The notes under the pieces were generated by a model, which saw nothing but the letters and a program-made list of their open reading frames with translations, did no database searches and was not told the DNA's origin. From the IMG/VR virus record IMGVR_UViG_3300032233_002657, positions 117,490 through 181,489 of that record: a stretch of DNA of 64,000 nucleotides; one strand, written 5' to 3'. The position numbers were made by a program, and so were the translations under genes. How positions within the stretch are numbered: position 1 is the first letter of the stretch; each line of letters starts with the position of its first letter. This stretch comes from a virus (Duplodnaviria; Caudoviricetes). Shown in pieces: positions 1-64,000 of the stretch.

Positions 1-557
1 ACGGCAGCTGACTGTGAGGTTTTGTTAGTAGTGGCGGCAACAGCTGCTGCTGTGCTTGCAGCTACGTCGTCGCCGATAAATCCTACTATTTTAGTATTTA
101 AGGTGTAGGTAGTTCCGGAGGCTATACCCCTAATGTATACTGCATCGCCGCTTCGAGCCCCTCGGTCTAGAAGAGCAGCAGAGGCTGGGTAAGAAGTACC
201 GTTATCGGTAAAAGCTACGCCGGCTGCACGAATGCGATTAGGGTGATTAGCTACTGGAGCTACAAGGCTGCCAACTCCAGCGTCATTTTGATAGTATTTG
301 AGGTGGGCATCATCAAGATAAAGCTTTACATAGGTAGTGTCTACAACAGCGCCTGGGCTAAGACTAGGCCAGCTGTATGAAGTGTCTTCAAGGTAGTCGT
401 AGCTACCTAAGAATATGTTTAATTTTTCGTCGGGAACAGCGTACCGAAACAGTTCAGCGTGTCCTCCGCTTATGTGGGAGTTAAGAACTCCGGCTGTAGC
501 TACGGGAGCTACTCTAAATTCTTGAAATACTTTAACTTGGGGAAGAACATACGCCAT
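1..557 (-). CDS. Probable tail sheath protein, N-terminal part (runs off window start)
   Basis: Not in the ORF track. ATG at 557 with GGAGG RBS; open frame MAYVLPQVKVFQEFRVAPVATAG... continues to position 1. The N-terminus resembles the MAYxxPGVxVxE start of contractile sheath proteins, and it follows neck/tail-completion-like genes. Confidence 0.55.
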   Translation of the reverse strand, partial: MAYVLPQVKVFQEFRVAPVATAGVLNSHISGGHAELFRYAVPDEKLNIFLGSYDYLEDTSYSWPSLSPGAVVDTTYVKLYLDDAHLKYYQNDAGVGSLVAPVANHPNRIRAAGVAFTDNGTSYPASAALLDRGARSGDAVYIRGIASGTTYTLNTKIVGFIGDDVAASTAAAVAATTNKTSQSAA

Positions 558-593
558 GATAGTTGGCCTCCGTGCCTGTTAGTTAGCCCCGTC

Positions 594-1217
594 TTAGGGC
601 AGGTAAGAAGATAAATTAACCCTCTTTAGAATCGGCCCCTGCTGGGCTACTGTCCAAACCTCTTGTCCAGTGTACTGTACAACTATAGGTGCTGCATAGT
701 TCTCTTTTGCTTCTTCTAACTGAAAAAGAGGACCGAGCTGCACTGCTTCAAATTTAATCAAATTCAGAACATTTGCAATAACTAATCCGTAGGTATTTAA
801 ATCTTTATAAACTTCACCTGCTAATATCTCTGACTGGACCCCGCTATTCGATATACAGAAAAGGGTGTGCGACCCTTTCATAATCCTACCATAACGCTCA
901 GATCCTAGGTAAATATCGTCAGTACCGGCGTTGTCGTTAAGGACCAATCTTTCAGAACTCCAGCTTCCGCGCTTAATTATTATAGCTGGTCTTTTTTCTG
1001 TTATTTCTGGTTTCCACTTAGTTATAGATTCTATAAGAATGCCCGTAGGCTGTGTTGCCTTCCAAAGTAAACCTCTAAGTTGTTCTGTTTCTATATTATT
1101 TGGATCTGCAAATCTATTGGTCAGCCAGTCTCTTAAATAGCCTGTGACTATGTGGGGAGCTATTCCTAAAGCACATAGGTTGTTTCCCGTGTCAAATGCT
1201 GGCTGAGGCTCACTCAT
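594..1217 (-). CDS. Putative tail completion/terminator protein
   Basis: 207 aa between neck genes and the sheath candidate; RPAIIIKRG motif and beta-rich C-half typical of tail terminators; positional inference. Confidence 0.45.
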   Translation of the reverse strand: MSEPQPAFDTGNNLCALGIAPHIVTGYLRDWLTNRFADPNNIETEQLRGLLWKATQPTGILIESITKWKPEITEKRPAIIIKRGSWSSERLVLNDNAGTDDIYLGSERYGRIMKGSHTLFCISNSGVQSEILAGEVYKDLNTYGLVIANVLNLIKFEAVQLGPLFQLEEAKENYAAPIVVQYTGQEVWTVAQQGPILKRVNLSSYLP

Positions 1218-1414
1218 ACTTTCTTGCCTTTATTCATAAAACTAAAATCAGGCTGCTGATAAGAAACTATCTTAGGCATCTCTATCTCTTTATTTTTAGG
1301 AGTGGAGACGTCTCTACTAATACCGCCGTGAAACTCTTTAACGTGATTTGCCATCTTATCAAAAGGTGAGTCATCAAACATCGACCCTTTGTCCATCATT
1401 CCTTTTACCATCAT
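1214..1414 (-). CDS. Small hypothetical protein
   Basis: 66 aa, ATGA-coupled to both neighbours; contains one copy of the dispersed palindrome. Confidence 0.55.
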   Translation of the reverse strand: MMVKGMMDKGSMFDDSPFDKMANHVKEFHGGISRDVSTPKNKEIEMPKIVSYQQPDFSFMNKGKKV

Positions 1415-2223
1415 AGCCCTTCCTCCGGTATTGTGTAGACTACGTCTGTGAACGGAGCCATTCTTAAATTTACAGCAGCTACTACATTGTATCCTCTCAT
1501 TGTAACTAATTCCGTATACTCATGTACGATATATCTTCTGCCGCTACCTTTATCCCATATCACATCTGTAGCTGCAACTATCACATCTCCCACTACTCTA
1601 CAGTTCTGAACAGTTGATTGTGTTTTTGTTCCCGTGGACTCTATATCTATTTTTTGTGCTTCTGTAGCCACTGGAAGTTCTATAAATATAGGTACAGCGC
1701 TGTAGTAGCCGTTAAGTAGAGAGGTCCCAAAACATACCGGACAGTTACCGTCTATAGCTTCATCTGTTAGTGGGTCAGCACATCTAGGACACCTTTGAGC
1801 TGTTATTTTTCTTTTAAATATTACAGCGGTTTCTAGGCCAGCATATTTAGATAATCTTAATTTTTCTTTTCTTATAAGCTCTCTTACTATTCTCCAAGTT
1901 CTATAGTCTACTCCTGAGTCGGCAGTTATTGTTGTAGAGTAGTAAGTTCTAAGAGCTGTTGTAAGTTTAACTCTGTAGCACCAGTCTAGGTCTTTGCCGT
2001 AAACCCTGCTTTCGTCGTCTATAAGAAACCAGGTGTTAATAGCGGGAGGGCCTATGTTAATAAAGTCAGCAGTATCTGCGGAAGACTTAGCGCCTTGCAA
2101 AGTAAAGTAATAAGGGCCTGGATCAGATATAAGCCGACTAAGCTCCCACTCCACTTTTGTGCCGCCAGAGGGAGAGAACTTTACAAACGTTCTTTCAAAC
2201 ACGTCAATACCTGAGTATGTCAC
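1411..2223 (-). CDS. Putative neck/head-closure protein with Zn-finger insert
   Basis: 270 aa; RCPRC...CPVCFGT..GYY motif within a head-closure-like C-terminal domain; position in head-neck module. Confidence 0.5.
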   Translation of the reverse strand: MTYSGIDVFERTFVKFSPSGGTKVEWELSRLISDPGPYYFTLQGAKSSADTADFINIGPPAINTWFLIDDESRVYGKDLDWCYRVKLTTALRTYYSTTITADSGVDYRTWRIVRELIRKEKLRLSKYAGLETAVIFKRKITAQRCPRCADPLTDEAIDGNCPVCFGTSLLNGYYSAVPIFIELPVATEAQKIDIESTGTKTQSTVQNCRVVGDVIVAATDVIWDKGSGRRYIVHEYTELVTMRGYNVVAAVNLRMAPFTDVVYTIPEEGL

Positions 2224-2546
2224 GGCCTGTTCCTTACCTTCTCAAGGTGCTTGTCGCAGTCCTTAACAATGTCTATATTCCAAGACAAAAACGAGTGCAG
2301 GTGCCCAAAAACAAAATGGCAATATGAGCACAATACTATTAGGTTCGCAGGGTCTAACTCCCTAGTAGGATCTAAATGTACAGGAACCTTATGGTGAACA
2401 ACCAGCTTCTTTGTAGACCCGCATGCGGCGCAGGGCTTACCCTTTGCAAAGTCATCGCGGCACTTGGGCCACTTGCCTGATCTAACACCTAACGCCCAGA
2501 CTAGCGTGTCCATTACTTTTATTTGTATGGACTTTAAAGTTATCAT
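2220..2546 (-). CDS. HNH endonuclease (small, Zn-binding)
   Basis: CAACG...VHHK...NLIVLCSYCH motif; start taken at MITLK (2546), ATGA-coupled to the upstream stop. Confidence 0.8.
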   Translation of the reverse strand: MITLKSIQIKVMDTLVWALGVRSGKWPKCRDDFAKGKPCAACGSTKKLVVHHKVPVHLDPTRELDPANLIVLCSYCHFVFGHLHSFLSWNIDIVKDCDKHLEKVRNRP

Positions 2547-3466
2547 CTGTATCTCCCGAATTCCCCGTAGGTAGAACCGAAAGACCCATCCCATGCTTCT
2601 TTATTTATTTGAACCTTAGTCATCTTGACCCACTTCATATATTCTTGAAGCATCTGATTGCCTATTGCTTCATACTCTTGCGCTTTGTTCTTATCGTCTA
2701 CAGCTATGCCGCCTGCATTGTAAGCTAACTGGTTTCTTCTATAGTGCTTAGCCGCAAGAATATATAGCTCACCCATTATGCCATCAAAAAGAACAGTAGG
2801 ATTGGGGAAGTTAGTGGTATCAAAGAATCTGTTAATCTTAGGCTGCGAAGTATTCCAGTGCTGTACGCAGTGAACCATAACCTCGCATATCTCGGATAAA
2901 TCGAACTCTAAGGTGTTTAGAAGAGGATTGTCTTCAGGAGAGTTGTCTCTAAGGTATACCCTTATTTCTCGAACAGGAGGTAGGCCTCGTAGCCCGTTAA
3001 CCCCAGTGGTATTAAACTGGCTTCTCTCGACAAGTATGTAAAAGTTGGAGGAGTGTATAAGCTCACCAGAAGGAGAGAAAACTCCCCAGTTACCTTCTAA
3101 CACTCCGTTAAGCCCTGTAGCGGTTACTGGTATTTTGGCTCTGACTAAACCAGCGGCGGCGTCTATAAATACACCCTCTACATCGACTAGAGGAGCGTTA
3201 CTAGGGTTGGAAAGAATTTCTCTGGCCCTGAGCTTTATGCTTCCCGAAATACTGGCGCTAGACGAGCTGGAAGCTGAATCAAACCCGCATGTGGAAAAGT
3301 TTATCGGCCTGCCTTCACCGTCGCGCAGTGCCATCTCTATAACTGGAGCCATGCCTTGTGCGGTGGCTACAGCTGGAGTCTTAGTAAAAATAGGACGACC
3401 ATCTACTCGAGTGATGGTGGGCCTTAAGACTAGCTGATCTGCACACTCTATTATGCTTGGGTCCAT
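2543..3466 (-). CDS. Putative head-tail adaptor/neck protein
   Basis: 307 aa; beta-rich N-domain plus helical C-domain (NQLAYNAGGIAVDDKNKAQEY) of the kind seen in large-phage adaptor proteins; Ser run SASSSSSAS. Confidence 0.45.
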   Translation of the reverse strand: MDPSIIECADQLVLRPTITRVDGRPIFTKTPAVATAQGMAPVIEMALRDGEGRPINFSTCGFDSASSSSSASISGSIKLRAREILSNPSNAPLVDVEGVFIDAAAGLVRAKIPVTATGLNGVLEGNWGVFSPSGELIHSSNFYILVERSQFNTTGVNGLRGLPPVREIRVYLRDNSPEDNPLLNTLEFDLSEICEVMVHCVQHWNTSQPKINRFFDTTNFPNPTVLFDGIMGELYILAAKHYRRNQLAYNAGGIAVDDKNKAQEYEAIGNQMLQEYMKWVKMTKVQINKEAWDGSFGSTYGEFGRYR

Positions 3467-3480
3467 TTTGGCTCCATTGC

Positions 3481-4740
3481 TTATATTTTACACGGGCCTG
3501 GCTGATGCTGCCCCTTTAAAGCACATAGGTCGGCGTAAACGTACAGCATATTATTGGTCTTATGGAATTCAGTAGGGGCCTCGGTCCATAGTCTATCCGC
3601 TTGAAACCTGCAAGTTATCTCAGGAACAAACTTAGCGTAGTCCCTATTGGTATAGTACCAAAAAGAGTTCTGATTGATACAGTTAATGTGACTTGGGTCT
3701 TGAACGGCTGCTCTTCCGTCTGAGCTAGGCGTACCTGACAGTATCCAACCGCCTGGGGCTAGAACTCTGTAGAAGTCATTCATGCACTCAACAAACTTAT
3801 GCCTAGGTATGTGCTCAAAGCAGTCATAAGCTCTTAGAATGCCGATTGAGTTATCCGCAAATGGCAGAGGCCCTTCACCTAGGGTATGGATAATGTCTGC
3901 ATCTCTTTTATCTAAGCTCTTATAACCCTTAGGTGAATTACGGCCGCCCCCTAAGTCTATCATGTCTAATTTATTCCTACGGCACCACTCTTCACACAGT
4001 TTGTGCAAGTATCTGTTGTGTGTGGTGTTTTGCGCTTTAACAATGTCGCCTGCCTTGCTTTCAAAGGAGTTTGATTTTTTAGGGTCTATGACTCTTCTAT
4101 AAAGATATAAGCATTCTTCGTGGTGAATAAATTCTGCTTTAGATAAATAAGTTTTGCATATGAGGTCGTGGTCATCGCCTACGGCCATAGAGCCGTCATG
4201 GCCTCCGGCAGCGTAATAGACATCCCTGTGCCAAGCCCTTACATGGTTAGGGGCAAAGAATACTTGTGCCAAGCAGCTTGGCGAAGGTGGAAAGCACCTA
4301 TGGGCTACATAGGGTTTGCCTAGATGTTCAAAATCATATGTCTTCCAGCCGTAGGAGCTGTGGTAGACCTCAGGAGCACCATTAGGAAAGAAGCAGGCAA
4401 AGTCAGAATAGTGAAAAGCGGGCCCGTGCTTATCGTGTTTTTCTGCAATTCTTTGAAGCGCCCATGGTACCAGTATGTCATCGTGATCTAGCTCTACGTA
4501 TATTTCACCTTTAGCCTGACTGCAAGCGTAGTTCTTAAGGGCGCCTATTCTTACACTCTTTACTGGCTTCACTACCACTCTAGGGTCATTTATTATTTCT
4601 GGGGGTAGGAAAAGGGTCTTATCTCCGTTAGGGACTATTATCCATTCCCAATTAGAGTGAGTCTGCTTAACTAAACTATCGTAGCAATCTTTTATCCAAG
4701 TTGTGTCATGCGTAGGAGTGAACACGCTGAATTTTAACAA
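3481..4740 (-). CDS. GT2 glycosyltransferase fused to SAM-methyltransferase-like domain
   Basis: FSVFTPTH, ELDHDD (DxD) and GDDHDL in the N-half; IDLGGG, LPFADNS and YRVLAPGG in the C-half. Confidence 0.85.
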   Translation of the reverse strand: MLKFSVFTPTHDTTWIKDCYDSLVKQTHSNWEWIIVPNGDKTLFLPPEIINDPRVVVKPVKSVRIGALKNYACSQAKGEIYVELDHDDILVPWALQRIAEKHDKHGPAFHYSDFACFFPNGAPEVYHSSYGWKTYDFEHLGKPYVAHRCFPPSPSCLAQVFFAPNHVRAWHRDVYYAAGGHDGSMAVGDDHDLICKTYLSKAEFIHHEECLYLYRRVIDPKKSNSFESKAGDIVKAQNTTHNRYLHKLCEEWCRRNKLDMIDLGGGRNSPKGYKSLDKRDADIIHTLGEGPLPFADNSIGILRAYDCFEHIPRHKFVECMNDFYRVLAPGGWILSGTPSSDGRAAVQDPSHINCINQNSFWYYTNRDYAKFVPEITCRFQADRLWTEAPTEFHKTNNMLYVYADLCALKGQHQPGPCKI

Positions 4741-4827
4741 GGTAGACTTCTTTCATAGGTAAGATTTGACTTAGTAACATGCAGTTAACATACCTATATG
4801 AGCTTTGTATTTCCAGTCCATTAAACG

Positions 4828-4855
4828 AAAAAAGCCCCGGCATGCCGAGGCTTTT
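4828..4855 (-). terminator. Intrinsic terminator after head genes
   Basis: AAAAGCC-CCGGCATGCCGA-GGCTTTT hairpin, followed on the minus strand by TTTTTTCGTTT. Confidence 0.7.
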
Positions 4856-4889
4856 AGAGCTGCTACCTAGAGCATCTCGATTATAAACA

Positions 4890-5228
4890 TTAGCTGGCAG
4901 CACTAGATGAGTAAGGCACACCAAATGGATCGACTGGTGAGAAGGTGCCGTTATCTAATTTGATAGTTTTGCTTACGTCCAAAGTAGCATCGTAAAGTAT
5001 TGGGGTAGGCCCGCTAACTACTACAAGGTCACCAGACTGGACTGCAGCTGTGAAGCCCGCTCTTTTTCGACCAGAGGTTATTCTGGACAAAAGATTTTCA
5101 ACAGACCCGAAGAATGTGTACTCTTCGCCAGTTTCAAGTTTTTTACCGTGTGGTGGTAAGAAGCCAAATACTGCGGCCTTACCAGACATGTTTCGCACTG
5201 TAGTGTTAATGCAATCTATATTAGCCAT
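4890..5228 (-). CDS. Hypothetical head-associated protein
   Basis: 112 aa, GGAGG RBS, downstream of the capsid gene; Ser-rich C-terminus. Confidence 0.6.
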   Translation of the reverse strand: MANIDCINTTVRNMSGKAAVFGFLPPHGKKLETGEEYTFFGSVENLLSRITSGRKRAGFTAAVQSGDLVVVSGPTPILYDATLDVSKTIKLDNGTFSPVDPFGVPYSSSAAS

Positions 5229-5253
5229 TTTAACCTCCTAGGTTACTTGTTAA

Positions 5254-5643
5254 TTAAGCAGAGATCTGCTTGGCCATAGCCCCATGGTAAGTGAGAACTG
5301 CGTCCATTATATCAGGCCTTGAAGCTAATTCATAGGAGGCCTTTTTAATAGCGTCGTTTAAATTGCTGTTAGCTGTGGGCGCGCCCATAAGGCCACCCAA
5401 CTGCTGGTTAGCTACATTTAAAAAGTTAGTTTGAGCGGAAGCTTGCTTTACGCTTTCTTGAGCGTGAGCTTCTCCAAGACGACCTGCCATCTCTAGAAGG
5501 CTGGATACCTCAGCGTCATTCTGGGGCACGATGTTAAAATCGGAAGCCAGCTTTTCAAGGAATACGGGAATAAATACTTCACGTACAAGAGTAGCGTGCG
5601 CAGCTTGAGCTTGACCCAGCTCTTCTTGCGTTAAATTAGACAT
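5254..5643 (-). CDS. Hypothetical helical protein with KxA motifs
   Basis: 129 aa; EKLAS, VKQAS, IKKAS motifs; GGAGG RBS. Confidence 0.6.
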   Translation of the reverse strand: MSNLTQEELGQAQAAHATLVREVFIPVFLEKLASDFNIVPQNDAEVSSLLEMAGRLGEAHAQESVKQASAQTNFLNVANQQLGGLMGAPTANSNLNDAIKKASYELASRPDIMDAVLTYHGAMAKQISA

Positions 5644-5670
5644 TGTCGGCCTCCAGACTTAAGAAGAATA

Positions 5671-5692
5671 GGGGCCACTTAAAAGTGACCCC
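5671..5692 (-). terminator. Hairpin after major capsid gene
   Basis: GGGGCCACTT-AA-AAGTGACCCC stem; minus-strand tail TATTCTTCTT (weak U-tract). Confidence 0.5.
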
Positions 5693-5705
5693 CGAACTGT
5701 TAACA

Positions 5706-6635
5706 TTACGCAAAGTCAACACGGGCAACTGCGTTGGTGTTGCCGATGGCGCCACCAAGAGTTTCATAAGCGAAGAATTCTAACATGTAGGCCTTTCGGT
5801 CAACATAAAGAGTTGTATCTTCGAGGATGAACGACTTGCCCAAGAATTTAGGATCAGCGAACATAAAGATGCTGTCAGTAGGAACCAAGTCCTGCTTGAT
5901 GGAGATAATCCAACGAGCATTCATGAAGTTCTGCTCTGACCAGCCGTTCTTGAATACGTCCTGACTGAAGTCACCGCCCATTTCTTCACGACCGAATTTC
6001 ATCAGTTCGCGAATAGTAAGGTTGTTGACCAAGCAGGTACCTACTTCAAGGCGGCTAATGGTTCTAGGAAGAACCTTAAACGCATCTTGGAGGGTGTCAC
6101 GGGTAATACCACCGTAGATGGTTTCCCATTGTACCAAGCCGGATTGAGTTACGGTAGCATCTGCTGAGCTTCCCATAGCAGCGTTACACGCTTCAATAAA
6201 TTTACGATCTTCTTCCGCTAACATATCCTTAATGGCATTATCCGAAAGGATCTGCCTGATATCCATGCGGTAAGTACGAAGTTCATCTACGTCCTTCGTA
6301 AATCGTGGAGTTACAATGCGGTCAAAGGTAACCCTGTATTTCTGACCACGAATATAAAGGTTCATGGGAAGAGTATTGAATGGGATCGAGATCGCTGCTG
6401 GCGAATCAGGTTCACGTTCAATAATCTTTACAGGCTTATCAGTGTCAACCTGTTGATCAAGGTCATCGTTACTGACCTGGACAGGTGGAAGAATTCTTCG
6501 GTAGAAGCCTTCTTCGCGCATTCTGTAGCGGGTATAGTCAACGACAGCATCAAGTGCTCGTTTTTCCATACCGGGGGTTTCAAGGTAACTGAGGAATGTC
6601 TCATTCGTCAGTTTAGTGTCGTTATCGTAGGCCAT
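5706..6635 (-). CDS. Probable major capsid protein (HK97-like fold)
   Basis: 309 aa, last gene of a protease-scaffold-decoration run; strong AGGAGG RBS; downstream hairpin; REEGFYRRILPP and AIKDMLAEEDRKF spine-helix-like segment; C-terminal GGAIGNTNAVARVDF. Confidence 0.7.
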   Translation of the reverse strand: MAYDNDTKLTNETFLSYLETPGMEKRALDAVVDYTRYRMREEGFYRRILPPVQVSNDDLDQQVDTDKPVKIIEREPDSPAAISIPFNTLPMNLYIRGQKYRVTFDRIVTPRFTKDVDELRTYRMDIRQILSDNAIKDMLAEEDRKFIEACNAAMGSSADATVTQSGLVQWETIYGGITRDTLQDAFKVLPRTISRLEVGTCLVNNLTIRELMKFGREEMGGDFSQDVFKNGWSEQNFMNARWIISIKQDLVPTDSIFMFADPKFLGKSFILEDTTLYVDRKAYMLEFFAYETLGGAIGNTNAVARVDFA

Positions 6636-6654
6636 GTTAGAGCTCCTCCTAGTA

Positions 6655-7209
6655 TTAGTATCCTGCTTTGCCTGGTTTGTAAACAGTCCAGAACGCTAAT
6701 ACATTATTGCGATCTGATTGGCGTTTACGCACGCCTCTAGAAACAACCCCAACTATGTTAGTAGGATTACCTGAACCGGCTTCTGCAGCTACTGTACTGG
6801 CGTTGGTCAAAAGACCAGCGTCGGTGCTGCTCTGGGAGCTGGATTTACAGCGAAGATACTCGTTAGGAGCATAAGTGTTAGCTGAGTCAAACTCAGTGGT
6901 TTCCAACTCGTAAGAGCCAGAGCCTACCAAGCCAGTAATGGTGCCAGTAGGTCCGATAGGATACCAAGTGGTACCGCCATCGTTGCTGACGTCATTATCT
7001 GTACCGTTCTGAAGAAGGAAGATAGGCATCATGCTACCAGTGCAGCCGAGTTCAAACTCGCCTACAGAGTTAATATGGGCACATCGACCAGCATACACAC
7101 TCACCTCAACATTAGCAGATATCTTGGCTGTATAGTCCAAGGCTGCCATCTGAAACCAACCCTTGATCGCATCAAGAGTATGGTCAAACATCTGACGTGG
7201 ATTTGCCAT
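6655..7209 (-). CDS. Putative capsid decoration/cement protein
   Basis: 184 aa, beta/Gly-rich, immediately upstream of the MCP candidate (typical position). Confidence 0.5.
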   Translation of the reverse strand: MANPRQMFDHTLDAIKGWFQMAALDYTAKISANVEVSVYAGRCAHINSVGEFELGCTGSMMPIFLLQNGTDNDVSNDGGTTWYPIGPTGTITGLVGSGSYELETTEFDSANTYAPNEYLRCKSSSQSSTDAGLLTNASTVAAEAGSGNPTNIVGVVSRGVRKRQSDRNNVLAFWTVYKPGKAGY

Positions 7210-7264
7210 AATTTAAGACCTCCGTGTCTGTTTGGCTACCAATCTAGCGCTGTTTAAAATACAC

Positions 7265-7651
7265 CTATAAGCCTAAGTGCTGGCGGAAACGACGATCGGA
7301 CTCGCGCTCGGAAGTAGTCCGTCGTCCCACGTATGGATCATTCATCGAGTCGTAATTGTTAGCTTGCTTTTCTGGTTTACCCAGAGCTTTTGGCTTAACA
7401 GTTTTACTAACGTCCGCAGCCTTGATCAAGATCTCTAAAGCCTTGACATGACTAGTCAAAGCAGAAGCGGCCTTTTCACGGTCAGCTGGGTCAATCCTTT
7501 CGAATTGAATTAGGGCATCGACTGCTTTGGGGAGAAGCTCCCCGATGCGTTCGTCTGCAGCTCTTTTTTCATTGAGTTGCTTTTCAGCTACGTCTAGGGC
7601 AGCCTCTACGCATTGAATATAGTCGATTGCTTTTTCTGAGAAATTAGACAT
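7265..7651 (-). CDS. Hypothetical helical head-module protein
   Basis: 128 aa coiled-coil-like; EKRAA, EKAAS, EKQAN motifs. Confidence 0.55.
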   Translation of the reverse strand: MSNFSEKAIDYIQCVEAALDVAEKQLNEKRAADERIGELLPKAVDALIQFERIDPADREKAASALTSHVKALEILIKAADVSKTVKPKALGKPEKQANNYDSMNDPYVGRRTTSERESDRRFRQHLGL

Positions 7652-7667
7652 TTAAATAGCCTCCAAA

Positions 7668-8891
7668 TTACCCAATTATGTCACGAACACAAAGTTTGAT
7701 CTGGTCGCGCAAGTTACGCTGTTGAGCGGTCTTGGCTTCAGAGAATCTAAATTTGCCAGCTTTGCGATAGGACTGAGCATACTTAATTAAGTTAGTTAAG
7801 TCGCGCTCTACGCTAGCTTGAGCTGAAGCCATTTTAGCAGCTTCAGGGGGCATTCCAGCTTCAGGTGGCATCATTCCAGCTTCAGGAGGCATTCCGCCTG
7901 CGCCGCCGTCTCCACCTTGTTGAATCATGGCTAACAACTCTGCAGGATCAATTCCTTGTTCCTGAAGTGCCATAAGCAATTCTTGAGCTGCGTCATCAGG
8001 GCTAGCGCCGCCACCAGTATCTTCGCCAGCCATCTGGGCCATCATACCGGGGTCTACTTCCATGCCGCTTTCTGATCCGCCTTCTCCGTGCTCAGCAGAC
8101 TCTTCCATAGGAGATTCTGAAGATTCTTCTTCAGGGGCTGCAGCTTCGCCTTCTGCAGCTTTATAAAAAGCTTGAAGGTAGCTTCCAACCATAGCTGCTT
8201 TTTCAAGGCCGTCAGCAATAGTTTGCTCAATAGAGCCAGCTACTACTTCTCTGGCTTGCTTGGAGAACTCATCTTGTTGCTCAGTGGTCAAAGAAGCCGC
8301 TGCGGCTCCAGCTGCCGCCATTTTATCGCAGTCTGCGGCTGGGGCTTTTTTACCCTTCTTTTCATCTATTTTTTTTTGAATAAAAGCTGGCATAGGCTTT
8401 GAGCCTGCTGCTTCTTTCATATTTACAGTGATGTCTGAAAGAATGTCATTAGCCTTGCTGCTGGCCAACTTTCGAAGTTCACCAAAAGACATAGAGCCAT
8501 ACTTTTCGCCATCATTAGTCTTAGCTGGGTGGCTAGTACCTGGGTCTTCTTTATCGCTCTTATAGTCATCTTCGCTAGCTGGGTCTTCGCCGGTGGAAGC
8601 GCTAGTAATGCCTACATCGAACTGTTGATCTTCTTGTGAAGGGGAGCTGTCTCCAGCTGCGTCTACTCCACCGTTGAAGATGGTCTTCTTTACATCAGAT
8701 GTGTTTTCTTGGGATCGTTTGCCTTCAGTAGCGGGTTGGGTGTTGTCGTCAACATCCTTGCTAGGATGGCTGGTGTCCCCACCTTGGCTACCGGGTTCGG
8801 TATTAGCTGCTGCTCGTTTCTTAACGGAAGCTTGCTTCTCGTTTTCAACTTCAGAAAGAAATTCTCGCAGCTGATCAAATAGCTGAGGCAT
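7668..8891 (-). CDS. Putative scaffold/core protein, acidic and low complexity
   Basis: 407 aa between protease and capsid genes; many KxA motifs (KQAS, KRAA, KLAS, KEAA, KMAA, KAAE, KMAS); GM(M)PPEA repeats. Confidence 0.5.
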   Translation of the reverse strand: MPQLFDQLREFLSEVENEKQASVKKRAAANTEPGSQGGDTSHPSKDVDDNTQPATEGKRSQENTSDVKKTIFNGGVDAAGDSSPSQEDQQFDVGITSASTGEDPASEDDYKSDKEDPGTSHPAKTNDGEKYGSMSFGELRKLASSKANDILSDITVNMKEAAGSKPMPAFIQKKIDEKKGKKAPAADCDKMAAAGAAAASLTTEQQDEFSKQAREVVAGSIEQTIADGLEKAAMVGSYLQAFYKAAEGEAAAPEEESSESPMEESAEHGEGGSESGMEVDPGMMAQMAGEDTGGGASPDDAAQELLMALQEQGIDPAELLAMIQQGGDGGAGGMPPEAGMMPPEAGMPPEAAKMASAQASVERDLTNLIKYAQSYRKAGKFRFSEAKTAQQRNLRDQIKLCVRDIIG

Positions 8892-8971
8892 CGTAAATTC
8901 ACTCCTATTTCGTTGGCGTCGCAGGTAAGGTTACCCTTAACCAAAATTAGTACTGTTCAACGCCTTTAATG

Positions 8972-9000
8972 ATTCTGTACAGTACTTCAAAAGTGTGCAA
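8972..9000 (-). promoter_or_regulatory. sigma70-like promoter for scaffold-capsid operon
   Basis: Minus strand TTGCAC-17 nt-CAGAAT; the -35 box overlaps the inverted repeat GTGCAAGAC-C-GTCTTGCAC (8995-9013). Confidence 0.45.
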
Positions 9001-9035
9001 GACCGTCTTGCACTTTTTTTGTATCTTTTTATCTA

Positions 9036-10472
9036 TTAAGCAAGTTGGTTGTAAGCTACAACCGCTCGGCCATAATGGTATTCTTGAGATTTATCTGCAG
9101 AAGCAGCCTTTAACCACTGTAATTGGTGCATGGCATATGCCTTGGCCAAGTCTTCGTGCTTGGAAAAATCTTCTGCATATTTTTCAAGATTTTTTAGAAC
9201 TGGGCGGGAAGACAGGCCAGATATCACGGCTGACCTAACTCCTATCTCCACACTTCTTACATCTACAGAGTGAGCACTGGCGAACTTAATAGCTTCTGAG
9301 TGCTGTCTCTCAGTAGATATAGTCTTAGATGGATCGGTGGATCTATCGCTAGCTAGCTTTTCAATAGTGGAGACGTCTCCAATCAATTTAGTAAACACAT
9401 TAGGGAGATGGCGCTTAACTTCAGCTGCTATTTTTTCTTGGCCTTTAGCTGATAACCAGTCTTCCAAAGATACAAGAATACCTTGCTTAGCGCATGCTGC
9501 CCAAGGGTAGATCCCGTTTATGGAGCTTTGCTTCCAGAAAGGAAGAGGCTTTACTCTTGCAGATACAACTGCCATAAGGACTGGGCTGCACACTCCAGCT
9601 GATTTCTCTAAGTTAGATAAACTTCTAGCTATCTCAGCTAGTTTTACGGAGCCTTCAGAAAGATCACCGGATAGTATGCTGTCCGATGCTCCTACTCCAG
9701 CTAACTCAGCAAGTTCTGCTCCGCCTACTACGCACAAGCCAGAGGCAGCTTTATAATGACCAACTACCCAGGCTATTCGGTCGGCTGGGCGGTAAACGTC
9801 GCTTATGTCGAACCAAGTCGGGTTCGGGTTATCAACATGAAGAACGTGGCCGTCTTCTGCAACTTTAGTAAGGTTAAATTTGCAACCGCCGTACTTGCAC
9901 ATATCTTCTGTGCAGTACTCATCTCTATTCTTTGCTTTATTGCCGCATCCGGAACACACATCATGGGAAACTCTGCAGGCCATGCTTACGCCCCAGTTGT
10001 CATCCCCCGAAGCTATCTTCTGCATTTCTTTATCGGCTACTAATCCTTTATTTCGATCTGCTGCTTCCTTAGTAGCGTTAAGAGCTACGATGAGCTCTAC
10101 TCGTTTCATCTTATCGTTGAACATGGAAGCCTTAACCATACCGTAGCTTTTTTCAGTGTCTTTGTTTTTGTGGTTTCTGTACCACCGAGCGTGCTTAACA
10201 AAAGTGTCATGGTACTTACGGCAGGTGGCTTCTTTAAAGCCGTCACCGTTGCGGTTAGGGCCGTATGCCTCTGTAGAACCTATAGCAATCATATGAATGG
10301 GTTGTTCGCCTGGCTTAAACTCTATTCCCCTAAGGAGGTGAGCAGCTTCGTCTCCAGCCCTCTTTACAAATGAAGAAAGATCGTGACCAACCAATCCTTT
10401 GGAGGATACTTTAACTATAGAGCTAACGGAGTCTCCGAAGCTCTGCGAGTTAGGGGCTATGATCTTAATCAT
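9036..10472 (-). CDS. Probable prohead (maturation) protease with Cys-rich insert
   Basis: N-half has PNRNGDGF, YRNH (candidate catalytic His) and WGVSMAC (candidate catalytic Ser), followed by CSGCGN..YC; located upstream of scaffold/MCP. The C-half is KxA-rich. Confidence 0.65.
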   Translation of the reverse strand: MIKIIAPNSQSFGDSVSSIVKVSSKGLVGHDLSSFVKRAGDEAAHLLRGIEFKPGEQPIHMIAIGSTEAYGPNRNGDGFKEATCRKYHDTFVKHARWYRNHKNKDTEKSYGMVKASMFNDKMKRVELIVALNATKEAADRNKGLVADKEMQKIASGDDNWGVSMACRVSHDVCSGCGNKAKNRDEYCTEDMCKYGGCKFNLTKVAEDGHVLHVDNPNPTWFDISDVYRPADRIAWVVGHYKAASGLCVVGGAELAELAGVGASDSILSGDLSEGSVKLAEIARSLSNLEKSAGVCSPVLMAVVSARVKPLPFWKQSSINGIYPWAACAKQGILVSLEDWLSAKGQEKIAAEVKRHLPNVFTKLIGDVSTIEKLASDRSTDPSKTISTERQHSEAIKFASAHSVDVRSVEIGVRSAVISGLSSRPVLKNLEKYAEDFSKHEDLAKAYAMHQLQWLKAASADKSQEYHYGRAVVAYNQLA

Positions 10473-10474
10473 TG

Positions 10475-11488
10475 TTAGTCCTCTTTTTTGTAGTAGTTGC
10501 CCATATAGTTGCTTACTGGCCCGCTTGCAAGAATGGCCAGTAACGCTCCGGGTATTCCACCTACGCCTGACCGAGTCCAGCCACCTGGCTTGCCGTTTAA
10601 GGTCTGCCCCGCGGTTCCCTTAGTAGCTAAAATTCGATTAAGATCATCTCTAAGCCCTGGCAGTTTATTTTGATTATGCTTTAATACTTTTAAGGCCTCT
10701 CCATAATCGTAGCCTTTCTGCTTAAAGGCTTGATGTGCAGCCTGATTAGCCTCAAATGCCTTAAACGCGTCAAGTTTTCCTGGGTAAGCCGCTGCGTCTC
10801 TAAGATAGTTTTTGTAGATTGCGGAACTAGGGGAGTAGGGCATGCCGGTTGCTTTAAGTGGATATATAGGCTCAGCCCCAGGATTAGCGACGGCTCGCAT
10901 CCTAGCTGGCTCAAGCCCTGGGCCTACTGGCCTAGGAGTATTAAGTATGTCTTGTATCTGCGATTTGAGGCCAGTTGCTTCAGGGTTCTGAAAGTTAAAC
11001 AGGCCTCCGGCAAGTCTTTTTCCAACAACGTAGCCGCCTGTGCCAGCCAGTGCAGCGTTGCCTGGAGCGGCCATTATACCGGCCCCCGCTAAGGCTGCTT
11101 CATTAGCAAGGGTATCAAGAGGGCCATTAGGCTTACTCTCACTTAAAGATCTTACTGTGTCCGTCCAAGATTTTTCTGTGTTCTTATTTTTGTCATCCTT
11201 CTTAGAATCCATTTCTGTCATTAGCCCACCTACAGCTGCTCCTGGAAGAGCGCCTATAAGGCCGCCGTACAGAGCGTTCCTTAAATTTAATTTTTTACCT
11301 TTTAAATAGTCGTACCCGAGGGTGCCTAGGCCCCCTACTCCAGCTCCAGCTAAGGCGCCTAACGCGGAGTTTGTAAGTATGCCAGCCTGCTTATTCATCT
11401 TAGATTTTTGAGCTTCTACGTACATAACCGCTAATTGGTTACTTGCTTCTGAGGCTGTCTTACTGAATATGCTATTATCTAGGCTCAT
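10475..11488 (-). CDS. Glycine-zipper membrane-like virion protein
   Basis: After ...NKQA comes GALAGAGVGGLG..YDYL..LRNALYGGLIGALPGAAVGG; no Cys. Confidence 0.55.
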   Translation of the reverse strand: MSLDNSIFSKTASEASNQLAVMYVEAQKSKMNKQAGILTNSALGALAGAGVGGLGTLGYDYLKGKKLNLRNALYGGLIGALPGAAVGGLMTEMDSKKDDKNKNTEKSWTDTVRSLSESKPNGPLDTLANEAALAGAGIMAAPGNAALAGTGGYVVGKRLAGGLFNFQNPEATGLKSQIQDILNTPRPVGPGLEPARMRAVANPGAEPIYPLKATGMPYSPSSAIYKNYLRDAAAYPGKLDAFKAFEANQAAHQAFKQKGYDYGEALKVLKHNQNKLPGLRDDLNRILATKGTAGQTLNGKPGGWTRSGVGGIPGALLAILASGPVSNYMGNYYKKED

Positions 11489-11544
11489 GACTTATGTGTC
11501 CCTTAAACAAAATAAAATATTAGGTTGTCGTCTAATCAGTAAAC

Positions 11545-12930
11545 TTAAAGCCCTACATCAGACCCGCCGCTGCTGTTTAGCTTCTTCCTAAAATTAGATG
11601 TATGCGCTCTAGTTTTCTCTATGTCCAGCATTTGCTGTACATCAGATGGATCTATAGCTGCGTTTCCGCCTTCCAATCTTTTTCTAAGCAGTGGTCTCAT
11701 TATGGCTGGATTAGAAGAAGCGTCTGGGGCTATGTGGCTTACTTCGTTAAAGTGGAAAGCCACGTCTTCAGGATGGTGAGCGCCTATGACGTCGTCATTT
11801 GCCATAAGGTCTGACAAGGCGGTACTGGCTCTTATGTTTTTTAAAACTAAGTCCTGAACCATCTGGTCATTTTTAAACTCTAAGTTACCTATGGCGTCCG
11901 CGTTACTTTCTGGGCCTTTGGTATTAAGCAAGTCTTTAGAGGCGCTGTACATACCACCAGCTATTTGATTAGACCTGTTAGTCAATCTTCCAAGCCCTTT
12001 TGCAACAGCCCCGCTGCCGCCTTCTGAGTCATCTTCGGCTGCTGTCTTAATACCGTCCATAACTGACCCTGTGTAGTCAACAGGAAGAGACTTAGCGAAT
12101 GCTGAAGATATGGCTGAATTTATATCTTTAGATATGTATGCAGCAGCTGCCTTTTTATTAATGTGAGTAGAAGCCAGCTCCATACATTCCTGTATGGTTC
12201 TGTAAGGCTCGCACTTGATGTCGACCGCGGCGTTTGCTTCCGCCACGGTGCCAGCCTGTTTCTTAAGAGCCTTATTGGAGCCTGATAGAATATCTAAAAG
12301 GGCCGCAGCTTTCTTGCCGAACAATTTAGAGCTGTTATCCTTAGCCACGCTAAATGGAACACTTCCAAAGGTTCTAAAATAAGAAGCTAACTTGGATATC
12401 CCTTCCATCATTTTGTCTTTATTATTGGCCGAGTCCATTCTCAGCTTTTCTACGTTTCTTCCCATCTTCTCTATAAGGGAGCTAACGGCTCTAGTGTTAC
12501 CTAATTGATCTTTGGGCATGGCAGCATAGCTTCCTTTGTCGGAAGCTAATTTTGCCAAGGGCTTTAATTCAACTGACTTAGAAGCTGGCTTGTATTTGTA
12601 TATGTCAGATATGGCTGCTTCTTTGAGCATGCTGGAAGCAGTTTTAATAGAGTCTGGGTACACCAGGCCTATAACTGTCTTAAGGTCAGCAAGTTCAAAC
12701 TCAGCCAGCTTTTCCATAGGGTCTTCCCCTGATTGGCGCTGGGCTTCGCTTCTGCCAGTGTTGTAAGCTCGAACCATAAGCTCTAAATGACCAACGGGAA
12801 CCCCGTTAGCGGAAGCTGTTTTAGATATGGCCTCATTCGGGGATAAGCCAGAGTTTACTAACTCTGCTACCTCTCCTAGAGAGTCGGTTATCTTGGTTTC
12901 GGCTTCTTTACTAAGTCGTTGCGCTGCCAT
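11545..12930 (-). CDS. Hypothetical KxA-rich helical protein (putative inner head)
   Basis: 461 aa with at least 8 KxA[S/A/G] motifs (KTAS x2, KEAA, KLAS x2, KQAG, KKAA, KTAA). Confidence 0.55.
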   Translation of the reverse strand: MAAQRLSKEAETKITDSLGEVAELVNSGLSPNEAISKTASANGVPVGHLELMVRAYNTGRSEAQRQSGEDPMEKLAEFELADLKTVIGLVYPDSIKTASSMLKEAAISDIYKYKPASKSVELKPLAKLASDKGSYAAMPKDQLGNTRAVSSLIEKMGRNVEKLRMDSANNKDKMMEGISKLASYFRTFGSVPFSVAKDNSSKLFGKKAAALLDILSGSNKALKKQAGTVAEANAAVDIKCEPYRTIQECMELASTHINKKAAAAYISKDINSAISSAFAKSLPVDYTGSVMDGIKTAAEDDSEGGSGAVAKGLGRLTNRSNQIAGGMYSASKDLLNTKGPESNADAIGNLEFKNDQMVQDLVLKNIRASTALSDLMANDDVIGAHHPEDVAFHFNEVSHIAPDASSNPAIMRPLLRKRLEGGNAAIDPSDVQQMLDIEKTRAHTSNFRKKLNSSGGSDVGL

Positions 12931-13855
12931 CGGCTGAGGCCTCCGGTAATTTAGTGCCTACTAGACGCTCTAGTATAGTTGTGTCCCCGCCGGCTATAAG
13001 CATAGCCTCTTCAGCTCTGGGTTCTGCTGCGTTAATATCCTTACCAACCCATTCGAGTGTGTTCTTGTTATTTGAGTTGGAGCCTGTCGTCACAACTGTG
13101 GACATGGCCTCCATGAAATAATTAAGAACATTGCCGCTATCCGCCCCGCCTTTATAGGATGAGGAATCTGCAGCTATCTCCTGCTCCTTCTGATGAAGTT
13201 GAAGAAGCTGTAGCTGATTCCAGCTGTTAGCCGCAACAATCTTAGAGCTCTGAAGATTCTTTCTTAGAAGGTTAGCTGATATTTCTGAATGGGCCCACTT
13301 ATTCGTTTCAGGGTCGGCTCTATGGTGTATAAGCCAGTCAAGCTTTTCGGCTCCGTATAAATACCCATAAAACTTCCACAAAATATCAAGGTCCCTTTCA
13401 GAGGCTCCTAGGAATGCGTTCTTGCCTATGGCAAAGTGCATGACCCAAGAAGCGTTATCTATTCTATCCGATACATTAAAGAACAGACTTTCATACCATT
13501 TTATGCATTTAGGTGATAGGTTAGTCATCTTTGAAATAACCAAGATGTCTGTTCTAGCTAGAATCCTAGCTTCTAATTCCCACTTTAAAAGCTTGGCTTC
13601 TTGCCTGCTGTATACCTCATAAGCATCGGCTAAGGCTTGGTTAGCCATACACTTAGCGCAATACTCCCAAGCATCTTCGACTTTGTCTATCATGCTAAAA
13701 AACTTCCAAGCCGCTTGCACGAACTTATCATCTTTAAACCTGTCAGGGTTCTTGCTAGAGGTGAAGAGAGCTACAGCGCGCTTCCACCTCCAATCCGTAG
13801 GCCTGGTAGGGCTGGATTTTCTTAAGTTCACATATTCAGCAAGGCTGGCTTCCAT
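12911..13855 (-). CDS. Hypothetical protein
   Basis: 314 aa ORF in operon, overlapping both neighbours; no recognised motif. Confidence 0.6.
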   Translation of the reverse strand: MEASLAEYVNLRKSSPTRPTDWRWKRAVALFTSSKNPDRFKDDKFVQAAWKFFSMIDKVEDAWEYCAKCMANQALADAYEVYSRQEAKLLKWELEARILARTDILVISKMTNLSPKCIKWYESLFFNVSDRIDNASWVMHFAIGKNAFLGASERDLDILWKFYGYLYGAEKLDWLIHHRADPETNKWAHSEISANLLRKNLQSSKIVAANSWNQLQLLQLHQKEQEIAADSSSYKGGADSGNVLNYFMEAMSTVVTTGSNSNNKNTLEWVGKDINAAEPRAEEAMLIAGGDTTILERLVGTKLPEASADGSATT

Positions 13856-14286
13856 TATCCTACGTCACTCCAACCTGAAAGTGATATATCCCAAGTAGCG
13901 TCGCCTGATCCATTCGGGTAAATCTGAACGTATATTCTTCTCTGCCTATCTGAGAGAGGGCCATCGCCGTTCTTGTAAGCTCGGCCAAACTCATCTGATA
14001 AAGATAAGTACTCTCCAGAAACCCCGTTGGCTTGAGGAAACACTCTGTAAAGTTCTTGGTCTGCTGAGTAGTCGCCGCCTACTTCGTCTCCGCCAGACGA
14101 GGAAGCTGATAAGAATGCTTTTTTAGAGTTAAATATGTCTACCGTGAAATCAGAAAGGGAGTCGTTGCCCACTTGCTTTACGACTATTTTCTTTATGAAT
14201 CCTTCAGAGAAGAATCCAAGCGAAAGCTGAGTCGGTGAGCCCTTGGGTGCTACTACGCTTCTATAGTGTTTTTCGTAAATACGCAT
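13855..14286 (-). CDS. Hypothetical beta-rich structural protein
   Basis: 143 aa, GGAG RBS, TAATG coupling to the next gene. Confidence 0.55.
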   Translation of the reverse strand: MRIYEKHYRSVVAPKGSPTQLSLGFFSEGFIKKIVVKQVGNDSLSDFTVDIFNSKKAFLSASSSGGDEVGGDYSADQELYRVFPQANGVSGEYLSLSDEFGRAYKNGDGPLSDRQRRIYVQIYPNGSGDATWDISLSGWSDVG

Positions 14287-14298
14287 TTATAGCTCCAT

Positions 14299-16677
14299 TT
14301 ACACGTTGTTATCTTCAAGGCTTATGCCTTCATCGGGATACGAGTCTATAGTCTTCTGCTTCAGGAACAATAGTAGATCGCCCATCTGCTCAAACGAGTT
14401 TCTAAGATTATCTTCAAGTTCTGGCATATCCTTCTTACCGTACCGGTCTTCAAACTTATCTTTGTGCCAGTAGAAGCTAAACAAAATCCTACCAATCTTA
14501 TCTAGGCCGCCCATGAGGTCTCCTAGATGTCTATCGACCATAGTGTCGTCTCTAACTGACTTTATAAGAGTGCCTATCATAGAAGTATCAAATACTTCTT
14601 TTTGTCCTGACTGAGCGGCGTTGTATCCTATAGCCATGGTCTTAGGATCAGGTAGCCTAGGGTCGTACAAAGCGGTATTAGACTGAAGCGACGTCCCTGC
14701 CATTGCAGGTATAGCCTGCTGCATAGGGTAAGAAGACTGCACGCTTCCTAAAAGAGTTTGTTCCATACCCGTTGGCTGAGTTGGAAATGCTGGAGCCGTG
14801 GTGCCGCCCATCATGCTTGGGTCCATAGGGTCGCCAGGAGCAGCTGACTTTATTAAGTCTCCTGCGTCTTCTTTTACTGGTTTGTGAATTATGTAGTTAG
14901 CAACCTTAAGGGTCTTAGCTTCGTCTAATATAACTCTAGCCTGCTTTTCTCTAAGAGCTACGTCCCTAACCAAGTGTATAAGCGCGTTCTGTGGGTCTAG
15001 CACTCTGCCGTTAATGCTAACTTCAGAGCCAGTGTGCCTTACGTTTAATGAGGCCGTCTTCTGATAAATAGCATGCTGAAGATCGTTAAGATCGCCTGGG
15101 ACTATAGCCCCATCCCCGCAGCAGCTGTCTCCGCTCAGCTTTACAGCTTTAAAATTGCCAGGAATGTAAAGGTCACCGTTAATAGACTTAATTCTCACAC
15201 CTGGCTTGTCAGTTACATATAAATTCTGCCCTGCACCTATGTGAGACATGCCCCCGCTAAAATCACTATAAGCTCCTTTAGCCACGGCAGGAAGGTACTT
15301 TGGTCTAGCTTGAGAAGCGTAATCAAGGTATCGCACCTTGTAGCCACTAGTGCCGTCAGAATCCCCCATTACCTTTAACACTTCAAACGGAACGCTGGCG
15401 TCGCCGGTTTCACTAACAGCTAAATAGACATTCCCCTTTGATAAAGACGAAAGGCTAGAAAGCTCTTCAAAAAACTTGGCAAAGCTTTGGCCGCTATTTT
15501 TACTTTCAGGAGCGTCTTGGCCCCCATCTCTTGGCGGACGTGTAAACAAGTTACCTGGGTGACTGTTAATCCAGTGCTTCTCACCTGTGTAGTTAACTAC
15601 AGTGGCGAAGTCATGGCGCCCTGAAGGGCCATGAGGCATAAGGAAAATTATGGTCTTAAGCATGGAGAAAGGACAAACTAAAAGATCATAGACACCGGTA
15701 GAAGCAGGATTCTCTATTGAGGTAGGTTCCTGCACTTTGTAAGCGATAGCCGTGTCGTCTTTTGTCCTAGCGTCTCTAAATATAACCCCGTCTGTAAGGA
15801 GTTTTTCCTTATCAGCTTTTGGAGAATCCATAACTCCATCTGAAGAAGCGTTGAAACTTCTGATCATGATGGTAAGGGCTTTCTTTTCCTGAGGCTTAAT
15901 GTATACGTCTTCTTCAGACAGAATACCAGGCTCTGGAATGCTTTTAAGCTTATCGACAGCATTCTTTATAAAGTCAGACCCGTAAACTTTTTCAATAGCT
16001 TCTGCCATCTTTGGAAACTGCTGGCATGTACCTATAAGAGCTTTAACTAATTCTTTAAACGCTTGCTTACCATGAGCTGCTTCTTTAGTAAGAAAAGATT
16101 TAAGAGTAAGGGCGTTATTAAACTTTGGATCGTTGGAAGGATTGGTGCAAGCAAACTTAGCAAAGGATCTTACTCCTTCGCGCATCTCGTCTTTATCTAC
16201 TGCTGATGCAAACTTAGCAGGTGGTCGGCTGAAAGCTTGCAGGTCAGGTGAAAGAAATCCTAGTCTAGCCATGTTCTGATCTGTCTTCTTTCCTAAGCTA
16301 GCAGGCTTACGTCGTAGAATGTAGTTAAGCCAGTTTTCTTTAAGTGGCACAAACTGATCTTGGTCTTTAAGGTAGAGCAGCTCATGGCCTTTAAGATCGC
16401 CATTAATAAAAAATACAGGGGCGTAAAGCCATTGAGGCCCAACCTTAAATCCAAACAAGCCAACAGCTTTGGTGTTGTCTTCGTTGCGTTCCATGAGCTC
16501 GAAGCCTACCTCATAGTCGAGTAGGCCTGGGGCTTTGTCTTTTAGATAGGCATGCGCAAGGTTGCTAAATGCCTGTTCAAACTGAACATCGTTTCCAGCC
16601 CCTCCAAGCTCGGCTTTTTTTACGAAGCCTGCAATAGGTGGGAGAGGGTTCAGAAAACTATTACTTTTGTTGCTCAT
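14299..16677 (-). CDS. Large hypothetical virion protein
   Basis: About 792 aa from MSNKS (16677; GAAGG RBS, promoter just upstream); KxA motifs punctuate it (VKKA, AKFA, TKEA, QKTA, IKSA); contains PMDPSMMGG, shared with ORF 19268-19882. Confidence 0.6.
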   Translation of the reverse strand: MSNKSNSFLNPLPPIAGFVKKAELGGAGNDVQFEQAFSNLAHAYLKDKAPGLLDYEVGFELMERNEDNTKAVGLFGFKVGPQWLYAPVFFINGDLKGHELLYLKDQDQFVPLKENWLNYILRRKPASLGKKTDQNMARLGFLSPDLQAFSRPPAKFASAVDKDEMREGVRSFAKFACTNPSNDPKFNNALTLKSFLTKEAAHGKQAFKELVKALIGTCQQFPKMAEAIEKVYGSDFIKNAVDKLKSIPEPGILSEEDVYIKPQEKKALTIMIRSFNASSDGVMDSPKADKEKLLTDGVIFRDARTKDDTAIAYKVQEPTSIENPASTGVYDLLVCPFSMLKTIIFLMPHGPSGRHDFATVVNYTGEKHWINSHPGNLFTRPPRDGGQDAPESKNSGQSFAKFFEELSSLSSLSKGNVYLAVSETGDASVPFEVLKVMGDSDGTSGYKVRYLDYASQARPKYLPAVAKGAYSDFSGGMSHIGAGQNLYVTDKPGVRIKSINGDLYIPGNFKAVKLSGDSCCGDGAIVPGDLNDLQHAIYQKTASLNVRHTGSEVSINGRVLDPQNALIHLVRDVALREKQARVILDEAKTLKVANYIIHKPVKEDAGDLIKSAAPGDPMDPSMMGGTTAPAFPTQPTGMEQTLLGSVQSSYPMQQAIPAMAGTSLQSNTALYDPRLPDPKTMAIGYNAAQSGQKEVFDTSMIGTLIKSVRDDTMVDRHLGDLMGGLDKIGRILFSFYWHKDKFEDRYGKKDMPELEDNLRNSFEQMGDLLLFLKQKTIDSYPDEGISLEDNNV

Positions 16678-16716
16678 GTTCTTAACCTTCCAGGGCTTAG
16701 AAAATAACATAGAGCC

Positions 16717-16745
16717 ATTATGCTCTTTATTTGTTAATTCTGCAA
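16717..16745 (-). promoter_or_regulatory. sigma70-like promoter
   Basis: Minus strand TTGCAG-17 nt-CATAAT in an AT-rich intergenic gap. Confidence 0.5.
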
Positions 16746-16762
16746 CGCTTACGATAAATTTA

Positions 16763-17134
16763 TTATCTAGGGCGCATGTTTAGTATGTTCCTAGAAATAC
16801 TTCCACTTTTTAACAAGTCTATAACAATAGCCAGCTTTTCGTTCGTAGCCATCTTAGCATGTTCTTTACCGGATGTGGGAGTGGAGACGTCTCCACTAGC
16901 CGCCGATACAGCCGCAGCCTGATTGCTTACTGGGGGGAGCGCATTAGATGGAGAAAAAGCTGCCGGCATAGTATTCATAGATTTTATAGGTGAATTTGTA
17001 GAGCCTACGCTTTTAAGGTCGGATATTGGTGCGGAGGCCTGAGGGCCGGTTAGCTTGGGAAGAGTTAAATCCTTGGAAGCACTTACAGAGTTGTTTCCAG
17101 ACCAGTTAGCCCATTTATATATGAACGCGCTCAT
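16763..17134 (-). CDS. Hypothetical Ser/Pro-rich protein
   Basis: 123 aa directly after the RNAP beta'-C gene; carries a perfect palindrome copy. Confidence 0.5.
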   Translation of the reverse strand: MSAFIYKWANWSGNNSVSASKDLTLPKLTGPQASAPISDLKSVGSTNSPIKSMNTMPAAFSPSNALPPVSNQAAAVSAASGDVSTPTSGKEHAKMATNEKLAIVIDLLKSGSISRNILNMRPR

Positions 17135-19057
17135 TTAAAGTACACCGCCATTTGATTCGTCCGGAGAAAGAATATTATTTTTAGCCTGGTTTGTATCATA
17201 ACCTTTTACTGGACCTTTTCTACCGAATTCAACCGACTTAGCCAAAGAAGGTACATACGAAGTTCCTTGCTCGTCGCTTATGGCTCCCCTATGCACGGCT
17301 TGAAGGGTAGACTTCCTCAAATTACTTCCTAGCATTCGAGTCATCCAGTCAGGGTCATGCTGCAGGTTTTCTAGACCTCTGACAAAGTGTGCGTCAAACG
17401 GAGCTGGGTTTTTATGGGTAGTAATCTGGTTAATACCAAACTCTTCAAAATCTTTTACCATCGAAGGCTTTATTTTAGTACCTATAGTGTAATGCAAGGA
17501 GGGCTTCTCTAAGTATTGACCAACAGCTGATTTAGGGGTCATGACCTTATGTCCTTCTCGAGGTTCCCAAGAGTTCTCTATAGCGTCGTAAGGAATGACG
17601 TCGTCTGGGGCGTATTGGTTATACTCCTCATTCATCTTTATGTGGTTTATAAGACCCTTAGACATTATCTCTATATTTCGCCTATTGCCTGACATGCCTG
17701 AGTCTTTCATAGCTGTTTTAAAGGCTGTAACGAATTGTCGCCTTCCTTCGCCTATACCTTTAAACTTTGTAAGCTGTGCTGGGTTTGCTATTCCGTCAGA
17801 CAGCATGTCTCCTGCCTCTACGTTGTCATGCAGTTTCACAGTTAGGCCTACCTGAGGATTAACGTAATGGTCTATGCCGTCAATTCCTATAAACATGCCG
17901 CCGGTTGGAGCAGGCTTGATACTGGTAACCTTTCCATCTCTTTGAGCATGAGTAGCCCAATATGGAGATTGCTTAGGGGATTGCACTAACTGGTTTAGGT
18001 GCTTAAAGCCAGACACAGCCCCTGCGGCTCCGGCTACTCCGCCTGTGTGCTTGGAACTAAGCTGACCTTGGGATATAGGTTCAGATAAAGCCTGCATGGC
18101 GGCTATGCCTACTGAATCACCTGAAGGAGCTAGGCCGCCTCTTTCTCTTACGCCTAGGTCTTTAGAGTAGACCCCACCATCCGCAGCCCCAAAAGCTACA
18201 GGGCTTCTTACTACTATTCTCTTTAGTCCTTTAGCCTTGAGATCTTTAAGAACTCTAGGAGACAGCAAAGTATTCCTGCTGTAGCCCCCAGCGGACATAG
18301 CAAGAAGGGCTCCCTCGTTATCATCGTCATTAAGGTCTACAGGCATACCCCTATTTTCGCCACGAGTAGGGTCAGGATCATCATCCCCTACTACTATCAT
18401 TCTGTGCCCTACCTGATTCAACTGCTTAGAAAAGAACCCGGCGTCCATGGTAGAAAACTTAGTATCTGAAACGCCTTTTCTAGCACCGAATGTGCCTGCA
18501 AAGTATTCAGCTGGGTTTAGCCCTTTAGAGTATGAATTGAATACAGGTATAGGAATCGGGTTATCGTGATGATCAGTGTATAGAAGATCTCCGCCTCTTA
18601 AGCTTTTTAAATTCATAGCCTTACCCCTAGACCCAGACTGTATCTGACGGGCTAGCTGGTTGTTCTCTCTTATGGAGTCGTCAAATATGCCTTTCTCCAT
18701 TGGCTTCTGTGCGGCATTTAGAAGATCTATCATCTTAGTATTTTTAGCGCCTTCGTCGTCTCTGTTATCAGCCATTATTTTAGCAATGGCTATTCTTAGC
18801 TCTGCTTTGCTGTCTATGGAGAACTTTGATTCTCTTAGATCTTTTAGACCAAATGAAAACCCACCGCTTGAGTAGGAAACGTCTCTGCCTACGTCGTACA
18901 GCTTCTTAGATATGTCTCTATATTTTTCTGGATGTTTTTCAGCTATGAGCTGCATTAGCGCAGTTGAAGCCTTAGAATCAAGCGATCTTGAATAGTCCTT
19001 CAGCTCTTCTGGAAGGGCATCATTAACCATGATCTGGCCCACAGTGGTCCTAAGCAT
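17135..19057 (-). CDS. Phage multisubunit RNA polymerase, beta' C-terminal half
   Basis: TTVGQ start, SGSRG, bridge helix GLNPAEYF..TFGARKGVSDTKFSTMDAGFFSKQL, trigger loop GDSVGIAAMQALSEPISQGQLSSKHTGG; all correspond to RpoC motifs. Confidence 0.9.
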   Translation of the reverse strand: MLRTTVGQIMVNDALPEELKDYSRSLDSKASTALMQLIAEKHPEKYRDISKKLYDVGRDVSYSSGGFSFGLKDLRESKFSIDSKAELRIAIAKIMADNRDDEGAKNTKMIDLLNAAQKPMEKGIFDDSIRENNQLARQIQSGSRGKAMNLKSLRGGDLLYTDHHDNPIPIPVFNSYSKGLNPAEYFAGTFGARKGVSDTKFSTMDAGFFSKQLNQVGHRMIVVGDDDPDPTRGENRGMPVDLNDDDNEGALLAMSAGGYSRNTLLSPRVLKDLKAKGLKRIVVRSPVAFGAADGGVYSKDLGVRERGGLAPSGDSVGIAAMQALSEPISQGQLSSKHTGGVAGAAGAVSGFKHLNQLVQSPKQSPYWATHAQRDGKVTSIKPAPTGGMFIGIDGIDHYVNPQVGLTVKLHDNVEAGDMLSDGIANPAQLTKFKGIGEGRRQFVTAFKTAMKDSGMSGNRRNIEIMSKGLINHIKMNEEYNQYAPDDVIPYDAIENSWEPREGHKVMTPKSAVGQYLEKPSLHYTIGTKIKPSMVKDFEEFGINQITTHKNPAPFDAHFVRGLENLQHDPDWMTRMLGSNLRKSTLQAVHRGAISDEQGTSYVPSLAKSVEFGRKGPVKGYDTNQAKNNILSPDESNGGVL

Positions 19058-19059
19058 GA

Positions 19060-19278
19060 TTACCCTCCAAGTGTTATTTTCTTTATTCCCGGTGGTGTTA
19101 TTCCGTTTTGCTCTAAAGTATCTGCAAAACTGGAGTCGGCGGCCGTAACGCAGGTTATTACAGAATCTGAATTATCTAGGAACAAGGCTATAGGGTTATT
19201 TAAGTTGTCGTAAATAACTAGCCTTGTTGCCTTTGCCGGTGGAGTCTTATCAAAAAAATTATGATAATCAAGAATCAT
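19060..19278 (-). CDS. Small hypothetical protein
   Basis: 72 aa, coupled to neighbours; its end supplies the GGAGG RBS of the RNAP gene. Confidence 0.55.
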   Translation of the reverse strand: MILDYHNFFDKTPPAKATRLVIYDNLNNPIALFLDNSDSVITCVTAADSSFADTLEQNGITPPGIKKITLGG

Positions 19279-19882
19279 GTCTATTGGTCTTTCTCAAAAG
19301 GTCCATTATACCAGCTGCTTTTTCAGCAATCTCATGTTTAGAAAAACCTGCTGTCTTTGGGGCTGGTGCTGGTGCTCCAGCGGAAGGATCTCCGCCTTGA
19401 GGCTGAGGTTTACCTTGTGAAGAGTCATCTTTATTCTGGCTTGGGGCTTCGTCAAGAATGTCATGAGGAAGGTTTATGCCTAGGGAAGAATATAGATGGG
19501 TTAACAACTTTTGAATACGGCGCATAAACATTTCAGTGTTCTGCCCGTTATCTGATTTCTTTCCAGCTCCTTTGTTTCCCTTTACTTCAGCTAGAGCTGT
19601 CTGCAGTTCAGACTTAACTACAGCTCTAATTTGTTCAGTAGGGTCTTCTGGAGGAGGCGCGCCCCCCATCATAGAGGGATCCATAGGTGGTGCTCCCCCC
19701 ATCATAGAAGGGTCCATAGGAGGCTGACCGCCCATCATTGATGGGTCCATAGGTGGTGCGCCTGGAGGAGCACCTCCAGCCATAGCCGGGTCCATAGGAG
19801 GTTGGCCGCCGCCCTCAGGGGGCATGAAGGCCGACTTGATGCTCAATTGAGCCTGCTTTAATAGATACTTATTAATTGCCAT
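19268..19882 (-). CDS. Pro/Met/Gly-repeat protein
   Basis: Leader ...LKQA..IKSA, then four PPMDP[AS]M[AM]GG repeats. Confidence 0.6.
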   Translation of the reverse strand: MAINKYLLKQAQLSIKSAFMPPEGGGQPPMDPAMAGGAPPGAPPMDPSMMGGQPPMDPSMMGGAPPMDPSMMGGAPPPEDPTEQIRAVVKSELQTALAEVKGNKGAGKKSDNGQNTEMFMRRIQKLLTHLYSSLGINLPHDILDEAPSQNKDDSSQGKPQPQGGDPSAGAPAPAPKTAGFSKHEIAEKAAGIMDLLRKTNRHDS

Positions 19883-19934
19883 GATAACTCCTAGACACTA
19901 TGGGTTGCTTACATTAAGGCCGCAGTAGAGTACG

Positions 19935-20564
19935 TTACTCGTAGGGCGCTACTTTATTTGGAGTTTTAGGTTTTGCTTTTTTCCCGCTGATACCTTGTAT
20001 TCTGTTCTTCTCTGCATCAGGGTCTGTAAGATCTGAACCTGCAAATGAAGGTTTAGTAGGTTTATCGCCTTTTCTAGAAATTTGATTGGTAGTTGGCTTA
20101 GGTACTAAATCATTAACTATACTTCCGTCTTCGTCTTTTGTAGTTCCAGCTCCTAAACCTATTTCACCGCCACTATTAACTTTGTCCTGCATGGCATTCA
20201 TAAAGCTTCCAGCGTATGGGCTTACAGGAGCTTTAGGACCGAGAAGACGTTTTAAATACTCATTTCCAGTTCCTGCTAGATCCACTCCAAAGTGTTGAGC
20301 ACCGGCGCCACCTAAGCCGCCTACAGCGCCACCACCTACAGCACCAGATAAGAGACGAGATATAACACCTTGCTCGCTGTCGCCAAATAAAGCATTGCCA
20401 AGCCCGCCTACTAAGGCACCGCCGCCAGCCCCAAGGAGCCCGGCCTGAAGCCTAGGGTCCAAGCCGTTGTAAGCGTCCATGTACCCGCTTGCCTTATACA
20501 TGCTTCCAGTTTTGTTACCCAAGTACTGAGCTAACTCTATAGCTTTATTGTTTTGGTACTGCAT
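19935..20564 (-). CDS. Glycine-zipper protein with leader-like N-terminus
   Basis: NKAIELAQYLGNKTG resembles the family-A leader; GAGGGALVGGLG...GAVGGGAVGGLGG hairpin. Confidence 0.55.
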   Translation of the reverse strand: MQYQNNKAIELAQYLGNKTGSMYKASGYMDAYNGLDPRLQAGLLGAGGGALVGGLGNALFGDSEQGVISRLLSGAVGGGAVGGLGGAGAQHFGVDLAGTGNEYLKRLLGPKAPVSPYAGSFMNAMQDKVNSGGEIGLGAGTTKDEDGSIVNDLVPKPTTNQISRKGDKPTKPSFAGSDLTDPDAEKNRIQGISGKKAKPKTPNKVAPYE

Positions 20565-20656
20565 CTTGCTCTCCCATGTAAAATAAAATACTTATATAAG
20601 ACTATAACTTACTACTTACGCCCTTAGCTACCTCATTATTTAAAAACAGTGTGTAA

Positions 20657-23600
20657 TCAAGGCTTAGCGGGAGCCGAAGCCGCTTGGTTTGCCGGGGTAG
20701 GTTTGTAAAAACTATCTACGCCTCTAAGGCCTCCATAAGCCCCCAGGCCCATGCCCGTTACCGAACCTAAATCCCTGATAAGCTGATACCAGTCTTTATT
20801 TTTTTTAAGGCTATCCTTGGAAACAGTAGACTTTAATATCTTATCCGTGAGCCAATCGCCTCCTAGCATACCGGCAAACCCGCCGCCTACTAAGCCAGCC
20901 CCGTGCTGCATAGATTTAATTCCAGTATACTTCAAGGCATCTTTGAGGTCCTCGTTTCCTTCTTCTGTAGCAAAAGGAACTCTAAATTGCTGTAGGATCT
21001 TATGAGCTAATGATTTAGTCTCGTCATTTACGGTTGTGGTTCTAAGTATCGGCCGGCCTTTTTCATCAAGCTTAGTTTCAGTAATAAGCGGCTGAGCATT
21101 TCTTAGAGCTTCGGTTTCTTTTGGGCCCATAGCAGTAGATTCTGGATGCGACTGGCTAAGTTCATCAAGAGTAGGTTTACGTGTTACCTGCGCCCCAGAC
21201 ACCGAAATCTTTTTGTCGGTGTTTAAGAATGGGGCTTTAAAAGCTTCAGTAAACGACGCGACAGGGTTAGCGTTAACGGCTAGTTGGGCTTGAGTGTGAG
21301 GCATATACGCCCACCTTATTCCTGAAGAAACGCCATCTTGAGCCAGCGACGTAATCCCTGGCATGTTTACAGCTCCGGTTCCTAGGATAGCAGCGTCTGT
21401 AAGAGGGCTTGGGCCATACATGTGTTTTTGCACAGCTACAGGCTGTGCTTTTCTTAAAGCATCATACTTTTTGTACTTTGTAGCAATTGAAGGAAGCCCG
21501 GTCGTGTATGACAGTAGGGTATTCCCCGCAGTTTGTGAAAGCACTCTATCCCAGTCAGTCTGCTGTTTGCCTGTATTATAACCTCTAGATGGAGAGACAG
21601 GGTCAAAGCCTTCTTCGCCGGCTACGGGAAACGCTTGTTGCTTAGGGACTACTCCTCCAAGATACTGGGCCCCCGTTAATCCTGTACCAAAAGCAATGTG
21701 CTTTGCAAGTGACTTGCCCCCATTGTACCAGGTAGAACCTAGTAAAAGTGACTTAGCCGCATCTACAAATCCTGCTGCTTTAACCGCGGTAGAAGGCCTG
21801 AGTGCATGGACCGCTGCTGCGACACCGGCGGCGCCTCCGCCTATTTCTCCTACTAGCTTTAACCACCACCTTCTATCTTCTTGCCTTCTTCTATCATCAT
21901 ACTCATCTCCCTCTTCGTCGGGAAAAATGTAATTTGCTATTCCGCCCATAGCCCTATTGCCTAAATAAGAACCGGCTAGTCCCCCGGTTACATGCGGTAT
22001 TAAAGCTTTTCCTAAATCCTTTAAGCTAGGGTCTGCAACTTCGTCTCCGCCTAGTGACTTTATAACATGGTTTGCAGCAGGCACTATGTATTCTTTATGT
22101 GCTTTGGCGGCATATTGAGCAGCGTTTGCATTCGCAGTGTCTATCATTTTTACAAGAGATTTATTGCCGTAGAAATCCCCTAAAGATTTAAAAGGAGTTT
22201 GAATCCACTTGTCTACTTGTTCTTTTTGTCTGGGGTCTCTAGCTCTAGCCGCAAATTCTGAAACGTCTCCTTGAGTCTTGCTTACGTACTCACCGTAGGC
22301 CGGACCAATCCCCGAACCAAATATTCCATTCTTGTATTCCGGAGCCATTATGCCATGTCTAATTATTCCAAAACCCCCTAAGCCTGACCCAAGTGATCTT
22401 ACTGGAGCATTCCAGACCGCGGTACCGGCTCTAGGAGTGGCCATAACCGCTCCCCATAGCGCAGAGTTAGCCTTAGATTTTTCAAGGGTATGCTGGGGTA
22501 CATTCGGGTACACTTTCTTTTGGTAAGCGTCTTCAAGATTATATCCAGCAGTTGCGCCAAGGGCCATCCGCCCAGCCGTAGTAACAGAAGGTAAATAGGG
22601 TTTTATAACATCTAAGAGACCTGATGATTTTTCAATCCCGTTATTACTTTTAATTTTATTGCTACCGACTTCTTTTAATATATTAAGGAACTGCTCATTC
22701 AGCTTTTGCTTACGATCAGCGGCGTTTATTAAATAGTCATCCGTCGCTGGTAATGGGTCAGCTTTTATACCTACGTTCCTTAAAAAGGATCTTAATCTAC
22801 CTGGAGCCGTTCGGGCTATGTATCTCTCTATTAAAACTTTACGATCTTCAGGGGCTAAGTGCTCATGGCTATCAAACCTAAGCGCCCTGCCTTCGCTTTG
22901 GCTGCTTCTTGCTGTGTTCCAGTGTGGGTCTAGAAGTTGAACTAACTTGGTGCCTTTAAAAGATAACCCTTCGGTACCGGACGGTCCGAGAAGAGCAACT
23001 TTAAGTTTATCTGTGTTGTAGTCGTCTACTAACTTCTTTCTTTCCTTGTCAGATAAGTTGCCTGTGAACGAAGCTGCGGGTATACCAGCTTTATTAAGCG
23101 CATCTTGATAGGGGGATAAACCAGCGTCTATAAAATTAGAGAACACTAAGGCCTTGCCTTGTGGGTCTTTTTCAAAGAGTGATTTTAGGTTGCCAAGAGC
23201 TGCGGTAAGTTTGGGAGACTGCTCAAACGCCTTTGAAACATCTTTATTGCCGCGCATGAACGGAAGAGTAGATAGACCGACCTGCCTTAGACCAGTCATA
23301 AAGCTGGTCATCTTTGTAATTTCATCTTGAGTCAGCGGATAGTTCATCTTTAGCTTCCACCTGAGCACTGTAGGAAGTTGCCCCATCATGTAGCTATTAA
23401 GGTCGGTCTGGTCCCTGCCCATCTCTACTACAACGTCTTTTCTATTTATCTCAGCCTTAGGAGCCAGCGGGGCAAAGTAATCAACCTTATCCTTTAATTT
23501 ACTTTTTAGCTCGTCCTGATTTATAATAGCTGGCTCTTCCGCTGAGGAATCAAATAAGGCTTTATACCAAGGCTTATCAGGAATTTCATCTACGTATCTT

Positions 23601-24145
23601 TTACTAAACTCTTCAGGAGTTACGCTATCTCCAGTAAGAATGTTATAAGGAACCGAGAAGTCGCTCGGGTCGTTTACTACTGGGGTTCCTGTAAGAAGTA
23701 CGACCTGCCTAGCTTTACGGGCAGCTTCCATAAGGTTCTTAGTCTGGGAAGATTTTGGGTTTCTAAACCTATGAGCTTCATCTACTAATATGGATTGCGG
23801 GTTTGCGATCTCAGTTCCGTTACCTACGGCAGTGTGACTCATAACGCTACTAGGAGTTGCCGTTGCAGGATCTATAAACCTTTCTTGTTCTTTTCTAAGG
23901 TTGTTACGCAGGGCTGCGGGCACTACGGCTGTGTAAGGTATCTTAGTGGCGTCAGCAGCGGCTAACCCGCTAAGGGTCTTGCCTGATCCTAGGCTGTGAT
24001 AAAGAAGCAGCCTCGCTTTGTTCTGTGTGTCTAACTGCTTTTGGACTTTGTCCACTACTGCCGTTTGATGCGGCTGAAGCGTTATACCGGGCTGTAATTC
24101 AGCCTGCTTCAATACTTCCAACTCGTTCGATAAAGGAGTGCTCAT
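20657..24145 (-). CDS. SNF2-like SF2 helicase/translocase fused to two Gly-rich membrane-like modules
   Basis: HSLGSGKT (motif I), LVDEAH (II), LLTGTP (III), GTEGLSF, DPHWN and QSEGRALR (VI) in about the first 500 aa; the remainder has Gly-rich hydrophobic helices. Confidence 0.85.
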   Translation of the reverse strand: MSTPLSNELEVLKQAELQPGITLQPHQTAVVDKVQKQLDTQNKARLLLYHSLGSGKTLSGLAAADATKIPYTAVVPAALRNNLRKEQERFIDPATATPSSVMSHTAVGNGTEIANPQSILVDEAHRFRNPKSSQTKNLMEAARKARQVVLLTGTPVVNDPSDFSVPYNILTGDSVTPEEFSKRYVDEIPDKPWYKALFDSSAEEPAIINQDELKSKLKDKVDYFAPLAPKAEINRKDVVVEMGRDQTDLNSYMMGQLPTVLRWKLKMNYPLTQDEITKMTSFMTGLRQVGLSTLPFMRGNKDVSKAFEQSPKLTAALGNLKSLFEKDPQGKALVFSNFIDAGLSPYQDALNKAGIPAASFTGNLSDKERKKLVDDYNTDKLKVALLGPSGTEGLSFKGTKLVQLLDPHWNTARSSQSEGRALRFDSHEHLAPEDRKVLIERYIARTAPGRLRSFLRNVGIKADPLPATDDYLINAADRKQKLNEQFLNILKEVGSNKIKSNNGIEKSSGLLDVIKPYLPSVTTAGRMALGATAGYNLEDAYQKKVYPNVPQHTLEKSKANSALWGAVMATPRAGTAVWNAPVRSLGSGLGGFGIIRHGIMAPEYKNGIFGSGIGPAYGEYVSKTQGDVSEFAARARDPRQKEQVDKWIQTPFKSLGDFYGNKSLVKMIDTANANAAQYAAKAHKEYIVPAANHVIKSLGGDEVADPSLKDLGKALIPHVTGGLAGSYLGNRAMGGIANYIFPDEEGDEYDDRRRQEDRRWWLKLVGEIGGGAAGVAAAVHALRPSTAVKAAGFVDAAKSLLLGSTWYNGGKSLAKHIAFGTGLTGAQYLGGVVPKQQAFPVAGEEGFDPVSPSRGYNTGKQQTDWDRVLSQTAGNTLLSYTTGLPSIATKYKKYDALRKAQPVAVQKHMYGPSPLTDAAILGTGAVNMPGITSLAQDGVSSGIRWAYMPHTQAQLAVNANPVASFTEAFKAPFLNTDKKISVSGAQVTRKPTLDELSQSHPESTAMGPKETEALRNAQPLITETKLDEKGRPILRTTTVNDETKSLAHKILQQFRVPFATEEGNEDLKDALKYTGIKSMQHGAGLVGGGFAGMLGGDWLTDKILKSTVSKDSLKKNKDWYQLIRDLGSVTGMGLGAYGGLRGVDSFYKPTPANQAASAPAKP

Positions 24146-24148
24146 GGG

Positions 24149-27100
24149 TTACCCTACTATTACGACTTTATCGTTTGCGGATATTTCGCCTGCCTTGTAG
24201 GCACGTACGGCGTCCATCTTTGTTTTGAAGTATTTTTCAGGTCGCTTAGACGCTTCAGAGGTAGCCGTGTACAGCCCACCCTGGTACTCGTTCATAGGAA
24301 GCTGATGAACTTTGAAGTTTTTTACGGCAAGAAGATTACGGCTGGGTAGCATCTTTTCTAAAGCATCTTTAACAGACTCATCAGTTGTGGGCACATGGTA
24401 GTTCATGGCGTCGCCATCAAAGTCTGCTCCGAACCCTTTAACTATAATAGGAGGAACTTGAAGAGTACTTCCTTTAACAAGCTGAGGCCTAAACGCCATA
24501 ACCCCGTAACGGTGAAGCACTGGAGCTCTTGTTATGATTACAGGTCGAGCATCCATTTCTGCAAGCATTGCATCCATGGCCATCTTGTCTTTACTTTCTA
24601 TAAGATCGGCTGCTTTAAACCGATCCACTCCTCGTCGAATAAGCCTTCTCATGATAAAGGGTTTATACACAGCCCAAGCTCTGTCTTCCGGAAGGCCAAC
24701 TTGATCCATGTCTAAGTCTGGGTTTGGAGTAATAGCCGCTCGGCCAACCATGTCCACGTTAGAGGCTAACAGCTTTCTTTGAAGCACTCCAAACTTAGGG
24801 TTATCTCCAAATACTTGTTTTAATATTCCTTTTACGTTCTTTTGTTCTAGCTTAGGGTTACTAGTATCGGCCATGCCGGTTACGCCCTTGAAAGAGTCGT
24901 ATACAGCCAGTCTATGATCTGACAAATCTGTAAAATGGTTGGATGCTTCCTTCATCTCAGAGTTAGAATCTATGAGCTCCTTATAAAGGTAGTTAGCATC
25001 TCCTACCATAGGAAGGCCGCTGCTCTGCATTATGCTGACTGGCCTAAACAAAGGAGGAAGCACTGGCACTTTATCAAGAACCCAATCAGAGGGGTGCATT
25101 CCCAGATCCTTAGACGTTTTAAGATACCCTAGCTTTCTAACAGCTGTGTCTCTGTAAGACTTTTTACCTGACGCTATCTGCGCTCTAGCTTTTAGTATCT
25201 CCTGATCGACGTTCATCTTTTTAAGGGCCCCAGATATAGCTCCTGGCCCTTTAATTCCATTTAGCTCTTCTCTGCCCGCTAGCACATCCCTAAACTTATT
25301 CTCTGTTAATCCTAATACTCTGCGTATGGGCTCTTCCATAACTGGATTAGGCATAGGTTCATGCAGCTTTATGTGGCTCCACATAGTGCCGCCGTGGCCA
25401 CCAGTTAAAGTAGGGTCAAACAGGCCCCCGCCTACAGGCTTCATGCTGCCAGACCAATCAACTGTATCTGATCTTGTAATCTCTCTAGTACCAGACAAAG
25501 AATCGACGTCTGCGCTGGTCATAGCCATAAGCTGCGTCTTAGAACCTTTACGCACAGGGTTGATTCCGGCTGCCTGAAGCTGGGACATGAATTTACGATA
25601 GGTCAAAGGAACTCTTGGTATGGGCAGAGGCTTACCAGTCATGAACGCAGCCCAGTAGTCTTCGTTTTTCTGACCTCGAATAGCTCCTGCATCTCTTAAT
25701 ACTTCGTGGGCTCCGTGAGAAAGAAGCGCGTTGACGTCCATAAGGGCCATACGCTTTGATCCTGTCTCTCCACCTTTAGCAGGAGTTTCTTCAGCTGTGT
25801 ACCCGCTGGATACTCCTCTACCTTGGCCTTTTGATTCAGAGGTGTGATGCAGCTTCATAAAAAATCTGTTACCAGTGAATATACCTTTTATCTTTCTCCC
25901 AGTGTCGGGGTCTTCTATATCTTCCATATCGCTTAGATTATGCTTCTTTAGTTCGTTGATCGCATACTCTGTAAGATCCTCTATGTTATCAAAGTCTTTT
26001 ACGGCATACCTTTTACCCGTCTTCTCGGATATCTTGCCTAAAGCAGCTTCCACCATTTGGCCAGGGTTTGTACGAGTGATGATACCTAAGGGATTGAGCA
26101 GAACCTCAAAAGGTCTGCCGTCCGCTCCTTTAGGCATTTTGTCGTCTGGGACTACGGTGGATATTACACCTTTGTCGCCGTATCGTCCTGACAGCTTATC
26201 CCCTTCCTTCATAGGGACAAGACTTTTTACACTTACTGCATAACCTTTCTTAGTAGCAGTAACATCGGTGACTATTCCCTCATTCTCGTGATCCCAAGTT
26301 ACGCTGGCATCGTTAAAGCCAGTCCTAGATCTACCCACTTGTTGATTGTGCGCTCTAGATAATATGTTGGCTTGGAATATTAAAGGGTCGCCGGTTCGTA
26401 CGACGGTGCCTGGCTTAACTACTCCATTGTCATCCATGTTGCCTACATGTTCTTTGGTGTAGTTAGAAGGGAACAACGTAAGAAAAGCTCTTTTGCCTTG
26501 CTTAGTGTCTGGGCCAAACTCAGTTTCATGCTGGTACATATGCTCTGAAGTAAGCCTTTTTGCTGCCCCTTCTGATATGACTATGGCATCTTCAAAGTTG
26601 AAGCCTTTATAAGGTATGTAGGCAGTTCGTAAGTTAGTACCTAAAGCAGTAGTACCTTTATCATCGGTGTAGTTTGACTTAGCCAGAAGGTCGCCTTTGC
26701 CGACTACGTCCCCAACAGACACTGAAGGCGTGTTGTGAAGAAACGTCTTTCTGTTAAACGGAAGATTGTTATAAAGCTCGGTCTTATGAAGCTGGCCATC
26801 TTCTCCGCGTATGTGAATCTCGTCCCCGTCAACCTTTATGACTTGGCCCGCGTTCTGAGATCTAACTGCGCCCATATGAGAGCCATACTCTTCTTCGTAT
26901 GACTTATCTTCTTCATCGGGCATACCAGATTGGACGTAAGGCGACTGAGGGTTCTGCAAGGGCAGGGCCTGAGTAAGCATTCTCGCGCCCATCATTACGC
27001 GCTGGCCTTTAGTGGCGCTTTTTAAAGGTATAAGATTAGCCAATTGATTAAACGAGCTTTCCATTCTGGGTAGCTCATAGGCTACTTCGTCCCTGTTGAC

Positions 27101-28603
27101 GTATTTTATTTTACCGCCTGAAAGAGCCGCTATTTTAATGTTATTAGGGTCTCTTAGCTGATTAGGGAATGCTACTATCTCCTTGGTCATTTCTTCTGGA
27201 GTTCTCCACACATCCTTATTAGTGGAGACGTCTCTAAAGCTGCCGTACACCTTACCATCTAAACCTTTACGGGAGTTGATGGCGATGCGGCTGTCCACGC
27301 CTACCTTTAATGACTCTGGAGTAAGCAGAGGGTCAATAAACCCAAAGTGAGAAGGCTGCACGTTTCTAGCTTCTTCAGGAACTGACTGCAGGGATGGTAT
27401 ACCGCCTTCACCTAGTCTGGTTACTCTTGTAATTTGATTTAGTAAATCAGCTGGATTTACTTCCTCAAGAGGCTGCCCCATTCCGCTGGTAGAGATAGCT
27501 CCGTTTACATGGGAGTCTAGAAACCCAGGGGAGAACGAGCTTAAATTTTGCTTGAAGCTAGCCTTCCAAAGCAGAGGTCGCATAACTCTGTGAGAGGACC
27601 TAACTCTTTCAGAGAATAAATCTTCAGGCCCTATCATCGATTGATAGGCCATGGCATCTCTGTCGTCTGGGTCTGACTCTCTTCTGTGAACAGCTAATAT
27701 CTTTTTAGTTGCAGCTAGAATTGAGTCGGCTGAGACATTCTTATACGGCTGCCCAAGAGTTTTAAAATTAACGTCGGGGTCCATCTCCATTTTGGCTATG
27801 GCGTCTAATACAGACTGCTTTCTGCTTTCTGGAGTAACTATGTCGCCTGGTTTAGACTTACCGATCTTACTAAATATCTTTTCCATGTGCTGCGGGTCAT
27901 CAGTGGAGGCATTAGAGTTATATATGTCATTACCCCAAGCTTCCCGTAGCTGCTTATCAGACGCCCCTAAAGCTTTTAGAAGAGGAGTTATGGGTACAGA
28001 CGACTGTCCAAACTTTATAGAGAATACGCCCTTTTCCGGATCCAGCGCATATTTATGGGATGCTCCTTTTCCCGGCATAATGTTAGCGTGGCTTTCAACT
28101 TCGCCGCTGTGCGTTATTCTTGTAAAGACTCCAGGCTTAAGCCTCATTTGATTGGCTAGAGTGTATTCTGTGCCGTTAAGAATGAAAGTACCTCTATCAG
28201 TGAGATAGGGTATTTTAGCCAAGGTTGTTCGTTTGCTTTCTATGATATCGCCGGTAACACTGTCTGTGAGGTTAAGCGTGCCTTTAAGGCTTCTGTTTAG
28301 CGTCTGGCCTTTAAGTATAGCTTCCTTCTGCGCTTTTATAGATTTGGTTTCTTCGTTGTCGCCCCACCCTACATCTGTAACACTAAGCGTGTGCCTTTGA
28401 TTTACAATAGGTTCAAATTTAGAGGCAGTGGCTAGAACCCCGCCAAATATAGCGGATCTAGTAGCTTTCATGTCGTCAAACTTACGCATGGTTGGGTCAG
28501 CCATGGGCGCAAGCGGCATGGGCGCAAGCTTTGGCGGCGAGCTCAGCGCAGGAGTTGAAAGAACTCCTAAAGAGCTATCGTTATCTGGTAGAACTCCAGC
28601 CAT
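24149..28603 (-). CDS. Phage multisubunit RNA polymerase: beta fused to beta' N-terminal half (catalytic)
   Basis: Beta motifs GTFILNG, GFNFEDAI, GDKLSGRYGDKGVIS, LLNPLG..RTNPGQ, MKLHH; then beta' motifs GLFD, VPVLPPLFRP, TRAPVLHR and catalytic GADFDGD (24410-24430). Confidence 0.92.
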   Translation of the reverse strand: MAGVLPDNDSSLGVLSTPALSSPPKLAPMPLAPMADPTMRKFDDMKATRSAIFGGVLATASKFEPIVNQRHTLSVTDVGWGDNEETKSIKAQKEAILKGQTLNRSLKGTLNLTDSVTGDIIESKRTTLAKIPYLTDRGTFILNGTEYTLANQMRLKPGVFTRITHSGEVESHANIMPGKGASHKYALDPEKGVFSIKFGQSSVPITPLLKALGASDKQLREAWGNDIYNSNASTDDPQHMEKIFSKIGKSKPGDIVTPESRKQSVLDAIAKMEMDPDVNFKTLGQPYKNVSADSILAATKKILAVHRRESDPDDRDAMAYQSMIGPEDLFSERVRSSHRVMRPLLWKASFKQNLSSFSPGFLDSHVNGAISTSGMGQPLEEVNPADLLNQITRVTRLGEGGIPSLQSVPEEARNVQPSHFGFIDPLLTPESLKVGVDSRIAINSRKGLDGKVYGSFRDVSTNKDVWRTPEEMTKEIVAFPNQLRDPNNIKIAALSGGKIKYVNRDEVAYELPRMESSFNQLANLIPLKSATKGQRVMMGARMLTQALPLQNPQSPYVQSGMPDEEDKSYEEEYGSHMGAVRSQNAGQVIKVDGDEIHIRGEDGQLHKTELYNNLPFNRKTFLHNTPSVSVGDVVGKGDLLAKSNYTDDKGTTALGTNLRTAYIPYKGFNFEDAIVISEGAAKRLTSEHMYQHETEFGPDTKQGKRAFLTLFPSNYTKEHVGNMDDNGVVKPGTVVRTGDPLIFQANILSRAHNQQVGRSRTGFNDASVTWDHENEGIVTDVTATKKGYAVSVKSLVPMKEGDKLSGRYGDKGVISTVVPDDKMPKGADGRPFEVLLNPLGIITRTNPGQMVEAALGKISEKTGKRYAVKDFDNIEDLTEYAINELKKHNLSDMEDIEDPDTGRKIKGIFTGNRFFMKLHHTSESKGQGRGVSSGYTAEETPAKGGETGSKRMALMDVNALLSHGAHEVLRDAGAIRGQKNEDYWAAFMTGKPLPIPRVPLTYRKFMSQLQAAGINPVRKGSKTQLMAMTSADVDSLSGTREITRSDTVDWSGSMKPVGGGLFDPTLTGGHGGTMWSHIKLHEPMPNPVMEEPIRRVLGLTENKFRDVLAGREELNGIKGPGAISGALKKMNVDQEILKARAQIASGKKSYRDTAVRKLGYLKTSKDLGMHPSDWVLDKVPVLPPLFRPVSIMQSSGLPMVGDANYLYKELIDSNSEMKEASNHFTDLSDHRLAVYDSFKGVTGMADTSNPKLEQKNVKGILKQVFGDNPKFGVLQRKLLASNVDMVGRAAITPNPDLDMDQVGLPEDRAWAVYKPFIMRRLIRRGVDRFKAADLIESKDKMAMDAMLAEMDARPVIITRAPVLHRYGVMAFRPQLVKGSTLQVPPIIVKGFGADFDGDAMNYHVPTTDESVKDALEKMLPSRNLLAVKNFKVHQLPMNEYQGGLYTATSEASKRPEKYFKTKMDAVRAYKAGEISANDKVVIVG

Positions 28604-28604
28604 T

Positions 28605-29642
28605 TTAGTCCTTATTAATTAGCCGCTTTAAAGCGTTTCTAGCGGGCTTTATAGAATTTTTAGCTTTGTTAATTCTTACAGGAACTGGAACAGAGTAGAT
28701 GGGCATGCCTTCAGCATTGCGCCTTGAAAGAAACTCATTAAGGTATCGCTCAGAAGCTAAACGCTCTGGATCGTTTTTCTTTGCTTCTCTATACCCTTTT
28801 ACGGTTCCTGCAGTGCCTAACCCTAAAGTTAAGGCGCCTAAAAGTCCGGCGTACCCTTTAAATGCTTTGTCAGCATTGTTAAGCCCGTAGGCCAGGCCTC
28901 CTAGCGCGTTTGAACCAGCACCTACAACTCCTTTGCCTAAGGATAAAGCGCCTGACATTAAGTCAGCCCCTAGGTCAGCAGATTTTTCAAGGTTGTTTTG
29001 CCCTACGCAAGCCTCAGCTAGCTTCTCTAGGTCTGCAGCTAAAGAAGACATCTCAGAACTTGCTGCCTTTTCTGCTACGGCCCTTTCAGCCGTAACAGGT
29101 CGGTTTAATCGGTTGGAGTGTGACTCTATGAGAGCTTCCCCAAACTCTTTCTTGGCTTCTTCTAGCTCTGTTAAATGATCTTCTTTTATTTTGTTCTTTA
29201 AAACGTAGTTCAGCAGCATGTTGCTGCCTATAGCAGGACCGGCGGCCGAAGCTACAATAGCTGGTAAATAGTAAGGGTTAGTTAAAGATTTTAAACTAAA
29301 CGCAGTCTTTACATCGCTATGAGATGATTTCTTTTCTGTGTCCTTATCTGGAGCTTCGGCCAAGTCTTGACTAGGCTTAAATGTTTGTAGCTTTTTAGCT
29401 TTTCCTTTAAACCTTTTCTTTCTTGTTTTTTCGAAGAAGTCACTTGTAGAAGGCAGAGCCTCTTGGCCGGGAACCGGTACTTCTATTACAGGGGAGCCTA
29501 TGCTCATAACTTTATCTCTAAATAGGGCGCCAGGTCTAAGGTATTTGCTCAGCGCTACAGCAGATCCTCCAAGAAGGCTAGCTAGGCCCAACCGCTTCAT
29601 GTCGAAGATTTCTTCGGGACTGAACAATGATTTCTTAAGCAT
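28605..29642 (-). CDS. Hypothetical membrane-like virion protein
   Basis: 345 aa; hydrophobic Gly-rich segments following VKTA and EKSA motifs. Confidence 0.55.
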   Translation of the reverse strand: MLKKSLFSPEEIFDMKRLGLASLLGGSAVALSKYLRPGALFRDKVMSIGSPVIEVPVPGQEALPSTSDFFEKTRKKRFKGKAKKLQTFKPSQDLAEAPDKDTEKKSSHSDVKTAFSLKSLTNPYYLPAIVASAAGPAIGSNMLLNYVLKNKIKEDHLTELEEAKKEFGEALIESHSNRLNRPVTAERAVAEKAASSEMSSLAADLEKLAEACVGQNNLEKSADLGADLMSGALSLGKGVVGAGSNALGGLAYGLNNADKAFKGYAGLLGALTLGLGTAGTVKGYREAKKNDPERLASERYLNEFLSRRNAEGMPIYSVPVPVRINKAKNSIKPARNALKRLINKD

Positions 29643-29996
29643 CTAACTTCTCCTGTTTGGCGCCAGCTTTCCTTGAACGTCAGCCCACTCCATGTGAATG
29701 CTAAGCTTTTTATCTTCAGAGATAATCTTAGTCCTGTCGATTATAACACAGGCCCTGTTGGCGGCTAAGTCTCTAATCTTCGTGTATTCCTTAAGGTCTT
29801 CAGGATTACTAAGGTCAAATATCTTTACTTTAACGTCATACTGAAGAGGTATATTTTCATACTCCTCTTGAGTAGTGTTTGGGGCCATTGGGCCTCCTAA
29901 AATAGGAAAACCCTGAGACGTCGTCCCAGTGGTCTGCCTATATTTAACTCCTACACCACCTAATCCAAACTGACTTAAAATAGCGCTGTCTCTCAT
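29643..29996 (-). CDS. Hypothetical protein
   Basis: 117 aa ORF in operon. Confidence 0.55.
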   Translation of the reverse strand: MRDSAILSQFGLGGVGVKYRQTTGTTSQGFPILGGPMAPNTTQEEYENIPLQYDVKVKIFDLSNPEDLKEYTKIRDLAANRACVIIDRTKIISEDKKLSIHMEWADVQGKLAPNRRS

Positions 29997-30006
29997 GGTC
30001 GTCTTT

Positions 30007-30969
30007 CTAATATCGGGTTATTCCGGACATACCTCTATCACGAGCTCTTCGACGTCTTGTGAGTTCGGCTTGCCGTTTAATAGTTTCGGCTTGCCTATCG
30101 TATTCATTTATAATTTCTTCTTTCAAAAGATCATCTTTATCTGGCAGTGGAGCTTTAAAAGCTTCGTGAATGCCAGGGCCTACTATGTTCTTACCGGCGT
30201 AATAACCGCCGCCAGCTGTTAGTGCTGCGGTTCCTAAAGCAAGAGCCGGTACTGTGCGTATTAGTTCGCCTAAGGCTGCCAAGTTTGCCTTCTTCTCTAC
30301 AGCATGCAAAGCCTGCTTTACTCTTAACTTTATCTCATCGATAGTAAGTCCGTCTTCTATGCACTTAGCTAGAAAGGCTACTTTGAACATTTGTTTGTCA
30401 GTCATAGCTGATCCTTGCTTATCGGCCATAGGGGCTGACGTGGGTGTAGCTGAAGGGGCTGGGGTAACAGAGGGAGCGATAGGGGCAGGGGCTGAGCCTA
30501 CTGCGCCCATAGGGGCCGGGGTTGGAGACGGGCTAGGAGCTGGAGATGGCACTGCTGGCGGTACGTACCCAGGAGACCCTTCGACTAAATCATTTTTGTG
30601 AGGCAACCATTTTTGATTTTTTCTGTCCCAGCCTATGTTGGTATCTAGCGCTTTAGTCTTCTGTGGATTACCGGCAAACCTTTTATAATCAGAGGCGTAG
30701 GTTTGGAATTTCATGTTATCAGAATTTTTGTTAGCTGCCCCTAGCTGCAACCCAAGAAGGGTAGCATGATAACTGTTAGGGTTGTCCCACTCTGCCTGGG
30801 GTATTCCAAACTGATCTGTTATCTTTTTTTGCAGGCTAGGGTGGAGATCCGAGAAGTTCGCCCGCCCTAGCTCTACTCCTCCGTTATTGGCGGCGTACCT
30901 GGCGGCTGAGGCATGGACCTGATCGGGTGTTGATGGTCTTCTTTGTGGGACGGTTACTGGGTTAGGCAT
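30007..30969 (-). CDS. Hypothetical protein with Pro-rich linker and TM-like segment
   Basis: 320 aa; PAPSP linker, FKVAFLAKC...VEKKA module, then a hydrophobic helix. Confidence 0.55.
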   Translation of the reverse strand: MPNPVTVPQRRPSTPDQVHASAARYAANNGGVELGRANFSDLHPSLQKKITDQFGIPQAEWDNPNSYHATLLGLQLGAANKNSDNMKFQTYASDYKRFAGNPQKTKALDTNIGWDRKNQKWLPHKNDLVEGSPGYVPPAVPSPAPSPSPTPAPMGAVGSAPAPIAPSVTPAPSATPTSAPMADKQGSAMTDKQMFKVAFLAKCIEDGLTIDEIKLRVKQALHAVEKKANLAALGELIRTVPALALGTAALTAGGGYYAGKNIVGPGIHEAFKAPLPDKDDLLKEEIINEYDRQAETIKRQAELTRRRRARDRGMSGITRY

Positions 30970-30973
30970 GATG

Positions 30974-31342
30974 TTATCCTAGTATAATTCCTGAGTTAGT
31001 TACGCCCTTCTCTACGCTAGCCCCGGTTGACCAAATCTTTCGGTTGTCGTGCGCTAATTGCTTAGCTACTCTAGGATCCGTAGGATCCCCTTGCTCTTTG
31101 GCTTCCTGTACACACAGCATAATATCCCTAGCTGCTGAAATCAACTTTTGCTTGTCGTCATAGTGTTGAGCCCTTGAGGCTTCTTCAAATAAAGCCTTAG
31201 CTCTCTTGCGCATGACCGCCGTCGGTTCTACTTTAGTTGACCCGTCTCGCCCGTCGTAAATGTTAACTAGACCGTGCTCGGCCCAAAACTCTATTTGGTT
31301 ATACTTGTAAGCTTTTTTAGTATTTATAACCGGAATATCCAT
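30974..31342 (-). CDS. Hypothetical protein
   Basis: 122 aa, GAGG RBS, own promoter candidate. Confidence 0.6.
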   Translation of the reverse strand: MDIPVINTKKAYKYNQIEFWAEHGLVNIYDGRDGSTKVEPTAVMRKRAKALFEEASRAQHYDDKQKLISAARDIMLCVQEAKEQGDPTDPRVAKQLAHDNRKIWSTGASVEKGVTNSGIILG

Positions 31343-31369
31343 GTGGTCCTCTTTTCCTATTAATTAAGA

Positions 31370-31398
31370 ATAATACACTAATCTAACTAGCATGTCAC
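31370..31398 (-). promoter_or_regulatory. sigma70-like promoter upstream of the RNAP-containing operon
   Basis: Minus strand GTGACA-17 nt-TATTAT. Confidence 0.45.
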
Positions 31399-31405
31399 CT
31401 AGTAT

Positions 31406-32716
31406 TTAGTGCCCGAACAGGCCCGGCACTATGGTTTTTATAGCCCCAGCCATAATCCCAGCGTTCTGTAATGTACGCTGCGCCTGAGGGGTAAGCCCAG
31501 CCAAAGCTCCAAGGACTTTACCGCCAATGGTTGCCTGTGCATAGCCCGCTCCCATTCCTATTCCTATTTTAGCTATGTCCATGGGGGTTATGAATCCTGA
31601 GCTGCCGTTGAGAGTATTAGCTGCCCCTACGATACCCATTGTGGCGGCTTGCATGCTTGAAGAAGAGAACGGGTCGCCCATGACTACTCTGTTAAAGGCA
31701 TCCACAGGAATAGGGGCTAAGTAAAGAGAGTCACTGTTGCCAAAGAAGTCGGCTGCCTTCTTCATCTCGTCAGAAATCTGTGGCTGTATATCTGACAAAG
31801 AGTCAGAGGCTTGTTTTAAATTAGAGTTACCAAATAAGACGTTTGGTCTTATAAAAGAGTTAAATGAGGTTCTGTGCCTATCTGGGTTAGATGGGTCGTC
31901 CCAATTAGACATGCCTACGCCGCCTAGCGCAGCCCCAGGCAGAGCTCCTAACGCTCCTCCAAGTACAGCTAGCCTTTTTCGAAGCTTCCCCTTTTCAAAG
32001 ACCTCAGGGGCAAACGTTTCAGCCAAAGCACCTGCTCCGTACCCTAGACCCGCAGTTAAAGCTCCACCGGCTATCATAGATGCCAACGGAGTGGCTCCGC
32101 CTATGGCGTCGGTAAAACCAGATGGCTTTATCGCAAATGCCTGAGCCATCGGGCCAGCTACACTTGATATGGTTGTAGCAGACTTCACTAGTATCCAAGG
32201 GCGGTTTAAGTTAGGGCGCCCTATCTTATGATGAATTCCATTTTTCTCTAAAACTGTGGAGACGTCTCCACTCGGAATGGCTCCATAATCGTCCACTAAA
32301 ACCTTGTCGTTTAATGGGCTTACCCAAGCTCGCATATTTGGAAGAAGCGCCCTTGCAACCTTTTCAAAAATAGATTTTGCAGCTGATGTGTAAGTGTTGA
32401 CAAGCTCAGGCACATAGCTCCAGGATAAATCTGATGAAATTTTATTTAAGGCTTCTTGCCTCTTTATCGTATAAGGGATAATATCTCTTGGAGCGTGGAC
32501 TTTGAATGATGTAGGCACGTGCGTAACTCCCACAAATTTCTTGTTAAGATCGGAATCTATGAGGAAATCTTCAGGTCTGCTCATAAACAGATTCCTTAAT
32601 ATTTTGTTCTTCTCATGATAATTTTTACCGTCCGACATGGCTTTTGCTTGCAACAGCAAATGAAGGTCGGCTTTGGGGTTGCGTTCTACCTGTGGCTGCA
32701 TTACAAAATCCTCCAC
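31406..32716 (-). CDS. Glycine-zipper protein (multi-module)
   Basis: 436 aa (possible ATG start at 32701); Gly-zipper hairpins after VKSA and MKKAA; no Cys. Confidence 0.55.
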   Translation of the reverse strand: MEDFVMQPQVERNPKADLHLLLQAKAMSDGKNYHEKNKILRNLFMSRPEDFLIDSDLNKKFVGVTHVPTSFKVHAPRDIIPYTIKRQEALNKISSDLSWSYVPELVNTYTSAAKSIFEKVARALLPNMRAWVSPLNDKVLVDDYGAIPSGDVSTVLEKNGIHHKIGRPNLNRPWILVKSATTISSVAGPMAQAFAIKPSGFTDAIGGATPLASMIAGGALTAGLGYGAGALAETFAPEVFEKGKLRKRLAVLGGALGALPGAALGGVGMSNWDDPSNPDRHRTSFNSFIRPNVLFGNSNLKQASDSLSDIQPQISDEMKKAADFFGNSDSLYLAPIPVDAFNRVVMGDPFSSSSMQAATMGIVGAANTLNGSSGFITPMDIAKIGIGMGAGYAQATIGGKVLGALAGLTPQAQRTLQNAGIMAGAIKTIVPGLFGH

Positions 32717-32807
32717 CCCGATAGTAACAACTATTAGCTCTTCAAGCCATAGTTGATACTGTGTATGCAGGAATTACTTAACTTAGGTGAAATAGGAGAT
32801 TCAGTAA

Positions 32808-35069
32808 ATGGTCCCAGTTAGCAAAAAAAGTACAAGTGTAGGCGTAAAGAAAGTAGAAAAAAGAAACGGTAGTGTAGATGACTTTGATGTGCAGAAAATA
32901 GCATTAGCTATAGAGCGCTGCTTTAAGAACGGCCTTCAGAGCACTGATGAAGAAGCTCAGGTAGCCGGAATTAAAGTTTCAAAGGCAGTTGTCAACATTC
33001 TTAATAAAAGGGTCGACGAAGAAGTCATAACCGTAGAAGCCTTGCAGCGTCTTGTGATTCAGCAGCTTTGGGCTTTAGGTCACTTCGAAGCCGCAGAGCA
33101 ATATACTCTGTTTAAAGAAAAAAGAAGGCAAGAAAGAATAGCTCACCCAGTTGACGCTGAGCTTAGAAAGTTAGTGGAAGAGGATTCTGTATATTTTCCA
33201 TCTGCGCTTCAGTACTACCAGTTCATTAGCAAGTTCTCCAAGTGGGACGAAGTCCTAGGCAGAAGAGAGACATGGGGAGAGTGTGTTAATCGAGTTATGA
33301 ACTTCTTTACCAAGCAGACCTTTGGTGAAAAGCTTACTAAGATAGAAATAAAAGAACTTAGAGAGTCACTTCTTAAGATGGACGCTACTCCAGCCATGCG
33401 AGTTATTCAGATGGCAGGGCCCGCGCTAGACCGTTGCCATGTAGGAGTTTACAACTGCAGCTACATGCCTCTATGCGACATACGATCTTTTAGTGAACTG
33501 CTATATATTCTTATGCAGGGCACTGGGGCTGGGTTTTCCGTAGAGCGTAAGTATGTTGAACAACTTCCAGCTGTAAGAAGGCAGATAGGAAAGCCTCCAG
33601 CAAAAATGGGCGTCATGGACACCACCGAAGGTTGGTGCGATGCTCTGTTCGCAGGAATGGATGCTTGGTTCAACGGTAAAGATATAGAGTTTGATTTTAG
33701 TAAAGTAAGACCAGCTGGCGCTAGGCTAAGCATCAAAGGCGGAAGAGCTAGCGGGCCTGGGCCTCTAAAAGATTTGCTTCAGTTTGCTAGGACTCTTATT
33801 CTGTCTAGACAGGGTAGGTCATTGTCTGACATAGACTGCCATGACCTAGCGTGCATGACTGGAAAAATAGTTCAGGTAGGCGGAGTTCGCAGAGCCAGTG
33901 AGATATCCCTCAGCGATCTTGATTCTGCAGAGATGAGAGGAGCTAAGTCAGGTCCTTGGTGGCAAAACTCTATTCATCGGTCTATGGCTAATAACTCTGC
34001 TGTTTATAACGTTAAGCCTAACGCTATAGATTTTATGGATGAGTGGCTTTCTTTAGCAAAGAGCGGCTCTGGAGAAAGAGGAATATTTAACCGAGACGGA
34101 GTTCTTAGAAGTCTTCCAGAAAGAAGGCAGCAAAAAGACTTCGGTACAAATCCCTGCGCGGAGATTATTTTAAGGCCTTATCAGTTTTGTAACTTATCTA
34201 TCGTTGTAGCAAGAGAGAACGATACGGTAGAAAGCCTTAAGCGCAAAGTAAAAGTAGCCGCCATCTTCGGCACTATGCAGAGCTGCCTTACTGACTTCAA
34301 GTACATTCGTAGGGAATGGAAAGATAACTGCCAAGAAGAAAGATTACTAGGGGTGGACATTACAGGACAAATGGACTGCCCGCTTTTGAGGCCTGGCGCT
34401 GAAGGCAGGGACGAGCTTCTTAAAAAGTTAAGGGCCATAGCTGGAAAGACAAACGCCGAATACGCTGAAAGGTTTGGTATAAACAGGTCTGCGTCGGATA
34501 CCTGTGTAAAGCCGTCTGGGAATAGTTCAGTGATGTTTGGCTGCTCTTCTGGTATACATGCCAGGTTTGCATCCCACTACGTACGCAGAGTTAGGGAGCG
34601 CGCGGACAGCCCTGTAGCTCATATGCTAGTCGATGCAGGGGTTCCTTGGATTCAAGCTCCTGAAGATCCTTCGCTTATATGCTTTGAGTTTCCTTGCGCT
34701 GCTCCAGCAGGGGCTGTAACAAAGGATGACCAAACAGTAATAGACCAATTAGACAACTGGTTATGCTGGAAGAAGAACTGGGCAGAGCACTCTGTATCCG
34801 CAACCATTTACGTTGAGCCAGAAGAGTGGCTGACTGCAGGCCACTGGGTATACGAAAACTTTGACGCTATATCTGGGCTTAGTTTTCTTCCTAGGGATAA
34901 CGGCACCTACACCGGAACTCCTTACGAAGAGATAACGGAAGCGGAGTACAACAGCCGAGTGGAGACGTTTCCAAAGGTAGACTGGGCTAAGCTCTCTAGG
35001 TATGAGAAAACTGACCACACTGAGTCAGCTCAAACCTACGCCTGCACCAGTGGCGGATGCGATATGTAA
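32808..35069 (+). CDS. nrdJ: Class II (adenosylcobalamin-dependent) ribonucleotide reductase with ATP-cone
   Basis: N-terminal ATP-cone (VEKRNG..FDVQKIALAI), YNCSY, GGVRRA, TNPCAEI, VKPSGN, C-terminal CTSGGC; no nrdB partner adjacent. Confidence 0.88.
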   Translation: MVPVSKKSTSVGVKKVEKRNGSVDDFDVQKIALAIERCFKNGLQSTDEEAQVAGIKVSKAVVNILNKRVDEEVITVEALQRLVIQQLWALGHFEAAEQYTLFKEKRRQERIAHPVDAELRKLVEEDSVYFPSALQYYQFISKFSKWDEVLGRRETWGECVNRVMNFFTKQTFGEKLTKIEIKELRESLLKMDATPAMRVIQMAGPALDRCHVGVYNCSYMPLCDIRSFSELLYILMQGTGAGFSVERKYVEQLPAVRRQIGKPPAKMGVMDTTEGWCDALFAGMDAWFNGKDIEFDFSKVRPAGARLSIKGGRASGPGPLKDLLQFARTLILSRQGRSLSDIDCHDLACMTGKIVQVGGVRRASEISLSDLDSAEMRGAKSGPWWQNSIHRSMANNSAVYNVKPNAIDFMDEWLSLAKSGSGERGIFNRDGVLRSLPERRQQKDFGTNPCAEIILRPYQFCNLSIVVARENDTVESLKRKVKVAAIFGTMQSCLTDFKYIRREWKDNCQEERLLGVDITGQMDCPLLRPGAEGRDELLKKLRAIAGKTNAEYAERFGINRSASDTCVKPSGNSSVMFGCSSGIHARFASHYVRRVRERADSPVAHMLVDAGVPWIQAPEDPSLICFEFPCAAPAGAVTKDDQTVIDQLDNWLCWKKNWAEHSVSATIYVEPEEWLTAGHWVYENFDAISGLSFLPRDNGTYTGTPYEEITEAEYNSRVETFPKVDWAKLSRYEKTDHTESAQTYACTSGGCDM

Positions 35070-35072
35070 TGT

Positions 35073-35128
35073 CTGATAGCTAAAAAAAATCACCTCCATG
35101 TTCTTAAGAACTGGAGGTGTTTTGTTTT
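35073..35128. terminator. Bidirectional terminator with conserved CTGATAGCT-A8 flank
   Basis: CACCTCCA-T-GTTC-TTAA-GAAC-TGGAGGTG stem, A8 on the left and TTTTGTTTT on the right, between convergent genes. Confidence 0.8.
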
Positions 35129-35132
35129 AATA

Positions 35133-35657
35133 CTACTCCTCAGAGTAGGATAGTTCTGGATATTGATTGACCTTATTCTTTATCTTGCCCACGGCGTCCA
35201 GAATTCTCCTGCCCTGGTTGGGCACTTCCTTCTGCCAAACCGTCCAACGGGGGTCGTTGGGGTCATTTAAAAGCTTCTGTAGCTCCTTGTCCCCGAGACC
35301 GGGGAAGATCCCTTTGAGGGTGGTATCCCAAGTAACCGCAGCCGCTGCCGCAACCAAGCCCTTGGAGGGGGCTCTCCCCGAGGTCTTTTTGAACTCCGCC
35401 GCAAATGGGCCAGAGAACCCGGTGCACCAGCCCTCGTAGACGGGGCCGGTTAACACCTCCAGTCTAACCCCCGCGTAGAAAATACTATGGTCACCCATCC
35501 CGCCCCTCATGGGGGCGGCTATCACCGCCGCCGCGGCTTGGGACGCAGCGTCGATAGCCCCCGCCTTGGGGGCGGAGGTGGTGGCGGCAGTGCCCCCACA
35601 GGCGGTGCCGAAAACAACAATAGCAGCTGACAAAACCAAAGTTGTAATTTTTTGCAC
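35133..35657 (-). CDS. Putative lipoprotein
   Basis: GTG start with AGGAG RBS; signal peptide MQKITTLVLSAAIVVFGTA-C (lipobox-like); visibly GC-richer than its neighbours. Confidence 0.65.
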   Translation of the reverse strand: MQKITTLVLSAAIVVFGTACGGTAATTSAPKAGAIDAASQAAAAVIAAPMRGGMGDHSIFYAGVRLEVLTGPVYEGWCTGFSGPFAAEFKKTSGRAPSKGLVAAAAAVTWDTTLKGIFPGLGDKELQKLLNDPNDPRWTVWQKEVPNQGRRILDAVGKIKNKVNQYPELSYSEE

Positions 35658-35747
35658 GGTATTTCTCCTTATAAGAGAGGGCTACCAACCCATGATAACA
35701 ATAGTGAAAAGACCACATCAGTCTCTGAACACTATCGTATACATGTT

Positions 35748-35778
35748 ATTGTGACGCTATTTCGGGCTGGATTAAGCT
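35748..35778 (-). promoter_or_regulatory. Conserved 31-bp upstream motif, copy 1 (putative promoter)
   Basis: Minus strand AGCTTAATCCAGCCCGAAATAGCGTCACAAT; aligns ungapped with the copy at 36848-36878. Confidence 0.6.
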
Positions 35779-36555
35779 CTATTCGTCAAGGGGACGGTTT
35801 AAGTACATATCGCAAATAAAGCCTATAGATAGGCCTTTATTAAGTTTAGTCACGATAGTAGTTCGACTTACTTTAAGATACCTAGCCCAATCGCTAACCG
35901 TCATACTCTTATCATTGTAAGAGTAAAGAACTGGGTTAGCTACCATGTAGGCTATGGGGTTAGCCGCTATCTCGTCTCCGGTATACCCCTGATTAAAAAG
36001 ACGCATGGCTTTGTCGTAGTTAAGGTTGAGAAGAGTGACTAAGCCTCTAAGTCTCATCTTTTTAGAGTTGTACACTACGAACCTAGATTTACTTTTAAGC
36101 CGCCCTTGAGATATAGCGTCTTCTAAACTGTAGCCCCTGCCAAGTCTGGTATTCACTGTCTCGTAGTTTAGATTAAGGTCTTTGCACAGCACCGACAGAG
36201 GAAGCTCCTTACCTTCATACTTTACTATCTTATTATTAGTTTTATTTAAAGCTTGAAGAGGTATTTTAAGCCAAGCTACGTTACCCGCTAAATACCCTAA
36301 AGAATTGTCTATGCGCTCTATGCTGTATTCAGGCTTTGGCTCTGGACACTCGCCTATTTCATTTAGGAAGTTTAAAAAGCTGTACCTAAACAGATCGTCT
36401 ACGGCTAAGCCCTTAGCTCCGTAACTAGCATACCTATGGTGATTAGGGTTATAGCACTTAGATAGAATACGCTGCCATGTTTTGTACTCTTTCCAGAACC
36501 GACCCCCTTTAGTGCTTGATCCCCGTACGTCTTTAGCCGTGAATCTCACTGCCAT
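35779..36555 (-). CDS. Free-standing HNH-type homing endonuclease-like protein with repeated C-terminal DNA-binding modules
   Basis: EYKTWQRILSKCYNP..YASYGAKG...YSIERIDNSLGY..GNVAW, followed by three Y(N/E)xKxMx(L/V)-HTH-like repeats. Confidence 0.75.
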   Translation of the reverse strand: MAVRFTAKDVRGSSTKGGRFWKEYKTWQRILSKCYNPNHHRYASYGAKGLAVDDLFRYSFLNFLNEIGECPEPKPEYSIERIDNSLGYLAGNVAWLKIPLQALNKTNNKIVKYEGKELPLSVLCKDLNLNYETVNTRLGRGYSLEDAISQGRLKSKSRFVVYNSKKMRLRGLVTLLNLNYDKAMRLFNQGYTGDEIAANPIAYMVANPVLYSYNDKSMTVSDWARYLKVSRTTIVTKLNKGLSIGFICDMYLNRPLDE

Positions 36556-36566
36556 TAGGTATCCTC

Positions 36567-36605
36567 CTGATAGCTAAAAAAAAGCCAGGTCATTTCAACC
36601 TGGCT
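36567..36605 (-). terminator. Intrinsic terminator with conserved T8-AGCTATCAG tail
   Basis: AGCCAGGT-CATTTCA-ACCTGGCT hairpin, then minus-strand T8AGCTATCAG. Confidence 0.75.
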
Positions 36606-36619
36606 AGAGACCATGGATT

Positions 36620-36799
36620 CTACCATGATCTCCGCACAGTGATAGACAAGTCTATCTTGTCTATCACTCGATCGTCCCACGGGCTAGCCGTGGTACGGTA
36701 TGTGGTCTCTGCTGAATGAGAGACCTTATTACAACACCTGCACCCGGTGCAGAAATAGGCCAGGGCCAGTGCCCAGACCAATATAGCTACCCTCATCAT
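36620..36799 (-). CDS. Small putative lipoprotein
   Basis: Start at MMRVAILVWALALAYFCTG-C (AAGGAG RBS); signal peptide plus lipobox-like Cys. Confidence 0.55.
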   Translation of the reverse strand: MMRVAILVWALALAYFCTGCRCCNKVSHSAETTYRTTASPWDDRVIDKIDLSITVRRSW

Positions 36800-36847
36800 A
36801 AGCGCTCCTTCGCTAAGAGGTAAAAATGAACCATCGTGGTCCATCTA

Positions 36848-36878
36848 ATTATGACTCTATTTACGAATGAATTAAGCT
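36848..36878 (-). promoter_or_regulatory. Conserved 31-bp upstream motif, copy 2 (putative promoter)
   Basis: Minus strand AGCTTAATTCATTCGTAAATAGAGTCATAAT. Confidence 0.6.
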
Positions 36879-36944
36879 AACCCTGCATATCTATATAAGT
36901 GATAAAATAGTACATTATTACGAAACCTATATGGAGTCGAGAAT

Positions 36945-37601
36945 ATGCAAAGATTTGTAGATATTGTAACTTCCCTTCTGTGCCCACCTGTATTGAAGAG
37001 AAACCCAGCTTCATGGCTAAAGGACCCAGCCCTTATAGAAATGTATACTGGCACTGAAGGAGCTCATAATAGCCCAGACCCAGTAGAGTGCTGGATGCTG
37101 TATAACCTAGCCAAGCTAGCGCCAAATAATGTTTTAGAGATAGGGTCGTGGAGAGGGAGAAGCTCAGCTTTTCTAGCTAAGGGGATAAAAGACAGTAAAG
37201 ACGCTCACACGAATAAAGAAAGAAGATTAGCCTGCCTTGACTGGTTCATCGGAGATAAGACCGGAGGGTCTTCTCCAGATAAGTTTATTATGCTCAAGTC
37301 TCTGATTAAATTTGATGTCAACGCCTTAGTAGATATCTATGACCAGAACATGCTAGAGTTTGATTTCGCAGGTAAGGCACAGAACGTAGATCTAGTCTTC
37401 TACGACGCAGATCACAATACAGAACCAACTAAGGCAGTTCTTAATGCTATACACCCAGTTCTTAATCCTGGGTGCATAGTCACGATGCACGACGCTAACT
37501 GGAATATGACTAGAAAAGCCATCTACGACCTAAGCGAAAAGTACAAGCACATAGGCACTCTCAACGTTTGGGAAGGGTTTGCAATACTTGCAAAGATATA
37601 A
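36945..37601 (+). CDS. Class I SAM-dependent methyltransferase (Methyltransf_24-like)
   Basis: VLEIGSWRGRSS, DLVFYDADH, LNPGCIVTMHD. Confidence 0.85.
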   Translation: MQRFVDIVTSLLCPPVLKRNPASWLKDPALIEMYTGTEGAHNSPDPVECWMLYNLAKLAPNNVLEIGSWRGRSSAFLAKGIKDSKDAHTNKERRLACLDWFIGDKTGGSSPDKFIMLKSLIKFDVNALVDIYDQNMLEFDFAGKAQNVDLVFYDADHNTEPTKAVLNAIHPVLNPGCIVTMHDANWNMTRKAIYDLSEKYKHIGTLNVWEGFAILAKI

Positions 37602-37603
37602 AC

Positions 37604-38038
37604 CTACCCGTCCCAGCCTACCCACTGCTCAGTAACACCTTGAAAATCTGTAGACAGCCTGTAGGAATCACTGTCGAAGTGCTCCGTGGATGTTTCAAAT
37701 ATAACAGAGTCCTCTACCCCGTAGAACTGGTGCACACTTCCCGGCTTAATGTGCCAAGCCTGCCCTGGGTGAAGAGTTTCCTGCAACTTAGGAACGTCAA
37801 AGGCTACACTACCTACTGCGATAGTAGTAGCCTCGCTCTGCTCAGCGTAAACTATTATCACCTTACCAGAGAGGACTACGAAAGTTTCCTCTTTAAGCTT
37901 GTGATAGTGAAAGCTGCAGAACATGCCTTTGTTTATGTGCAAAAACTTACCGCAGTACTTATTCGTATTTACTACCCATATCTCCCTGCCCCATGACTTA
38001 GGGACATAGGTCATAGAGGTCACTAGTCCACTGTCCAT
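37604..38038 (-). CDS. Cupin (sugar isomerase-like)
   Basis: VPKSWGREIW, CSFHYHKLKEETF, IKPGSVHQF, ETST; start taken at MDSG (38038). Confidence 0.8.
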   Translation of the reverse strand: MDSGLVTSMTYVPKSWGREIWVVNTNKYCGKFLHINKGMFCSFHYHKLKEETFVVLSGKVIIVYAEQSEATTIAVGSVAFDVPKLQETLHPGQAWHIKPGSVHQFYGVEDSVIFETSTEHFDSDSYRLSTDFQGVTEQWVGWDG

Positions 38039-38042
38039 TTGA

Positions 38043-38693
38043 TTACCTTTTCCTTTCTTCATCCTTGATCGCTGTAATAATAGACAGCAGTGAAGGATGC
38101 CGTACAATCATACTTTCATCAAACCTTACATACCCTACGCAGTCTAGATTTTCAAGGCAATTAGTAAAACTCTGCAGAGAGTTTTTAAACTTAAGATCAC
38201 TCTGGTCAGGGTCCCCACATATGATGAGCTTACCCCCTTTACCTAACCTAGTGATAAATAGCTTAAGCTGTTCCCATGTGCAGTTCTGAGCTTCATCGAG
38301 AATGGCGACACAATCATCAAAGGTTCTACCCCGCATAACTGCCAAAGGAATAATCTCCATAGATTTCATTACTTCCTGAGGGTTAGTGGTGGTTATTCTT
38401 CTAAGTACGTCCTCAATAGGAGCTACCCAAGGGGCTAGCTTCTGATTGATGTCGCCAGGAAGAAAGCCTAGCTTTTCTCCGCACTCAACCATAGGTCTTG
38501 ATAGAATCATCCTACGGCATTTTCCGTTTAGATATGATGTTAGAGCTAACTTTACTGCTTGATGCGTTTTGCCTGTTCCTGCAGGCCCTAAAAGAAATAT
38601 TACGTCCTTCTTATTAAATATCTTCTCTGACTCTCGCTGTGCCTCATTTATGGGTAAAAGTACGGGGTTAAGGTCCTTAGGCAATTTAGCCAT
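38043..38693 (-). CDS. phoH: PhoH-family ATPase
   Basis: GPAGTGKT, LGFLPGD, MRGRTF, ILDEAQN, TRLG, GDPDQSD, IVRH. Confidence 0.92.
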   Translation of the reverse strand: MAKLPKDLNPVLLPINEAQRESEKIFNKKDVIFLLGPAGTGKTHQAVKLALTSYLNGKCRRMILSRPMVECGEKLGFLPGDINQKLAPWVAPIEDVLRRITTTNPQEVMKSMEIIPLAVMRGRTFDDCVAILDEAQNCTWEQLKLFITRLGKGGKLIICGDPDQSDLKFKNSLQSFTNCLENLDCVGYVRFDESMIVRHPSLLSIITAIKDEERKR

Positions 38694-38763
38694 TTTTACT
38701 CCGACCGGGTATTAACCCGGCTATGGGTTACACCGAACTACCAACATTGGAGACGTCTCCACT

Positions 38764-39477
38764 TTACTTCTTTCCCTTTAATTTAGTTAGAGGCCTTTTA
38801 TTTGTATTTTTTTTGCCTAGAGGCTTGGCCACAGGATTCTTAGGTGTAGACACTTTTTTGATAGTGCCCCCAGACCCTGGAAAAATAGGTGCAAGAAACG
38901 CTGGGTCTTTTAGTTTCTCTCTAAAAGCCGCTGGGTCTATGTATTTAACCCCAGCGCCACTACCGGTTTTAAGCTTGTGGAACATGTACTGATGAGTAGC
39001 TTCTTCGCAATTTCCTAAAGGGCACGTGTACACTTTATTTGCTGACGGTCCGCCTGAGTCACTGTTAATGGTGTCAACATACAGGAACCAATTCATCATA
39101 GCTCTGTATGCAAGAAAGCCCTTAATCTGTTCTTTATTAGGCATAGGTTGCGGCGCGCATGGTATGCCCATAACGCATGGCGTGCCCTTACCGCTTAGCG
39201 ACCAAGGGTTCTCTTTGCGATTAAGCCCACCTTGAGTAAGATAGTTATTTGCTTTAGTCTGGGTTAAAGGCTCATAAGGTCTTAGCTGTAGGGCCATTTC
39301 TCGAGCCACCTCGGCCTCGTTATTTGTCCAAGAGTAAATTTGTATCGAATCTTTGTATAAGTCTGGAAGCTTTATTGTATTTAGTCTTCCTGGGCCTGAG
39401 CCAGGCATAGGTACTGTAGTTCCAATAAACTGGTACATTCCACGATATGCCCAATAACCGTTTGTATATATAGACAT
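38764..39477 (-). CDS. Hypothetical protein with basic C-tail
   Basis: 237 aa, GGAGG RBS, ends ...NKRPLTKLKGKK. Confidence 0.6.
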   Translation of the reverse strand: MSIYTNGYWAYRGMYQFIGTTVPMPGSGPGRLNTIKLPDLYKDSIQIYSWTNNEAEVAREMALQLRPYEPLTQTKANNYLTQGGLNRKENPWSLSGKGTPCVMGIPCAPQPMPNKEQIKGFLAYRAMMNWFLYVDTINSDSGGPSANKVYTCPLGNCEEATHQYMFHKLKTGSGAGVKYIDPAAFREKLKDPAFLAPIFPGSGGTIKKVSTPKNPVAKPLGKKNTNKRPLTKLKGKK

Positions 39478-39501
39478 AGCTGCTTATCCTCCTTTGGGTT
39501 A

Positions 39502-40356
39502 TTACCTTTTCTTTAATGGTGTTATCTTTCTTCTTTTAAGATCAGCATCTTTTATGGCTTTAACCACGTCAGCCATTAGCTGGTCTGATTGAGCTTTATT
39601 AAGATTAGAAGCCTTAGATGCTGCCTGTACTGCTTTTATAAAAGCTGCTTTGCCTCTCTCGTTAGCTCGGGCGTTAGTACCAGGCTTGAAAGAAGCACTA
39701 GTTAAAAAAGGGATAGTTACTGTAGTTTTTGTTGTTTTGACTGCTGGGATAGCAGGAGCAACAGGTTTAGTAGGAGTAACGGGTATAGAGGGAACTAACA
39801 CAGTGTCGCCCGGGTAGCCTACTGGGTCGTCTATTTTTATAATTCCGTTATTGGCTGGGCTACTTTTAGTTCCTGTAGTGCTTGAAAACCCTCCTGTAAA
39901 TGTAGGGGTTGTGTATAAGTGCGCCCAAAAATCTACGTTGAGCCCGTCCTCTTTTAACTTAGCTTCTATGCGAGCACCTCTGCTAGATGTGACTAGAGTG
40001 GGTTGCCCAGGAACGCTAGGGTTAGATTTTATAGCCGGGGTAAAGGGAATGTTAATACTACTACCGGTATCTCTGGAGGGTGGGCTATTGTCCCATTTAC
40101 TAGTCGATGGCCCAGATACTGATATAAGTATGCTAGGGCTGAACATGGTTTCTTGTTGATTAATGCCGATGTCCAGAATACGGTAGGTCCCATCTACGGC
40201 CCTCCATAGTCCCATAGGCTGGCTCATTTCCTCAGAGAATAAATACTGCAAAGTAATGCTATCGCCTACTCTAAAGTCTATTCCGTTAGTGCCTCTGCCG
40301 TTCCAGTTTGGGTTGCGCTCTGTGGCTCTGTAACTAAAAGTTAATATGTGAAACAT
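39502..40356 (-). CDS. Hypothetical protein, paralog of 40368-41621
   Basis: Shares NG(I/L)xF(R/K)xGDxITL and TTVxIPFLTSASFKPG..GKAAFI with the neighbouring gene. Confidence 0.6.
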   Translation of the reverse strand: MFHILTFSYRATERNPNWNGRGTNGIDFRVGDSITLQYLFSEEMSQPMGLWRAVDGTYRILDIGINQQETMFSPSILISVSGPSTSKWDNSPPSRDTGSSINIPFTPAIKSNPSVPGQPTLVTSSRGARIEAKLKEDGLNVDFWAHLYTTPTFTGGFSSTTGTKSSPANNGIIKIDDPVGYPGDTVLVPSIPVTPTKPVAPAIPAVKTTKTTVTIPFLTSASFKPGTNARANERGKAAFIKAVQAASKASNLNKAQSDQLMADVVKAIKDADLKRRKITPLKKR

Positions 40357-40367
40357 TATTGCCTCCT

Positions 40368-41621
40368 TTAGACTTTTTTAATTGGCTTTTTAACTACTAT
40401 AGTGGGTGCTTTAAGTGCAGTTAAGCTACTCTTCTTCACAAGCATGGCCTTGTCTATAGCTTCATAGACTGTAGCGAGTAGTTGAGCATCCTGCTCTTTA
40501 GTAAGCTTAGAAGCAACCGAAGCTTTTTTTACTAAAGTTATGAAAGCGGCTTTACCCTTTGCGTTAGCCGCTGCACTAATTCCTGGCTTGAACGAAGCAC
40601 TAGTTAAAAAGGGTATGGATACCGTGGTGCCGGATACTTTAACGGTTGGTGTGGGCTTAGTAGGAGTAGTAGCGGCAGGAGGAGCAACAGCTACAGGCTT
40701 AGTTGGAGTAGTTTGCACTGGTTCGATGTATGGGTCTGTAATTGGAAATATGCCTACGATTGGGTTTAGATCTACAGTTGGGTTGTCTGGAGGGGTAGGA
40801 ACTACAACCAGGTCAGGAATACTAGCCTCTGGAGGAAGCAAAGTTACAGAGTAATCAAGACGTGCAACTCCAGTCCATGTGCCATATGGAAGACCTGATT
40901 GCACTATTTGTACGCCATTTTTTGAACTAAGTGATTGCCCTGCTGAAAAAGGTAAGTTTAGTGAGCGCGTAGAAGTAGTGCCCCCTGTGCTCCACTGAAT
41001 AGACCCATAAAAAACTTCTACATAAAGTCCAAGCTCTGTAGTAATTCCTCTTATTATGTAACTCCCATTAATTTGTCTCCAGTCTCTAATTGTCGGGCTG
41101 ATTGTAAAATTGTTGAGCGTAATTACATCCCCCGTTTTAAATTTTAATCCGTTAGACCCGGTGATAGTTGGGGTGGTGTATTGTACATTAACCGATGGTC
41201 GGTTATACAGGAGTATGACTTTTTTAGTGTTGCTTGAGTATGGTGGAGGCGGAGCCGGAATAGCCGGGTCGTCCCCATAAGACTGTAAAGATTTAATTAC
41301 GTCTTCTAAAATACCAGCCCTCACAAGAGAACCGTTCATCATTTCATTAGGCAGGGTAAAAACTGGAAGGGTGTTAAAGGTAGTTATGGTTCCCACGGTT
41401 GTGCAGCCGTCAAAAGTACAATTGTATATTTGACTTAAAATACTGGCTAAAACTCCTGCCTGCTCTACTCTGCTTTTGTATTCCCATTTTTTAATAGAGT
41501 AGAGTAATGAGCTTTTTTGAATTGTGATGAAGTCTTTATACTGAGCTGAAAGGCTAGCTTTTTCGGCGCTAGTAAAATCTGTTATAAACCCAGGCGGTAT
41601 AGCATATGCCATTTGAATCAC
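40368..41621 (-). CDS. Hypothetical protein, paralog of 39502-40356
   Basis: 417 aa; Thr/Pro linker, shared C-terminal domain, basic tail. Confidence 0.6.
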   Translation of the reverse strand: MIQMAYAIPPGFITDFTSAEKASLSAQYKDFITIQKSSLLYSIKKWEYKSRVEQAGVLASILSQIYNCTFDGCTTVGTITTFNTLPVFTLPNEMMNGSLVRAGILEDVIKSLQSYGDDPAIPAPPPPYSSNTKKVILLYNRPSVNVQYTTPTITGSNGLKFKTGDVITLNNFTISPTIRDWRQINGSYIIRGITTELGLYVEVFYGSIQWSTGGTTSTRSLNLPFSAGQSLSSKNGVQIVQSGLPYGTWTGVARLDYSVTLLPPEASIPDLVVVPTPPDNPTVDLNPIVGIFPITDPYIEPVQTTPTKPVAVAPPAATTPTKPTPTVKVSGTTVSIPFLTSASFKPGISAAANAKGKAAFITLVKKASVASKLTKEQDAQLLATVYEAIDKAMLVKKSSLTALKAPTIVVKKPIKKV

Positions 41622-41634
41622 CTCCTATTAATTA

Positions 41635-42540
41635 TTACGATCTTATAATACAGCCATAACCGCAATAAACTTGCCTAGTTACAGGTTTTGGAGCAGCCGG
41701 CGCCCCTTTCACAGGAGCAACAGGTGTTCTAGCTGCGGCCGCAGCTGCATTACTGGCAGCAACAGCGTTAGCTATAGCAATTCCGGCGTCCTCAGGTTCA
41801 GGACCAGAAGACGCGGATGAAACTCTTGTTGGTCTTCTAGTAGCCTTAGAAGAAGGCCTAGCTGCAGGCGGCTTAGGAGCAGTTGGTGTAACCTTTTCTT
41901 TGACTGGCGTATTGGGCTTAGGGGCAGGGGGAGGAGGCGGATAAACAGCAGCGGCTCCAGCCTGGCGTGCCGCCTCAATACCTTTGGCTGACCGGTCTTT
42001 AAGATACACTGGAACAAAAGCACGCCTGTAGGCAACGCACAAAGCAGATCTAGAAAACTCTGGCTGATTGCTGTTTCCTTCGCAAGCGATTAAATCTGGG
42101 GAGCCACCAGCGCTTGAACCAGCGTCTTGAACTATCGATGTTACGTTATTCTTAGCCGCCTGTGCTGCTGCGATACTATTTCTTTTAGCCTGCTCAGCTA
42201 TACTTCTAGCGGTGTTGGCTTCTCTATTTAATTTGTTCTGCCAAGCAGTTGCGTTAGCTCTTACTCCCTCCTGTATTTGATTTTGAATAGCTTGGTATTG
42301 CTGAAGGCATTGTTGATTAGCTGGAGAATTAAACCCTGGAGGCAGCATGGTGCCGTAGCCATTACCGTAGTTTTTACCTGCAGTGTAATTTGATGGGGCT
42401 TGCCCAGCGCCTAGTGGTGTATATAGCTCTTGAATGCACTTAGGCGCTTGAGCTTGAAGATGCGTGGGCCCGCTATAGTGAAAAGGATCACTCGGTGTAC
42501 AAGTTCGAATATCTCTATTTGGATCTCCACATGCTCCCAT
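41635..42540 (-). CDS. Ala/Pro-rich hypothetical protein
   Basis: 301 aa, GGAG RBS, scattered Cys pairs, ends YCGYGCIIRS. Confidence 0.55.
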   Translation of the reverse strand: MGACGDPNRDIRTCTPSDPFHYSGPTHLQAQAPKCIQELYTPLGAGQAPSNYTAGKNYGNGYGTMLPPGFNSPANQQCLQQYQAIQNQIQEGVRANATAWQNKLNREANTARSIAEQAKRNSIAAAQAAKNNVTSIVQDAGSSAGGSPDLIACEGNSNQPEFSRSALCVAYRRAFVPVYLKDRSAKGIEAARQAGAAAVYPPPPPAPKPNTPVKEKVTPTAPKPPAARPSSKATRRPTRVSSASSGPEPEDAGIAIANAVAASNAAAAAARTPVAPVKGAPAAPKPVTRQVYCGYGCIIRS

Positions 42541-42550
42541 AGTATTCTCC

Positions 42551-43684
42551 TTATTTTTTAAGTTTAGTTATTGGTCTCTTTGATCCAGACTTACTACCTT
42601 TAGTCTTTTTAGGCTGATTTTTTTTAGGTTGAACTTTCGCGACTATCGAGGCTAAAACAGCCCCATTAGCGATAGCTTCCCGTACAGCAGCCACAGCGCT
42701 AGCTTCCCGGGCAGCAACAGTCTCTAAGGTAAGGGTAATAGGGTCACGTACATCGATCGGTTTAGCATAGGTCGGTTTGGGTATTGCGGGCGGTGGAGGG
42801 GGTGCAGGTGCGTTGCCGAACGCAGCAATTTGTTGTGCAAATTCAGCGGCAGAAGCAGCAGCTGGATTCTTCGCAGCAGTCATAGCTCTGCTGATTTCGT
42901 CCAGTCTTGCGGTCTCACGATCGCGGGCCTGTTGGGCTAACCTGGCCTCCTCAGCCACCTGAAGTGGGGTTTTTACAGGTGCAGCTTTTACGGTTACGGC
43001 GGCTGGGTCCGGCCCTATCCAAGCGATAGCTTCATTCCTAGCGTATGTAGAATTATTTATTGAGGTTCTTAGTAGATAGTCGGTGTACGCCTGAACGCGG
43101 GCGCTCCACGACCCCGTTTGCGGATCCCTGGCTTGTTGCATTTGAATAGTTGGCTGAGGTTTTACAGGTGCAGCTTTTACGGTTACGGCGGCTGGGTCCG
43201 GCCCTATCCAAGCGATAGCTTCATTCCTAGCGTATGTAGGATTACTTGTTGAGGTTCTTTGTAGATAGTTGGTGTACGCCTGAACGCGGGCGCTCCACGA
43301 CCCCGTTCGCGGATCCCTGGCTTGTTGCATTTGAATAATTGGCGGGGGTGTGCCGGGCTTTTGGGGGCTTGTGGGAACACTATTGGGATTATAGGCCCCG
43401 ACCCCGGCCGACAGCTGCGCATATCTTTGCGCTTCTTCTCTGTCCTTTTGAGCCTTAGCAGATAGAGCATAATGCGGTCCCGCGCCAGGGTTTCCTTGGT
43501 ATATCTCTTGGGCAGCCTGAATGCTTACAAGCCTAAGATACTCAGATGTATTTGTTTGAGCGGCATCACTTAGCTGCTGTCCGGTTATTCGAGGGCTGCC
43601 AGGCCCTCCATATGAGGTACCTGCGCGTATAGCACGTGCAAAATTATATTGGGCTATAAATGCTGCTGTTCCCGGTTCTGCCAT
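42551..43684 (-). CDS. Ala/Pro-rich protein with internal 63-aa duplication
   Basis: 377 aa; IQMQQARDP..WSARVQAYT..YARNEAIAWIGPDPAAVTVKAAPVK occurs twice; basic tail. Confidence 0.6.
   Translation of the reverse strand: MAEPGTAAFIAQYNFARAIRAGTSYGGPGSPRITGQQLSDAAQTNTSEYLRLVSIQAAQEIYQGNPGAGPHYALSAKAQKDREEAQRYAQLSAGVGAYNPNSVPTSPQKPGTPPPIIQMQQARDPRTGSWSARVQAYTNYLQRTSTSNPTYARNEAIAWIGPDPAAVTVKAAPVKPQPTIQMQQARDPQTGSWSARVQAYTDYLLRTSINNSTYARNEAIAWIGPDPAAVTVKAAPVKTPLQVAEEARLAQQARDRETARLDEISRAMTAAKNPAAASAAEFAQQIAAFGNAPAPPPPPAIPKPTYAKPIDVRDPITLTLETVAAREASAVAAVREAIANGAVLASIVAKVQPKKNQPKKTKGSKSGSKRPITKLKK
42971..43337. repeat. Near-identical direct repeat, 178 bp x2, 189-bp period
   Basis: 42971-43148 and 43160-43337 differ by only a few substitutions. 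Confidence 0.9.
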
Positions 43685-43686
43685 GA

Positions 43687-44421
43687 TTACCTCCCGGCTT
43701 TTAGCCTGGCTAGTTTTCTACGTTGTGAAGCTAATGTTGGGCCTTTTTTAATTGGGGCTAGCGGTTTTTTATTAGTGTTCTTAACTATAATTGCTGGAAT
43801 GGACTTTTTAGCTGGGGTAGCAGGAACTGAAGCAATAGCTGGCTTATAGGCCAGCACAGGAGCTGTCACTACGCTGTTAGTAGGGTTTCCAGGTGCTCCG
43901 TAGTTAGGTTCTGGCTTAAACCCTAAATTAGTAATCTTTGCCTCTAGCCCAGCTACGCCCGCAGCCTTGTTATATCCTTCTTGTTTTATAGAAGCCCTAA
44001 CTGGCATTAATTGCTTTAAAGCGTTGTCTATGTATAAACGAACATTACTTGAAGGGGGTAAGAAGTTTGCGCCGTCCTCGCCTATGCTAAACGTAGGATC
44101 AATCTCTTTTTTAGTTATAGGGTCTATCTTATAAATGTCATAAGAAAGTATATCCAGATTTACTGGTATATTAGCCATTAAAAGTTTATAAATCCTGTCT
44201 AACCTATCAAGAGCAACAACTACTCGCCTAAGCGTATTGCGCGCAGTTGCTAACTGCCTATTTAAATCTGCAGCCTGATTAATAACTGTAGGTGAAGACC
44301 TATTAAGATCTTGCCTAACACTAAGGTTGTAAAGCGCCTGTGAAGCCGTATCAACGGTATCTTGGTCAAATCTTCCATATGGATTCTCTACGATAGCTCG
44401 TAGCCTCATTGCTTCATCCAT
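43687..44421 (-). CDS. Hypothetical coiled-coil protein with basic C-tail
   Basis: 244 aa, AGGAG RBS. Confidence 0.55.
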   Translation of the reverse strand: MDEAMRLRAIVENPYGRFDQDTVDTASQALYNLSVRQDLNRSSPTVINQAADLNRQLATARNTLRRVVVALDRLDRIYKLLMANIPVNLDILSYDIYKIDPITKKEIDPTFSIGEDGANFLPPSSNVRLYIDNALKQLMPVRASIKQEGYNKAAGVAGLEAKITNLGFKPEPNYGAPGNPTNSVVTAPVLAYKPAIASVPATPAKKSIPAIIVKNTNKKPLAPIKKGPTLASQRRKLARLKAGR

Positions 44422-45007
44422 TCTTATCTCCTACTTTTGTTGGTTTATCTTCAAAGAGAATCATCGAGATAGCTTCTACGAAAGACTCTGTTACAGGCCT
44501 CTCGTTCTTCCATATTGCTAAACCAAATCTTCTGTAAGGTCTTCCGGTCTTATCCTTATCGTGCCATCGGTCTTCAAAGTCCTGCCAAGGTATGTAGCCT
44601 CTAGCGTCATCAAGAGCTGGGTCTTCGAAGTAAACGTTCTTAGAGTCGTAGTCTATTGCTATAACGTAGTGGCCGCTATCTCCGGCTAACTCAGCAGGAG
44701 TAGAGGCCCAAGCCTGAACGGCGATGATTACTGGATGGCCTTCTTCCAAATAATACTTAAGCTCTTGATTAGTCATGCGCTCATGCCATACGGTGCTATA
44801 GCCTCTTGCCTTAGCTGCTTTGCTAAGCTCCATAGGGCTAGTACCGTCGATAGGGTCTGATTTTAATTCAGCGGCAAGAACAGCTTCATCAATAAACTCT
44901 CCCCAATAGCCCAGGATGGCACTAAGGGCAGCAGGCCCACAGGTGTAGCACGATTTCTGACGAGCGTCAGGGAGTGGTATTCTGTTTCCTCGCAGGGTCC
45001 TAGTCAT
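44414..45007 (-). CDS. C39-like cysteine peptidase (stand-alone)
   Basis: RQKSCYTCGPAAL (Q..C), SGHYVIAIDYD (H), YFEDP (D), F..RW. Confidence 0.85.
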   Translation of the reverse strand: MTRTLRGNRIPLPDARQKSCYTCGPAALSAILGYWGEFIDEAVLAAELKSDPIDGTSPMELSKAAKARGYSTVWHERMTNQELKYYLEEGHPVIIAVQAWASTPAELAGDSGHYVIAIDYDSKNVYFEDPALDDARGYIPWQDFEDRWHDKDKTGRPYRRFGLAIWKNERPVTESFVEAISMILFEDKPTKVGDKNG

Positions 45008-45122
45008 AGGTGCTCCTTGCGTTAGGCGTTTAAGTTTAAAGGGTCAGTAGGTCTACTATCTATCATATCCCAACTAACGCACGCAAGGAACTGTTAAAGA
45101 GGCATTTGATGTAAGTTGCTTA

Positions 45123-45368
45123 CTAGTCAGAGCTTATGAGCATATCCCAGAAGGGCTTATTGGCAGGAGTGGAAGGCTTTCCTCTTCCTAAAGAAGCGTT
45201 CTCTTGGCTTCGGATATCTGAGTTGCGCCAAGTCCAGCACTCACCTGTGTCGTCTTGGAATACTACCCACATTAAGTCGTGGTCTTGACTGTAGTCGATA
45301 ACTACGTGCGCCATTCCTTTTCCCTTTATAGTTATCACTGGAATAGGGGGATTAAGTTGTAAAAGCAT
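45123..45368 (-). CDS. Small phage hypothetical protein
   Basis: 81 aa, AAGGAG RBS; LQLNPPIP...IDYSQDHDLMWVVF..TGECWTW. Confidence 0.65.
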   Translation of the reverse strand: MLLQLNPPIPVITIKGKGMAHVVIDYSQDHDLMWVVFQDDTGECWTWRNSDIRSQENASLGRGKPSTPANKPFWDMLISSD

Positions 45369-45396
45369 GGCAACTCCTTTGGAGACGTCTCCACTA

Positions 45397-46842
45397 TTAC
45401 CTAGGTTGCTGTGACGCTAAGCCTTGCTGGAAGTTTCGATCTAACACACTTTTAGTTCCTTTATTCTTATTACGGCCGCCCATGAGGCTGTTAATACCGT
45501 AAAGGCCTAAGCCACCTAAAGCGGCTACACCTAAGTACTTGGCCCATGGGTTAGCGTTCATCCAATTAGCTACTGGAAGAGAGTATCCAGCTGCAACTCG
45601 TCTGCCTTCGCTGTTAGCTGTGTAGTCGTTAAACTTTGACGATATGGCTCTAGTAACTGGTTTAAGCATATTAAGCCCAAAGGTACCTGTAAACGCCTCT
45701 CCAAGTCCGGAGGCTGTGCTCTTAGCATTGGCTAAAAACTTAACTCTGTCGTACTTTGCTTTTGTCTCTCCGGCGTACCTCTTAGTGTAATCCCACGGTG
45801 TTTCGTCTTTATGCTTCGGTAGGCTCGGCTCGCCTGCAACATATTTATTTAAACTATCCGTAGTCTTGTTTTTAAAAGCATCCCACTTATTACCAACGTC
45901 CGACCAGTTAGTTCTATTAGCATCGTTATTAAGCGTCTGCAGGCTGTCTTGGTTTCCCATAGCGGCGCTAAAAGCAGTTCCAACAGTGCCGGCAGCAGCT
46001 GATGTAGCTTGTGCTGTTTGCTTAGTTTTGTCTGCTGGAGTGAACCAGCTACCTGAGTCTGCTGGCTTAGCTGCTGGCTGAATAGGAGCAGCCGGAGGAG
46101 GAGGCGCTGAAGAAGCACTGGGAGTAGGATTTTTATTCACTGCCGTAGCTGGAGCCGGTGGAGCAGAAGAAGTGCTAGGTGTAGGATTTTTATTTACCGT
46201 AGCAGCTGGCGTAAACGTAGCACCTGGCTGAACCTTATCTTGCTGTATGACCCCTTGAGAAGTGCCGGACGCACCATTTCCTCCGGCTGCTTCAGTAACC
46301 TGTTTGCCTTGATTTTTTAGATTATTCACTTTTTGCTTAAGTTTACCAAAAAACCTTTGGTATTCTTCTCCTGCTGTCTTAATCCCTCTGCTATTGATGT
46401 CTTCCCCAAATACGCTTTTAGTAGCTCTCATCAGAGCGTTCCTAGCCGCGCCTTTTGGAGACACGAACTTATTTCCCCCTCTATGGCCCATTCTTGCTGG
46501 CATAGGCTTAGCTTTTTGCATTCCTTCAGAAGGGTCTGGGTCTACTGCGGACTCTTCTATATCGCCTGAGCCTCTGCCTGGGCTGGTGATTACGGAGGAT
46601 AGTTTTGAAAGAAGGGATTTAGCTGCTGCCTCTTTAATAGGAGAAGGAGCTGCCCACAAAGCACACAGGGCTTTAACGTCATTAAGACCGCTAGCCTTCT
46701 TCTCTGTTTGATCTTCTACATGTTCTGGAAGTTTCTTCTTCCCTGTTGCAGTAGACCACTCATCGCAATCCCATGAGCCTGCCTGGCCTTTGCCTTTAAG
46801 AAGGTAGCATAACTTACGCTGGGAATCTGATTTAAAGGGCAT
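45397..46842 (-). CDS. Multi-module virion-like protein (MPFKS N-terminal motif, C-terminal TM)
   Basis: MPFKSDSQRK start; modules delimited by EKKAS, IKEAA, IKTAG; duplicated VNKNPTPS(T/A)SSAPP; C-terminal hydrophobic helix. Confidence 0.55.
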   Translation of the reverse strand: MPFKSDSQRKLCYLLKGKGQAGSWDCDEWSTATGKKKLPEHVEDQTEKKASGLNDVKALCALWAAPSPIKEAAAKSLLSKLSSVITSPGRGSGDIEESAVDPDPSEGMQKAKPMPARMGHRGGNKFVSPKGAARNALMRATKSVFGEDINSRGIKTAGEEYQRFFGKLKQKVNNLKNQGKQVTEAAGGNGASGTSQGVIQQDKVQPGATFTPAATVNKNPTPSTSSAPPAPATAVNKNPTPSASSAPPPPAAPIQPAAKPADSGSWFTPADKTKQTAQATSAAAGTVGTAFSAAMGNQDSLQTLNNDANRTNWSDVGNKWDAFKNKTTDSLNKYVAGEPSLPKHKDETPWDYTKRYAGETKAKYDRVKFLANAKSTASGLGEAFTGTFGLNMLKPVTRAISSKFNDYTANSEGRRVAAGYSLPVANWMNANPWAKYLGVAALGGLGLYGINSLMGGRNKNKGTKSVLDRNFQQGLASQQPR

Positions 46843-46918
46843 GCCTAAGCTCCTAGTTTGAACGTATAGTATTATAGTTTAACAGGAGCCGTTAACAGAA
46901 GCTATATATTCGTGCAAG

Positions 46919-48091
46919 CTAGTCTATAAGCTCTCTTATGTACTTACACATATCAGCTCTGTACAGCTCTAAGTCTGAGAACTCCGTGTAGGCCATGTCT
47001 TGATACCATTTTAGGACTTCTTCGCTACTTGCGTAGTACAAATTATCTACGTTTGATAAATTTGTGTTTCCTAGTGGAGCTGCAAAACTAGAAGGGCTAC
47101 ACACGCAAGGTATGCCTAAGTTAATAAGCTCAAACACACTTGTGCTGTTGTCTATTACCGTGCAATAACACTCATCCTGTATGGTGCTGAGAGGTCGCTT
47201 ATTATCCATTATAGCTATACCGTACTCGGCGCATATATCCGCGTTCTTCTCGGTGCTAAATGGATGAGGCTTAAAAGCGACGGCTCTATCCGAAGTTTCT
47301 CGAATAGCGTGATATGATTCGCTTATATATTCCCTTACTGACCTATAGGTATGCGTCGGGTCACCTTCTAAGCCTCCGATAATCAAAATATAGCCGTCTT
47401 GGTTGTTACGCCATTTGTGGTTATACACATTAGTTATGGGGTAATAACCTTTTTCTTTAGCTATGGTAGCTATAAACCTATCTAACTTAATAGGCCTGCT
47501 TTCGGGAGTAAGATCAGGGTTGCACCACTTAGCCTTATCGTAACACCAGTGACCTAGCCCCAAGCGGCTATACAAAGGAAGATGGTCTAGGTAATTCTTT
47601 GACACTTTTGAGAAGTTAGCTCTAAGCCTACTAAGAGTGCCAGACTCTAACACTATTAACTTTTTACCGTGGGCGGAAGCGAACCCTGCAGCCATAGAAT
47701 TAATGTAATTCTTTATAGTAAGCATTATGTTTTTATTAAAGATGGTCGCTGGGTCATAAACTCTATAAGGTGCAGTAGACCCAAAGGTAGACTGAATGCA
47801 GTAGACGTCGGCTTGGCTCATCTTGGCCATATCTTCAAATGTTAAAAAAGTGTGCCGGTTAAGCTGATCCTTTAAAGCCTTAGCCTCATGAAGCCCTGGA
47901 GCCAGCTCTATCTGCTTGTAGGCCGCTGCAGGAGTGCAATAAGCATTGGCGCATACATGCACGGCCTCTAGGGCATAAGTTCCTCCGTTAACTAATATGT
48001 TTCTGTAGAGCTTTTTAAAACCTTGCACATCTCCTGCAAACGTGGTAAGCCCACCTATAAACGCTATCTTTTTCTTAATCCCCATAGTCAT
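46919..48091 (-). CDS. Capsule-biosynthesis-like (GT-B) protein
   Basis: IVLESG, VAFKPHP and NSTSVFELINLGIP resemble KpsS/KpsC-type GT-B proteins. Confidence 0.5.
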   Translation of the reverse strand: MTMGIKKKIAFIGGLTTFAGDVQGFKKLYRNILVNGGTYALEAVHVCANAYCTPAAAYKQIELAPGLHEAKALKDQLNRHTFLTFEDMAKMSQADVYCIQSTFGSTAPYRVYDPATIFNKNIMLTIKNYINSMAAGFASAHGKKLIVLESGTLSRLRANFSKVSKNYLDHLPLYSRLGLGHWCYDKAKWCNPDLTPESRPIKLDRFIATIAKEKGYYPITNVYNHKWRNNQDGYILIIGGLEGDPTHTYRSVREYISESYHAIRETSDRAVAFKPHPFSTEKNADICAEYGIAIMDNKRPLSTIQDECYCTVIDNSTSVFELINLGIPCVCSPSSFAAPLGNTNLSNVDNLYYASSEEVLKWYQDMAYTEFSDLELYRADMCKYIRELID

Positions 48092-48110
48092 ATATCTTTC
48101 AAGTTAAAGA

Positions 48111-49934
48111 TTAGAAGCTCATTTTAAATTTCTTATACCAAGCAGCGAACATCACTACGGTGAATAATTCTTTCTGCGCCCCTAGTCCTGGACCAGCTGA
48201 AGGCTTACCGCTAAGTTTACGGGGGCCGGTATGTAATACGTTATTGAGGTACCTGTCGTCTATGTCAGAAGAGCTTATCTCAAAGATATCTCTCACGTTT
48301 TTGTCAGATAGGACGTTTCTTATGTAATCCCTCATAGGAGCCTTGTTTTTAGCTGGCTTTGAAGCTGTGCCAATAACCCAATCGTCTGTAGGTGCTCTCC
48401 AGCCTGTTTTATTTTTCTTTGTAATAAAGGCTGGAAGCTTACCCGCATACGCGGCGCGAAACAACCGCTTATTATGTGAATCAAATTTAAGATTAGGGCC
48501 GCTAGGAGTAGCTTTAAGCTTGCCCGGTATGCCTCTAACAAAGTCTTTAAACACGCTGCACATAAATGGGAATCTTGACTCCATACCAAACGCCATTCCC
48601 AACTTATCGTTACGTACTAGAAAGTCTTCGCTTAAAGTGTGCAGGCTGTCTACGTACATGAAGTCATTAATAGAATCTCCGGTCAGCCCTCCTTTGGGAA
48701 GCCAAGACATGAGGTAATCGTTCTGATCCTCTATAGTCATATTCTTAGAAGCGTCACGAAACGTCCTGTGTCTTAGCCTTAGGCTGTTCAGTCTTTCTTT
48801 AAAGGTAGAAAAAGTTAGGTAGTGCTTATACCCCGCCAAAAGCTCATCGCCACCGTCGCCACTAAGCGTGACCACAACTCCAGCGTCGCTTAACAGCTTG
48901 TTAGTAGCGTAATAAGCAGGGTAACTCTTTCCCTGCCTAGGCTCACCTAGCGCTAGTATAGTTTTGTCAAGGTTATTCACCCAGTCCTGCTCATTAAATA
49001 GGACTTCGCTATGAGAGGCTCCATACAGGTCTGCCAGCTTCTTGGCGGCGTTGGCGTCGCTGTTATAGTGCGCGTCTAATCCGGGAATATCAAATCGAGT
49101 AGAGAAAGTACTAGGGCTGAGGTTTAAGGACTGAGACATCTCGTACAATACGGCCGAGCTGTCCATACCGCCACTTAAAAACAGCCCCGTCTTTCTACGG
49201 CCCATAAGAGTCAAACTTACAGCCTGTTTAAACTTGTCCTGTATGAGGTGCGGCAAGTCGGATTCAGGTCCCGTGTATATCTTCACTTGGTCGTTGTTTA
49301 TGTTGCTAGAGAAGTATGCGTTACTAGCTAAGCCTAACTCTACGATCTGACCAGGAACTAGTCTGGTTATTCCATGAAAACAAGTTACAGGCCCAGCGGT
49401 GAGTCCTGAGTAGAAGTAATGCCTGAATCCTTCTTTAGACACTTTACGCTCAAACCCAATGTCTAATAAGCTAGATATCTCTGAAGAGAAGGCTAGACTG
49501 CCGTTTAGGTATCCGTAGTAAAGTGGTTTAGCTCCGTTGCTGTCTCTAGCTAATAGCAGCTTCTTAGTATGCACGTTGTATATGGCTACAGCAAACATAC
49601 CGTCTATCTTGTGCAGAAATTGCTTACCGTACTTCTCATACCCTGCTAAAAGAACTTCAGTGTCTGTGTCTGTTTTAAAATCATAACTAAGAGATGACTT
49701 AAGAGCTTTGTAGTTATATATCTCTCCGTTGTACACCATCACATGGTCATTGGACTTCCACGGCTGCGCTGACAAGGCAGGGCTGTCTACTATAGATAAC
49801 AAGTTGTGCCCTAGAGTTATGTGGGCGTCTCCCCAGCTGCCGCTACCATCGGGCCCTCTATGGCGAGCAGCTGCTATCATCTTGTCTATAGACTTGTCTT
49901 GATCCTTCCAGCAGAAGCCGTGTATTCCACACAT
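48111..49934 (-). CDS. asnB: Asparagine synthase (glutamine-hydrolysing) family amidotransferase
   Basis: MCGI N-terminal Cys, HRGPD, NGEIYNY, LSGGMDSS, LSGDGGDELLAGY, ESRFPF. Confidence 0.9.
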   Translation of the reverse strand: MCGIHGFCWKDQDKSIDKMIAAARHRGPDGSGSWGDAHITLGHNLLSIVDSPALSAQPWKSNDHVMVYNGEIYNYKALKSSLSYDFKTDTDTEVLLAGYEKYGKQFLHKIDGMFAVAIYNVHTKKLLLARDSNGAKPLYYGYLNGSLAFSSEISSLLDIGFERKVSKEGFRHYFYSGLTAGPVTCFHGITRLVPGQIVELGLASNAYFSSNINNDQVKIYTGPESDLPHLIQDKFKQAVSLTLMGRRKTGLFLSGGMDSSAVLYEMSQSLNLSPSTFSTRFDIPGLDAHYNSDANAAKKLADLYGASHSEVLFNEQDWVNNLDKTILALGEPRQGKSYPAYYATNKLLSDAGVVVTLSGDGGDELLAGYKHYLTFSTFKERLNSLRLRHRTFRDASKNMTIEDQNDYLMSWLPKGGLTGDSINDFMYVDSLHTLSEDFLVRNDKLGMAFGMESRFPFMCSVFKDFVRGIPGKLKATPSGPNLKFDSHNKRLFRAAYAGKLPAFITKKNKTGWRAPTDDWVIGTASKPAKNKAPMRDYIRNVLSDKNVRDIFEISSSDIDDRYLNNVLHTGPRKLSGKPSAGPGLGAQKELFTVVMFAAWYKKFKMSF

Positions 49935-49976
49935 GTCTTGAATTCCTGGTAATAAACCTTTAGGCTTACTAGGCGT

Positions 49977-50636
49977 TTAGCAAGTAAGAATATAATCCCC
50001 AGCCATCTCTTTCACCAGCTTGTACCCCATACCTTTTAGAAAGGGTATAGCTGCTACGTCGCTTAAGCCGTAAGCTTCGCCGTGCCCTGGCTTCTGCTCT
50101 ACTATTATAGTCGGCCTGCATCTTCTTATAGTATCTACGCCACCTTCAAGAACAAACAGCTCATAGCCTTCGCAATCAATTTTAATAAGGTCAACGTCGT
50201 TTAAATTAAAGCTGTCTAGGGTCTTCATAGGAATATCTCCTTCGCCCCCTACTCTAGTATCACCGCTGCTCGTTTTCTCAGTAAACATGGACACGCTTCC
50301 TTCTGCCGAACCTAAAGCGCAAGCATGCAGAGTAACGTTCGAGCGTGTGGCCAATACGTTCTTAGTAAAGCAGTCTCTATGAGCTTGCACCGGCTCAAAC
50401 GCATCAACGTGCTTGAACTTATGAGATAGATTAAACGACCACAGGCCTACGTGCCCGCCTATGTCAATTGCGTTTCTAAACTGCTTGCACGCAGCCATAG
50501 CCGCTACTTGCTTCTTACCTTGGTAAGCTTCTCTGTTATTAAGAATAACTGATTGCTTCTTTTTTTTAACTGCTTCTAACCATTTAGGAAGATGTGATTC
50601 TTTGTCTGGGAACCACCAACCATTTGCCTTTTCCAT
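49977..50636 (-). CDS. FkbM-family methyltransferase
   Basis: AIDIGGHVGLWS, AFEP, LIKIDCEGYELFVLEG. Confidence 0.88.
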   Translation of the reverse strand: MEKANGWWFPDKESHLPKWLEAVKKKKQSVILNNREAYQGKKQVAAMAACKQFRNAIDIGGHVGLWSFNLSHKFKHVDAFEPVQAHRDCFTKNVLATRSNVTLHACALGSAEGSVSMFTEKTSSGDTRVGGEGDIPMKTLDSFNLNDVDLIKIDCEGYELFVLEGGVDTIRRCRPTIIVEQKPGHGEAYGLSDVAAIPFLKGMGYKLVKEMAGDYILTC

Positions 50637-50646
50637 AAAAAATACC

Positions 50647-51420
50647 TTAAGTAAGTATGCCGTTTAAGTGATCGAGTACCATGCTTGGAGTTATGTCCTG
50701 CATAGCTTTTTTACAGTGCGAGCATGGTAGCCTATTACCGCACGGTATTCCACCCGTAAATATGTTTATGTGATCATCGTACCCAGTCTGTTTAGGCGAG
50801 ATAAACCCACCAAACAAAACAATAGCCTTGCTGCCAACAACTGCAGATGCGTGATGCAATCCTCCTTCGGGGAGCACGCTTACCGCAGCGTGCCTTAAAA
50901 GAGCAATTGCAGTTCTAAAGTCTGGCGTGGTTGCGTACTGCACTTTAGGTAATAGCTTACTGCCATCTTTAACAATTTGAACCCAATTTATATCAGGAGC
51001 ACTGTTAACTAAATTATTCCAGCTAGCCCAGCCCCAGTCTTTATTGATAGGAGCCCTAGGCTTTAAGTTAGGCTCTATAAACACAGGAAGGCTTCCTAAA
51101 GACTTAGCTATGTCCCTAGCTGCGATTAGCTCTCTATTACTAAAGAATATCTGACCTCGAGCAGGGGTGCTGTCTTTCCATATGTATTTATCAGGGGTTA
51201 TCTTAGATATGTACCGCCTGCCCGCCTCTGGCCCTAATGTCTGAGTATTAGACACGTTTGAAGGTTCGCCTTCTCTAATCATGTAAGGGTTACGTAGAAA
51301 CACCTCTGATTTTCTAATCTTGTTCTTTTCTATCATCACTTTGACTTTTAATTGATTCTTGGCGTACAGGTCTCTCACTTCGCCAGTAACCATCAAGTCA
51401 TCGCCTAAGCCCATGACCAA
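50647..51420 (-). CDS. GT9-like glycosyltransferase
   Basis: GLGDDLM, NKDWG..W, EGGLHHASA, C..CKKAMQDITP. Confidence 0.75.
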   Translation of the reverse strand: MVMGLGDDLMVTGEVRDLYAKNQLKVKVMIEKNKIRKSEVFLRNPYMIREGEPSNVSNTQTLGPEAGRRYISKITPDKYIWKDSTPARGQIFFSNRELIAARDIAKSLGSLPVFIEPNLKPRAPINKDWGWASWNNLVNSAPDINWVQIVKDGSKLLPKVQYATTPDFRTAIALLRHAAVSVLPEGGLHHASAVVGSKAIVLFGGFISPKQTGYDDHINIFTGGIPCGNRLPCSHCKKAMQDITPSMVLDHLNGILT

Positions 51421-51426
51421 GGACTC

Positions 51427-51984
51427 CTATTTATAACCTTTTTTAGAGAACACCATACCGTTGTTTTTAAAGAACTCGCGTTTCATCGTGCTTACGCTTT
51501 TTGCTGTGTTTGTAAATGTTGGATAAAACGTAAACCCATACCTGCTAAATAGATCTACCCAGTAATCAGCAGACTGGCAGTTAACGTGGTGATGCCCTCG
51601 CTTACCTGGGGGAGCAAAGGTCATAAACACATAGTTAGCAGACTGCATTAGCTGCATGTAGTTGTCTTCAAACTTACTGTCCACATGCTCCACAAACTCA
51701 CAAGACCATATCATATCTACTTGCTTATAGGTATAGGGGCCTTGAGTAAAGTCGTGAAGAATGAACCAGTCGTCGGTTCTCTCAAGAGTGAAGTCTCCGT
51801 CTATACCGTAAGCTTCTATGCCCCTTGCTCTTGCGGCTTCTACCATTCCACCCGTGCCGCAGCCTACATCTAATAACGTAGTCACGCCTAGCTTGTTCTT
51901 AGCGTATAGAAGCAAGCCTATGTCTATGTGTGTTACGTTAGCGTGACCGCCGAGATGATTAGGCAACTTGCTGATTGAGTTCAT
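51427..51984 (-). CDS. Class I SAM-dependent methyltransferase
   Basis: LLDVGCGTG, GIDG, SCEFVEHV, GHHHVNCQ..YW. Confidence 0.85.
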   Translation of the reverse strand: MNSISKLPNHLGGHANVTHIDIGLLLYAKNKLGVTTLLDVGCGTGGMVEAARARGIEAYGIDGDFTLERTDDWFILHDFTQGPYTYKQVDMIWSCEFVEHVDSKFEDNYMQLMQSANYVFMTFAPPGKRGHHHVNCQSADYWVDLFSRYGFTFYPTFTNTAKSVSTMKREFFKNNGMVFSKKGYK

Positions 51985-52005
51985 GGTAAAGTGCTTTCTA
52001 TTATC

Positions 52006-53673
52006 TTAAGGTGTGGGATCAGGCAGCTTACTGATTGGTGATGCGGACATGGCTAGAGACTGAAGATGCTGCAAAGCTTTTAGCCTAGCAGCAGCAGCTG
52101 CGGGAGCCATGTAATTAGTGTTGCTGTTCATGATATCAATAGCCTCAGCTGGGGTGTAGTAACCCCTGTTGGAGGCATTCCAGACATCTAAGTTCTTGTT
52201 ACCTCTTCGGCCAGCAGCGTCCGCTAAAACAAAGTGCGTTCTAGACCCAGCAAAATTGCGTTTAATCTTAGCCCTATGAGCATCACTCCAAGGGTGATCT
52301 ACAGGATCAATAGGTAACAACCTCGGGTTCTTAGCGGTAATGCCTGTCTCTTCCTTGAGCTCTCTCAAAGCGGCTACTAGAGGATCTTCTCCTGCTTCAA
52401 TTCCTCCGCCCGGTAAGGCAAACGACTTGTCGCTATCCCAGGTGCCACCATAGATCTTGCCCTTAGGATTTTGAGTGTAAACCTCAACCCTGTCACGCCA
52501 TGGTAGCTCTTCCTTAGTTACTCCCGCTGACTTTTCTTTATTAGCTAACCAAGCCTTAACCGCAGCAATTACTTTAGGGTCTTTTGCGTGGTTTAAGTAA
52601 TGTTGCGCAGGCATCTCCCCTACAAAATCCTCTCCTAAGTATTCATACTCAGGTATGGCATCTACATCGGTGCTCTGTATGGGCGTGACGGATATTGGCT
52701 TCACCGGCATGTGGCTTACATACTCTGTTGACTTATTCCACTTGCCCAGCTCGTTATCCTCTCTATCAATCTTTGTAAATGCAGAGGCTGGAAGTTTATA
52801 TAGGTAACCGCCAGGAGTATGACCAAGCAGTGCTTTACGCCCAGTCTGCTCGTCAATCAGTCTATGATACACGGAGTTTTTTATCTTATCTTTTACAGCT
52901 TGATACTCTGCCGTTGGGTTTGCTGCAAAGGCTGAGCTGGGGGAATCGCCAGCAAACACTACGGGCGCGTTATACTCATGCCCAAATGACTTTTTAGAGT
53001 TGTAGCTGGGATCAAGCGAATCAAATTTCTTACCAGAAGCGTGGTATAGGAAGTCCCTATCCGTAACGGGTCCTTGGCTTAGAATACGCATGTTAGGGTC
53101 GTTAGCTATGTACTCGTGGTGACTAGCCAGCTTACTCACCGCATTATCCTCAGTAACTCTCTTCTTCTTACACCCTACTGGAATATAGAACCCCAGTTGT
53201 GGAGACGTCTCCAATCCGTAGCTCTTCCTGATATCTTCTAAGTCGTTGCTCTTAATAGAAATAGCCCATAGCTTGTCATAGTCACCTGTTGCAGGCAACT
53301 CAACTATTGGGCCAAGAGTGTAGTGATAAGAATGACCTCTCTCAGTGATGTGGCTAGTGCCGCCTAGCTTGTCTACTTCTTCCTTAGTCATGACCTTGAT
53401 AGCGCATTCAGTCCTATTGTTGCGAACTACGAACTCAGCTCCTGGCTCATCTAAGGCGTCAAAGACACCTTTGATAAGCGAAGAGGGCACTGTTAGTTCT
53501 AAGTTACCGCTAGGGCCTGCTTGAAGCCTACCAGCAAGAGCGTGTACAGATGTGTGCTCTGCATTCTTGTTCATAAGACCATGAGCCTGCCCAAACAAGA
53601 ACATCTCAGCGTGAAGAGCTTTGAGCCACTCAGCGCCTTTGATGATGCCTAAGGATAGCGGGGGTATGGTCAT
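52006..53673 (-). CDS. Tri-domain protein: degenerate 2H-phosphoesterase-like / ADP-ribosyltransferase-like / NUDIX hydrolase
   Basis: The NUDIX box GGGIEAGEDPLVAALRELKEETG is unambiguous. The middle domain LYHAS..F..P...VVFA...GYLYKL...EYVS..PVKP is ART-like. The N-domain has 2H-like spacing without the His residues. Likely start MTIPP (53673, TAATG coupling). Confidence 0.7.
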   Translation of the reverse strand: MTIPPLSLGIIKGAEWLKALHAEMFLFGQAHGLMNKNAEHTSVHALAGRLQAGPSGNLELTVPSSLIKGVFDALDEPGAEFVVRNNRTECAIKVMTKEEVDKLGGTSHITERGHSYHYTLGPIVELPATGDYDKLWAISIKSNDLEDIRKSYGLETSPQLGFYIPVGCKKKRVTEDNAVSKLASHHEYIANDPNMRILSQGPVTDRDFLYHASGKKFDSLDPSYNSKKSFGHEYNAPVVFAGDSPSSAFAANPTAEYQAVKDKIKNSVYHRLIDEQTGRKALLGHTPGGYLYKLPASAFTKIDREDNELGKWNKSTEYVSHMPVKPISVTPIQSTDVDAIPEYEYLGEDFVGEMPAQHYLNHAKDPKVIAAVKAWLANKEKSAGVTKEELPWRDRVEVYTQNPKGKIYGGTWDSDKSFALPGGGIEAGEDPLVAALRELKEETGITAKNPRLLPIDPVDHPWSDAHRAKIKRNFAGSRTHFVLADAAGRRGNKNLDVWNASNRGYYTPAEAIDIMNSNTNYMAPAAAAARLKALQHLQSLAMSASPISKLPDPTP

Positions 53674-54209
53674 TAGCACTTCCATTTGCGTAAAGCTTTG
53701 TTGATTCGGCTATCTGGATCATTTGCAGTTTTCTTAGAGGTAAGCTTAGACTTCATTCCGCCCATACGAGCGCAGAAGCTACTTTTTCTAGCTCCGCCTT
53801 CAGGCTGAGGTCTCTTTATATCTTGGCCTTTAGCTTTTAAGCTCTTTCGGCCTTTCTCGTTTAGGCCTCCGTCTGGGTTCTTGCCTTCTTTTCTCTGCCA
53901 CGCAGGAGATGCCTTCTTCTCTGATTCTTTTTCCTTCTTCTTACCCACGGGGCGACAAGAGCCAGAAGTTAAAGCTTTAGTACCTGGTACGCGCTCGTAG
54001 CCGCTCCAGCACTTAGCTTCCTTCTCCGATATCGCTGTTACTTTTTTCCAGTTCTTTGAATCAGGGTAATCTTTGTCTCCAGGCTTTGCTGCAGACTCTC
54101 CTCTTTCTTTTTTGGCTCTTATATTAGCCCATAGGCCTGGCTTGTTAGCTGATGCGGCTAACTTGCCCATGAGTGCTCCAAACTCTGCTGCTTTTTCTAG
54201 TTTGCTCAT
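53673..54209 (-). CDS. Leader-A protein carrying three small basic modules
   Basis: Start MSKLEKAAEFGALMGKLA (54209, AGGAG RBS); modules PGLWANIRAK, CWSGYERVPG..GSC and PAWQRKEGKNPDGGLN..SFCARM each follow a KxA. Confidence 0.7.
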   Translation of the reverse strand: MSKLEKAAEFGALMGKLAASANKPGLWANIRAKKERGESAAKPGDKDYPDSKNWKKVTAISEKEAKCWSGYERVPGTKALTSGSCRPVGKKKEKESEKKASPAWQRKEGKNPDGGLNEKGRKSLKAKGQDIKRPQPEGGARKSSFCARMGGMKSKLTSKKTANDPDSRINKALRKWKC

Positions 54210-54392
54210 AGTTAGTACTCCTACGTGCTTAAAGGTCTTAGCTCTTCGAGGCATTATACTATTTAAGGCGGGTCTATGCATACTGATTTATGCATTTACG
54301 CTATGTTTCAGTATCGCCTGTAGAAGACTTATAGTATATATCAGACAAATATAACTGTTTATAATTATTTATCTAGAGTAAGAAGCTTACCG

Positions 54393-55214
54393 ATGAGGAA
54401 ACCGCCTAAAATCATAAATGGCAAATTTATAAAGATTCACGAAGCAAACCAATTCTTTAGCCATGTGACAGTAATGATGCTTGAGCATTTTGATAACCCA
54501 ACATATGATAAAACAGTTTTTCTTCTTGGAACTTATCTTTTTGAGCCTGTAAAAGAAATAAAGAAAAAGTTTCCAGGTTATAAGATTGTGGTGTATCAGC
54601 TAGAGCAGCTTATGGGTGGCTCCAATTGGCGTAGTATAAAAACAACTATACCCAACATGGAAGGGGCTGATGAAATATGGGATTTTGATTATATAAACGA
54701 AGCGTTCTTAGACAGGAAGGGCGTAAAAGTCGATCGTCTGGTGCCTATGCTGCATACAAGTGCTTTACAGAGAATAGCTTTTAATGAAGACCCTTTCTTT
54801 GATGTTCTATTCTACGGCTATATGAATGAACGCCGGTTTAAGATTTTCCATCATCTGCAGAAAAAGCTATACAACGAGATTAAGTTAAACTGGATATACG
54901 GATCATGCGACATAGACAGGTATATACAAGACAGTAAAACAATACTTAATATACACGCCTTTGAGCCATACAATCGGCAAGAGCAGGTTAGAATGTTTTA
55001 TCCCGTAATTAATTATAAAACAGTTATTAGTGAAACAAGTCAGTTCAACAACTTATTAGGTAGCGTGATAGAGTCTTCAATAGTAGATCTGGTTGATGTT
55101 ATAAGACACGTGTGCCAAGGTGATGTCTGGAGAGAATTTGGAAAGCAGGCAGAGACAAACTTCAAACATAAAACACAACTATTTATAGATACAAATGAAA
55201 ACACGCCTAGCTGA
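54393..55214 (+). CDS. Glycosyltransferase-like (GT-B) protein
   Basis: YQLEQL, ADEIWDF, DVLFYG..NERR, SKTILNIH, EQVR, VISE. Confidence 0.65.
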   Translation: MRKPPKIINGKFIKIHEANQFFSHVTVMMLEHFDNPTYDKTVFLLGTYLFEPVKEIKKKFPGYKIVVYQLEQLMGGSNWRSIKTTIPNMEGADEIWDFDYINEAFLDRKGVKVDRLVPMLHTSALQRIAFNEDPFFDVLFYGYMNERRFKIFHHLQKKLYNEIKLNWIYGSCDIDRYIQDSKTILNIHAFEPYNRQEQVRMFYPVINYKTVISETSQFNNLLGSVIESSIVDLVDVIRHVCQGDVWREFGKQAETNFKHKTQLFIDTNENTPS

Positions 55215-55216
55215 GT

Positions 55217-55681
55217 TTACTTGCTCATAAACTTAGCTGATATCTCTTCAGGGGTAAGTGTTTTCTTAGGTGTTTGTGCTTTTCGACTTAAATATACTTC
55301 CTCTCTAGCCTTATTGGAAGCTCTAGCAATCATGTGATCGATTGCTTCCTCTTCTTTTTTCTTATTAACACTAGCAAGGTGTTTCTGATCTTCTCTCTTA
55401 GCTTCGTCCTTTTTATGCACGGAGCCTCCTGCAAGTGCGCCTACTAACCCACCTACGCCTGCTCCAGTCAAAGCTCTTCTTAACTTACCTTCTTCTGTTC
55501 CAGCTAAGTAGTCATAAAGGGCGGTACCGCCACCGCCTACAAGGGCACCGATACCGGCTCCAGCCGCGGTTGGAGAATTAAGAATGCCAGATCGGCTAAG
55601 CCCTACGCCTAACGCAGAGCCTAGTCCGGCTTGCTTTCCCATTCTAGCCCCGAAGGCTGCTGCTTTTTCAAATCTGTTCAT
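55217..55681 (-). CDS. Leader-A glycine-zipper protein
   Basis: MNRFEKAAAFGARMGKQA, then GAGIGALVGGGG..YDYL..LRRALTGAGVGG. Confidence 0.7.
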   Translation of the reverse strand: MNRFEKAAAFGARMGKQAGLGSALGVGLSRSGILNSPTAAGAGIGALVGGGGTALYDYLAGTEEGKLRRALTGAGVGGLVGALAGGSVHKKDEAKREDQKHLASVNKKKEEEAIDHMIARASNKAREEVYLSRKAQTPKKTLTPEEISAKFMSK

Positions 55682-55707
55682 TGCTATTTCCTAGAGTTAA
55701 TTGCTGT

Positions 55708-56346
55708 TTAGTCCTCATCGCTTATTAAAGGATTCTTTTTAGAAGGGATATAACCGTCGTTCTTACCTGGAAGCGTAGGCGTAGGACGGGACGGTGGGGT
55801 ATCTTTTACATCGTTAAACTTGTCTGAGGGGAACGGTGGGTATATTTCTTGGTCTCGTAAGGACGGGCCTGCGGAGAATGGCCCTGTCTTAGTATTATTA
55901 GGCCATGCGTAAGGATGGTCATTCTTATGGATTTCACGACTATTGCCTATTGAGTTGTCAAAAGCTCTAAGTGCAGCAGCCTGCGGAGAGTTCTTTGGAT
56001 GCAGCCCAGCCGTTGCGGGGCCTTTAGGCAAAAGTTTAAGATAGTCTTGAGCTAACATAGCTGAAGCATCGTAGTTTAACGTCCCACCAGCTTGAGCGTT
56101 TTCTTGAAAACGGCTTCGGCCACCACCTGTATATTGGTTAACAATAGGGGATTGGTACTTAGTCGGGTTATAATAGGCGCTCCTTGGATCTTGATCTACT
56201 CCAAAATGCGGGTGATCAGGCGTGTCTTTAAAATGGTGAGCGTCTTCGCTCTCTGCGCTCGGCGATAATTTTTGATTTTTTAAATCACTTAGTGCCCTCT
56301 TGCCCATCATGGCTCCAAAGGCTGCTGCTTTTTCAAATCTGTTCAT
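55708..56346 (-). CDS. Leader-A Pro-rich protein
   Basis: MNRFEKAAAFGAMMGKRA, then unrelated disordered cargo. Confidence 0.7.
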   Translation of the reverse strand: MNRFEKAAAFGAMMGKRALSDLKNQKLSPSAESEDAHHFKDTPDHPHFGVDQDPRSAYYNPTKYQSPIVNQYTGGGRSRFQENAQAGGTLNYDASAMLAQDYLKLLPKGPATAGLHPKNSPQAAALRAFDNSIGNSREIHKNDHPYAWPNNTKTGPFSAGPSLRDQEIYPPFPSDKFNDVKDTPPSRPTPTLPGKNDGYIPSKKNPLISDED

Positions 56347-56367
56347 TGCTATCCTCTATTGTTAAAA

Positions 56368-57162
56368 CTACTTTTTACCGGTAAACCAATTATGCAATAA
56401 GTTAGCAGGCTCTGTAAACGCATTATCAGTAATAAACGGATAATCTTTGCTTATGTGCTTAAACTGATCAGCCCTGCTTGAGTTGTTGTAAATAGCCTGC
56501 TGCCCCATAGCTTTAGCCTTGTCTAAAAGGCTAGCGTTGTCTTTAGGTGCCATAGCTGCATTTGCTAAAGTAGTTCTTGCTAGTTCGGTGCCGCCGTATC
56601 CGGCTAAGCCGCCTAAGCCTCCACCTATCAAAGAGCCTGTCAAAGCTCCACCTATAACACTAGGTCTGTTCTTTACAAACTTTATTCTTCCTTTACTGTC
56701 TCTCTTAGTTCTGCCCATATCATCAAGCTCTGGCTCATCTGATTCATCGTCTCCTGATAGAGCGCCCAAGCCTCCTATGACTCCTCCAGCCAATGCGCCT
56801 GCGCCTCCCAAGCCTATGGCGTTAGCAACACTAGGGTCTAGAGAGCCTACTTTGCTTAAAGCTGGTGCTAGCGCGCCTAATACAGAACCTTCTTGAGTTT
56901 TCTTTGAAGAATCGTTGTAAGCCTCTATGGCTTTTATCTGAGCGAGCCTTCCCAAGCCGCCTAGGGCTGCGCCTAATGCCATTCTTGTGTAGCGCTCTCC
57001 TCTGGGCCTATCTATACCTGAGAATTGGTCATAGATGCCAGCGCTGCCTGCGCCTAGCAGAGTAGCTAAGATAGTTCCTCTAGAAGAGTCCTCTACAGGT
57101 ATGTAGCCGGCGGTCTTGCCCATTCTAGCCCCGAACTCTGCTGCTTTATCATACTTGTTCAT
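56368..57162 (-). CDS. Leader-A glycine-zipper protein
   Basis: MNKYDKAAEFGARMGKTA, then two Gly-zipper hairpins. Confidence 0.7.
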   Translation of the reverse strand: MNKYDKAAEFGARMGKTAGYIPVEDSSRGTILATLLGAGSAGIYDQFSGIDRPRGERYTRMALGAALGGLGRLAQIKAIEAYNDSSKKTQEGSVLGALAPALSKVGSLDPSVANAIGLGGAGALAGGVIGGLGALSGDDESDEPELDDMGRTKRDSKGRIKFVKNRPSVIGGALTGSLIGGGLGGLAGYGGTELARTTLANAAMAPKDNASLLDKAKAMGQQAIYNNSSRADQFKHISKDYPFITDNAFTEPANLLHNWFTGKK

Positions 57163-57172
57163 AGTCTAATCC

Positions 57173-57589
57173 TTATGCTGCGTCTTGGTTAGACATTATA
57201 CTAAGCCCGCCGTTGTCTAATCTACGTCTTAGTGATCTAAGCTCATCTTCTAATTGAATAACCTTAGTTCTTAACTCATCGTTCTCTTTGCGGCAAGATC
57301 GCCTGTCGTTGTGAAGCTCTTCTATGTCCTTTTTAAGGTTCTTCATCTCTTCTCGTAGAAAGCTCTGCATGTCTTTAGATGACTCCACTATGAGTCTGTA
57401 CTCACTGAAGAGCGTATCATTCTCGTGGTGCTCTAGGCGCTGTTTCTTAAATATTATCTCTTTGGTTTTGATGTCAGCTTCCTTTGCAGCTTTGAGTCTA
57501 CTGACATAAATAAAGGAAATGGCCCCCGCGAGGGAGCCAGCCGCACCAAATATAATGCTTATAGCAGCTAATACTATATTAAAGTCCAT
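57173..57589 (-). CDS. N-terminal TM plus coiled-coil protein
   Basis: Hydrophobic residues 3-29, then heptad-like coil; holin/spanin-like architecture, function unassigned. Confidence 0.55.
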   Translation of the reverse strand: MDFNIVLAAISIIFGAAGSLAGAISFIYVSRLKAAKEADIKTKEIIFKKQRLEHHENDTLFSEYRLIVESSKDMQSFLREEMKNLKKDIEELHNDRRSCRKENDELRTKVIQLEDELRSLRRRLDNGGLSIMSNQDAA

Positions 57590-57600
57590 ATGATTGGGTC

Positions 57601-58221
57601 CTACTGCAAGTTGTTAACAGGGGGGTAGCGATTAAATTGCACAGGTCGCTTTGGCAAGTTAGAAAACCCGTTACGCACAAAGCCCTTAGAGTTGTCCAGG
57701 TGATCAGTGTCAATATCCACTATGCCATCTTCAGACACTCGTCTTCCGAAAGGGCTGGCTATAGCCGTCTGCGCGTCATACTGCATTGCTCGTGAACGAG
57801 CTGCTTGCACAGGGTCTGTTGTGTCATATTCATCATTAGGGCCGAAATAATCACCTAAAGGCCTAGGGGCCCTAGGGGTTGATGGCTTAGGAGTTAGCCC
57901 CTGATTTTGGTATATGCTGACTGGGTCGGGTTTGTCGGGCCTCACTGATCTGCTGTTAACTGAATTCCACTTAGGGGTCATAACCTCATGACCTGAGGCT
58001 GAACCCGGCGTGGGTGTAACGTTGTAGTTGGCACGCATGTTCCTATCATCAGCAGCGTTTTGAGCATTAGCTCTAGAAGTAGCTTGAGCCGCTTGAGCAT
58101 CAAGGTTACCTGGGCCTGGCTTATTAGCATCAGGGCTAAAATGGCCTGGTGGAAACGTTTTTTCATCTGCTCTCTTAAAGAACATTCTATGAAGCTTTGC
58201 TATCTTAGTAAAATTACGCAT
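57601..58221 (-). CDS. Leader-B disordered protein
   Basis: MRNFTKIAKLHRMFFKRA, then Pro/Asn-rich cargo. Confidence 0.7.
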   Translation of the reverse strand: MRNFTKIAKLHRMFFKRADEKTFPPGHFSPDANKPGPGNLDAQAAQATSRANAQNAADDRNMRANYNVTPTPGSASGHEVMTPKWNSVNSRSVRPDKPDPVSIYQNQGLTPKPSTPRAPRPLGDYFGPNDEYDTTDPVQAARSRAMQYDAQTAIASPFGRRVSEDGIVDIDTDHLDNSKGFVRNGFSNLPKRPVQFNRYPPVNNLQ

Positions 58222-58245
58222 GATTGTTACGTCCCATTATAAGGT

Positions 58246-58776
58246 TTACCGGGAAAACGGGGCTACCCGTGGTGTAAGCGTTTCCCCAGCCCCATCGCCA
58301 AACCCATGTGTTGGGTTTTCCCCAAAAAAGCTAATGCCTTGAGTATTGATGCCCTTACCGCTTGCGTAGCCTTGGTTTGTTGGGTCTGCGGGTCCACCAA
58401 ACCTGCCTGTAGTCTTCATAGTGTGCTGCTGAGCTAACTCATTGCCTAGGAGCTGTTTGCTAGCAGGGCCTGTGGGCCTAAGAGGATTGGGTATGGCTGG
58501 GTGTGCAGAAACTGGAACACGCTGAGAATCTGGGTTTGGGCGGTTACCCTTAGCTAGGATATTTGCGGTTACCCCAAGTGTTGCATTAGGTGACAGGTAG
58601 GACTTAGGGTCAAAATTGCTACCAGGAGGACGCACTAAGGATCCAGCTGCCGCGTCGGAGCCCCTGCTAGCTGACATCATCTCTTCATTGTTTTTAAACT
58701 TCTTAATTGGGGCTGCACCCTCTGCCCTCTTAAAGAACACTCTATGAAGATTCGCTAACTTATTGAAACTACGCAT
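58246..58776 (-). CDS. Leader-B disordered protein
   Basis: MRSFNKLANLHRVFFKRA; shares KNNEE...SD.AAGSL and IPNPLR with the next gene. Confidence 0.7.
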   Translation of the reverse strand: MRSFNKLANLHRVFFKRAEGAAPIKKFKNNEEMMSASRGSDAAAGSLVRPPGSNFDPKSYLSPNATLGVTANILAKGNRPNPDSQRVPVSAHPAIPNPLRPTGPASKQLLGNELAQQHTMKTTGRFGGPADPTNQGYASGKGINTQGISFFGENPTHGFGDGAGETLTPRVAPFSR

Positions 58777-58817
58777 GGTTGTTACTTCCTTGTAAAAAAT
58801 ACTGAGTTAAAACACTA

Positions 58818-59390
58818 TTAAAGATTAGGGCCTATGTTAGGTCCTGTATATCTTCCCTTCCTCATTGAATTATCATACTCAGACTTTAAATGATCTGGGC
58901 TAAGAAGATTATCGTTTTCGCCTCTTCTTAAAGGATTAGGTATGCCTGGAGCTACAGGTACAGGAACTACTTTCTTTTTAGCTTGTGAGATTGGTATTTC
59001 TGGATTGTTTCTCACCTTGATTTTACCGCTAGCAGCAGCTTCATCAAATCTAGGCTTAGAAGCTGAGTCTATAGTAGCCCCTGGAAACCAGGGAAACCTA
59101 GGCATATCTAGAGTATCTGCAATAGCGTGCCTAAGAGTAGAGCCCTTGGGGGTGAATTGGTTTACTTGGCTTAGATTTGAACCATCCCCGTGAAGAAGTG
59201 AGCCAGCTGCATGGTCAGAGGCTCTATTAGCTTTTATAGCTTCTTCATTGTTTTTGTATTTCATTCCAGGTCTATACCCTGGAGCAACAGATGGATCTGG
59301 AGCCAGAGGCTGTGAGCCGTCATAGAGGGGCGCCTCAGATCGCTTAAAGAACATGTTATGAAGATTAGCTAACTTATTAAAATTACGCAT
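58818..59390 (-). CDS. Leader-B disordered protein
   Basis: ATG at 59390 gives MRNFNKLANLHNMFFKRS; paralog of 58246-58776. Confidence 0.7.
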   Translation of the reverse strand: MRNFNKLANLHNMFFKRSEAPLYDGSQPLAPDPSVAPGYRPGMKYKNNEEAIKANRASDHAAGSLLHGDGSNLSQVNQFTPKGSTLRHAIADTLDMPRFPWFPGATIDSASKPRFDEAAASGKIKVRNNPEIPISQAKKKVVPVPVAPGIPNPLRRGENDNLLSPDHLKSEYDNSMRKGRYTGPNIGPNL

Positions 59391-59415
59391 ACTTGGGCAC
59401 CTTATGTTAAACAAA

Positions 59416-59634
59416 TGCTGGGCTGGAGCCTCTCCAGATCCCCTACCCTGAAGTCCGAACTAAACCTAAGTCTAGTAGCAGGTTAGTAAATTAGGCGTTA
59501 TACTACCCGCCCCTCCTGCCGCACCTAATCGGCTTTCGCCATGGTGTGGGTACCATCTCTGTAGAACAGGCATCTTGCCATTCGTCTATCAGATCCTAAC
59601 CAGTTGACGCCTTCAACTAAGCTCTAACCCAGCA
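59416..59634 (-). ncRNA. Candidate structured non-coding RNA (~219 nt)
   Basis: ORF-free gap closed by a TGCTGGG/CCCAGCA stem; internal hairpins AGTTGA/TCAACT, ATGGT/ACCAT, GGC-GAAA-GCC, ATTAGG/CCTAAT, CTGGAG/CTCCAG. Confidence 0.5.
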
Positions 59635-59687
59635 ATGTATTGTTACAAATATTATTGGCTTAGTCCATATCTTAAACTAATATAAGC

Positions 59688-60347
59688 TTAATCTTCCATC
59701 TCATCTAGGTTTCTAAGCATAAACTTAGCTTTGCCGACCATATCTAAGCGAGGCAGGTTAGGGAATATAATTCTTATAGCTTCTTTTATCTTATTTGCAT
59801 TACTGTTGAGGACGCAGTGGTCTGGGTCGTTGATGCCTATGTCCACGGTTATCTCCATGTAGGGCTCAGATACATCTTCGTCATATCCTGAGTCTTCTAT
59901 GCCCTCTTCACCTTCTTCACCCTCTTCACCTGGGTCGTCGCCATCGTTCCAGTCATGATCGCTGTCTGAGTCGCTATCGAATTCACTGTCTGAGCTATCT
60001 TCCCATGCCGACTCTTCTTCAAATGCATCGACCTCGTCATCATCATCTTCTTCTGCAGCCGTGGGGTCGATTATAGATGTGGCCTGCATGAAAAGCGGGC
60101 CTACCTTCTTAGTCTTCTGAGCTGAAGCCAGCATACCCTCAAAATGAGCTAGAAGCGCCTCTTGAGAAGAGAAGCCTTGCTTGTGTAGCATGTTCACTAT
60201 CTTCATAGAGTCATATACGGCTAAGCAGCCCCCATCTGGAGCGGGTACTATACCTACAAAAGCTCTGTCGTACCCTTCCATTAGCTCTATGGTTGGGTAA
60301 AGCCTCTTGAGATCCCCAACAGACATTCTGTTACGCTTGTTACTCAT
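59688..60347 (-). CDS. Protein with long acidic tract
   Basis: 219 aa; MEGYDRAFVG..AVYD..KI domain, then a ~65-aa D/E/S-rich stretch. Confidence 0.6.
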   Translation of the reverse strand: MSNKRNRMSVGDLKRLYPTIELMEGYDRAFVGIVPAPDGGCLAVYDSMKIVNMLHKQGFSSQEALLAHFEGMLASAQKTKKVGPLFMQATSIIDPTAAEEDDDDEVDAFEEESAWEDSSDSEFDSDSDSDHDWNDGDDPGEEGEEGEEGIEDSGYDEDVSEPYMEITVDIGINDPDHCVLNSNANKIKEAIRIIFPNLPRLDMVGKAKFMLRNLDEMED

Positions 60348-60362
60348 GGGTTCTCCTTTATC

Positions 60363-62930
60363 TTATCTATTAGCGTTTCTTGCACGTAACTTACGCTTGT
60401 AGGCTACTTCATCTTCTTCGTCATCCTCTTCGTCGTCTATAGGTTTAACTTTCTTTTTAGACCCTAAAGCAGCGGTTATAGCCATTATCGCAGGAATGCC
60501 TATACCTGCGGCTAATAGAGCTTTCTGCAAAGAGGTCATACCTGAGGTTACGCCTGGATTCTTAACTTCTTGTACAGCTGGGGTGTTAGCTTTATCTAAC
60601 AAATTGGCTTTCTCAGCTTGTGACATTATTTGATTAAGCTCACCGACGCTCTTAGCATTAAAAAGCTTTTGTTCTACATACTGAGGGTCATTCGGCTTTG
60701 CTGGGTCAAAGTAGTGCTTTCGGGCTTCGTTGATTGGGTCTATAGACATAGCTGCGGGGAGAGCAAGACCGCCAAGCCTAGACTTCCAAGTTTGGTTCCT
60801 GAGCATACCTGGAGACAAAGAAAGCCCGACGCCTAACGCGCCTGCAAGAGTATCTTTGTTATCGTGATTTACAAAACCATTGCCTTCGTTAGCGTACACT
60901 GCTCCATGAGCTAAGGTGTTATATAAGTTAAACATAGGGTTAGCGTTATAGGCTGCGCCTAAAGTATCCATGGCCAGCCCGCCTACGTTGCCCTTGTTTA
61001 AGTTATCTCTGACAGGGTTGGTAGTGACTGAGTCTAATTTGCTTATGTTGCTTCTGTTAAAGTTATCAACGTTTACAACTCCGCCCAGCTCTCCTTTTAT
61101 TCTGTCGGTTTCAGCCTGCCTCTGCTGTGGAGTAAGGCTTGCGTAAGAGCTCTTTGGGTCATTAACTTTTGAAAGAAGGGCTAAGAGCCTTTGAGCGTTT
61201 TGAGTGTTCTCTATAGATAAGTTGTTCTTATCATCAAGTCGTTGAGCATTGGTATCGTTTTTAGCTGTGTTGCTCGAGAAGGGGTTAAACGCTCTTATAT
61301 AATCCAACAAGTTTTTAGTGGGCTGTATGGCGCCTACTCCAAAGTCTTGCTCCAAAGCTCCTGCAGCGCCACTTCCCCAATACCCTGGGGAGTGTTTAGT
61401 AGTCTCGGAGCCAGCTATGGCTTTAGCTCTATCTACGATAGATTGGTTATGCTCAGCGTCAGCGTAAGACTTGATTAGGTTGTATTGATTTGCAGGGAGG
61501 TTCTTTACCAGAGCCTGCTTGTCTGGAGTAAGCGTTTTTATTCTATCTGCGAGTGGAACAGTGCTTTTAGGGTCGGATAGAAAATGAAATACGGATTGAT
61601 TAGAGGCCCCAGGGCTGTCCATGGTGCCAAGTTCGCCAACTGTCTTATTTTCAAGCCCTGAACGAGCTTGAATAATGCTAGGAGTAAGAGCGCTATTTAC
61701 TTGGCTAATTCCAGAGGCTAAGTGTAGCGGCATATGCTCAAGTGCCTTTACTCTTGTCGTTTCTGGCATTCCCTGAAGCTCTTTAGCGATACTGTTAAGT
61801 CTTTGGAATTCAGCAAGAATCTTTCCTTGTTTAAAGGCTTCTGAGTCTTGCGTCATAGCCTCTGGCCCAGAGATACCTCTGCTCTGACCAAAGCCTGATG
61901 TGAAGTCTTTATCTGTTAGGCCGCCTTTTTGAATCAACCCTGCTCCGTGAAGATAATCTAAGATTTCTGGGCTTATGGTTCGAGATCTTCTAAGAGCGGC
62001 ATCGGAGACTTCGGCTGGGGTAGACTTGTAAGGGCTACTCGACCGAGGTGTCATGTAATTAAAGCCGGTCGGTAAAGAGGCTGTTGGCTTCTTATTGTAG
62101 TAAGGCTCTCTAATTTTATTATAATCTGGATGATTAGGGTCAAACATAGCCCCAGCATCGTTAATTGTCTGAGCGTAGTCTATCTTTTTCTTATTTGGAA
62201 GCTTGCTGTGCCAGTCTTCAAATGCCTTGATGGCGATCGGGTCTGGAGCCGCGTAGTTTATCTTATTATTTTGAGGCTCTAAGAAGTACCTATTAACCAA
62301 ACCTTGAATGTCAGCCCCAGGCTTCAAAGCTTCTTGGGCAAAAGTCTTAGCAGGAGCGGGTAAAGGAGCAGGAGCGTGTGCCCATACTCTTTGGTCATAG
62401 CCTTTTTGAGTGTCGTAGATAGAGCCCGTGTTGCCCACTGTAGGGGCAGGAGCTACAGGGGCTGGGGCTTTGAGCTCAGGTGCAGGCTCTGGAGTCGGTG
62501 ATGGTGCGGGGGATGGGGCTGGGGCTGGCGTAGTAGGTGCAATAGGCGCATCAGCGTTCATGACTTTAGAGGAGAGCTCATCGAAAAACTCTGCGCGCTT
62601 AGTGGAGACGTCTCCACTAGGAATAGGTGTACTACTGTACACATCTCTATTAAAACCTAAATTATTCACGTAAGGAGAATGGGCGTAAGGACTTACGTCA
62701 AATGAGGTGGCCGCTTTATTTAGATTACCATTAGCTTTATTATTAAGCAAGGCAGTTTGATCAAGAAATCTATTATTTTGTGGTGGGGCTGGCAGTGCGC
62801 CTAACTGCCTGGCCTTCATAGGGTTAGAAGATATGTCATTAGAAGATATGGCAGAAGGCTTTAATGATTTAGCATTTCCACCTACAAGGCCTAAGTTACT
62901 AAATACTGCCTTCTTAGTTGTATCCGACAT
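60363..62930 (-). CDS. Large Cys-free protein with Pro linker and C-terminal TM segments
   Basis: 855 aa; NKAA and TKRA motifs early; PAPAP linker; C-terminal hydrophobic helix followed by acidic then basic tail. Confidence 0.6.
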   Translation of the reverse strand: MSDTTKKAVFSNLGLVGGNAKSLKPSAISSNDISSNPMKARQLGALPAPPQNNRFLDQTALLNNKANGNLNKAATSFDVSPYAHSPYVNNLGFNRDVYSSTPIPSGDVSTKRAEFFDELSSKVMNADAPIAPTTPAPAPSPAPSPTPEPAPELKAPAPVAPAPTVGNTGSIYDTQKGYDQRVWAHAPAPLPAPAKTFAQEALKPGADIQGLVNRYFLEPQNNKINYAAPDPIAIKAFEDWHSKLPNKKKIDYAQTINDAGAMFDPNHPDYNKIREPYYNKKPTASLPTGFNYMTPRSSSPYKSTPAEVSDAALRRSRTISPEILDYLHGAGLIQKGGLTDKDFTSGFGQSRGISGPEAMTQDSEAFKQGKILAEFQRLNSIAKELQGMPETTRVKALEHMPLHLASGISQVNSALTPSIIQARSGLENKTVGELGTMDSPGASNQSVFHFLSDPKSTVPLADRIKTLTPDKQALVKNLPANQYNLIKSYADAEHNQSIVDRAKAIAGSETTKHSPGYWGSGAAGALEQDFGVGAIQPTKNLLDYIRAFNPFSSNTAKNDTNAQRLDDKNNLSIENTQNAQRLLALLSKVNDPKSSYASLTPQQRQAETDRIKGELGGVVNVDNFNRSNISKLDSVTTNPVRDNLNKGNVGGLAMDTLGAAYNANPMFNLYNTLAHGAVYANEGNGFVNHDNKDTLAGALGVGLSLSPGMLRNQTWKSRLGGLALPAAMSIDPINEARKHYFDPAKPNDPQYVEQKLFNAKSVGELNQIMSQAEKANLLDKANTPAVQEVKNPGVTSGMTSLQKALLAAGIGIPAIMAITAALGSKKKVKPIDDEEDDEEDEVAYKRKLRARNANR

Positions 62931-62947
62931 TTATGTAAACCTCTAAG

Positions 62948-63205
62948 TCAAGAGGATATTAAAGGCAATGTCTTGCCTTTCGATACCACTACAGTGTTGG
63001 GGGCTACGTCTCTACAGTAATCAAAGAAACGATCAAAGACCTCTGAGAGGCCTTCAGCGTCATCTTTATCCACATTACCATCTTTAACGATATCCTTGAG
63101 GAAGTTCTGTACCATAGTTTCCATAAAGGAGTTAGGCAGTTCTTCCTTATAGAGTTTTAAGTATGGCCTAGGGCTAGTAGCAGTGTCTGTTATTTTTTTA
63201 GCCAT
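62948..63205 (-). CDS. Hypothetical protein
   Basis: 85 aa, GGAGG RBS, TAATG coupling. Confidence 0.55.
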   Translation of the reverse strand: MAKKITDTATSPRPYLKLYKEELPNSFMETMVQNFLKDIVKDGNVDKDDAEGLSEVFDRFFDYCRDVAPNTVVVSKGKTLPLISS

Positions 63206-63591
63206 TACCTAGATCCTCCGGTTATGGGGGCTGACGTGTCTACTTGCTTTATACCATTGGGCATTAAAGAGTTAGCATCACCAGTTATGGAAACCGTCTG
63301 TCGAATAGGGTCGGTATAGGTGGTATTAGCTTTATTGAATGGCACTCGATCACCATTGGATAACACTATACCTATGCCGCTGTCGAGATACTCCATTCCA
63401 GTAACATAGTTCTGAGTTAGCTTCTTCTTTGCAAATGTCATAAACTCTTGAACAGACTCCCTATCTTCTGGCGTAGTAGTCTCGTTCTTAATCCAGTTAT
63501 TAAATAAATAGGTAAGCAAGTCGGGATCTTCCTTGGTGGATACATTAAATCCAAAGTCTTCTTTCCACGTATTGATTTCTTTTTCCTTCAT
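63205..63591 (-). CDS. Hypothetical protein
   Basis: 128 aa ORF in operon. Confidence 0.55.
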   Translation of the reverse strand: MKEKEINTWKEDFGFNVSTKEDPDLLTYLFNNWIKNETTTPEDRESVQEFMTFAKKKLTQNYVTGMEYLDSGIGIVLSNGDRVPFNKANTTYTDPIRQTVSITGDANSLMPNGIKQVDTSAPITGGSR

Positions 63592-63595
63592 GTCA

Positions 63596-63928
63596 CTAGC
63601 CTTTCATATTAAGTTTCATAATGGTTAAGCCCATAGCTACAACGAATGAGCCCATTACTACATACTTATTAACATTAAGACCAAAAAACACAAGGGGTAT
63701 TGTGTAATCAATAAATATTACAGAAAACTCCCAACAAAGGCTAAAGAAAAAGATACGGTCCTTGTTGTCTAGATACCTAACACCAGTCACCCATAGCGTA
63801 GAAACAATAAGGCTAAACCCCAAAGAAAAGATTGGGTAGTACCAGGAGTTCCTTGTACTGTCGCTGTAACACATCATTAGAGAGGTTGAGTAAAGGGACA
63901 TAACTGCAAGAATGATTAGCCATTCCAT
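63596..63928 (-). CDS. Four-TM small membrane protein
   Basis: 110 aa with four hydrophobic helices (SMR/DMT-like size); GAGG RBS. Confidence 0.6.
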   Translation of the reverse strand: MEWLIILAVMSLYSTSLMMCYSDSTRNSWYYPIFSLGFSLIVSTLWVTGVRYLDNKDRIFFFSLCWEFSVIFIDYTIPLVFFGLNVNKYVVMGSFVVAMGLTIMKLNMKG

Positions 63929-63982
63929 ATTATGGTCACCTCAAGTAAGAGTTAGATATATGGTAACCCATTACATGAATGG

Positions 63983-63998
63983 CTGATAGCTAAAAAAA
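63983..63998 (-). terminator. Third copy of T-tract-AGCTATCAG terminator tail (hairpin presumably beyond window end)
   Basis: CTGATAGCTAAAAAAA, identical to 35073 and 36567. Confidence 0.5.
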
Positions 63999-64000
63999 GA

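Follow-up and report, generated by a model that had tools for sequence, protein, structure and literature searches.

Palindromic sites in the window

The window analysed here is a 64,000-nucleotide stretch of a 181,489-bp contig (G000, 88% complete) from an uncultured lake phage. The family to which this phage belongs is large, uncultured and equipped with a fused β–β′ RNA polymerase, and is distant kin of Salmonella phage Arash. Dispersed through the window is an 18-letter palindrome, AGTGGAGACGTCTCCACT, present in 10 copies if up to three mismatches are allowed, where about 0.01 would be expected by chance; the exact 14-bp core is kept in seven of them. A preliminary description had given the coordinates and sequences of these copies correctly, and dinucleotide-preserving shuffles of the window yield 0.00 core matches and 0.01 matches to the 18-mer (≤3 mismatches). 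The copies are listed below, none with an assigned strand, together with their state in two relatives of about 70% identity (G001 and G002) and in the close relative G005.

1301–1318, no strand: AGTGGAGACGTCTCTACT, one mismatch; 21 nt upstream of a minus-strand ATG, between the ORFs at 594–1217 and 1411–2223 or within a doubtful 66-aa ORF, possibly intergenic; orthologous copies in G001 and G002
9366–9383, no strand: AGTGGAGACGTCTCCAAT; within a 478-aa ORF (9036–10472, minus strand), read as IGDVST; 18-mer unchanged in G001 and G002 (flank identity 65–66%)
16880–16897, no strand: perfect 18-bp copy; within a 123-aa ORF (16763–17134, minus strand), read as SGDVST; kept in G001 and G002
27221–27238, no strand: AGTGGAGACGTCTCTAAA, a weak copy with three mismatches; within the RNA polymerase β–β′ fusion gene (24149–28603, minus strand); lacking from the corresponding position of G001 and G002
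32255–32272, no strand: TGTGGAGACGTCTCCACT; within a 436-aa ORF (31406–32716, minus strand), read as SGDVST; kept in G001 and G002 (flank identity 67–68%)
34958–34975, no strand: AGTGGAGACGTTTCCAAA, a weak copy with three mismatches; near the 3′ end of the ribonucleotide reductase gene (32808–35069, plus strand), read as VETFP; kept only in G005, missing in G001 and G002
38746–38763, no strand: intergenic copy; straight after the TAA stop of the ORF at 38764–39477 and 52 nt upstream of a PhoH-like gene (38043–38693); kept in G001, G002 and G005, with homology blocks stopping exactly at the site
45378–45395, no strand: intergenic copy; 1 nt past the stop of the ORF at 45397–46842, adjoining the ribosome-binding site of an 81-aa ORF (45123–45368); kept in G001, G002 and G005, with homology blocks stopping exactly at the site
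53198–53215, no strand: TGTGGAGACGTCTCCAAT; within a 559-aa NUDIX/2H-phosphoesterase ORF (52006–53685, minus strand), read as LETSP; same sequence in G001, G002 and G005
62601–62618, no strand: perfect 18-bp copy; within an 855-aa ORF (60363–62930, minus strand), read as SGDVST; kept in G005

How far does the array extend? The whole contig holds 21 sites and none for a reversed control motif, which bears out the genome-wide dispersal first claimed. The mismatch spectrum is all-or-none: at 0, 1, 2 and 3 core mismatches the contig has 14, 7, 2 and 4 sites, against expectations of 0.0005, 0.02, 0.4 and 5.3. Across 596 Gb of GTDB genomes the motif gives 72 single matches, which is the chance level, and no host genome is enriched. 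The palindrome is phage-specific.

Most copies lie in mid-ORF, with all three reading frames in use. Eight of the ten window sites fall within ORFs, where they read as (S/R/G)GDVST, VETFP or LETSP; the genes hit include the RNA polymerase fusion, ribonucleotide reductase and the NUDIX/2H protein. The preliminary description had the same count. It was right about the two first-named genes, while its protease host ORF is unconfirmed and the 66-aa ORF around copy 1301 is doubtful. The two copies that it placed right after stop codons, 38746 and 45378, do follow TAA. Since the motif contains no stop codon in any frame, it can run through genes.

Selection on duplex DNA

If most copies are embedded in genes, is it the protein or the DNA that is kept? 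Between relatives of about 70% identity, orthologous copies retain 83–100% identity per position over the 18 bp, against about 50% in their flanks by ungapped comparison (65–74% by BLAST). The weakest copies of the window, 27221 in the RNA polymerase gene and 34958 in the reductase gene, are not conserved in G001 and G002. Symmetric outer positions show no covariation (Fisher p = 0.79) and degenerate half-sites no strand polarity; in a hand count of the listed variants, wobble-compatible changes divide about 11:8 between the strands. We conclude that the constraint acts on double-stranded DNA, as the preliminary description had proposed for the DNA at large. In essential genes, selection at the DNA level here clearly takes precedence over codon choice.

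Folded as DNA, the 18-mer can form a stem of 7 bp at −5.2 kcal/mol. Sister lineages each have their own perfect palindrome, at least five different ones of 12–18 bp in all, and as hairpins these are unstable, at only −0.6 and −1.4 kcal/mol. In every lineage the symmetry of the motif runs unbroken across the centre (GACGTC, GATATC, AGTACT, AACGTT, CCGG). The motif is most probably recognised as duplex DNA, not as a hairpin. A strict form is common to G000, G001 and G005, relative to which that of G006 is relaxed; the complete genome G008 carries an asymmetric motif, in both orientations, between co-directional genes.

Spacing of the sites

The coefficient of variation of the gaps is 0.46–0.59 in five genomes (P < 0.0001 to 0.018) and 0.40 in a sixth, against about 0.95 for random placement; because the genomes are related, these tests are not independent. 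The spacing is more even than random, and the semi-regularity remarked on earlier is real. There are about 21–26 sites per roughly 200-kb chromosome, or one per ~7–8 kb. What happens when a site moves? In G001 and G002 the place of copy 27221 is empty and a site lies some 3.1 kb away, at the SNF2/RNA polymerase gene junction. The local spacing changes modestly, the flanking gaps being 10.3 and 5.0 kb in G000 and 5.9 and 8.1 kb in G001.

A candidate binding protein

A co-occurring ParB or helix-turn-helix gene, for which the preliminary description had suggested looking, is present as a candidate. It encodes a 302-aa protein (G000:C1:8875–9783, minus strand) about 108 kb ahead of the window. 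Residues of about 35–175 are predicted to form a helix-turn-helix DNA-binding domain of the ParB/Spo0J/KorB type, preceded by some 35 residues modelled at low confidence and followed, at the C-terminus, by a coiled coil and then a basic, lysine-rich tail. The AF2 model has a pLDDT of 80–94 across residues 60–170, and its top Foldseek matches are all ParB, Noc or Spo0J. Aligned by VIA-align with the ParB DNA-binding domain (6t1f), it gives Z 9.8 and an rmsd of 2.7 Å over 109 aa, a range (Z 8–10) that can be reached by chance among helical proteins. When 48,161 chains were searched without bias, Z ≥ 8 was reached only by ParB–parS and Spo0J, which took the top two places, with the KorB–operator complex at rank 5. 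The predicted ParB-type domain is thus matched at the level of fold only, and moderately; a sequence profile searched against the PDB returned only coiled-coil noise and no ParB match.

Does the protein vary with the motif? G000, G001 and G005, all with the strict motif, have the same recognition helix, DKSTVYKTITF, at an overall identity of only 51% between the G000 and G001 proteins. The helix reads DRSTMYKTIKF in G006, with its relaxed motif, and differs again in G008, G010, G015 and G025, which carry other motifs. The recognition helix of the candidate varies with the motif. In such proteins the helix-turn-helix segment tends to be conserved best, so some of this co-variation is expected anyway. 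In three distant lineages (G010, G015 and G025) the lineage's own palindrome stands 17–108 nt upstream of the candidate gene's start. In the window's clade no site precedes the gene, the nearest lying about 430 bp downstream of its stop. Of 24 other family genomes, 17 gave no detectable homologue, 12 of those 17 being at least 90% complete; nor did the three genomes searched of the lineage with the AAAGATATCTTT palindrome, two of them incomplete.

A proposed array of docking sites

What, then, might the palindromes do? Our preferred reading, held tentatively and at a little short of even confidence, is that they are high-affinity duplex docking sites for a dimer of a phage-encoded ParB-fold protein that organises or gates the whole chromosome. 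Its observed side comprises DNA-level selection, even spacing, lineage-specific motifs, the protein fold and the link between motif and gene. The 302-aa protein is the putative binder. A two-fold symmetric dimer of it would dock on each palindrome and act through coiled coils and basic tails to bridge or tether DNA; the resulting units of roughly 8 kb would compact or anchor the replicating genome, as RacA–ram or Noc–NBS arrays do, and sites adjoining gene starts might double as operators. Both the binding of the motif by this protein and its downstream roles (compaction, tethering, operators) are inferred. A conserved stretch of 20–29 kb without sites counts against the docking reading.

A wider proposition is more doubtful: that a large family of ~200-kb lytic phages with a virion-type multisubunit RNA polymerase divides its chromosome into even units of ~8–15 kb, by means of a co-evolving, CTPase-less ParB-fold protein and a lineage-specific palindrome that runs through the genes, selection acting on spacing and not on exact position.

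Comparison with known systems

ParB-like proteins on dispersed palindromes are known from bacterial chromosomes and plasmids, and the preliminary description had likened the array to the sites of dimeric chromosome organisers. The type of site suits that parallel, as does the candidate's ParB-like fold; membership of the ParABS, Noc or SlmA systems does not stand, both the CTPase domain and ParA being missing in our searches. ParB and Noc bind as dimers to perfect palindromes of 14–16 bp, often intragenic; the sites of Noc are dispersed over the chromosome, whereas parS is concentrated around the origin. This group supplies the candidate's best structural matches (6t1f, 6s6h, 4umk, 7nfu and 6y93; Z 8–9.8), and the phage motif, a perfect palindrome of 14–18 bp in 21 copies, resembles a ParABS centromere site. 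Unlike ParB and Noc, however, the phage protein has no sequence-level similarity and no ParB_N CTPase domain: PF02195 has no match in the 88%-complete contig and does in control genomes. Nor has ParA (PF13614) a match in seven family genomes, five of them at least 90% complete, against 14 of 14 control genomes. We therefore reject ParABS on both counts and Noc–NBS nucleoid occlusion for want of ParB_N.

The DNA-binding domain of RacA is of the MerR winged-helix type. The phage array is like RacA–ram in its dispersed perfect palindromes and in a candidate binder with a helix-turn-helix and a C-terminal coiled coil; it differs in spanning a whole lytic genome evenly, mostly within genes, and in a candidate of ParB fold. 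In Bacillus subtilis, ram is a 14-bp GC-rich perfect palindrome, TGACGCCGGCGTCA, at ~25 dispersed places concentrated around the replication origin, and RacA, which joins a helix-turn-helix to a C-terminal coiled coil, also binds DNA non-specifically, compacts and tethers it (PMC4914108). Published ParB-superfamily and RacA sites are dimer-bound palindromes of 13–16 bp (PMC11790492, PMC4914108).

The candidate's predicted domain also recalls KorB of the IncP plasmid RK2 (KorB–operator structure 1r71, Z 6.5–6.9). Around its replicon RK2 carries 12 palindromic operators, some of them intragenic or far from promoters; they are not known to be evenly spaced, and KorB regulates its own operon. The palindrome ahead of the candidate gene in G010, G015 and G025 may be an operator of this kind, and is absent in the window's clade. 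KorB slides by way of a CTPase domain and is locked by KorA (PMC11790492); the phage protein lacks such a domain. A KorB-like regulatory role, which the preliminary description had not named, is as compatible with the array as the roles that it did name: segregation, condensation, packaging, ejection pacing, translocase loading and self-recognition.

Two viral systems also have dispersed sites. Baculovirus homologous regions (hrs) are palindrome-containing elements spread round a large viral genome and bound by the dimeric viral protein IE-1, serving as enhancers and putative origins; they form non-coding clusters of longer, imperfect palindromes, unlike the single 18-bp sites embedded in phage genes. 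Mycobacteriophage stoperators are oriented with transcription. In cluster A they are dozens of copies of one short site, spread genome-wide and bound by one phage protein with an effect on the whole genome, and resemble the present array to that extent; they are asymmetric and bound by the monomeric immunity repressor of a temperate phage (PMC9283540). We reject an immunity system of this type, as the phage site is a perfect palindrome without polarity and integrase PF00589 has no match in the phage.

We know of no parallel to the regular 7–8-kb spacing. In the literature searched, an evenly spaced, mostly intragenic array across a whole large lytic phage genome is undescribed, as is one that changes in sequence from one sister lineage to the next together with a candidate binder. 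If the co-evolving pair is real, it would be a previously undescribed mode of phage chromosome organisation. It would offer a way to test how the chromosomes of jumbo-size phages are organised, replicated or gated in the cell, and a natural series of orthogonal protein–DNA pairs. Arash, a cultured relative with evenly spaced elements of its own, may be an experimental entry point.

Alternative roles

Could the same protein–site pair serve mainly to control transcription genome-wide, with operators at start sites and intragenic roadblocks or insulators for RNA polymerase, as a temporal switch for example? We think this unlikely, though it has precedents in KorB–OB of RK2 (PMC11790492) and mycobacteriophage stoperators (PMC9283540). 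In G010, 11 of 14 palindromes occupy gene junctions just ahead of start codons; in G000, 5–6 of the 21 sites are intergenic in a genome with 4% non-coding DNA, and several adjoin ribosome-binding sites. The palindrome upstream of the candidate's own gene in three lineages resembles autoregulation. Moreover, no other word is strongly repeated in the genome, a handful of terminator-linked motifs aside, and the phage encodes its own RNA polymerase with no detectable sigma70. On the other hand, for 65–70% of the sites in the window's clade the next gene start is over 150 nt away, which agrees with the earlier statement that copies are mostly not at promoter positions. A lytic phage would have to transcribe past ~15 roadblocks within genes, the CTPase clamp domain behind KorB's long reach is missing from the protein, and regulation by itself predicts no even spacing.

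Less probable still is that the sites start replication or recombination, either as multiple origin-like sites at which a symmetric initiator or helicase would load, or as programmed nicks or breaks feeding T4-like recombination-dependent replication. Even spacing would then cut replication time, and symmetry, orientation independence, tolerance within genes and turnover with no loss of overall density all suit origins. Among the products of the genome are a UvsX-like recombinase, Rad50/Mre11, an SF2 helicase, a DnaB-like helicase, a DnaG-like primase and a polymerase, and the candidate binder gene sits in this replication/recombination module. Arash has five AT-rich elements flanked by inverted repeats at intervals of 33.8–39.7 kb (CV 0.075). 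However, at 80–85 sites neither GC nor AT skew switches and the flanks are not AT-rich, though short phage replicons might leave no skew; no related contig terminates at a site, and no site-specific nuclease is linked to the motif. An HNH nuclease specific to the clade, which would fit breakage, was not detected in G008, a complete genome, and bears a weak resemblance to the phage HNH endonuclease of PDB 5h0m, of a terminase-associated kind.

Might the palindromes instead be short conserved linkers for recombination between related phages, at mosaic junctions or the borders of cassettes, in the manner of PeSL elements in T4-type phages, or selfishly spreading mini-elements? Homology blocks end within 60 bp of 9–23% of sites, several exactly, against 2.5–5% of random positions; in some genome pairs, jumps in left–right identity are more frequent at sites (best pair MWU p = 0.007); and G001 and G003 have two sites ~500 bp apart around different small genes. 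Yet the effect is weak and inconsistent (p 0.007–0.6) and confounded by the preference of sites for intergenic DNA beside variable genes. Most sites hold conserved mid-gene positions with homology on both sides, and even spacing and strict purifying selection are at odds with selfish spread. We regard this role as very improbable.

There is scarcely any likelihood that the sites are RNA hairpins for processing or antitermination, cruciform or single-strand promoters of the N4 type, or plain RNA polymerase promoters or terminators, even though the 18-mer can form its 7-bp stem, the phage has its own polymerase and, nearly all genes being on one strand, every copy is therefore transcribed. Structured elements of the boxB, N4-promoter or REP kind are contradicted by the lack of covariation, wobble bias and strand bias, by loops that are themselves palindromic in every lineage, by the unstable sister stems and by the two orientations of the G008 motif. 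Promoters and intrinsic terminators are ruled against by mostly mid-ORF sites far from starts, with unconserved flanks and no T-run. The true hairpin-plus-T-run terminators, with a TAGCTATCAG tail, sit elsewhere in the genome.

Number and placement of the sites

How many copies of the palindrome does this phage carry, and where do they lie? The ten copies reported for the window in the preliminary description were all found in place (18-mer, ≤3 mismatches, n = 10), and the exact 14-bp core TGGAGACGTCTCCA was counted seven times, as had been claimed. In dinucleotide-preserving shuffles of the window the expectation is 0.00 for the core and 0.01 for the 18-mer with ≤3 mismatches. The whole source contig, G000 (an IMG/VR virus contig of 181,489 bp, completeness rating 88%), whose final 64 kb form the window, contains 21 sites, 14 with the exact core and seven with one mismatch; the reversed motif, used as a control across the same contig, yielded none. 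Copies with 0, 1, 2 and 3 mismatches number 14, 7, 2 and 4, versus 0.0005, 0.02, 0.4 and 5.3 expected. The mismatch spectrum is all-or-none. After the palindrome, the most repeated words in the k-mer counts of G000 (positions not mapped) are of the CAAGGnnnTCAAGG type, for example AAGGCGATCAAGG and CAAGGAAATCAAGG, and probably originate in a repetitive coding region.

Open reading frames fill 96% of G000, 186 of the 209 being on the − strand. About 15 of the 21 sites lie well within long ORFs, where all three reading frames are used, and the palindrome is free of stop codons in every frame of both strands. The peptides previously read at the sites (GDVST/RDVST, VETFP and LETSP) are correct, as is the location of two copies immediately 3′ of stop codons; on the other hand, no site-bearing ORF could be confirmed as the protease that had been named. 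For 30–35% of sites the next gene begins within 150 nt downstream, versus 16% of random positions, an excess that arises because the sites prefer the scarce non-coding DNA.

Might the sites be promoters or terminators? We reject this, since they are mostly in mid-ORF, the corresponding motif of the relative G008 occurs in both orientations, and separate T-run terminators exist. No dominant promoter word was detected in the intergenic regions. Ordinary terminators followed by a conserved word were found at about six places:

Hairpin, T-run, then TAGCTATCAG: G000 contig, about 720, 1113, 65070, 152562, 154056 and 181472 (the last three at about 35073, 36567 and 63983 of the window)

With its terminator, TAGCTATCAG may form a joint terminator and restart signal. 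The word is repeated in G002 and G006 too.

Selection on duplex DNA

Related contigs were identified by an exact 16-mer search of IMG/VR, and five were fetched (G001, G002, G003, G005 and G006). DNA identity to G000 is ~70% for G001–G003 and 87.5% for G005; the RNAP protein of G006 is 74% identical to that of G000. At orthologous positions the 18-mer is intact or nearly so, and the flanks are 65–74% identical. When the sequences are aligned on the motif, identity at each position is 0.83–1.00 over exactly 18 bp and ~0.5 on either side. The proposal that the constraint acts on the DNA is borne out by this retention of 18 bp between diverged flanks. We conclude that the palindrome is under selection as 18 bp of double-stranded DNA.

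Is it a hairpin that is selected? The symmetric outer positions 2 and 17 do not covary (Fisher p = 0.79), and degenerate half-sites have no strand polarity across six genomes, either half being lost. Variants capable of G–T wobble divide about 11:8 between strands (a hand count of listed variants). Folded as single-stranded DNA, the 18-mer reaches only −5.2 kcal/mol. The absence of covariation and of strand polarity, together with this low folding energy, disfavours selection for a hairpin; the sister motifs of other lineages are unstable as hairpins, and we reject hairpin and cruciform alike.

A host-derived motif (parS, Chi or an uptake sequence) is rejected as well, because matches in the GTDB genomes (72 in 596 Gb; two on one Solibacteraceae contig, one in every other genome) are single and at or below chance. 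No near-identical DNA was found in the phage collection. The exact 16-mer also occurs on short contigs binned with bacterial MAGs, which may be misbinned pieces of the G000 clade or a hint of the host:

L099: Pirellulales MAG contig JBIIOM010000081.1, 10.6 kb, labelled Lake Mendota
L142: Flavobacteriales-binned contig, 4.8 kb, labelled Lake Mendota
L124: Pirellulales MAG contig

Spacing and turnover

The coefficient of variation (CV) of the gaps is 0.59 in G000, 0.47 in G001, 0.52 in G002, 0.51 in G003 and 0.46 in G005, compared with ~0.95 for random placement. The corresponding P values range from <0.0001 to 0.018 and are not independent, the genomes being related and having many orthologous sites in common. 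G006 has a CV of 0.40 (P <0.00002). Median gaps are 7.3–7.8 kb.

Is it only the position of each site that is maintained? In G001 and G002 a site lies at the junction of the SNF2 and RNAP genes; in G000 it is missing, and a weaker one is found within RNAP at a distance of 3.1 kb. The gaps on either side of the relocated site measure 10.3 and 5.0 kb for G000 versus 5.9 and 8.1 kb for G001. Regions of G001 without a homolog in G000 still bear sites of their own. These alignments suggest that density or spacing is kept beyond mere position, the relocated site being a single case.

No full site occurs over one 20–25-kb stretch of large structural genes in G000 and G001. A single stretch of 20–29 kb free of full sites recurs in distant lineages:

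G000 contig, 66,791–92,268: large structural genes, including a 2,468-aa ORF
G001, 185,048 to 14,861: across the contig ends
G025, 63,257–92,362

Motifs of other lineages

More distant relatives are without the G000 motif and possess motifs of their own.

Table. Motifs of the more distant relatives.
G010: AAAAAGTACTTTTT; 14 copies, 11 of them in gene junctions; CV 0.40, P = 0.0004
G012–G014: AAAGATATCTTT; 8–14 copies, intragenic and orthologously conserved; AT-rich codons in genomes of 58–63% GC
G015: AAAAACGTTTTT; 18 copies, 0 in five other genomes
G025 (complete genome, terminal repeats, 70% GC): AAAACCGGTTTT; 25 copies; mean gap 8.8 kb, one gap of 29 kb
G008: CTAATAGCGATAACAG, asymmetric; about 19 copies, both orientations between co-directional genes; spacing not even

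The orientations of CTAATAGCGATAACAG exclude a directional signal. In every lineage palindrome the symmetry runs unbroken across the centre, which is the mark of duplex DNA read by a protein with two-fold symmetry; the AT-rich examples have practically no stability as hairpins. We conclude that the palindrome array of the G000 clade is evenly spaced, that the motifs are lineage-specific, and that the array is real, strongly selected and part of a family-wide system. No description of such a system was found in the literature searched, where the motif itself turned up only in two papers on magnetosomes (MamK), which are unrelated.

In G010 (IMGVR_UViG_3300022723_000184) we also observed 11 direct repeats of the type GTCTCATCTTCTAAACCGATGAGCAGGTATTACGAT at 151,507–152,216, with a period of 72–74 bp and one 56-bp gap, and single copies at 124,152 and 136,040. 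The repeats resemble a CRISPR or guide-RNA array, here on a related phage.

The closest cultured relative is Salmonella phage Arash (RNAP identity 31%), whose virion packages RNAP and helicases (PMC10585845). It carries an element of about 200 bp with inverted repeats in five copies, separated by gaps of 33.8–39.7 kb (CV 0.075, P = 0.00004 on the circular map):

L075–L079: Arash, OQ632216.1, about 26.6, 66.4, 100.1, 138.5 and 173.3 kb

The elements are intergenic, near-identical and five-fold even, with an AT-rich core between the inverted repeats (CAAACGTTGTAACC...). They are not mentioned in the Arash paper; they may serve as origins, or as places where the virion RNAP enters.

A candidate binding protein

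Which protein might recognize the sites? Phylogenetic profiling gave 38 clade-specific ORFs, among them, by Pfam, an HNH nuclease (window 2220–2594) that tblastn confines to the G000 clade. It is a weak candidate for the cognate enzyme, being inconsistently detected by HMM and absent from the complete G008. When about 110 ORFs were scanned with Pfam and PHROGs, no further DNA-binding candidate emerged. An 81-aa ORF just downstream of the window site at 45378 has no obvious DNA-binding character, and a 237-aa ORF containing the site at G000:8445 resembles a GT2 glycosyltransferase; both were set aside. The candidate that we favour is

G000 contig, 8875–9783: 302-aa protein in the replication/recombination module, with a weak DUF1016_N match in the first Pfam scan

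It falls outside the 38 clade-specific ORFs because a weak homolog exists in G008. Some of its Atlas neighbours contain an HTH_ParB domain. In the AlphaFold2 model, built from five orthologs, residues 60–170 are confident (pLDDT 80–94) and are followed by long low-confidence helices. The best Foldseek matches are all ParB, Noc or Spo0J. By VIA-align the model superimposes on the DNA-binding domain of Caulobacter ParB with Z 9.8 (rmsd 2.7 Å, 109 aa), on Spo0J–parS with 9.5, on Noc with 8.4, on KorB–operator with 6.5 and on SopB–18mer with 5.2. Independently of Foldseek, 48,161 representative chains were searched, and only ParB–parS and Spo0J reached Z ≥8. We conclude that the modelled protein has a ParB-type HTH fold, the Z values being moderate for a helical protein. 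Its sequence profile matched nothing in the PDB but coiled-coil noise in the C-terminal part. The tail at the C terminus is basic; lysine is strongly enriched there in G010 and G015, and the composition is more mixed in G000.

Only about 35 residues precede the DNA-binding domain, so the protein has no CTPase domain. Family searches found no canonical ParB_N in the G000 contig, and no ParA in seven family genomes. The likeness to parS and Noc drawn in the preliminary description thus holds for the ParB fold of the candidate but not for membership of ParABS or Noc. Since the defining CTPase domain and partner proteins are absent, the phage system stands outside ParABS, KorB and Noc.

How is this protein connected with the motif? 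Homologs were found in G010, G015 and G025, where the lineage's own palindrome precedes the gene:

G010: about 35 nt before the likely GTG start
G015: 17 nt before the ATG
G025: about 100 nt before the ATG

Arithmetic on site and gene counts puts the joint chance of the same gene in all three lineages at about 3 in 10,000, assuming that every site precedes some gene. Within the G000 clade the gene is not preceded by a site; the closest one, which is conserved, lies about 430 bp downstream of the stop. A homolog was undetected in 17 of the 24 other family genomes.

Table. Predicted recognition helix and motif.
G000, G001, G005: DKSTVYKTITF; strict TGGAGACGTCTCCA
G006: DRSTMYKTIKF; same motif, with 1–2 mismatches at many evenly spaced sites
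G010, G015, G025: common type (T/D)-x-LY-x-(L/Y)R(D/N); An-core-Tn palindromes with differing cores
G008: TKAVLYTHQQV; asymmetric CTAATAGCGATAACAG

The G000 and G001 proteins are 51% identical overall despite having the same helix. The predicted recognition helix follows the motif across lineages, HTH helices usually being the best-conserved part anyway. We conclude that the gene of this protein is tied to the motif.

Gene content of the phage

The window encodes the following:

Window 17135–19057: C-terminal chain of RNAP β′, a separate gene
Window, within 20657–28603: fusion of RNAP β with the N-terminal part of β′, 1,484 aa
Window, within 20657–28603: SNF2 helicase, 1,162 aa, adjoining the fusion gene and between the two RNAP genes

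It also encodes a class II-like RNR, an AsnB-like amidotransferase and a NUDIX/2H protein. The RNAP profile retrieved 352 relatives from IMG/VR, many of 190–235 kb and some with direct terminal repeats. The remaining contig encodes DnaG-like primase, DnaB-like helicase, an SF2 helicase, several glycosyl- and methyltransferases, and the following:

G000 contig, 11,932–13,155: UvsX-like recombinase
G000 contig, 16,063–16,530: T4 endonuclease V-like glycosylase (a weak match, under Pfam's cutoff)
G000 contig, 27,474–29,633: Rad50/SbcC-like protein
G000 contig, 31,380–32,510: Mre11/SbcD-like protein

Judged by similarity, this set, the glycosylase excepted, is a putative T4-style toolkit for recombination-dependent replication. 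Family searches of the contig found no tyrosine integrase, sigma70 region 2 or GyrA/topoisomerase IV.

Possible roles of the array

We propose that the 302-aa protein would bind each site as a dimer, that its coiled coil and basic tail would bridge or tether the DNA into units of ~8 kb, and that sites adjoining gene starts would double as operators. A close working analogue is RacA–ram, a 14-bp GC-rich palindrome in 25 regions, on which an HTH-plus-coiled-coil protein compacts and anchors DNA (PMC4914108); KorB–OB (PMC11790492) and Noc–NBS are also among the closest. Scattered palindromes at which a ParB-fold protein docks are a known kind of system, to which the present one is putatively assigned. 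What is new is the rule of spacing, the embedding within genes and the occurrence in a lytic phage of about 200 kb.

Could the same candidate protein and sites have a mainly regulatory role? We regard this as unlikely. Use of the sites for origin-like or break-initiated replication is in our view decidedly improbable: the T4-like toolkit and the AT-rich elements of Arash favour it, but neither a skew switch nor an AT-rich flank was found at the sites, which counts weakly against it. Nor did any of the related contigs end at a site, as a hint of breakage. That the sites are recombination linkers seems very improbable; sites coincide with the ends of homology blocks about four times as often as random positions do, the evidence being inconsistent.

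At one and the same genomic location in G001 (106,710 and 107,240) and G003 (74,329 and 74,806), paired palindromes ~500 bp apart surround small genes that differ between the two genomes. In G001 the product of the bracketed gene has 136 aa and two H-x-T motifs, and looks like a 2H phosphoesterase. The arrangement resembles a swappable cassette.

Follow-up and report, generated by a model that had tools for sequence, protein, structure and literature searches.

A cysteine-free bacterial-type RNA polymerase and SNF2-family ATPase, probably packaged and ejected, in a phage from the family of Salmonella phage Arash

Why should a phage RNA polymerase (RNAP), and the helicase encoded between the genes of its two chains, contain not a single cysteine? 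The question is raised by a phage of about 200 kb, uncultured and from the same family as Salmonella phage Arash, of which we analysed the end of the genome with the virion genes (a stretch of 64,000 nucleotides, here called the window). Translation with table 11 confirmed the claim of the initial annotation that the β-β'N chain (24149-28603, minus strand, 1484 aa), the SNF2 protein (20657-24145, minus strand, 1162 aa) and the β'C chain (17135-19057, minus strand, 640 aa), 3286 aa altogether, are devoid of Cys. With ORFs of 209, 204 and 123 aa they make up six adjoining Cys-free ORFs of 3822 aa, in a run whose sole break is a 72-aa ORF (19060-19278) with one Cys, and the 5234 aa encoded in the block 16763-32716 include 5 Cys altogether. 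At the genome-wide Cys content of 1.36% (over 58,049 aa) the probability of finding none in 3286 aa is about 4e-20, and it is 7e-8 at 0.5%, the rate typical of the non-zinc Cys of E. coli RpoB/RpoC. Furthermore, TGT and TGC are lacking in frame from β-β'N, the SNF2 protein and β'C (0, 0 and 0), whereas out of frame their counts are normal (44+53, 17+47 and 20+20, respectively), and the absence of Cys therefore acts at the level of the protein and not on the nucleotides.

To judge from its sequence, the enzyme is a β/β' class RNAP, much nearer to bacterial RpoB/RpoC than the phiKZ enzyme is. Its larger chain, β fused to the catalytic N-terminal half of β', corresponds in alignment to RpoB 83-1336 and RpoC 160-548 of E. 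coli. The β double-psi β-barrel region is present (Rpb2 domain 6; Pfam Rpb2_6, PF00562, 7e-51, residues 584-931), and within the β' part (Rpb1_2, PF00623, 5.5e-21) the Mg motif reads GADFDGD, as compared with (N)ADFDGD, with D1394, D1396 and D1398 invariant in 22 homologues. The smaller chain is the C-terminal half of β' with the bridge helix and trigger loop region (Rpb1_5, PF04998, 8.8e-19), aligning to E. coli RpoC 633-939 and 1180-1261 and matching positions 548-1048 of rpoC_TIGR. The β'N part matches rpoC1_cyan 183-552 of 619, so that β' is split close to the cyanobacterial γ/β' split, about 70 residues earlier, and among NCBIfam models the highest-scoring is PRK09603, for fused β/β' of the Helicobacter/Wolbachia type. 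The NCBIfam rpoB/rpoC equivalog scores are however far under the curated cut-offs (340 bits against 5372 for that model, and 332 against 896), which rules out a captured host RNAP gene and points to a divergent phage lineage. A single-subunit virion RNAP of the N4 gp50 type was likewise rejected, the enzyme being clearly of the β/β' class. The family to which it belongs comprises about 1000 clusters at 50% identity (E < 1e-30), almost wholly uncultured, its cultured members growing on Salmonella and Vibrio.

Unlike the bacterial fusions and splits, the window enzyme is without both β' zinc sites as well as all Cys. The N-terminal Cys4 ribbon is deleted, about 84 residues replacing E. coli β' 1-160, and it is absent from the family consensus, while each of the four Cys of the Zn-II site (C814, C888, C895 and C898 in E. 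coli) is exchanged for another residue in the alignment with E. coli, Arash gp216 and a clade of fused chains. To our knowledge, the Zn-II site is near-universal in cellular-type polymerases, and the window RNAP shows that it can be replaced. The fused clade (about 2050 aa, 32-35% identity), Arash gp216 and Vibrio phage D69 have kept a C-x(about 60)-C-x6-C-x2-C motif that aligns to the four E. coli ligands, usually with no further Cys, and those relatives whose only Cys are the four ligands are natural intermediates.

The SNF2 protein consists of an SNF2-family ATPase (about residues 15-496; Pfam Helicase_C, SNF2-rel_dom and ResIII; PHROG 62 'DNA helicase', 1e-36), which is 33% identical to Arash gp217, and a Gly/Ala-rich C-terminal region of 660 aa that is predicted to be helical, has a fold that is not predictable (pLDDT 38) and contains no recognisable domain. 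Its best solved relative is NPH-I of vaccinia (6rfl_Y), where a virion-packaged multisubunit RNAP is accompanied by this packaged SNF2-family ATPase (PDB 6RFL). The match is however limited to the helicase C-terminal lobe (1.2e-8), vaccinia infects eukaryotes, and nothing points to direct descent. Many SNF2 homologues bear other C-terminal domains, among them LigD_N (LigD phosphoesterase), ligase, SET, NUDIX, C39 peptidase, ferritin and HAD, and 60 of 119 homologues are Cys-free. With a helicase core joined to differing effector domains across relatives, these fusions resemble the injected 'polyvalent proteins' (PMC7824862).

One explanation for the zero would be a neutral effect of lineage, with an RNAP that is poor in Cys anyway having lost the remainder by drift, and indeed Cys are few in RpoB of E. 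coli (7 in 1342 aa) and in its RpoC (7 besides the zinc ligands). When Cys were counted in homologues, as the initial annotation had suggested, the close ones proved mostly Cys-free, namely 93 of 120 for β-β'N (52-99% identity), and among the best 150 representatives for β'C there were 70 without Cys and 16 with one. Zero Cys has thus been held in about 90 lineages diverged to 52% identity. Furthermore, the Cys-rich β-β'N homologues are intein carriers. About 85 of their insertions, spread over about 10 sites, were delimited, and nearly all the inteins begin with Cys; although the inteins of these genes are Cys-rich, the residue that follows them is always Ser or Thr and never Cys, and the exteins contain no Cys in most of the intein-bearing homologues. 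The effector domains fused to the SNF2 core are likewise Cys-free. Drift is accordingly very improbable, and the sequence comparisons indicate that the Cys-free trait is selected.

What it may be selected for is suggested by the position of the genes. The RNAP genes lie on the same strand as those for capsid, sheath and the gp218-like and gp222-like proteins and are positioned between them, and a genome-wide count per ORF, likewise suggested at the outset, showed Cys-free ORFs of at least 100 aa to be enriched in the virion half (24 of 75) relative to the remaining half (5 of 84; Fisher p = 2e-5). One could imagine that the RNAP is not packaged at all and lost its Cys inside the cell, for resistance to oxidative or thiol-reactive stress or for independence of zinc, and this would suit the loss of both zinc sites and the fact that the sole RNAP of the genome has to be active intracellularly during a large part of the cycle. 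The remaining intracellular enzymes of this phage are however normal or high in Cys, which amounts to 1.81% in the non-virion half, and the initial annotation was right that RNR (32808-35069; 20 Cys), AsnB (48111-49934; 4 Cys) and the transferases (15 and 11 Cys) contain it. In three genomes, moreover, the Cys-free genes are grouped with the virion genes, and a table of orthologues in two relatives has β'C, the RNAP exteins, a tape-measure-like protein and a 436-aa protein all Cys-free, while replication and baseplate proteins retain Cys. The Arash homologues, finally, are among the strongest mass-spectrometry signals of the virion, and we consider an unpackaged enzyme quite unlikely.

Arash (OQ632216, PMC10585845) indeed offers the closest comparison. 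Arash (gp206 and gp216, with helicase gp217 and sigma-like gp10) and the Vibrio phages D69, D148 and D181 share the two-chain layout of the window, with β fused to β'N and a separate β'C, and likewise have an SNF2 helicase and a sigma-like protein, RNAP genes among virion genes and one RNAP per genome, at identities of 24-33%. Cys is depleted in Arash (1/1525, 4/606 and 0/472) and in D69 (2/1527 and 4/609), but both retain the four Zn-II Cys plus one or two free ones, whereas the window has none; the accessible text of the Arash paper makes no mention of cysteine or zinc sites (PMC10585845). Unlike in Arash, the helicase gene of the window is placed between those for the two RNAP chains, and its product carries the 660-aa Gly-rich region as a fusion. 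In the Arash virion data gp206 ranked first with 128 unique peptides and 3516 spectra, and gp216, gp217, gp218 and the portal gave 40, 38, 36 and 32 unique peptides, as compared with 2 each for ligase and primase, in a virion preparation in which 116 of 252 annotated coding sequences, many non-structural enzymes included, were detected (PMC10585845). Presence in virions is documented for the Arash homologues; for the window phage packaging and ejection, as well as the cause of the Cys avoidance, are our inference. One point against packaging is that the RNAP chains bear neither a shared leader nor any recognisable signal for targeting to the capsid.

A second RNAP, Cys-containing or other, which the initial annotation had proposed to look for, was not found in the contig (88% complete), and a single RNAP is likewise seen in two relatives (93% and 98% complete; G002 and G003) and in the complete Arash genome. 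The T7-like single-subunit family PF00940 has no member in the contig either, but as the family is absent from 14 control genomes too, this is weak evidence. A putative sigma factor, a Cys-free protein of 275 aa, is encoded outside the window, 16 kb upstream (genome 101418-102245), and its matches to RpoD_Cterm (3e-8) and PHROG 351 (6e-10) are both far under the cut-offs; searches of the genome for Pfam sigma regions 2 and 4 gave no match.

The notion that an injected transcription enzyme may avoid Cys has precedents. That the N4 virion RNAP is without Cys, as the initial annotation noted, is stated in the literature (PMC11445570, citing Kazmierczak 2002), and in N4-like phages (N4 gp50-52, DEV gp71-73) a virion-packaged transcription enzyme is ejected and Cys is suppressed family-wide, which has been attributed to passage of the periplasm (PMC11445570). 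The N4 enzyme, from a podovirus, is however a T7-like polymerase with one subunit, about 3400 aa long, of an unrelated class and with no homology found to the window, and DEV gp71 is, unlike the window enzyme, predicted to retain a zinc motif. The internal core or ejection proteins gp14-16 of T7, which leave the capsid by way of the tail and extend across the envelope, avoid Cys like the window chains (1/196, 0/747 and 0/1318, against 2-5 in the T7 tail proteins and terminase), although they are not polymerases and not homologous. The virion RNAP of phiKZ (gp178, gp149, gp180 and gp80) is, like the window enzyme, multisubunit and of β/β' type, is packaged and ejected, and has an SF2 helicase gene linked to its genes (PMC7824862), but its β and β' are split into four or five chains, there is a second, non-virion RNAP, and no sigma. 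It contains 16 Cys in 2614 aa, and loss of Cys is therefore not required for ejection.

It could also be that the RNAP is packaged but that Cys is avoided for the sake of storage, dense beside DNA in an oxidising particle where thiols may cross-link, and not for passage through the envelope, in which case ejection need not be unfolded. The external virion proteins are rich in Cys (fibres 31 and 53, baseplate proteins 10-17), so the pressure is specific to a subset of virion proteins, and the tolerance of zinc-bound Cys in relatives is in keeping with pressure against reactive thiols rather than Cys itself; both speak for this explanation. The inner-body and virion RNAP proteins of phiKZ are however stored alike and yet contain Cys, the tape-measure-like protein, with 0 Cys in all three compared genomes of the clade, resides in the tail and not in the head, and the ejection proteins of T7 and N4 have the same trait, all of which makes storage by itself an unlikely cause.

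Further Cys-free ORFs surround the polymerase genes, all on the minus strand. A 209-aa protein with two glycine-zipper stretches (19935-20564) and a 123-aa ORF directly downstream of β'C (16763-17134) belong to no Pfam or PHROG family, and a Pro/Gly/Met-rich protein of 204 aa (19268-19882) has Cys-free homologues, likewise between the two RNAP genes, in three relatives (L021, L028 and L072). Upstream of the RNAP gene, four ORFs of 345, 117, 320 and 122 aa (28605-31342) have one Cys each, followed by the 436-aa protein (31406-32716), which has a glycine-zipper stretch, no family match and 0 Cys in all three genomes (G000, G002 and G003). A 337-aa protein with a glycine-zipper stretch (10475-11488) lies between a protease-region gene and the head genes, and an 855-aa protein (60363-62930) has no Pfam or PHROG family and no homologue found in G001-G003. 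The early observation that the 209-, 436-, 337- and 855-aa proteins lack Cys was borne out. Seven small proteins (53673-59414, minus strand) share N-terminal leaders of two types, and two of them have glycine-zipper stretches. Six are Cys-free as had been reported, provided that 58818-59414 starts at the internal Met where the shared leader begins, and the seventh (53673-54281) has 4 Cys; the leader proteins are candidate internal or ejected proteins. The 803-aa homologue of Arash virion protein gp218 (14299-16710, minus strand; tblastn to Arash 142735-143115) is a Cys-bearing exception within the module, with 5 Cys and orthologues with 2-9, and the capsid protein has 2; such likely virion proteins with Cys speak against the explanation given below.

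We favour, with a probability of roughly 0.7, that the RNAP machine is packaged and ejected and that its free thiols have been removed by selection. One bacterial-type RNAP would be formed from two chains, together with the SNF2 ATPase and the sigma-like factor; its proteins would be late products that are loaded into the capsid and leave it with the DNA via the tail, to transcribe early genes without the host enzyme. Selection would strip every free thiol from the ejected proteins, the likely cause being a long stay in an oxidising extracellular particle and an at least partly unfolded transit through tail channel and envelope, in which a disulfide would prevent passage or refolding. Relatives would tolerate only the zinc-bound Cys of the β' Zn-II site, and as the window clade has replaced this site too, its refolding would need no zinc. 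The proposal of the initial annotation that the RNAP is virion-packaged and injected is partly supported, by the conserved Cys-free state, the location among virion genes, the detection in Arash virions, the likewise Cys-free tape-measure-like protein and the precedents of N4, DEV and T7, but Arash is only 31% identical. As for its further suggestion that absence of Cys could mark the ejected proteome genome-wide, such absence is neither necessary, given the 16 Cys of phiKZ and the four zinc-bound Cys of relatives, nor sufficient, given a baseplate-J protein that is Cys-free in the window phage and has Cys in relatives; the counterpart of gp218, a protein abundant in Arash virions, moreover has 5 Cys. 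Furthermore, transcription of the middle and late genes falls to the single RNAP too, so that injection for the early genes can be its sole role only if the host RNAP takes over.

What is observed is the absence of Cys, which is conserved, the loss of both zinc sites, the intact catalytic motifs and the presence of one RNAP per genome. A more tentative and rather doubtful extension is that a whole bacterial-type machine, with β-β' core, sigma-like factor and an SNF2 motor delivering effectors, resides in the particle, is threaded into the cell, refolds without zinc and runs the rest of the infection as well; it would be the only known cellular-type multisubunit RNAP that needs no structural metal site or thiol, and absence of free Cys would predict ejected proteins. 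That ejected proteins avoid Cys has already been published for N4-like phages and is not new as a concept, and the window case extends the principle to a different class of enzyme. If the favoured explanation is true, ejected status would be predictable from sequence in this family by the rule of no Cys except metal-bound Cys, which would flag the polymerase, the helicase-effector fusions, the tape measure and small glycine-zipper proteins without known family, and the cultured Salmonella and Vibrio members of this large family make the idea testable.

The absence of cysteine from the RNAP module is real and far beyond chance. The cysteine counts of the initial annotation all hold on inspection of the translations and on counting over the whole contig, since the beta-beta'N chain (24149-28603, minus strand, 1484 aa), the SNF2 fusion (20657-24145, minus strand, 1162 aa) and the beta'C chain (17135-19057, minus strand, 640 aa) are without a single cysteine. 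Together with three adjoining small ORFs, which likewise have none, they amount to 3822 residues, the sole break in this run being a 72-aa ORF with one cysteine, and the block 16763-32716 holds 5 cysteines in 5234 aa. The window is the terminal 64 kb (G000:C1:117490-181489) of a 181,489-bp IMG/VR phage contig of 88% estimated completeness (CheckV); its GC content is uniform at 44-47%, and its minus strand carries almost all genes. With Arash, a cultured Salmonella phage and distant relative (31% identity), tblastn identifies a capsid protein (5706-6635), a sheath-like protein extending past the window start and homologues of the Arash virion proteins gp218 and gp222; the window thus corresponds to the half of the genome with the virion genes. 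Cysteine accounts for 1.36% of residues over the whole contig, with 0.75% in the virion half and 1.81% in the left 98 kb. Of the ORFs of at least 100 aa, 24 of 75 are Cys-free in the virion half but only 5 of 84 outside it (p = 2e-5). Avoidance of TGY at the nucleotide level is ruled out as an explanation by the 40-97 out-of-frame TGT/TGC triplets in each of the three large genes; as these triplets are missing only in frame, selection acts against cysteine at the protein level. The opposite extreme from the RNAP module is a 478-aa protein adjoining the fibre genes about 48 kb upstream of the window (genome 68305-69741), which has 53 cysteines (11%).

The polymerase itself is of bacterial type but scores far under the curated rpoB/rpoC cut-offs, and it therefore represents a divergent phage lineage. 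The 24149-28603 chain comprises a complete beta and beta' to just beyond the Mg site (aligned with E. coli RpoB 83-1336 and RpoC 160-548), with a Mg motif, GADFDGD, that is invariant among relatives, and 17135-19057 supplies the remainder of beta', bridge helix and trigger loop included. Neither RNAP chain shows a shared leader or a targeting peptide. Of the 15 cysteines in E. coli RpoC, 8 are zinc ligands. In the window RNAP the zinc ribbon is missing, about 84 residues replacing beta' 1-160, and of the second beta' zinc site (Zn-II) C814 is replaced by an acidic/Pro insertion, C888 by Ala, C895 by Tyr and C898 by Leu. Among 80 IMG/VR loci there is a distant clade (32-35% identity) in which all parts are joined in one chain of about 2050 aa, typically with exactly four cysteines, C-x(about 60)-C-x6-C-x2-C, which align with the E. 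coli Zn-II ligands, and the same four are found in Arash gp216 and in Vibrio phage D69. Since these distant relatives keep only the Zn-II-aligned cysteines, the rule of the RNAP family is no cysteine unless zinc-bound, and the clade of the window is one step beyond this rule, the zinc-bound cysteines being lost too.

The Cys-free state is furthermore conserved. The 120 beta-beta'N homologues, with identities of 52-99%, include 93 that are Cys-free and 9 with a single cysteine, and for beta'C the corresponding numbers among the best 150 of about 1000 cluster representatives (E < 1e-30) are 70 and 16. The Cys-rich RNAP homologues are longer by 300-700 aa and bear inteins. About 85 insertions could be delimited, at about 10 sites; nearly all of these inteins open with Cys and close with Asn, and the residue directly after the intein is always Ser or Thr. 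It is the inteins that are Cys-rich, while the extein count is zero in most intein-bearing homologues, and the spliced proteins are therefore still Cys-free. Inteins are very common in both RNAP chains across relatives (P0020-P0117 and P0125-P0270; about 10 sites, at most three per gene), and the window's own RNAP genes are without them. Most beta'C homologues (P0121-P0270; 46105-50466 in G003, a related contig) are 1000-1450 aa long owing to a C-terminal extension of 400-800 aa missing from the 640-aa protein of the window, and one, P0246, is a fusion with SNF2 and NUDIX domains. The G003 beta-beta'N (52126-57372; locus L027) consists of two ORFs of 1067 and 598 aa with about 250 bp between them, an arrangement that an intron, the remnant of an intein or a genuine split could explain.

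The protein encoded between the two chains, 20657-24145, has an SNF2 ATPase (residues about 15-496) followed by a 660-aa Gly/Ala-rich region with predicted helix. No family was found for this region in Pfam or PHROG, an ESM Atlas feature search gave no usable match, BLAST against all fetched proteins returned only the self-match, and AlphaFold2, supplied with the C-terminal 666 aa and 6 homologues, produced no usable model (mean pLDDT 38, pTM 0.26). Six close homologues have the same architecture, all six of them Cys-free, and more distant ones join the same core to LigD phosphoesterase, DNA ligase, SET, NUDIX, C39 peptidase, ferritin or HAD domains, or in one case to beta'C. Overall 60 of 119 SNF2 homologues are Cys-free, some of them 1350-1680 aa long, and several others have only CxxC pairs or intein cysteines. 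The varied cargo and the linkage of helicase and RNAP resemble what is described for jumbo phages, in which polyvalent proteins are injected and a helicase is likewise linked to RNAP (PMC7824862). The closest relative of solved structure, although matching in one lobe only, is vaccinia NPH-I, an SNF2 ATPase belonging to the polymerase that poxviruses package.

Evidence for packaging comes from Arash, where the virion mass spectrometry lists 128 unique peptides and the top spectral count for gp206 (beta-beta'N), followed by 40 for gp216 (beta'C), 38 for the helicase gp217, 36 for gp218 and 32 for the portal, against 2 each for ligase and primase (PMC10585845). In the same data spectra per residue are alike for gp206, gp216, gp217 and gp218 (1.9-2.4), from which we infer roughly equal amounts of the four, and the sigma-like gp10 was also detected in virions (PMC10585845). 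The homologue of gp10 in the present genome is a Cys-free, sigma-70-like protein of 275 aa, encoded among baseplate genes about 16 kb upstream of the window (genome 101418-102245), with weak matches to RpoD C-terminal models. The notion of an injected virion RNAP is thus partly supported, by the conserved Cys-free state and by detection of the homologues in Arash virions, and packaging and ejection in the present phage are the best explanation, with a probability of about 0.7, the basis being a distant cultured relative and analogy. A second, Cys-containing RNAP, whose possible presence the initial annotation had raised, was not found: in the present contig PF00562 and PF00623 have no match outside the RNAP locus, and tblastn with the window chains and E. 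coli RpoB/RpoC sees one beta/beta' locus each in this contig, the related contigs G002 and G003 and the complete Arash genome. Nor was a single-subunit RNAP (PF00940) found, in what is a weak search, the control genomes being without this family. With a single RNAP locus, later stages would therefore be run by the same enzyme as well or by the host RNAP.

The further proposal that cysteine absence marks the ejected proteome genome-wide is supported in part. In favor of it are the clustering in the virion half and a comparison of orthologues with Arash and two related contigs (93% and 98% complete), in which beta'C, the RNAP exteins, a 1575-aa tape-measure-like protein and the 436-aa protein 31406-32716 are Cys-free across the clade and replication, metabolic, baseplate and fibre proteins retain cysteine; of the 10 Cys-free ORFs of at least 250 aa in G003, 7 fall in a 29-kb stretch around the RNAP genes and one more is the tape measure. 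Cysteine avoidance also has precedents in the ejected proteins of N4 and DEV (PMC11445570), and T7 gp15 and gp16 have none in 2065 aa. However, the gp218 homologue in the window is an exception with 5 cysteines, and baseplate J is Cys-free in the present phage only, by chance, its orthologues having 3-5. A universal marker is ruled out by baseplate J and by the ejected virion RNAP of phiKZ, which has 16 cysteines in 2614 aa (four of its non-virion subunits have 18 in 1887 aa).

Six of the seven leader proteins (53673-59414, minus strand) are likewise Cys-free, given that 58818-59414 starts at the Met opening the shared leader, and this ORF probably does start at that internal Met. The seven genes have two leader types, four MN+FEKAAxFGAxMGK-like and three MRNFNKLANLHxxFFKR-like, with unrelated bodies, and the leaders are possibly capsid-targeting or protease-processed propeptides. 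Elsewhere, the 174-aa product of 35133-35657 (minus strand) has an N-terminal lipoprotein-type signal (…VVFGTAC GG…) and may be a spanin or exclusion lipoprotein. An exact 14-bp palindrome, TGGAGACGTCTCCA, is present 14 times along the 181-kb contig, far more often than expected by chance (window 9368, 16882, 32257, 38748, 45380, 53200 and 62603, and seven sites upstream in the genome), and is conceivably a candidate regulatory or protein-binding site.

Pfam and PHROG gave no family for the Cys-free neighbours starting at 60363, 31406, 10475, 42551, 43687, 39502, 19935 and 16763 or for the 1575-aa tape-measure-like protein, and the 855-aa protein (60363-62930) has no match in the three compared genomes G001-G003. 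Several Cys-free proteins and the single-Cys 28605-29642 do have glycine zippers, which outside the fibre genes no Cys-rich protein has. Such stretches (G-x2-3-G-G/A-x1-3-G runs), almost confined to Cys-free or nearly Cys-free proteins without known family, are found in 10475-11488, 19935-20564, 28605-29642, 31406-32716, 55217-55681 and 56368-57162, which may on this motif be candidate membrane-inserting ejected proteins. The principle that ejected proteins avoid cysteine has already been published for N4-like phages; what is new is its extension to a bacterial-type multisubunit RNAP, together with the graded loss of Zn-II and the Cys-free helicase-effector fusions.

Follow-up and report, generated by a model that had tools for sequence, protein, structure and literature searches.

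We found that an uncultured phage, known from a 181-kb record (a metagenomic contig), encodes an RNA polymerase (RNAP) in which the whole beta subunit is fused to the N-terminal half of beta', while the remainder of beta' is a free gene about 5 kb away. The 64,000-nt stretch of the record that we analyzed is called the window (Table 1). The fused-split layout is a hallmark of a very large phage clade, with contigs of up to ~235 kb and with cultured GenBank phages, and as a clade-wide trait it very probably denotes a functional two-chain phage RNAP. Our best reading, which we hold to be likely, is a virion-packaged two-chain RNAP without alpha and omega, with a bacterial-type catalytic core and a sigma-like factor. 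No published description of this layout was found in the literature, and it is apparently undescribed. A preliminary description of the window had called it unusual; the layout is shared well beyond this genome, being clade-wide and including the cultured phages Arash, D69, D148 and D181.

Table 1. Features of the RNAP region, in positions of the window.
Feature	Position (nt)	Strand	Basis or remark
Fused-chain gene P0001 (full beta, linker, beta' N-half)	24149..28603	(-)	single 1484-aa ORF; also on independent assembly
Beta portion, residues 1-1016, last residues ...AAGINP	25556..28603	(-)	Pfam, PDB phmmer, alignment
Fusion linker VRKGSKTQL, residues 1017-1025	25529..25555	(-)	alignment
Beta' N-half, residues 1026-1484	24152..25528	(-)	PDB alignment
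Beta' C-half gene P0002, 640 aa	17135..19057	(-)	Pfam, PDB alignment
SNF2-family ATPase (helicase), ATPase residues ~15-430	20657..24145	(-)	Pfam
209-aa cysteine-free protein, glycine-zipper-like segments	19935..20564	(-)	
204-aa cysteine-free protein, PPMDPSMMGG repeats	19268..19882	(-)	
72-aa ORF, conserved in close relatives only	19060..19278	(-)	
803-aa conserved protein	14299..16710	(-)	weak homologue of Arash virion protein gp218
Upstream co-oriented block, five nearly cysteine-free genes (345, 117, 320, 122, 436 aa)	28605..32716	(-)	

Pfam models of beta (Rpb2_3 and Rpb2_6, E 7e-51) matched residues 379-931 of P0001, and those of the beta' N-half (Rpb1_1 and Rpb1_2, E 5.5e-21) matched residues 1167-1416 of the same chain. 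In PDB phmmer searches, full-length bacterial beta aligned to residues 55-1025, and beta' residues 166-561 of 8i23_D aligned to residues 1092-1481; the first ~40 residues form an N-terminal extension that varies. The beta portion carries the catalytic-barrel motifs GDKLSGRYGDKGV (nt 26165-26203) and NPLGIITRTNPGQ (nt 26057-26095) and ends in ...QLQAAGINP, directly followed by the linker, which the preliminary description had placed at ~25530-25565. The linker stands in place of the beta C-terminal tail, the stop and intergenic region, and ~16 N-terminal residues of beta', which then begins at about its residue 17; a linker of 9-10 residues is kept throughout the clade. Within the beta' N-half, GGHGGTMW (nt 25379-25402) marks the deletion of the Zn ribbon, the clamp helices lie at nt 24932-25003, and the catalytic GADFDGD occupies residues 1392-1398 (nt 24410-24430). 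The chain ends 86 residues beyond this motif, in agreement with the ~90 aa first noted, and it holds both double-psi barrels, as had been proposed.

The free gene product begins with MLRTTVGQ (RTTVGQ at nt 19034-19051) and aligned to beta' residues 577-1090 of 8i23_D, including the trigger loop (nt 18029-18103), which has the conserved His, and the bridge helix (nt 18419-18511). Since the fused chain covers beta' residues 166-561 and P0002 covers residues 577-1090 of the same protein, the two chains together correspond to one contiguous beta'; the catalytic motifs are all intact across them. The halves are separated by 5.09 kb, comprising the SNF2 helicase gene and three small ORFs, so the gene arrangement and the start of the second half were as originally reported. 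In every relative the fused chain ended 91-95 residues past the first Asp of D[FY]DGD. In most environmental relatives beta'C started 1-4 residues ahead of TT[VI]GQ, a motif that is degenerate in L010, L012, Arash and D69. As judged from these alignments, the fusion and the split point are shown to be conserved to the residue over a large, deep-branching phage clade.

We also considered an artefact or a decaying gene, be it an assembly error, an rpoC with a frameshift, a host rpoBC operon captured recently, or bacterial sequence contaminating the viral bin. In favor of this, bacterial rpoB-rpoC tandems are collinear with the fusion, and the record is a metagenomic contig. However, the identical P0001 protein sequence was present on at least four contigs, among them one of an independent Logan assembly with unchanged gene order, and cultured phage genomes share the layout. 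The residue-conserved split point, the intact motifs, the flanking phage structural genes and the separate long branch of the clade also speak against this explanation, as does an identity to any bacterium of only 25-29%. It has almost no chance of being correct and is effectively refuted; the fusion itself stands.

Among the database matches listed, PF00562 was found in 120/120 homologues and PF00623 in all but one of them (a 1350-aa protein), and the fused homologues were mostly ~1440-1500 aa. Beta and beta'N were in a single frame in 7/7 fetched relatives, as well as in Arash and D69. In the beta' tree, the eight fused-split rows formed one clade (SH-aLRT 99) on a long branch outside the 25 sampled bacteria. 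The layout is shown to have arisen once and to be under selection. The proposal that it represents a separate acquisition was not borne out; the tree places the clade outside these bacteria but does not settle its relation to the mReC and phiKZ-type enzymes.

Natural full beta-beta' fusions occur in Helicobacter and Wolbachia. In these fusions and in that of a Paceibacterota MAG (L019), the beta C-terminus is likewise tethered directly to the beta' N-terminus, with the rpoB stop and intergenic region lost, but the fused chain takes in the entire beta' (and is 2284 aa long in L019), the Zn ribbon is retained, and alpha and omega are present. The cyanobacterial and plastid gamma/RpoC1 and beta'/RpoC2 resemble the phage chains in that the break in beta' comes soon after the catalytic double-psi barrel. 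As the preliminary description stated, the cyanobacterial cut follows TTxGR; this motif lies ~20 residues before the C-terminus of gamma, whereas the phage cut falls 1-4 residues before it, and the phage split is therefore just upstream of the cyanobacterial one. Moreover, cyanobacterial beta is a separate chain, and the phage clade did not group with cyanobacteria in the beta' tree. The chain boundaries thus set the phage enzyme apart from both systems, as had been suggested.

Like the present enzyme, those of the phiKZ/AR9 type are phage two-barrel RNAPs without alpha or omega, with beta' split after the barrel, a genetically linked SNF2/Rad25-like helicase and one form in virions (PMC7598289, PMC7824862). 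They differ in that beta is divided too, the 4-5 pieces being far more divergent, and in that each genome has two paralogous sets and no sigma homologue, whereas this phage has a single set with an undivided, fused beta, together with a sigma70-family gene. The best PDB matches were bacterial beta and beta' (E 1e-75 and 1e-44), in line with the earlier view that the enzyme is bacterial-like and not phiKZ-like. The mReC lineage (Weinheimer & Aylward 2020, PMC7481178) is also deep-branching, with recognisably cellular-like beta and beta' from uncultured Caudoviricetes; the selection rule of that survey admitted only beta' proteins that carry NADxDGD and reach 800 aa or more. In all rows compared (part 10 of Supplementary Data 2 sheet 1, plus three further rows), beta was separate (~900-1560 aa) and beta' unsplit (~900-1390 aa), and no description of the fused-split form was found in this portion of the survey (PMC7481178). 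The mReC lineage, the phiKZ type and the cyanobacterial split were each rejected as the identity of this layout.

The fusion is common to Salmonella phage Arash (gp206, 1525 aa, and gp216, 606 aa; OQ632216), with the same split point, and to Vibrio phages D69, D148 and D181 (OZ195729 and others), which encode a fused 1527-aa chain, a 609-aa beta'C ~0.6 kb downstream and a sigma-like gene. Arash (genome ~181 kb) further shares a sigma-like protein (gp10), a linked SNF2 helicase (gp217), and the location of the RNAP genes in the structural region with an adjoining gp218-like protein. However, identities to the two Arash chains are 31% and 24%, the Arash motifs are ADYDGD and a degenerate TTVG, the helicase gene follows beta'C, and nine small genes lie between the RNAP halves. 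The Arash proteins are annotated simply as beta and beta', with the fusion and split unremarked (PMC10585845). Identity to the Vibrio proteins is ~29%; their genes are annotated as hypothetical, and the fused gene of D148 and D181 is further interrupted by a homing-endonuclease insertion.

The preliminary description had recognised no alpha, omega or sigma gene. This holds for the window, but the same genome carries a sigma70-family gene, P0124, ~15.2 kb before the window start. In profile searches of the genome (record 88% complete), which has one RNAP set, neither alpha nor omega nor a T7-like RNAP was found. P0124 matched Sigma70_r3 and phrog_351, and its profile matched SigB, SigA, RpoD and RpoS in the PDB at E ~1e-11; the Pfam models of sigma regions 2 and 4 did not match it. 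A sigma70-family gene co-occurred with the fused-split RNAP in 7/7 genomes (five further relatives, Arash and this phage). Co-folding of P0124 with P0001 residues 1040-1484 gave a score of 0.70 (best control 0.00), with at least 55% contact agreement between runs and a partner pLDDT of at least 67; the mark was reached by 58/80 solved complexes versus 2/110 mismatched pairs. The predicted interface joins the clamp helices (P0001 residues 1196-1237) to P0124 residues 50-89 and 120-130. Because sigma and clamp are a textbook pair, the score may come from nothing more than resemblance to holoenzymes of solved structure, and the model, which would fit binding to the phage enzyme or to host RNAP alike, cannot tell these apart. 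We consider the chances evenly balanced that P0124 is the promoter-specificity subunit of the phage RNAP.

It is improbable that promoters are recognised through an unrecognised phage-specific factor (cf. phiKZ gp68 and AR9 gp226) or none, with a sigma-like protein unrelated to RNAP function. The deleted beta' Zn ribbon, in bacteria a sigma and DNA contact element, and the conserved unknown proteins (803, 204, 117 and 122 aa) that flank the RNAP genes would suit this arrangement, but the constant presence of the sigma-like gene, the lack of cysteine in its product, the presence of gp10 in Arash virions and the co-fold onto the clamp helices argue against it.

The RNAP genes lie inside a head/internal-protein operon, flanked by phage structural genes. 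Genes of the region are TAA/ATG-coupled and oriented as the major capsid protein gene, and the block is depleted of promoter-like sites of the sigma70 type (10 vs 24.3 ± 4.4). The helicase, whose N-part is homologous to virion-detected Arash gp217, has a Gly/Ala-rich, cysteine-free C-terminal extension of ~700 residues; its gene lies between the RNAP halves here and after beta'C in Arash, and it is fused to beta'C in P0250. The gene for the 204-aa protein is also found between both RNAP genes in L006, L008, L010 and L011, that for the 803-aa protein comes after beta'C in relatives, and four of the five upstream-block genes are kept upstream of the RNAP gene. Several upstream-block proteins have glycine-zipper segments. 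The small neighbours, once put forward as accessory subunits, resemble internal or ejection proteins of a glycine-zipper or low-complexity kind rather than RNAP subunits.

RNAP, helicase and sigma-like protein are almost cysteine-free clade-wide. Cysteine was absent from all 3286 residues of the RNAP and helicase (genome mean 1.36%), from 94/99 fused homologues and from 68/69 sigma homologues. Arash gp206, gp217 and gp10 have one, none and none, versus 13 in TerL and 11 in RNR. Cysteine avoidance has possible causes other than virion packaging or ejection.

Virion proteomics of Arash recovered gp206 with 128 unique peptides and 3516 spectra, the most of any protein, together with gp216 (40 and 1210), helicase gp217 (38 and 1148), gp218 (36 and 1149), sigma gp10 (24 and 467) and the portal (32 and 877) (PMC10585845). 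Both RNAP chains, the sigma and the helicase thus rank with the most abundant proteins of these virions. From these data, spectra per residue were about 1.9-2.4 for the RNAP set versus 1.5 for the portal, and gp206 exceeded the major capsid protein in spectra. RNA ligases and ribonucleotide reductases were present in the preparation as well, and carry-over of abundant proteins is an alternative that the authors themselves raise (PMC10585845). All the virion evidence is from Arash, whose fused chain is ~31% and whose beta'C is ~24% identical to that of our phage. The N-terminal leader common to seven putative head-internal proteins of our phage is absent from the RNAP chains. By analogy with Arash, packaging of the RNAP in this phage appears slightly favored.

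A non-virion RNAP, made after infection for middle and late genes only, like the phiKZ/AR9 nvRNAP, is rather unlikely; host RNAP would then read the early genes and be redirected by the sigma-like protein. A second, non-virion set is usual in phages whose virions are known to deliver a multisubunit RNAP (PMC7598289), so the single set here counts for this possibility, as do the classical action of phage sigma factors on the host core and the obvious non-structural enzymes in the Arash preparation. On the other side are the gp206 spectra, with the RNAP-linked proteins similar per residue and all above the portal, the location in the head operon, the depletion of promoter-like sites, and the purging of cysteine from RNAP, helicase and sigma, although not from TerL or RNR.

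In the virion-packaged reading that we favor, an ancestral rpoB-rpoC tandem would have lost its stop and intergenic region. Chain 1 would comprise beta, the linker and beta' to just beyond the Mg-binding double-psi barrel, and chain 2 the remaining beta' with bridge helix, trigger loop, C-terminal clamp and jaw; the tether may aid assembly without alpha2 and omega. The cultured relative and the gene context suggest late synthesis of the RNAP from the structural operon, after which the head would take it up together with the SNF2 ATPase and P0124. The near-total absence of cysteine, including the loss of the beta' Zn ribbon, may be an adaptation to this packaging and ejection route, by which the RNAP would be ejected with the DNA and transcribe early genes independently of host RNAP.

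The beta subunit and the N-terminal half of beta' (beta'N) were encoded in one polypeptide, P0001 (chain 1), in the final 64 kb (the window) of the 181,489-bp IMG/VR record, which has a CheckV completeness of 88%. Pfam assigned residues 379-931 to the beta domains Rpb2_3 and Rpb2_6 (PF00562, E 7e-51) and residues 1167-1416 to the beta'N domains Rpb1_1 and Rpb1_2 (E 5.5e-21), which bears out the fusion proposed in the preliminary description. In alignments with PDB sequences, residues 55-1025 matched nearly full-length bacterial beta with E values as low as 3e-75, and residues 1092-1481 matched both beta' residues 166-561 of 8i23_D and residues 175-551 of a 624-aa cyanobacterial gamma. The catalytic barrel of beta (Rpb2_6) carried its motifs with the conserved lysine, GDKLSGRYGDKGV and NPLG...NPGQ. 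The Mg-binding motif GADFDGD (residues 1392-1398) and the clamp helices were likewise located in chain 1, so that both double-psi barrels lie in one chain, as had been claimed. The junction was aligned against Salmonella, Streptomyces, a Clostridiaceae bacterium, and a Paceibacterota MAG. The beta part terminated at ...AAGINP, and beta' picked up at approximately its residue 17. Compared with the four bacterial beta' sequences, P0001 was missing the zinc ribbon (CxC...CxxC) and had HGGTM in its place; neither the N-terminal ribbon nor the second Cys4 site of beta' was present, and neither RNAP chain contained a cysteine. The fusion is collinear with the universal bacterial rpoB-rpoC tandem, and bacterial genomes scanned with the fused protein returned such tandems at 25-29% identity.

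Coordinates of the two RNAP chains, the linker, and the sigma-like protein
Feature	Location	Strand	Size	Basis or position
Chain 1 gene, P0001 (beta + beta'N)	window 24149-28603	minus	1484 aa	ORF and Pfam
Linker VRKGSKTQL	nt 25529-25555		9 residues	between beta end and beta' start in P0001
Chain 2 gene, P0002 (beta'C; Rpb1_5)	window 17135-19057	minus	640 aa	ORF and Pfam
P0124, putative sigma70-family protein	genome 101418-102245, outside the window		275 aa	Pfam, PHROGs, PDB profile

The C-terminal half of beta' (beta'C) was found in chain 2 (P0002), which aligned with residues 577-1090 of 8i23_D; together with the stretch of the same protein covered by P0001, this indicates that the two chains make up one beta' with no segment lost. 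In P0002, the bridge helix spanned residues 183-213, and the trigger loop, which includes the conserved histidine (...SSKHTGG), spanned residues 319-343. P0001 ended 86 residues past the catalytic motif, which is 91 after the first Asp of DFDGD, and P0002 began with MLRTTVGQ. Because TTxGR is retained ~20 residues before the C-terminus of gamma in four cyanobacteria and melainabacteria, the phage cut lies near the cyanobacterial cut but upstream of it. The beta'C stop codon TAA (17135-17137) abutted the ATG of an in-frame 123-aa ORF (window 17134). In L010, one of the IMG/VR relatives, beta'C and the next 815-aa ORF shared a frame, with one stop between them (19493-19496).

The identical P0001 sequence was present on at least four contigs. 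One of these, a 31-kb contig that Logan had assembled independently from run ERR2848502, gave the same protein with the gene order unchanged, which argues against the fusion and split being an assembly artefact. In a word-indexed search, 1,731 proteins matched the fused chain at E <= 1e-3. Among the 120 of these matches that were listed, PF00562 was found in all and PF00623 in all but one (1350 aa); most were approximately 1440-1500 aa, the longer ones had intein domains, and the contigs reached 235 kb. Searched exhaustively with HMMER, chain 2 matched 1,015 representatives of 50%-identity clusters at E < 1e-30. Seven IMG/VR relatives (41-82% identity), along with Salmonella phage Arash and Vibrio phage D69, had beta and beta'N contiguous in a single frame, with beta'C as a separate gene ~0.6-5 kb downstream wherever the flank was available. 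In every relative compared, 91-95 residues separated the first Asp of D[FY]DGD from the end of the fused chain, and beta'C began 1-4 residues ahead of TT[VI]GQ in most environmental relatives; this motif was degenerate in L010, L012, Arash, and D69. The phage shares with the Arash-like clade both the one-ORF beta plus beta'N and the separate beta'C at the TTxG position.

The RNAP genes of several relatives contained insertions of ~1-1.3 kb: one in L010 (9863-15661), several in L011 (9941-21552), and at least six in beta and two in beta'C of L012 (4571-24372). Most were in frame and intein-like, and the insertion at beta residue ~805-810 disrupted the frame in L011 and L012 alike. In Vibrio phages D148 and D181, a homing endonuclease was located within the fused gene. 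Many beta'C cluster representatives (P0125-P0274) consisted of residues 1-620 followed by a variable 400-1100-aa C-terminal extension of no known family, and P0161 and P0163 carried DUF5661. These extensions were not homologous to the 123-aa or 803-aa protein of the window. The fused-RNAP clade also had a member (46% identical over residues 163-794) on a 52-kb contig assigned to a Planctomycetaceae MAG (L017, JBGSVD010000136.1), which is either a hint of the host or a binning artefact. Several "phage" records matching the query (Listeria, Staphylococcus, and Enterococcus "phages" and Acinetobacter phage MD-2021a) resembled host rpoBC.

We compared this layout with those already described. Judging from its selection rules and from the phage rows considered in its supplementary table, the mReC study chose separate beta and beta' proteins, each of at least 800 aa and with NADxDGD in beta', and these rows each held two distinct unsplit genes (PMC7481178). 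In the present phage, by contrast, beta' was split, beta'C had 640 aa, and the motif was GADFDGD. As beta and beta' were always separate genes in the rows considered, an mReC identity for P0001 and P0002 was ruled out; the fused-split clade is filtered out of that study, not described by it. In the phiKZ/AR9-type enzymes, beta is divided into two or three chains, the sets number two and are paralogous (one virion, one non-virion), and a sigma homologue is lacking (PMC7598289, PMC7824862), whereas this phage had a whole fused beta, only one set, and a gene for a sigma-like protein. The fused-split layout is much closer to the bacterial enzyme than either of these types. It also differs from the cyanobacterial gamma/beta' split, in which the cut follows TTxGR and beta is separate. 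In the Helicobacter-type fusion the whole beta' is in the same polypeptide as beta, whereas chain 1 halted 86 residues past the catalytic motif. A 2284-aa ORF of a Candidatus Paceibacterota (CPR) MAG (L019, DATJQA010000074.1, 163-7014) held all of beta and beta' fused, with the zinc ribbon kept, and resembles the Helicobacter/Wolbachia type. The Arash paper labels gp206 "beta" and gp216 "beta'" and mentions neither fusion nor split (PMC10585845), and a full-text literature search found no description of a fusion-plus-split. These results indicate that the fused-split layout is genuine and widespread, and that this variant of phage multisubunit RNAP has apparently not been described before.

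A beta' tree of 36 rows, including 25 bacteria from approximately ten phyla, was computed with a quick IQ-TREE run under LG+C20. Eight fused-split rows, including Arash and D69, formed one clade (SH-aLRT 99, to be read with care given the long branches and skewed amino-acid make-up of the tree) on a long stem outside the 25 bacteria, and Arash and D69 were the sister group of the environmental set. RHph_Y65 and RP13 were attracting long branches. Because the branches of the tree are long and its composition is skewed, we take it only for a single origin of the layout and for its not being nested in a sampled bacterial phylum. Overall, the architecture given in the preliminary description was confirmed, and its interpretation is supported in part; a separate acquisition is one possibility, and an acquisition shared with mReC or phiKZ-type enzymes is another. 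The beta' of L097 (MT836236.1, "Bacteriophage sp." from human faeces) fell within Bacteria beside a Treponema MAG (SH-aLRT 96); it probably represents a piece of a bacterial rpoBC and not a phage.

No alpha, omega, or sigma gene had been recognised in the window. This holds for the window but not, in the case of sigma, for the genome, in which P0124, a putative sigma70-family protein, was identified. P0124 matched Sigma70_r3 of Pfam at 26.7 bits (cut-off 25.3) and phrog_351, and the Pfam models of sigma regions 2 and 4 gave no match to it. Its family profile matched SigB, SigA, RpoD, and RpoS in the PDB at E ~1e-11, with SigB and RpoD covered over regions 2.x-4. Homologues were present in 5/5 further relatives tested and in Arash. 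When P0124 was co-folded with chain 1 residues 1040-1484, the score was 0.70 versus 0.00 for the best control, a mark reached by 58/80 solved complexes and 2/110 mismatched pairs. Agreement between the runs was 55% of contacts or more, the pLDDT of the partner was 67 or above, and the predicted interface placed clamp helices 1196-1237 against P0124 residues 50-89 and 120-130. Since sigma on the clamp helices is a textbook interface, this result may reflect mere likeness to solved holoenzymes, and it does not separate the phage core from the host core.

Searches of the genome for alpha (PF01000) and omega (PF01192) gave no match, with positive controls working and the record 88% complete; the phage enzyme may use the host subunits. 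A 117-aa ORF outside the window (genome 11104-11337, minus strand; 1396-1749 in L016) matched PF01193 (RNA_pol_L, alpha/Rpb11 dimerisation) at 16 bits. As this is below the cut-off of 24, and the ORF contains cysteine and lies in an early-gene region, the match was judged to be due to chance. No further Rpb2_6 or Rpb1_2 match indicative of a second two-barrel RNAP was found in the genome, and a T7-like RNAP was not found either, although the T7-like control search matched nowhere.

An SNF2 helicase was encoded between the two RNAP halves in this genome and its close relatives, and after beta'C in Arash. In P0250, a beta'C cluster representative, beta'C was fused to NUDIX and to an SNF2 helicase 47.5% identical to that of the window. 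Over its C-terminal ~660 residues, which are rich in Gly and Ala (~500-1162; window 20657-22650), the helicase had no tblastn match even in L006, a relative with an 83% identical RNAP; this region is either hypervariable or masked as low complexity. The small neighbouring proteins had been suggested as accessory RNAP subunits, which was not borne out. Pfam and PHROGs returned nothing for ORFs 16763, 19060, 19268, 19935, 29643, and 30974, and the small neighbours had low-complexity or glycine-zipper-like sequences resembling internal or ejection proteins. The conserved 803-aa protein that follows beta'C was modelled with AlphaFold at a mean pLDDT of 60.6 and a pTM of 0.34, and Foldseek found no match to the model in the PDB at E <= 0.001. 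An Atlas feature search with the 117-aa and 803-aa neighbour proteins gave no usable match.

Gene position, Arash proteomics, the neighbouring proteins, and cysteine content all point to a virion enzyme. The RNAP genes belonged to a long co-oriented operon that also contained the gene of the major capsid protein (window 5706-6635, a homologue of Arash gp226) and other homologues of Arash structural proteins, and its gene ends were translationally coupled (TAA then ATG). In Arash virions, the fused chain gp206 ranked at the top of all proteins with 128 unique peptides and 3516 spectra, followed here by beta'C gp216 (40/1210), gp218 (36/1149), helicase gp217 (38/1148), the portal (32/877), and sigma gp10 (24/467) (PMC10585845). 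By our crude arithmetic, the RNAP-linked proteins had 1.9-2.4 spectra per residue versus 1.5 for the portal. The Arash authors offered both packaging and carry-over as explanations (PMC10585845).

The eight proteins of window 17135-32716, ~4,800 residues in total, contained two cysteines, against a genome mean of 1.36%. Cysteine was absent from 94/99 fused homologues and 68/69 sigma-like homologues. Arash had one cysteine in gp206 and none in gp217 and gp10, versus 13 in TerL and 11 in RNR; Salmonella RpoB and RpoC have 7 and 15, respectively. The phage also has the co-occurring sigma70-family gene and the near absence of cysteine that characterise the clade. A common purge of cysteine from RNAP, helicase, and sigma would fit a common route via the tail and periplasm, and proteins that are packaged in the head and ejected may be marked by having hardly any cysteine. 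Other long proteins with 0-1 cysteines were encoded at genome 98813-100447, 101418-102245 (P0124), and 105175-109902 and at window 55708-58221 and 60363-62930. A capsid-targeting leader on RNAP, helicase, and sigma was rejected, as their N-termini were without the MNRFEKAAAFGA- or MRNFNKLANLH-type leaders of window 53673-59414. Sigma70-type promoter-like sites were depleted in window 14000-33500 (10 versus 24.3 +/- 4.4 in shuffles).

We tentatively propose that these proteins could form a fourth kind of injected transcription machine: a stoichiometric head-packaged holoenzyme in which a two-chain, zinc- and cysteine-free bacterial-type RNAP without alpha or omega is joined by an SNF2 translocase and by a sigma70-family factor of its own, ejected via the tail with the DNA. 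If so, very abundant large (~180-235 kb) environmental phages would have no need of host RNAP, even in the first minute. The enzyme would be the first virion RNAP with a sigma70-type factor, and a natural minimal bacterial RNAP in which a covalent beta-beta' tether can substitute for the alpha2 platform. Phage multisubunit RNAPs have so far been mainly of the phiKZ/AR9 type and the metagenomic mReC lineage; the fused-split enzyme, which public metagenomes encode in approximately a thousand protein clusters at 50% identity, is a third layout. Because it is present in a cultivable Salmonella phage, it is directly testable. Working as proposed, it would provide a two-chain model without alpha, omega, or zinc for assembly studies, a sigma-dependent enzyme carried in the virion, and, for a large group of phages that fell outside the filters of published RNAP surveys, a clean phylogenetic marker; cysteine purging could then possibly be explained as a mark of ejected proteins.
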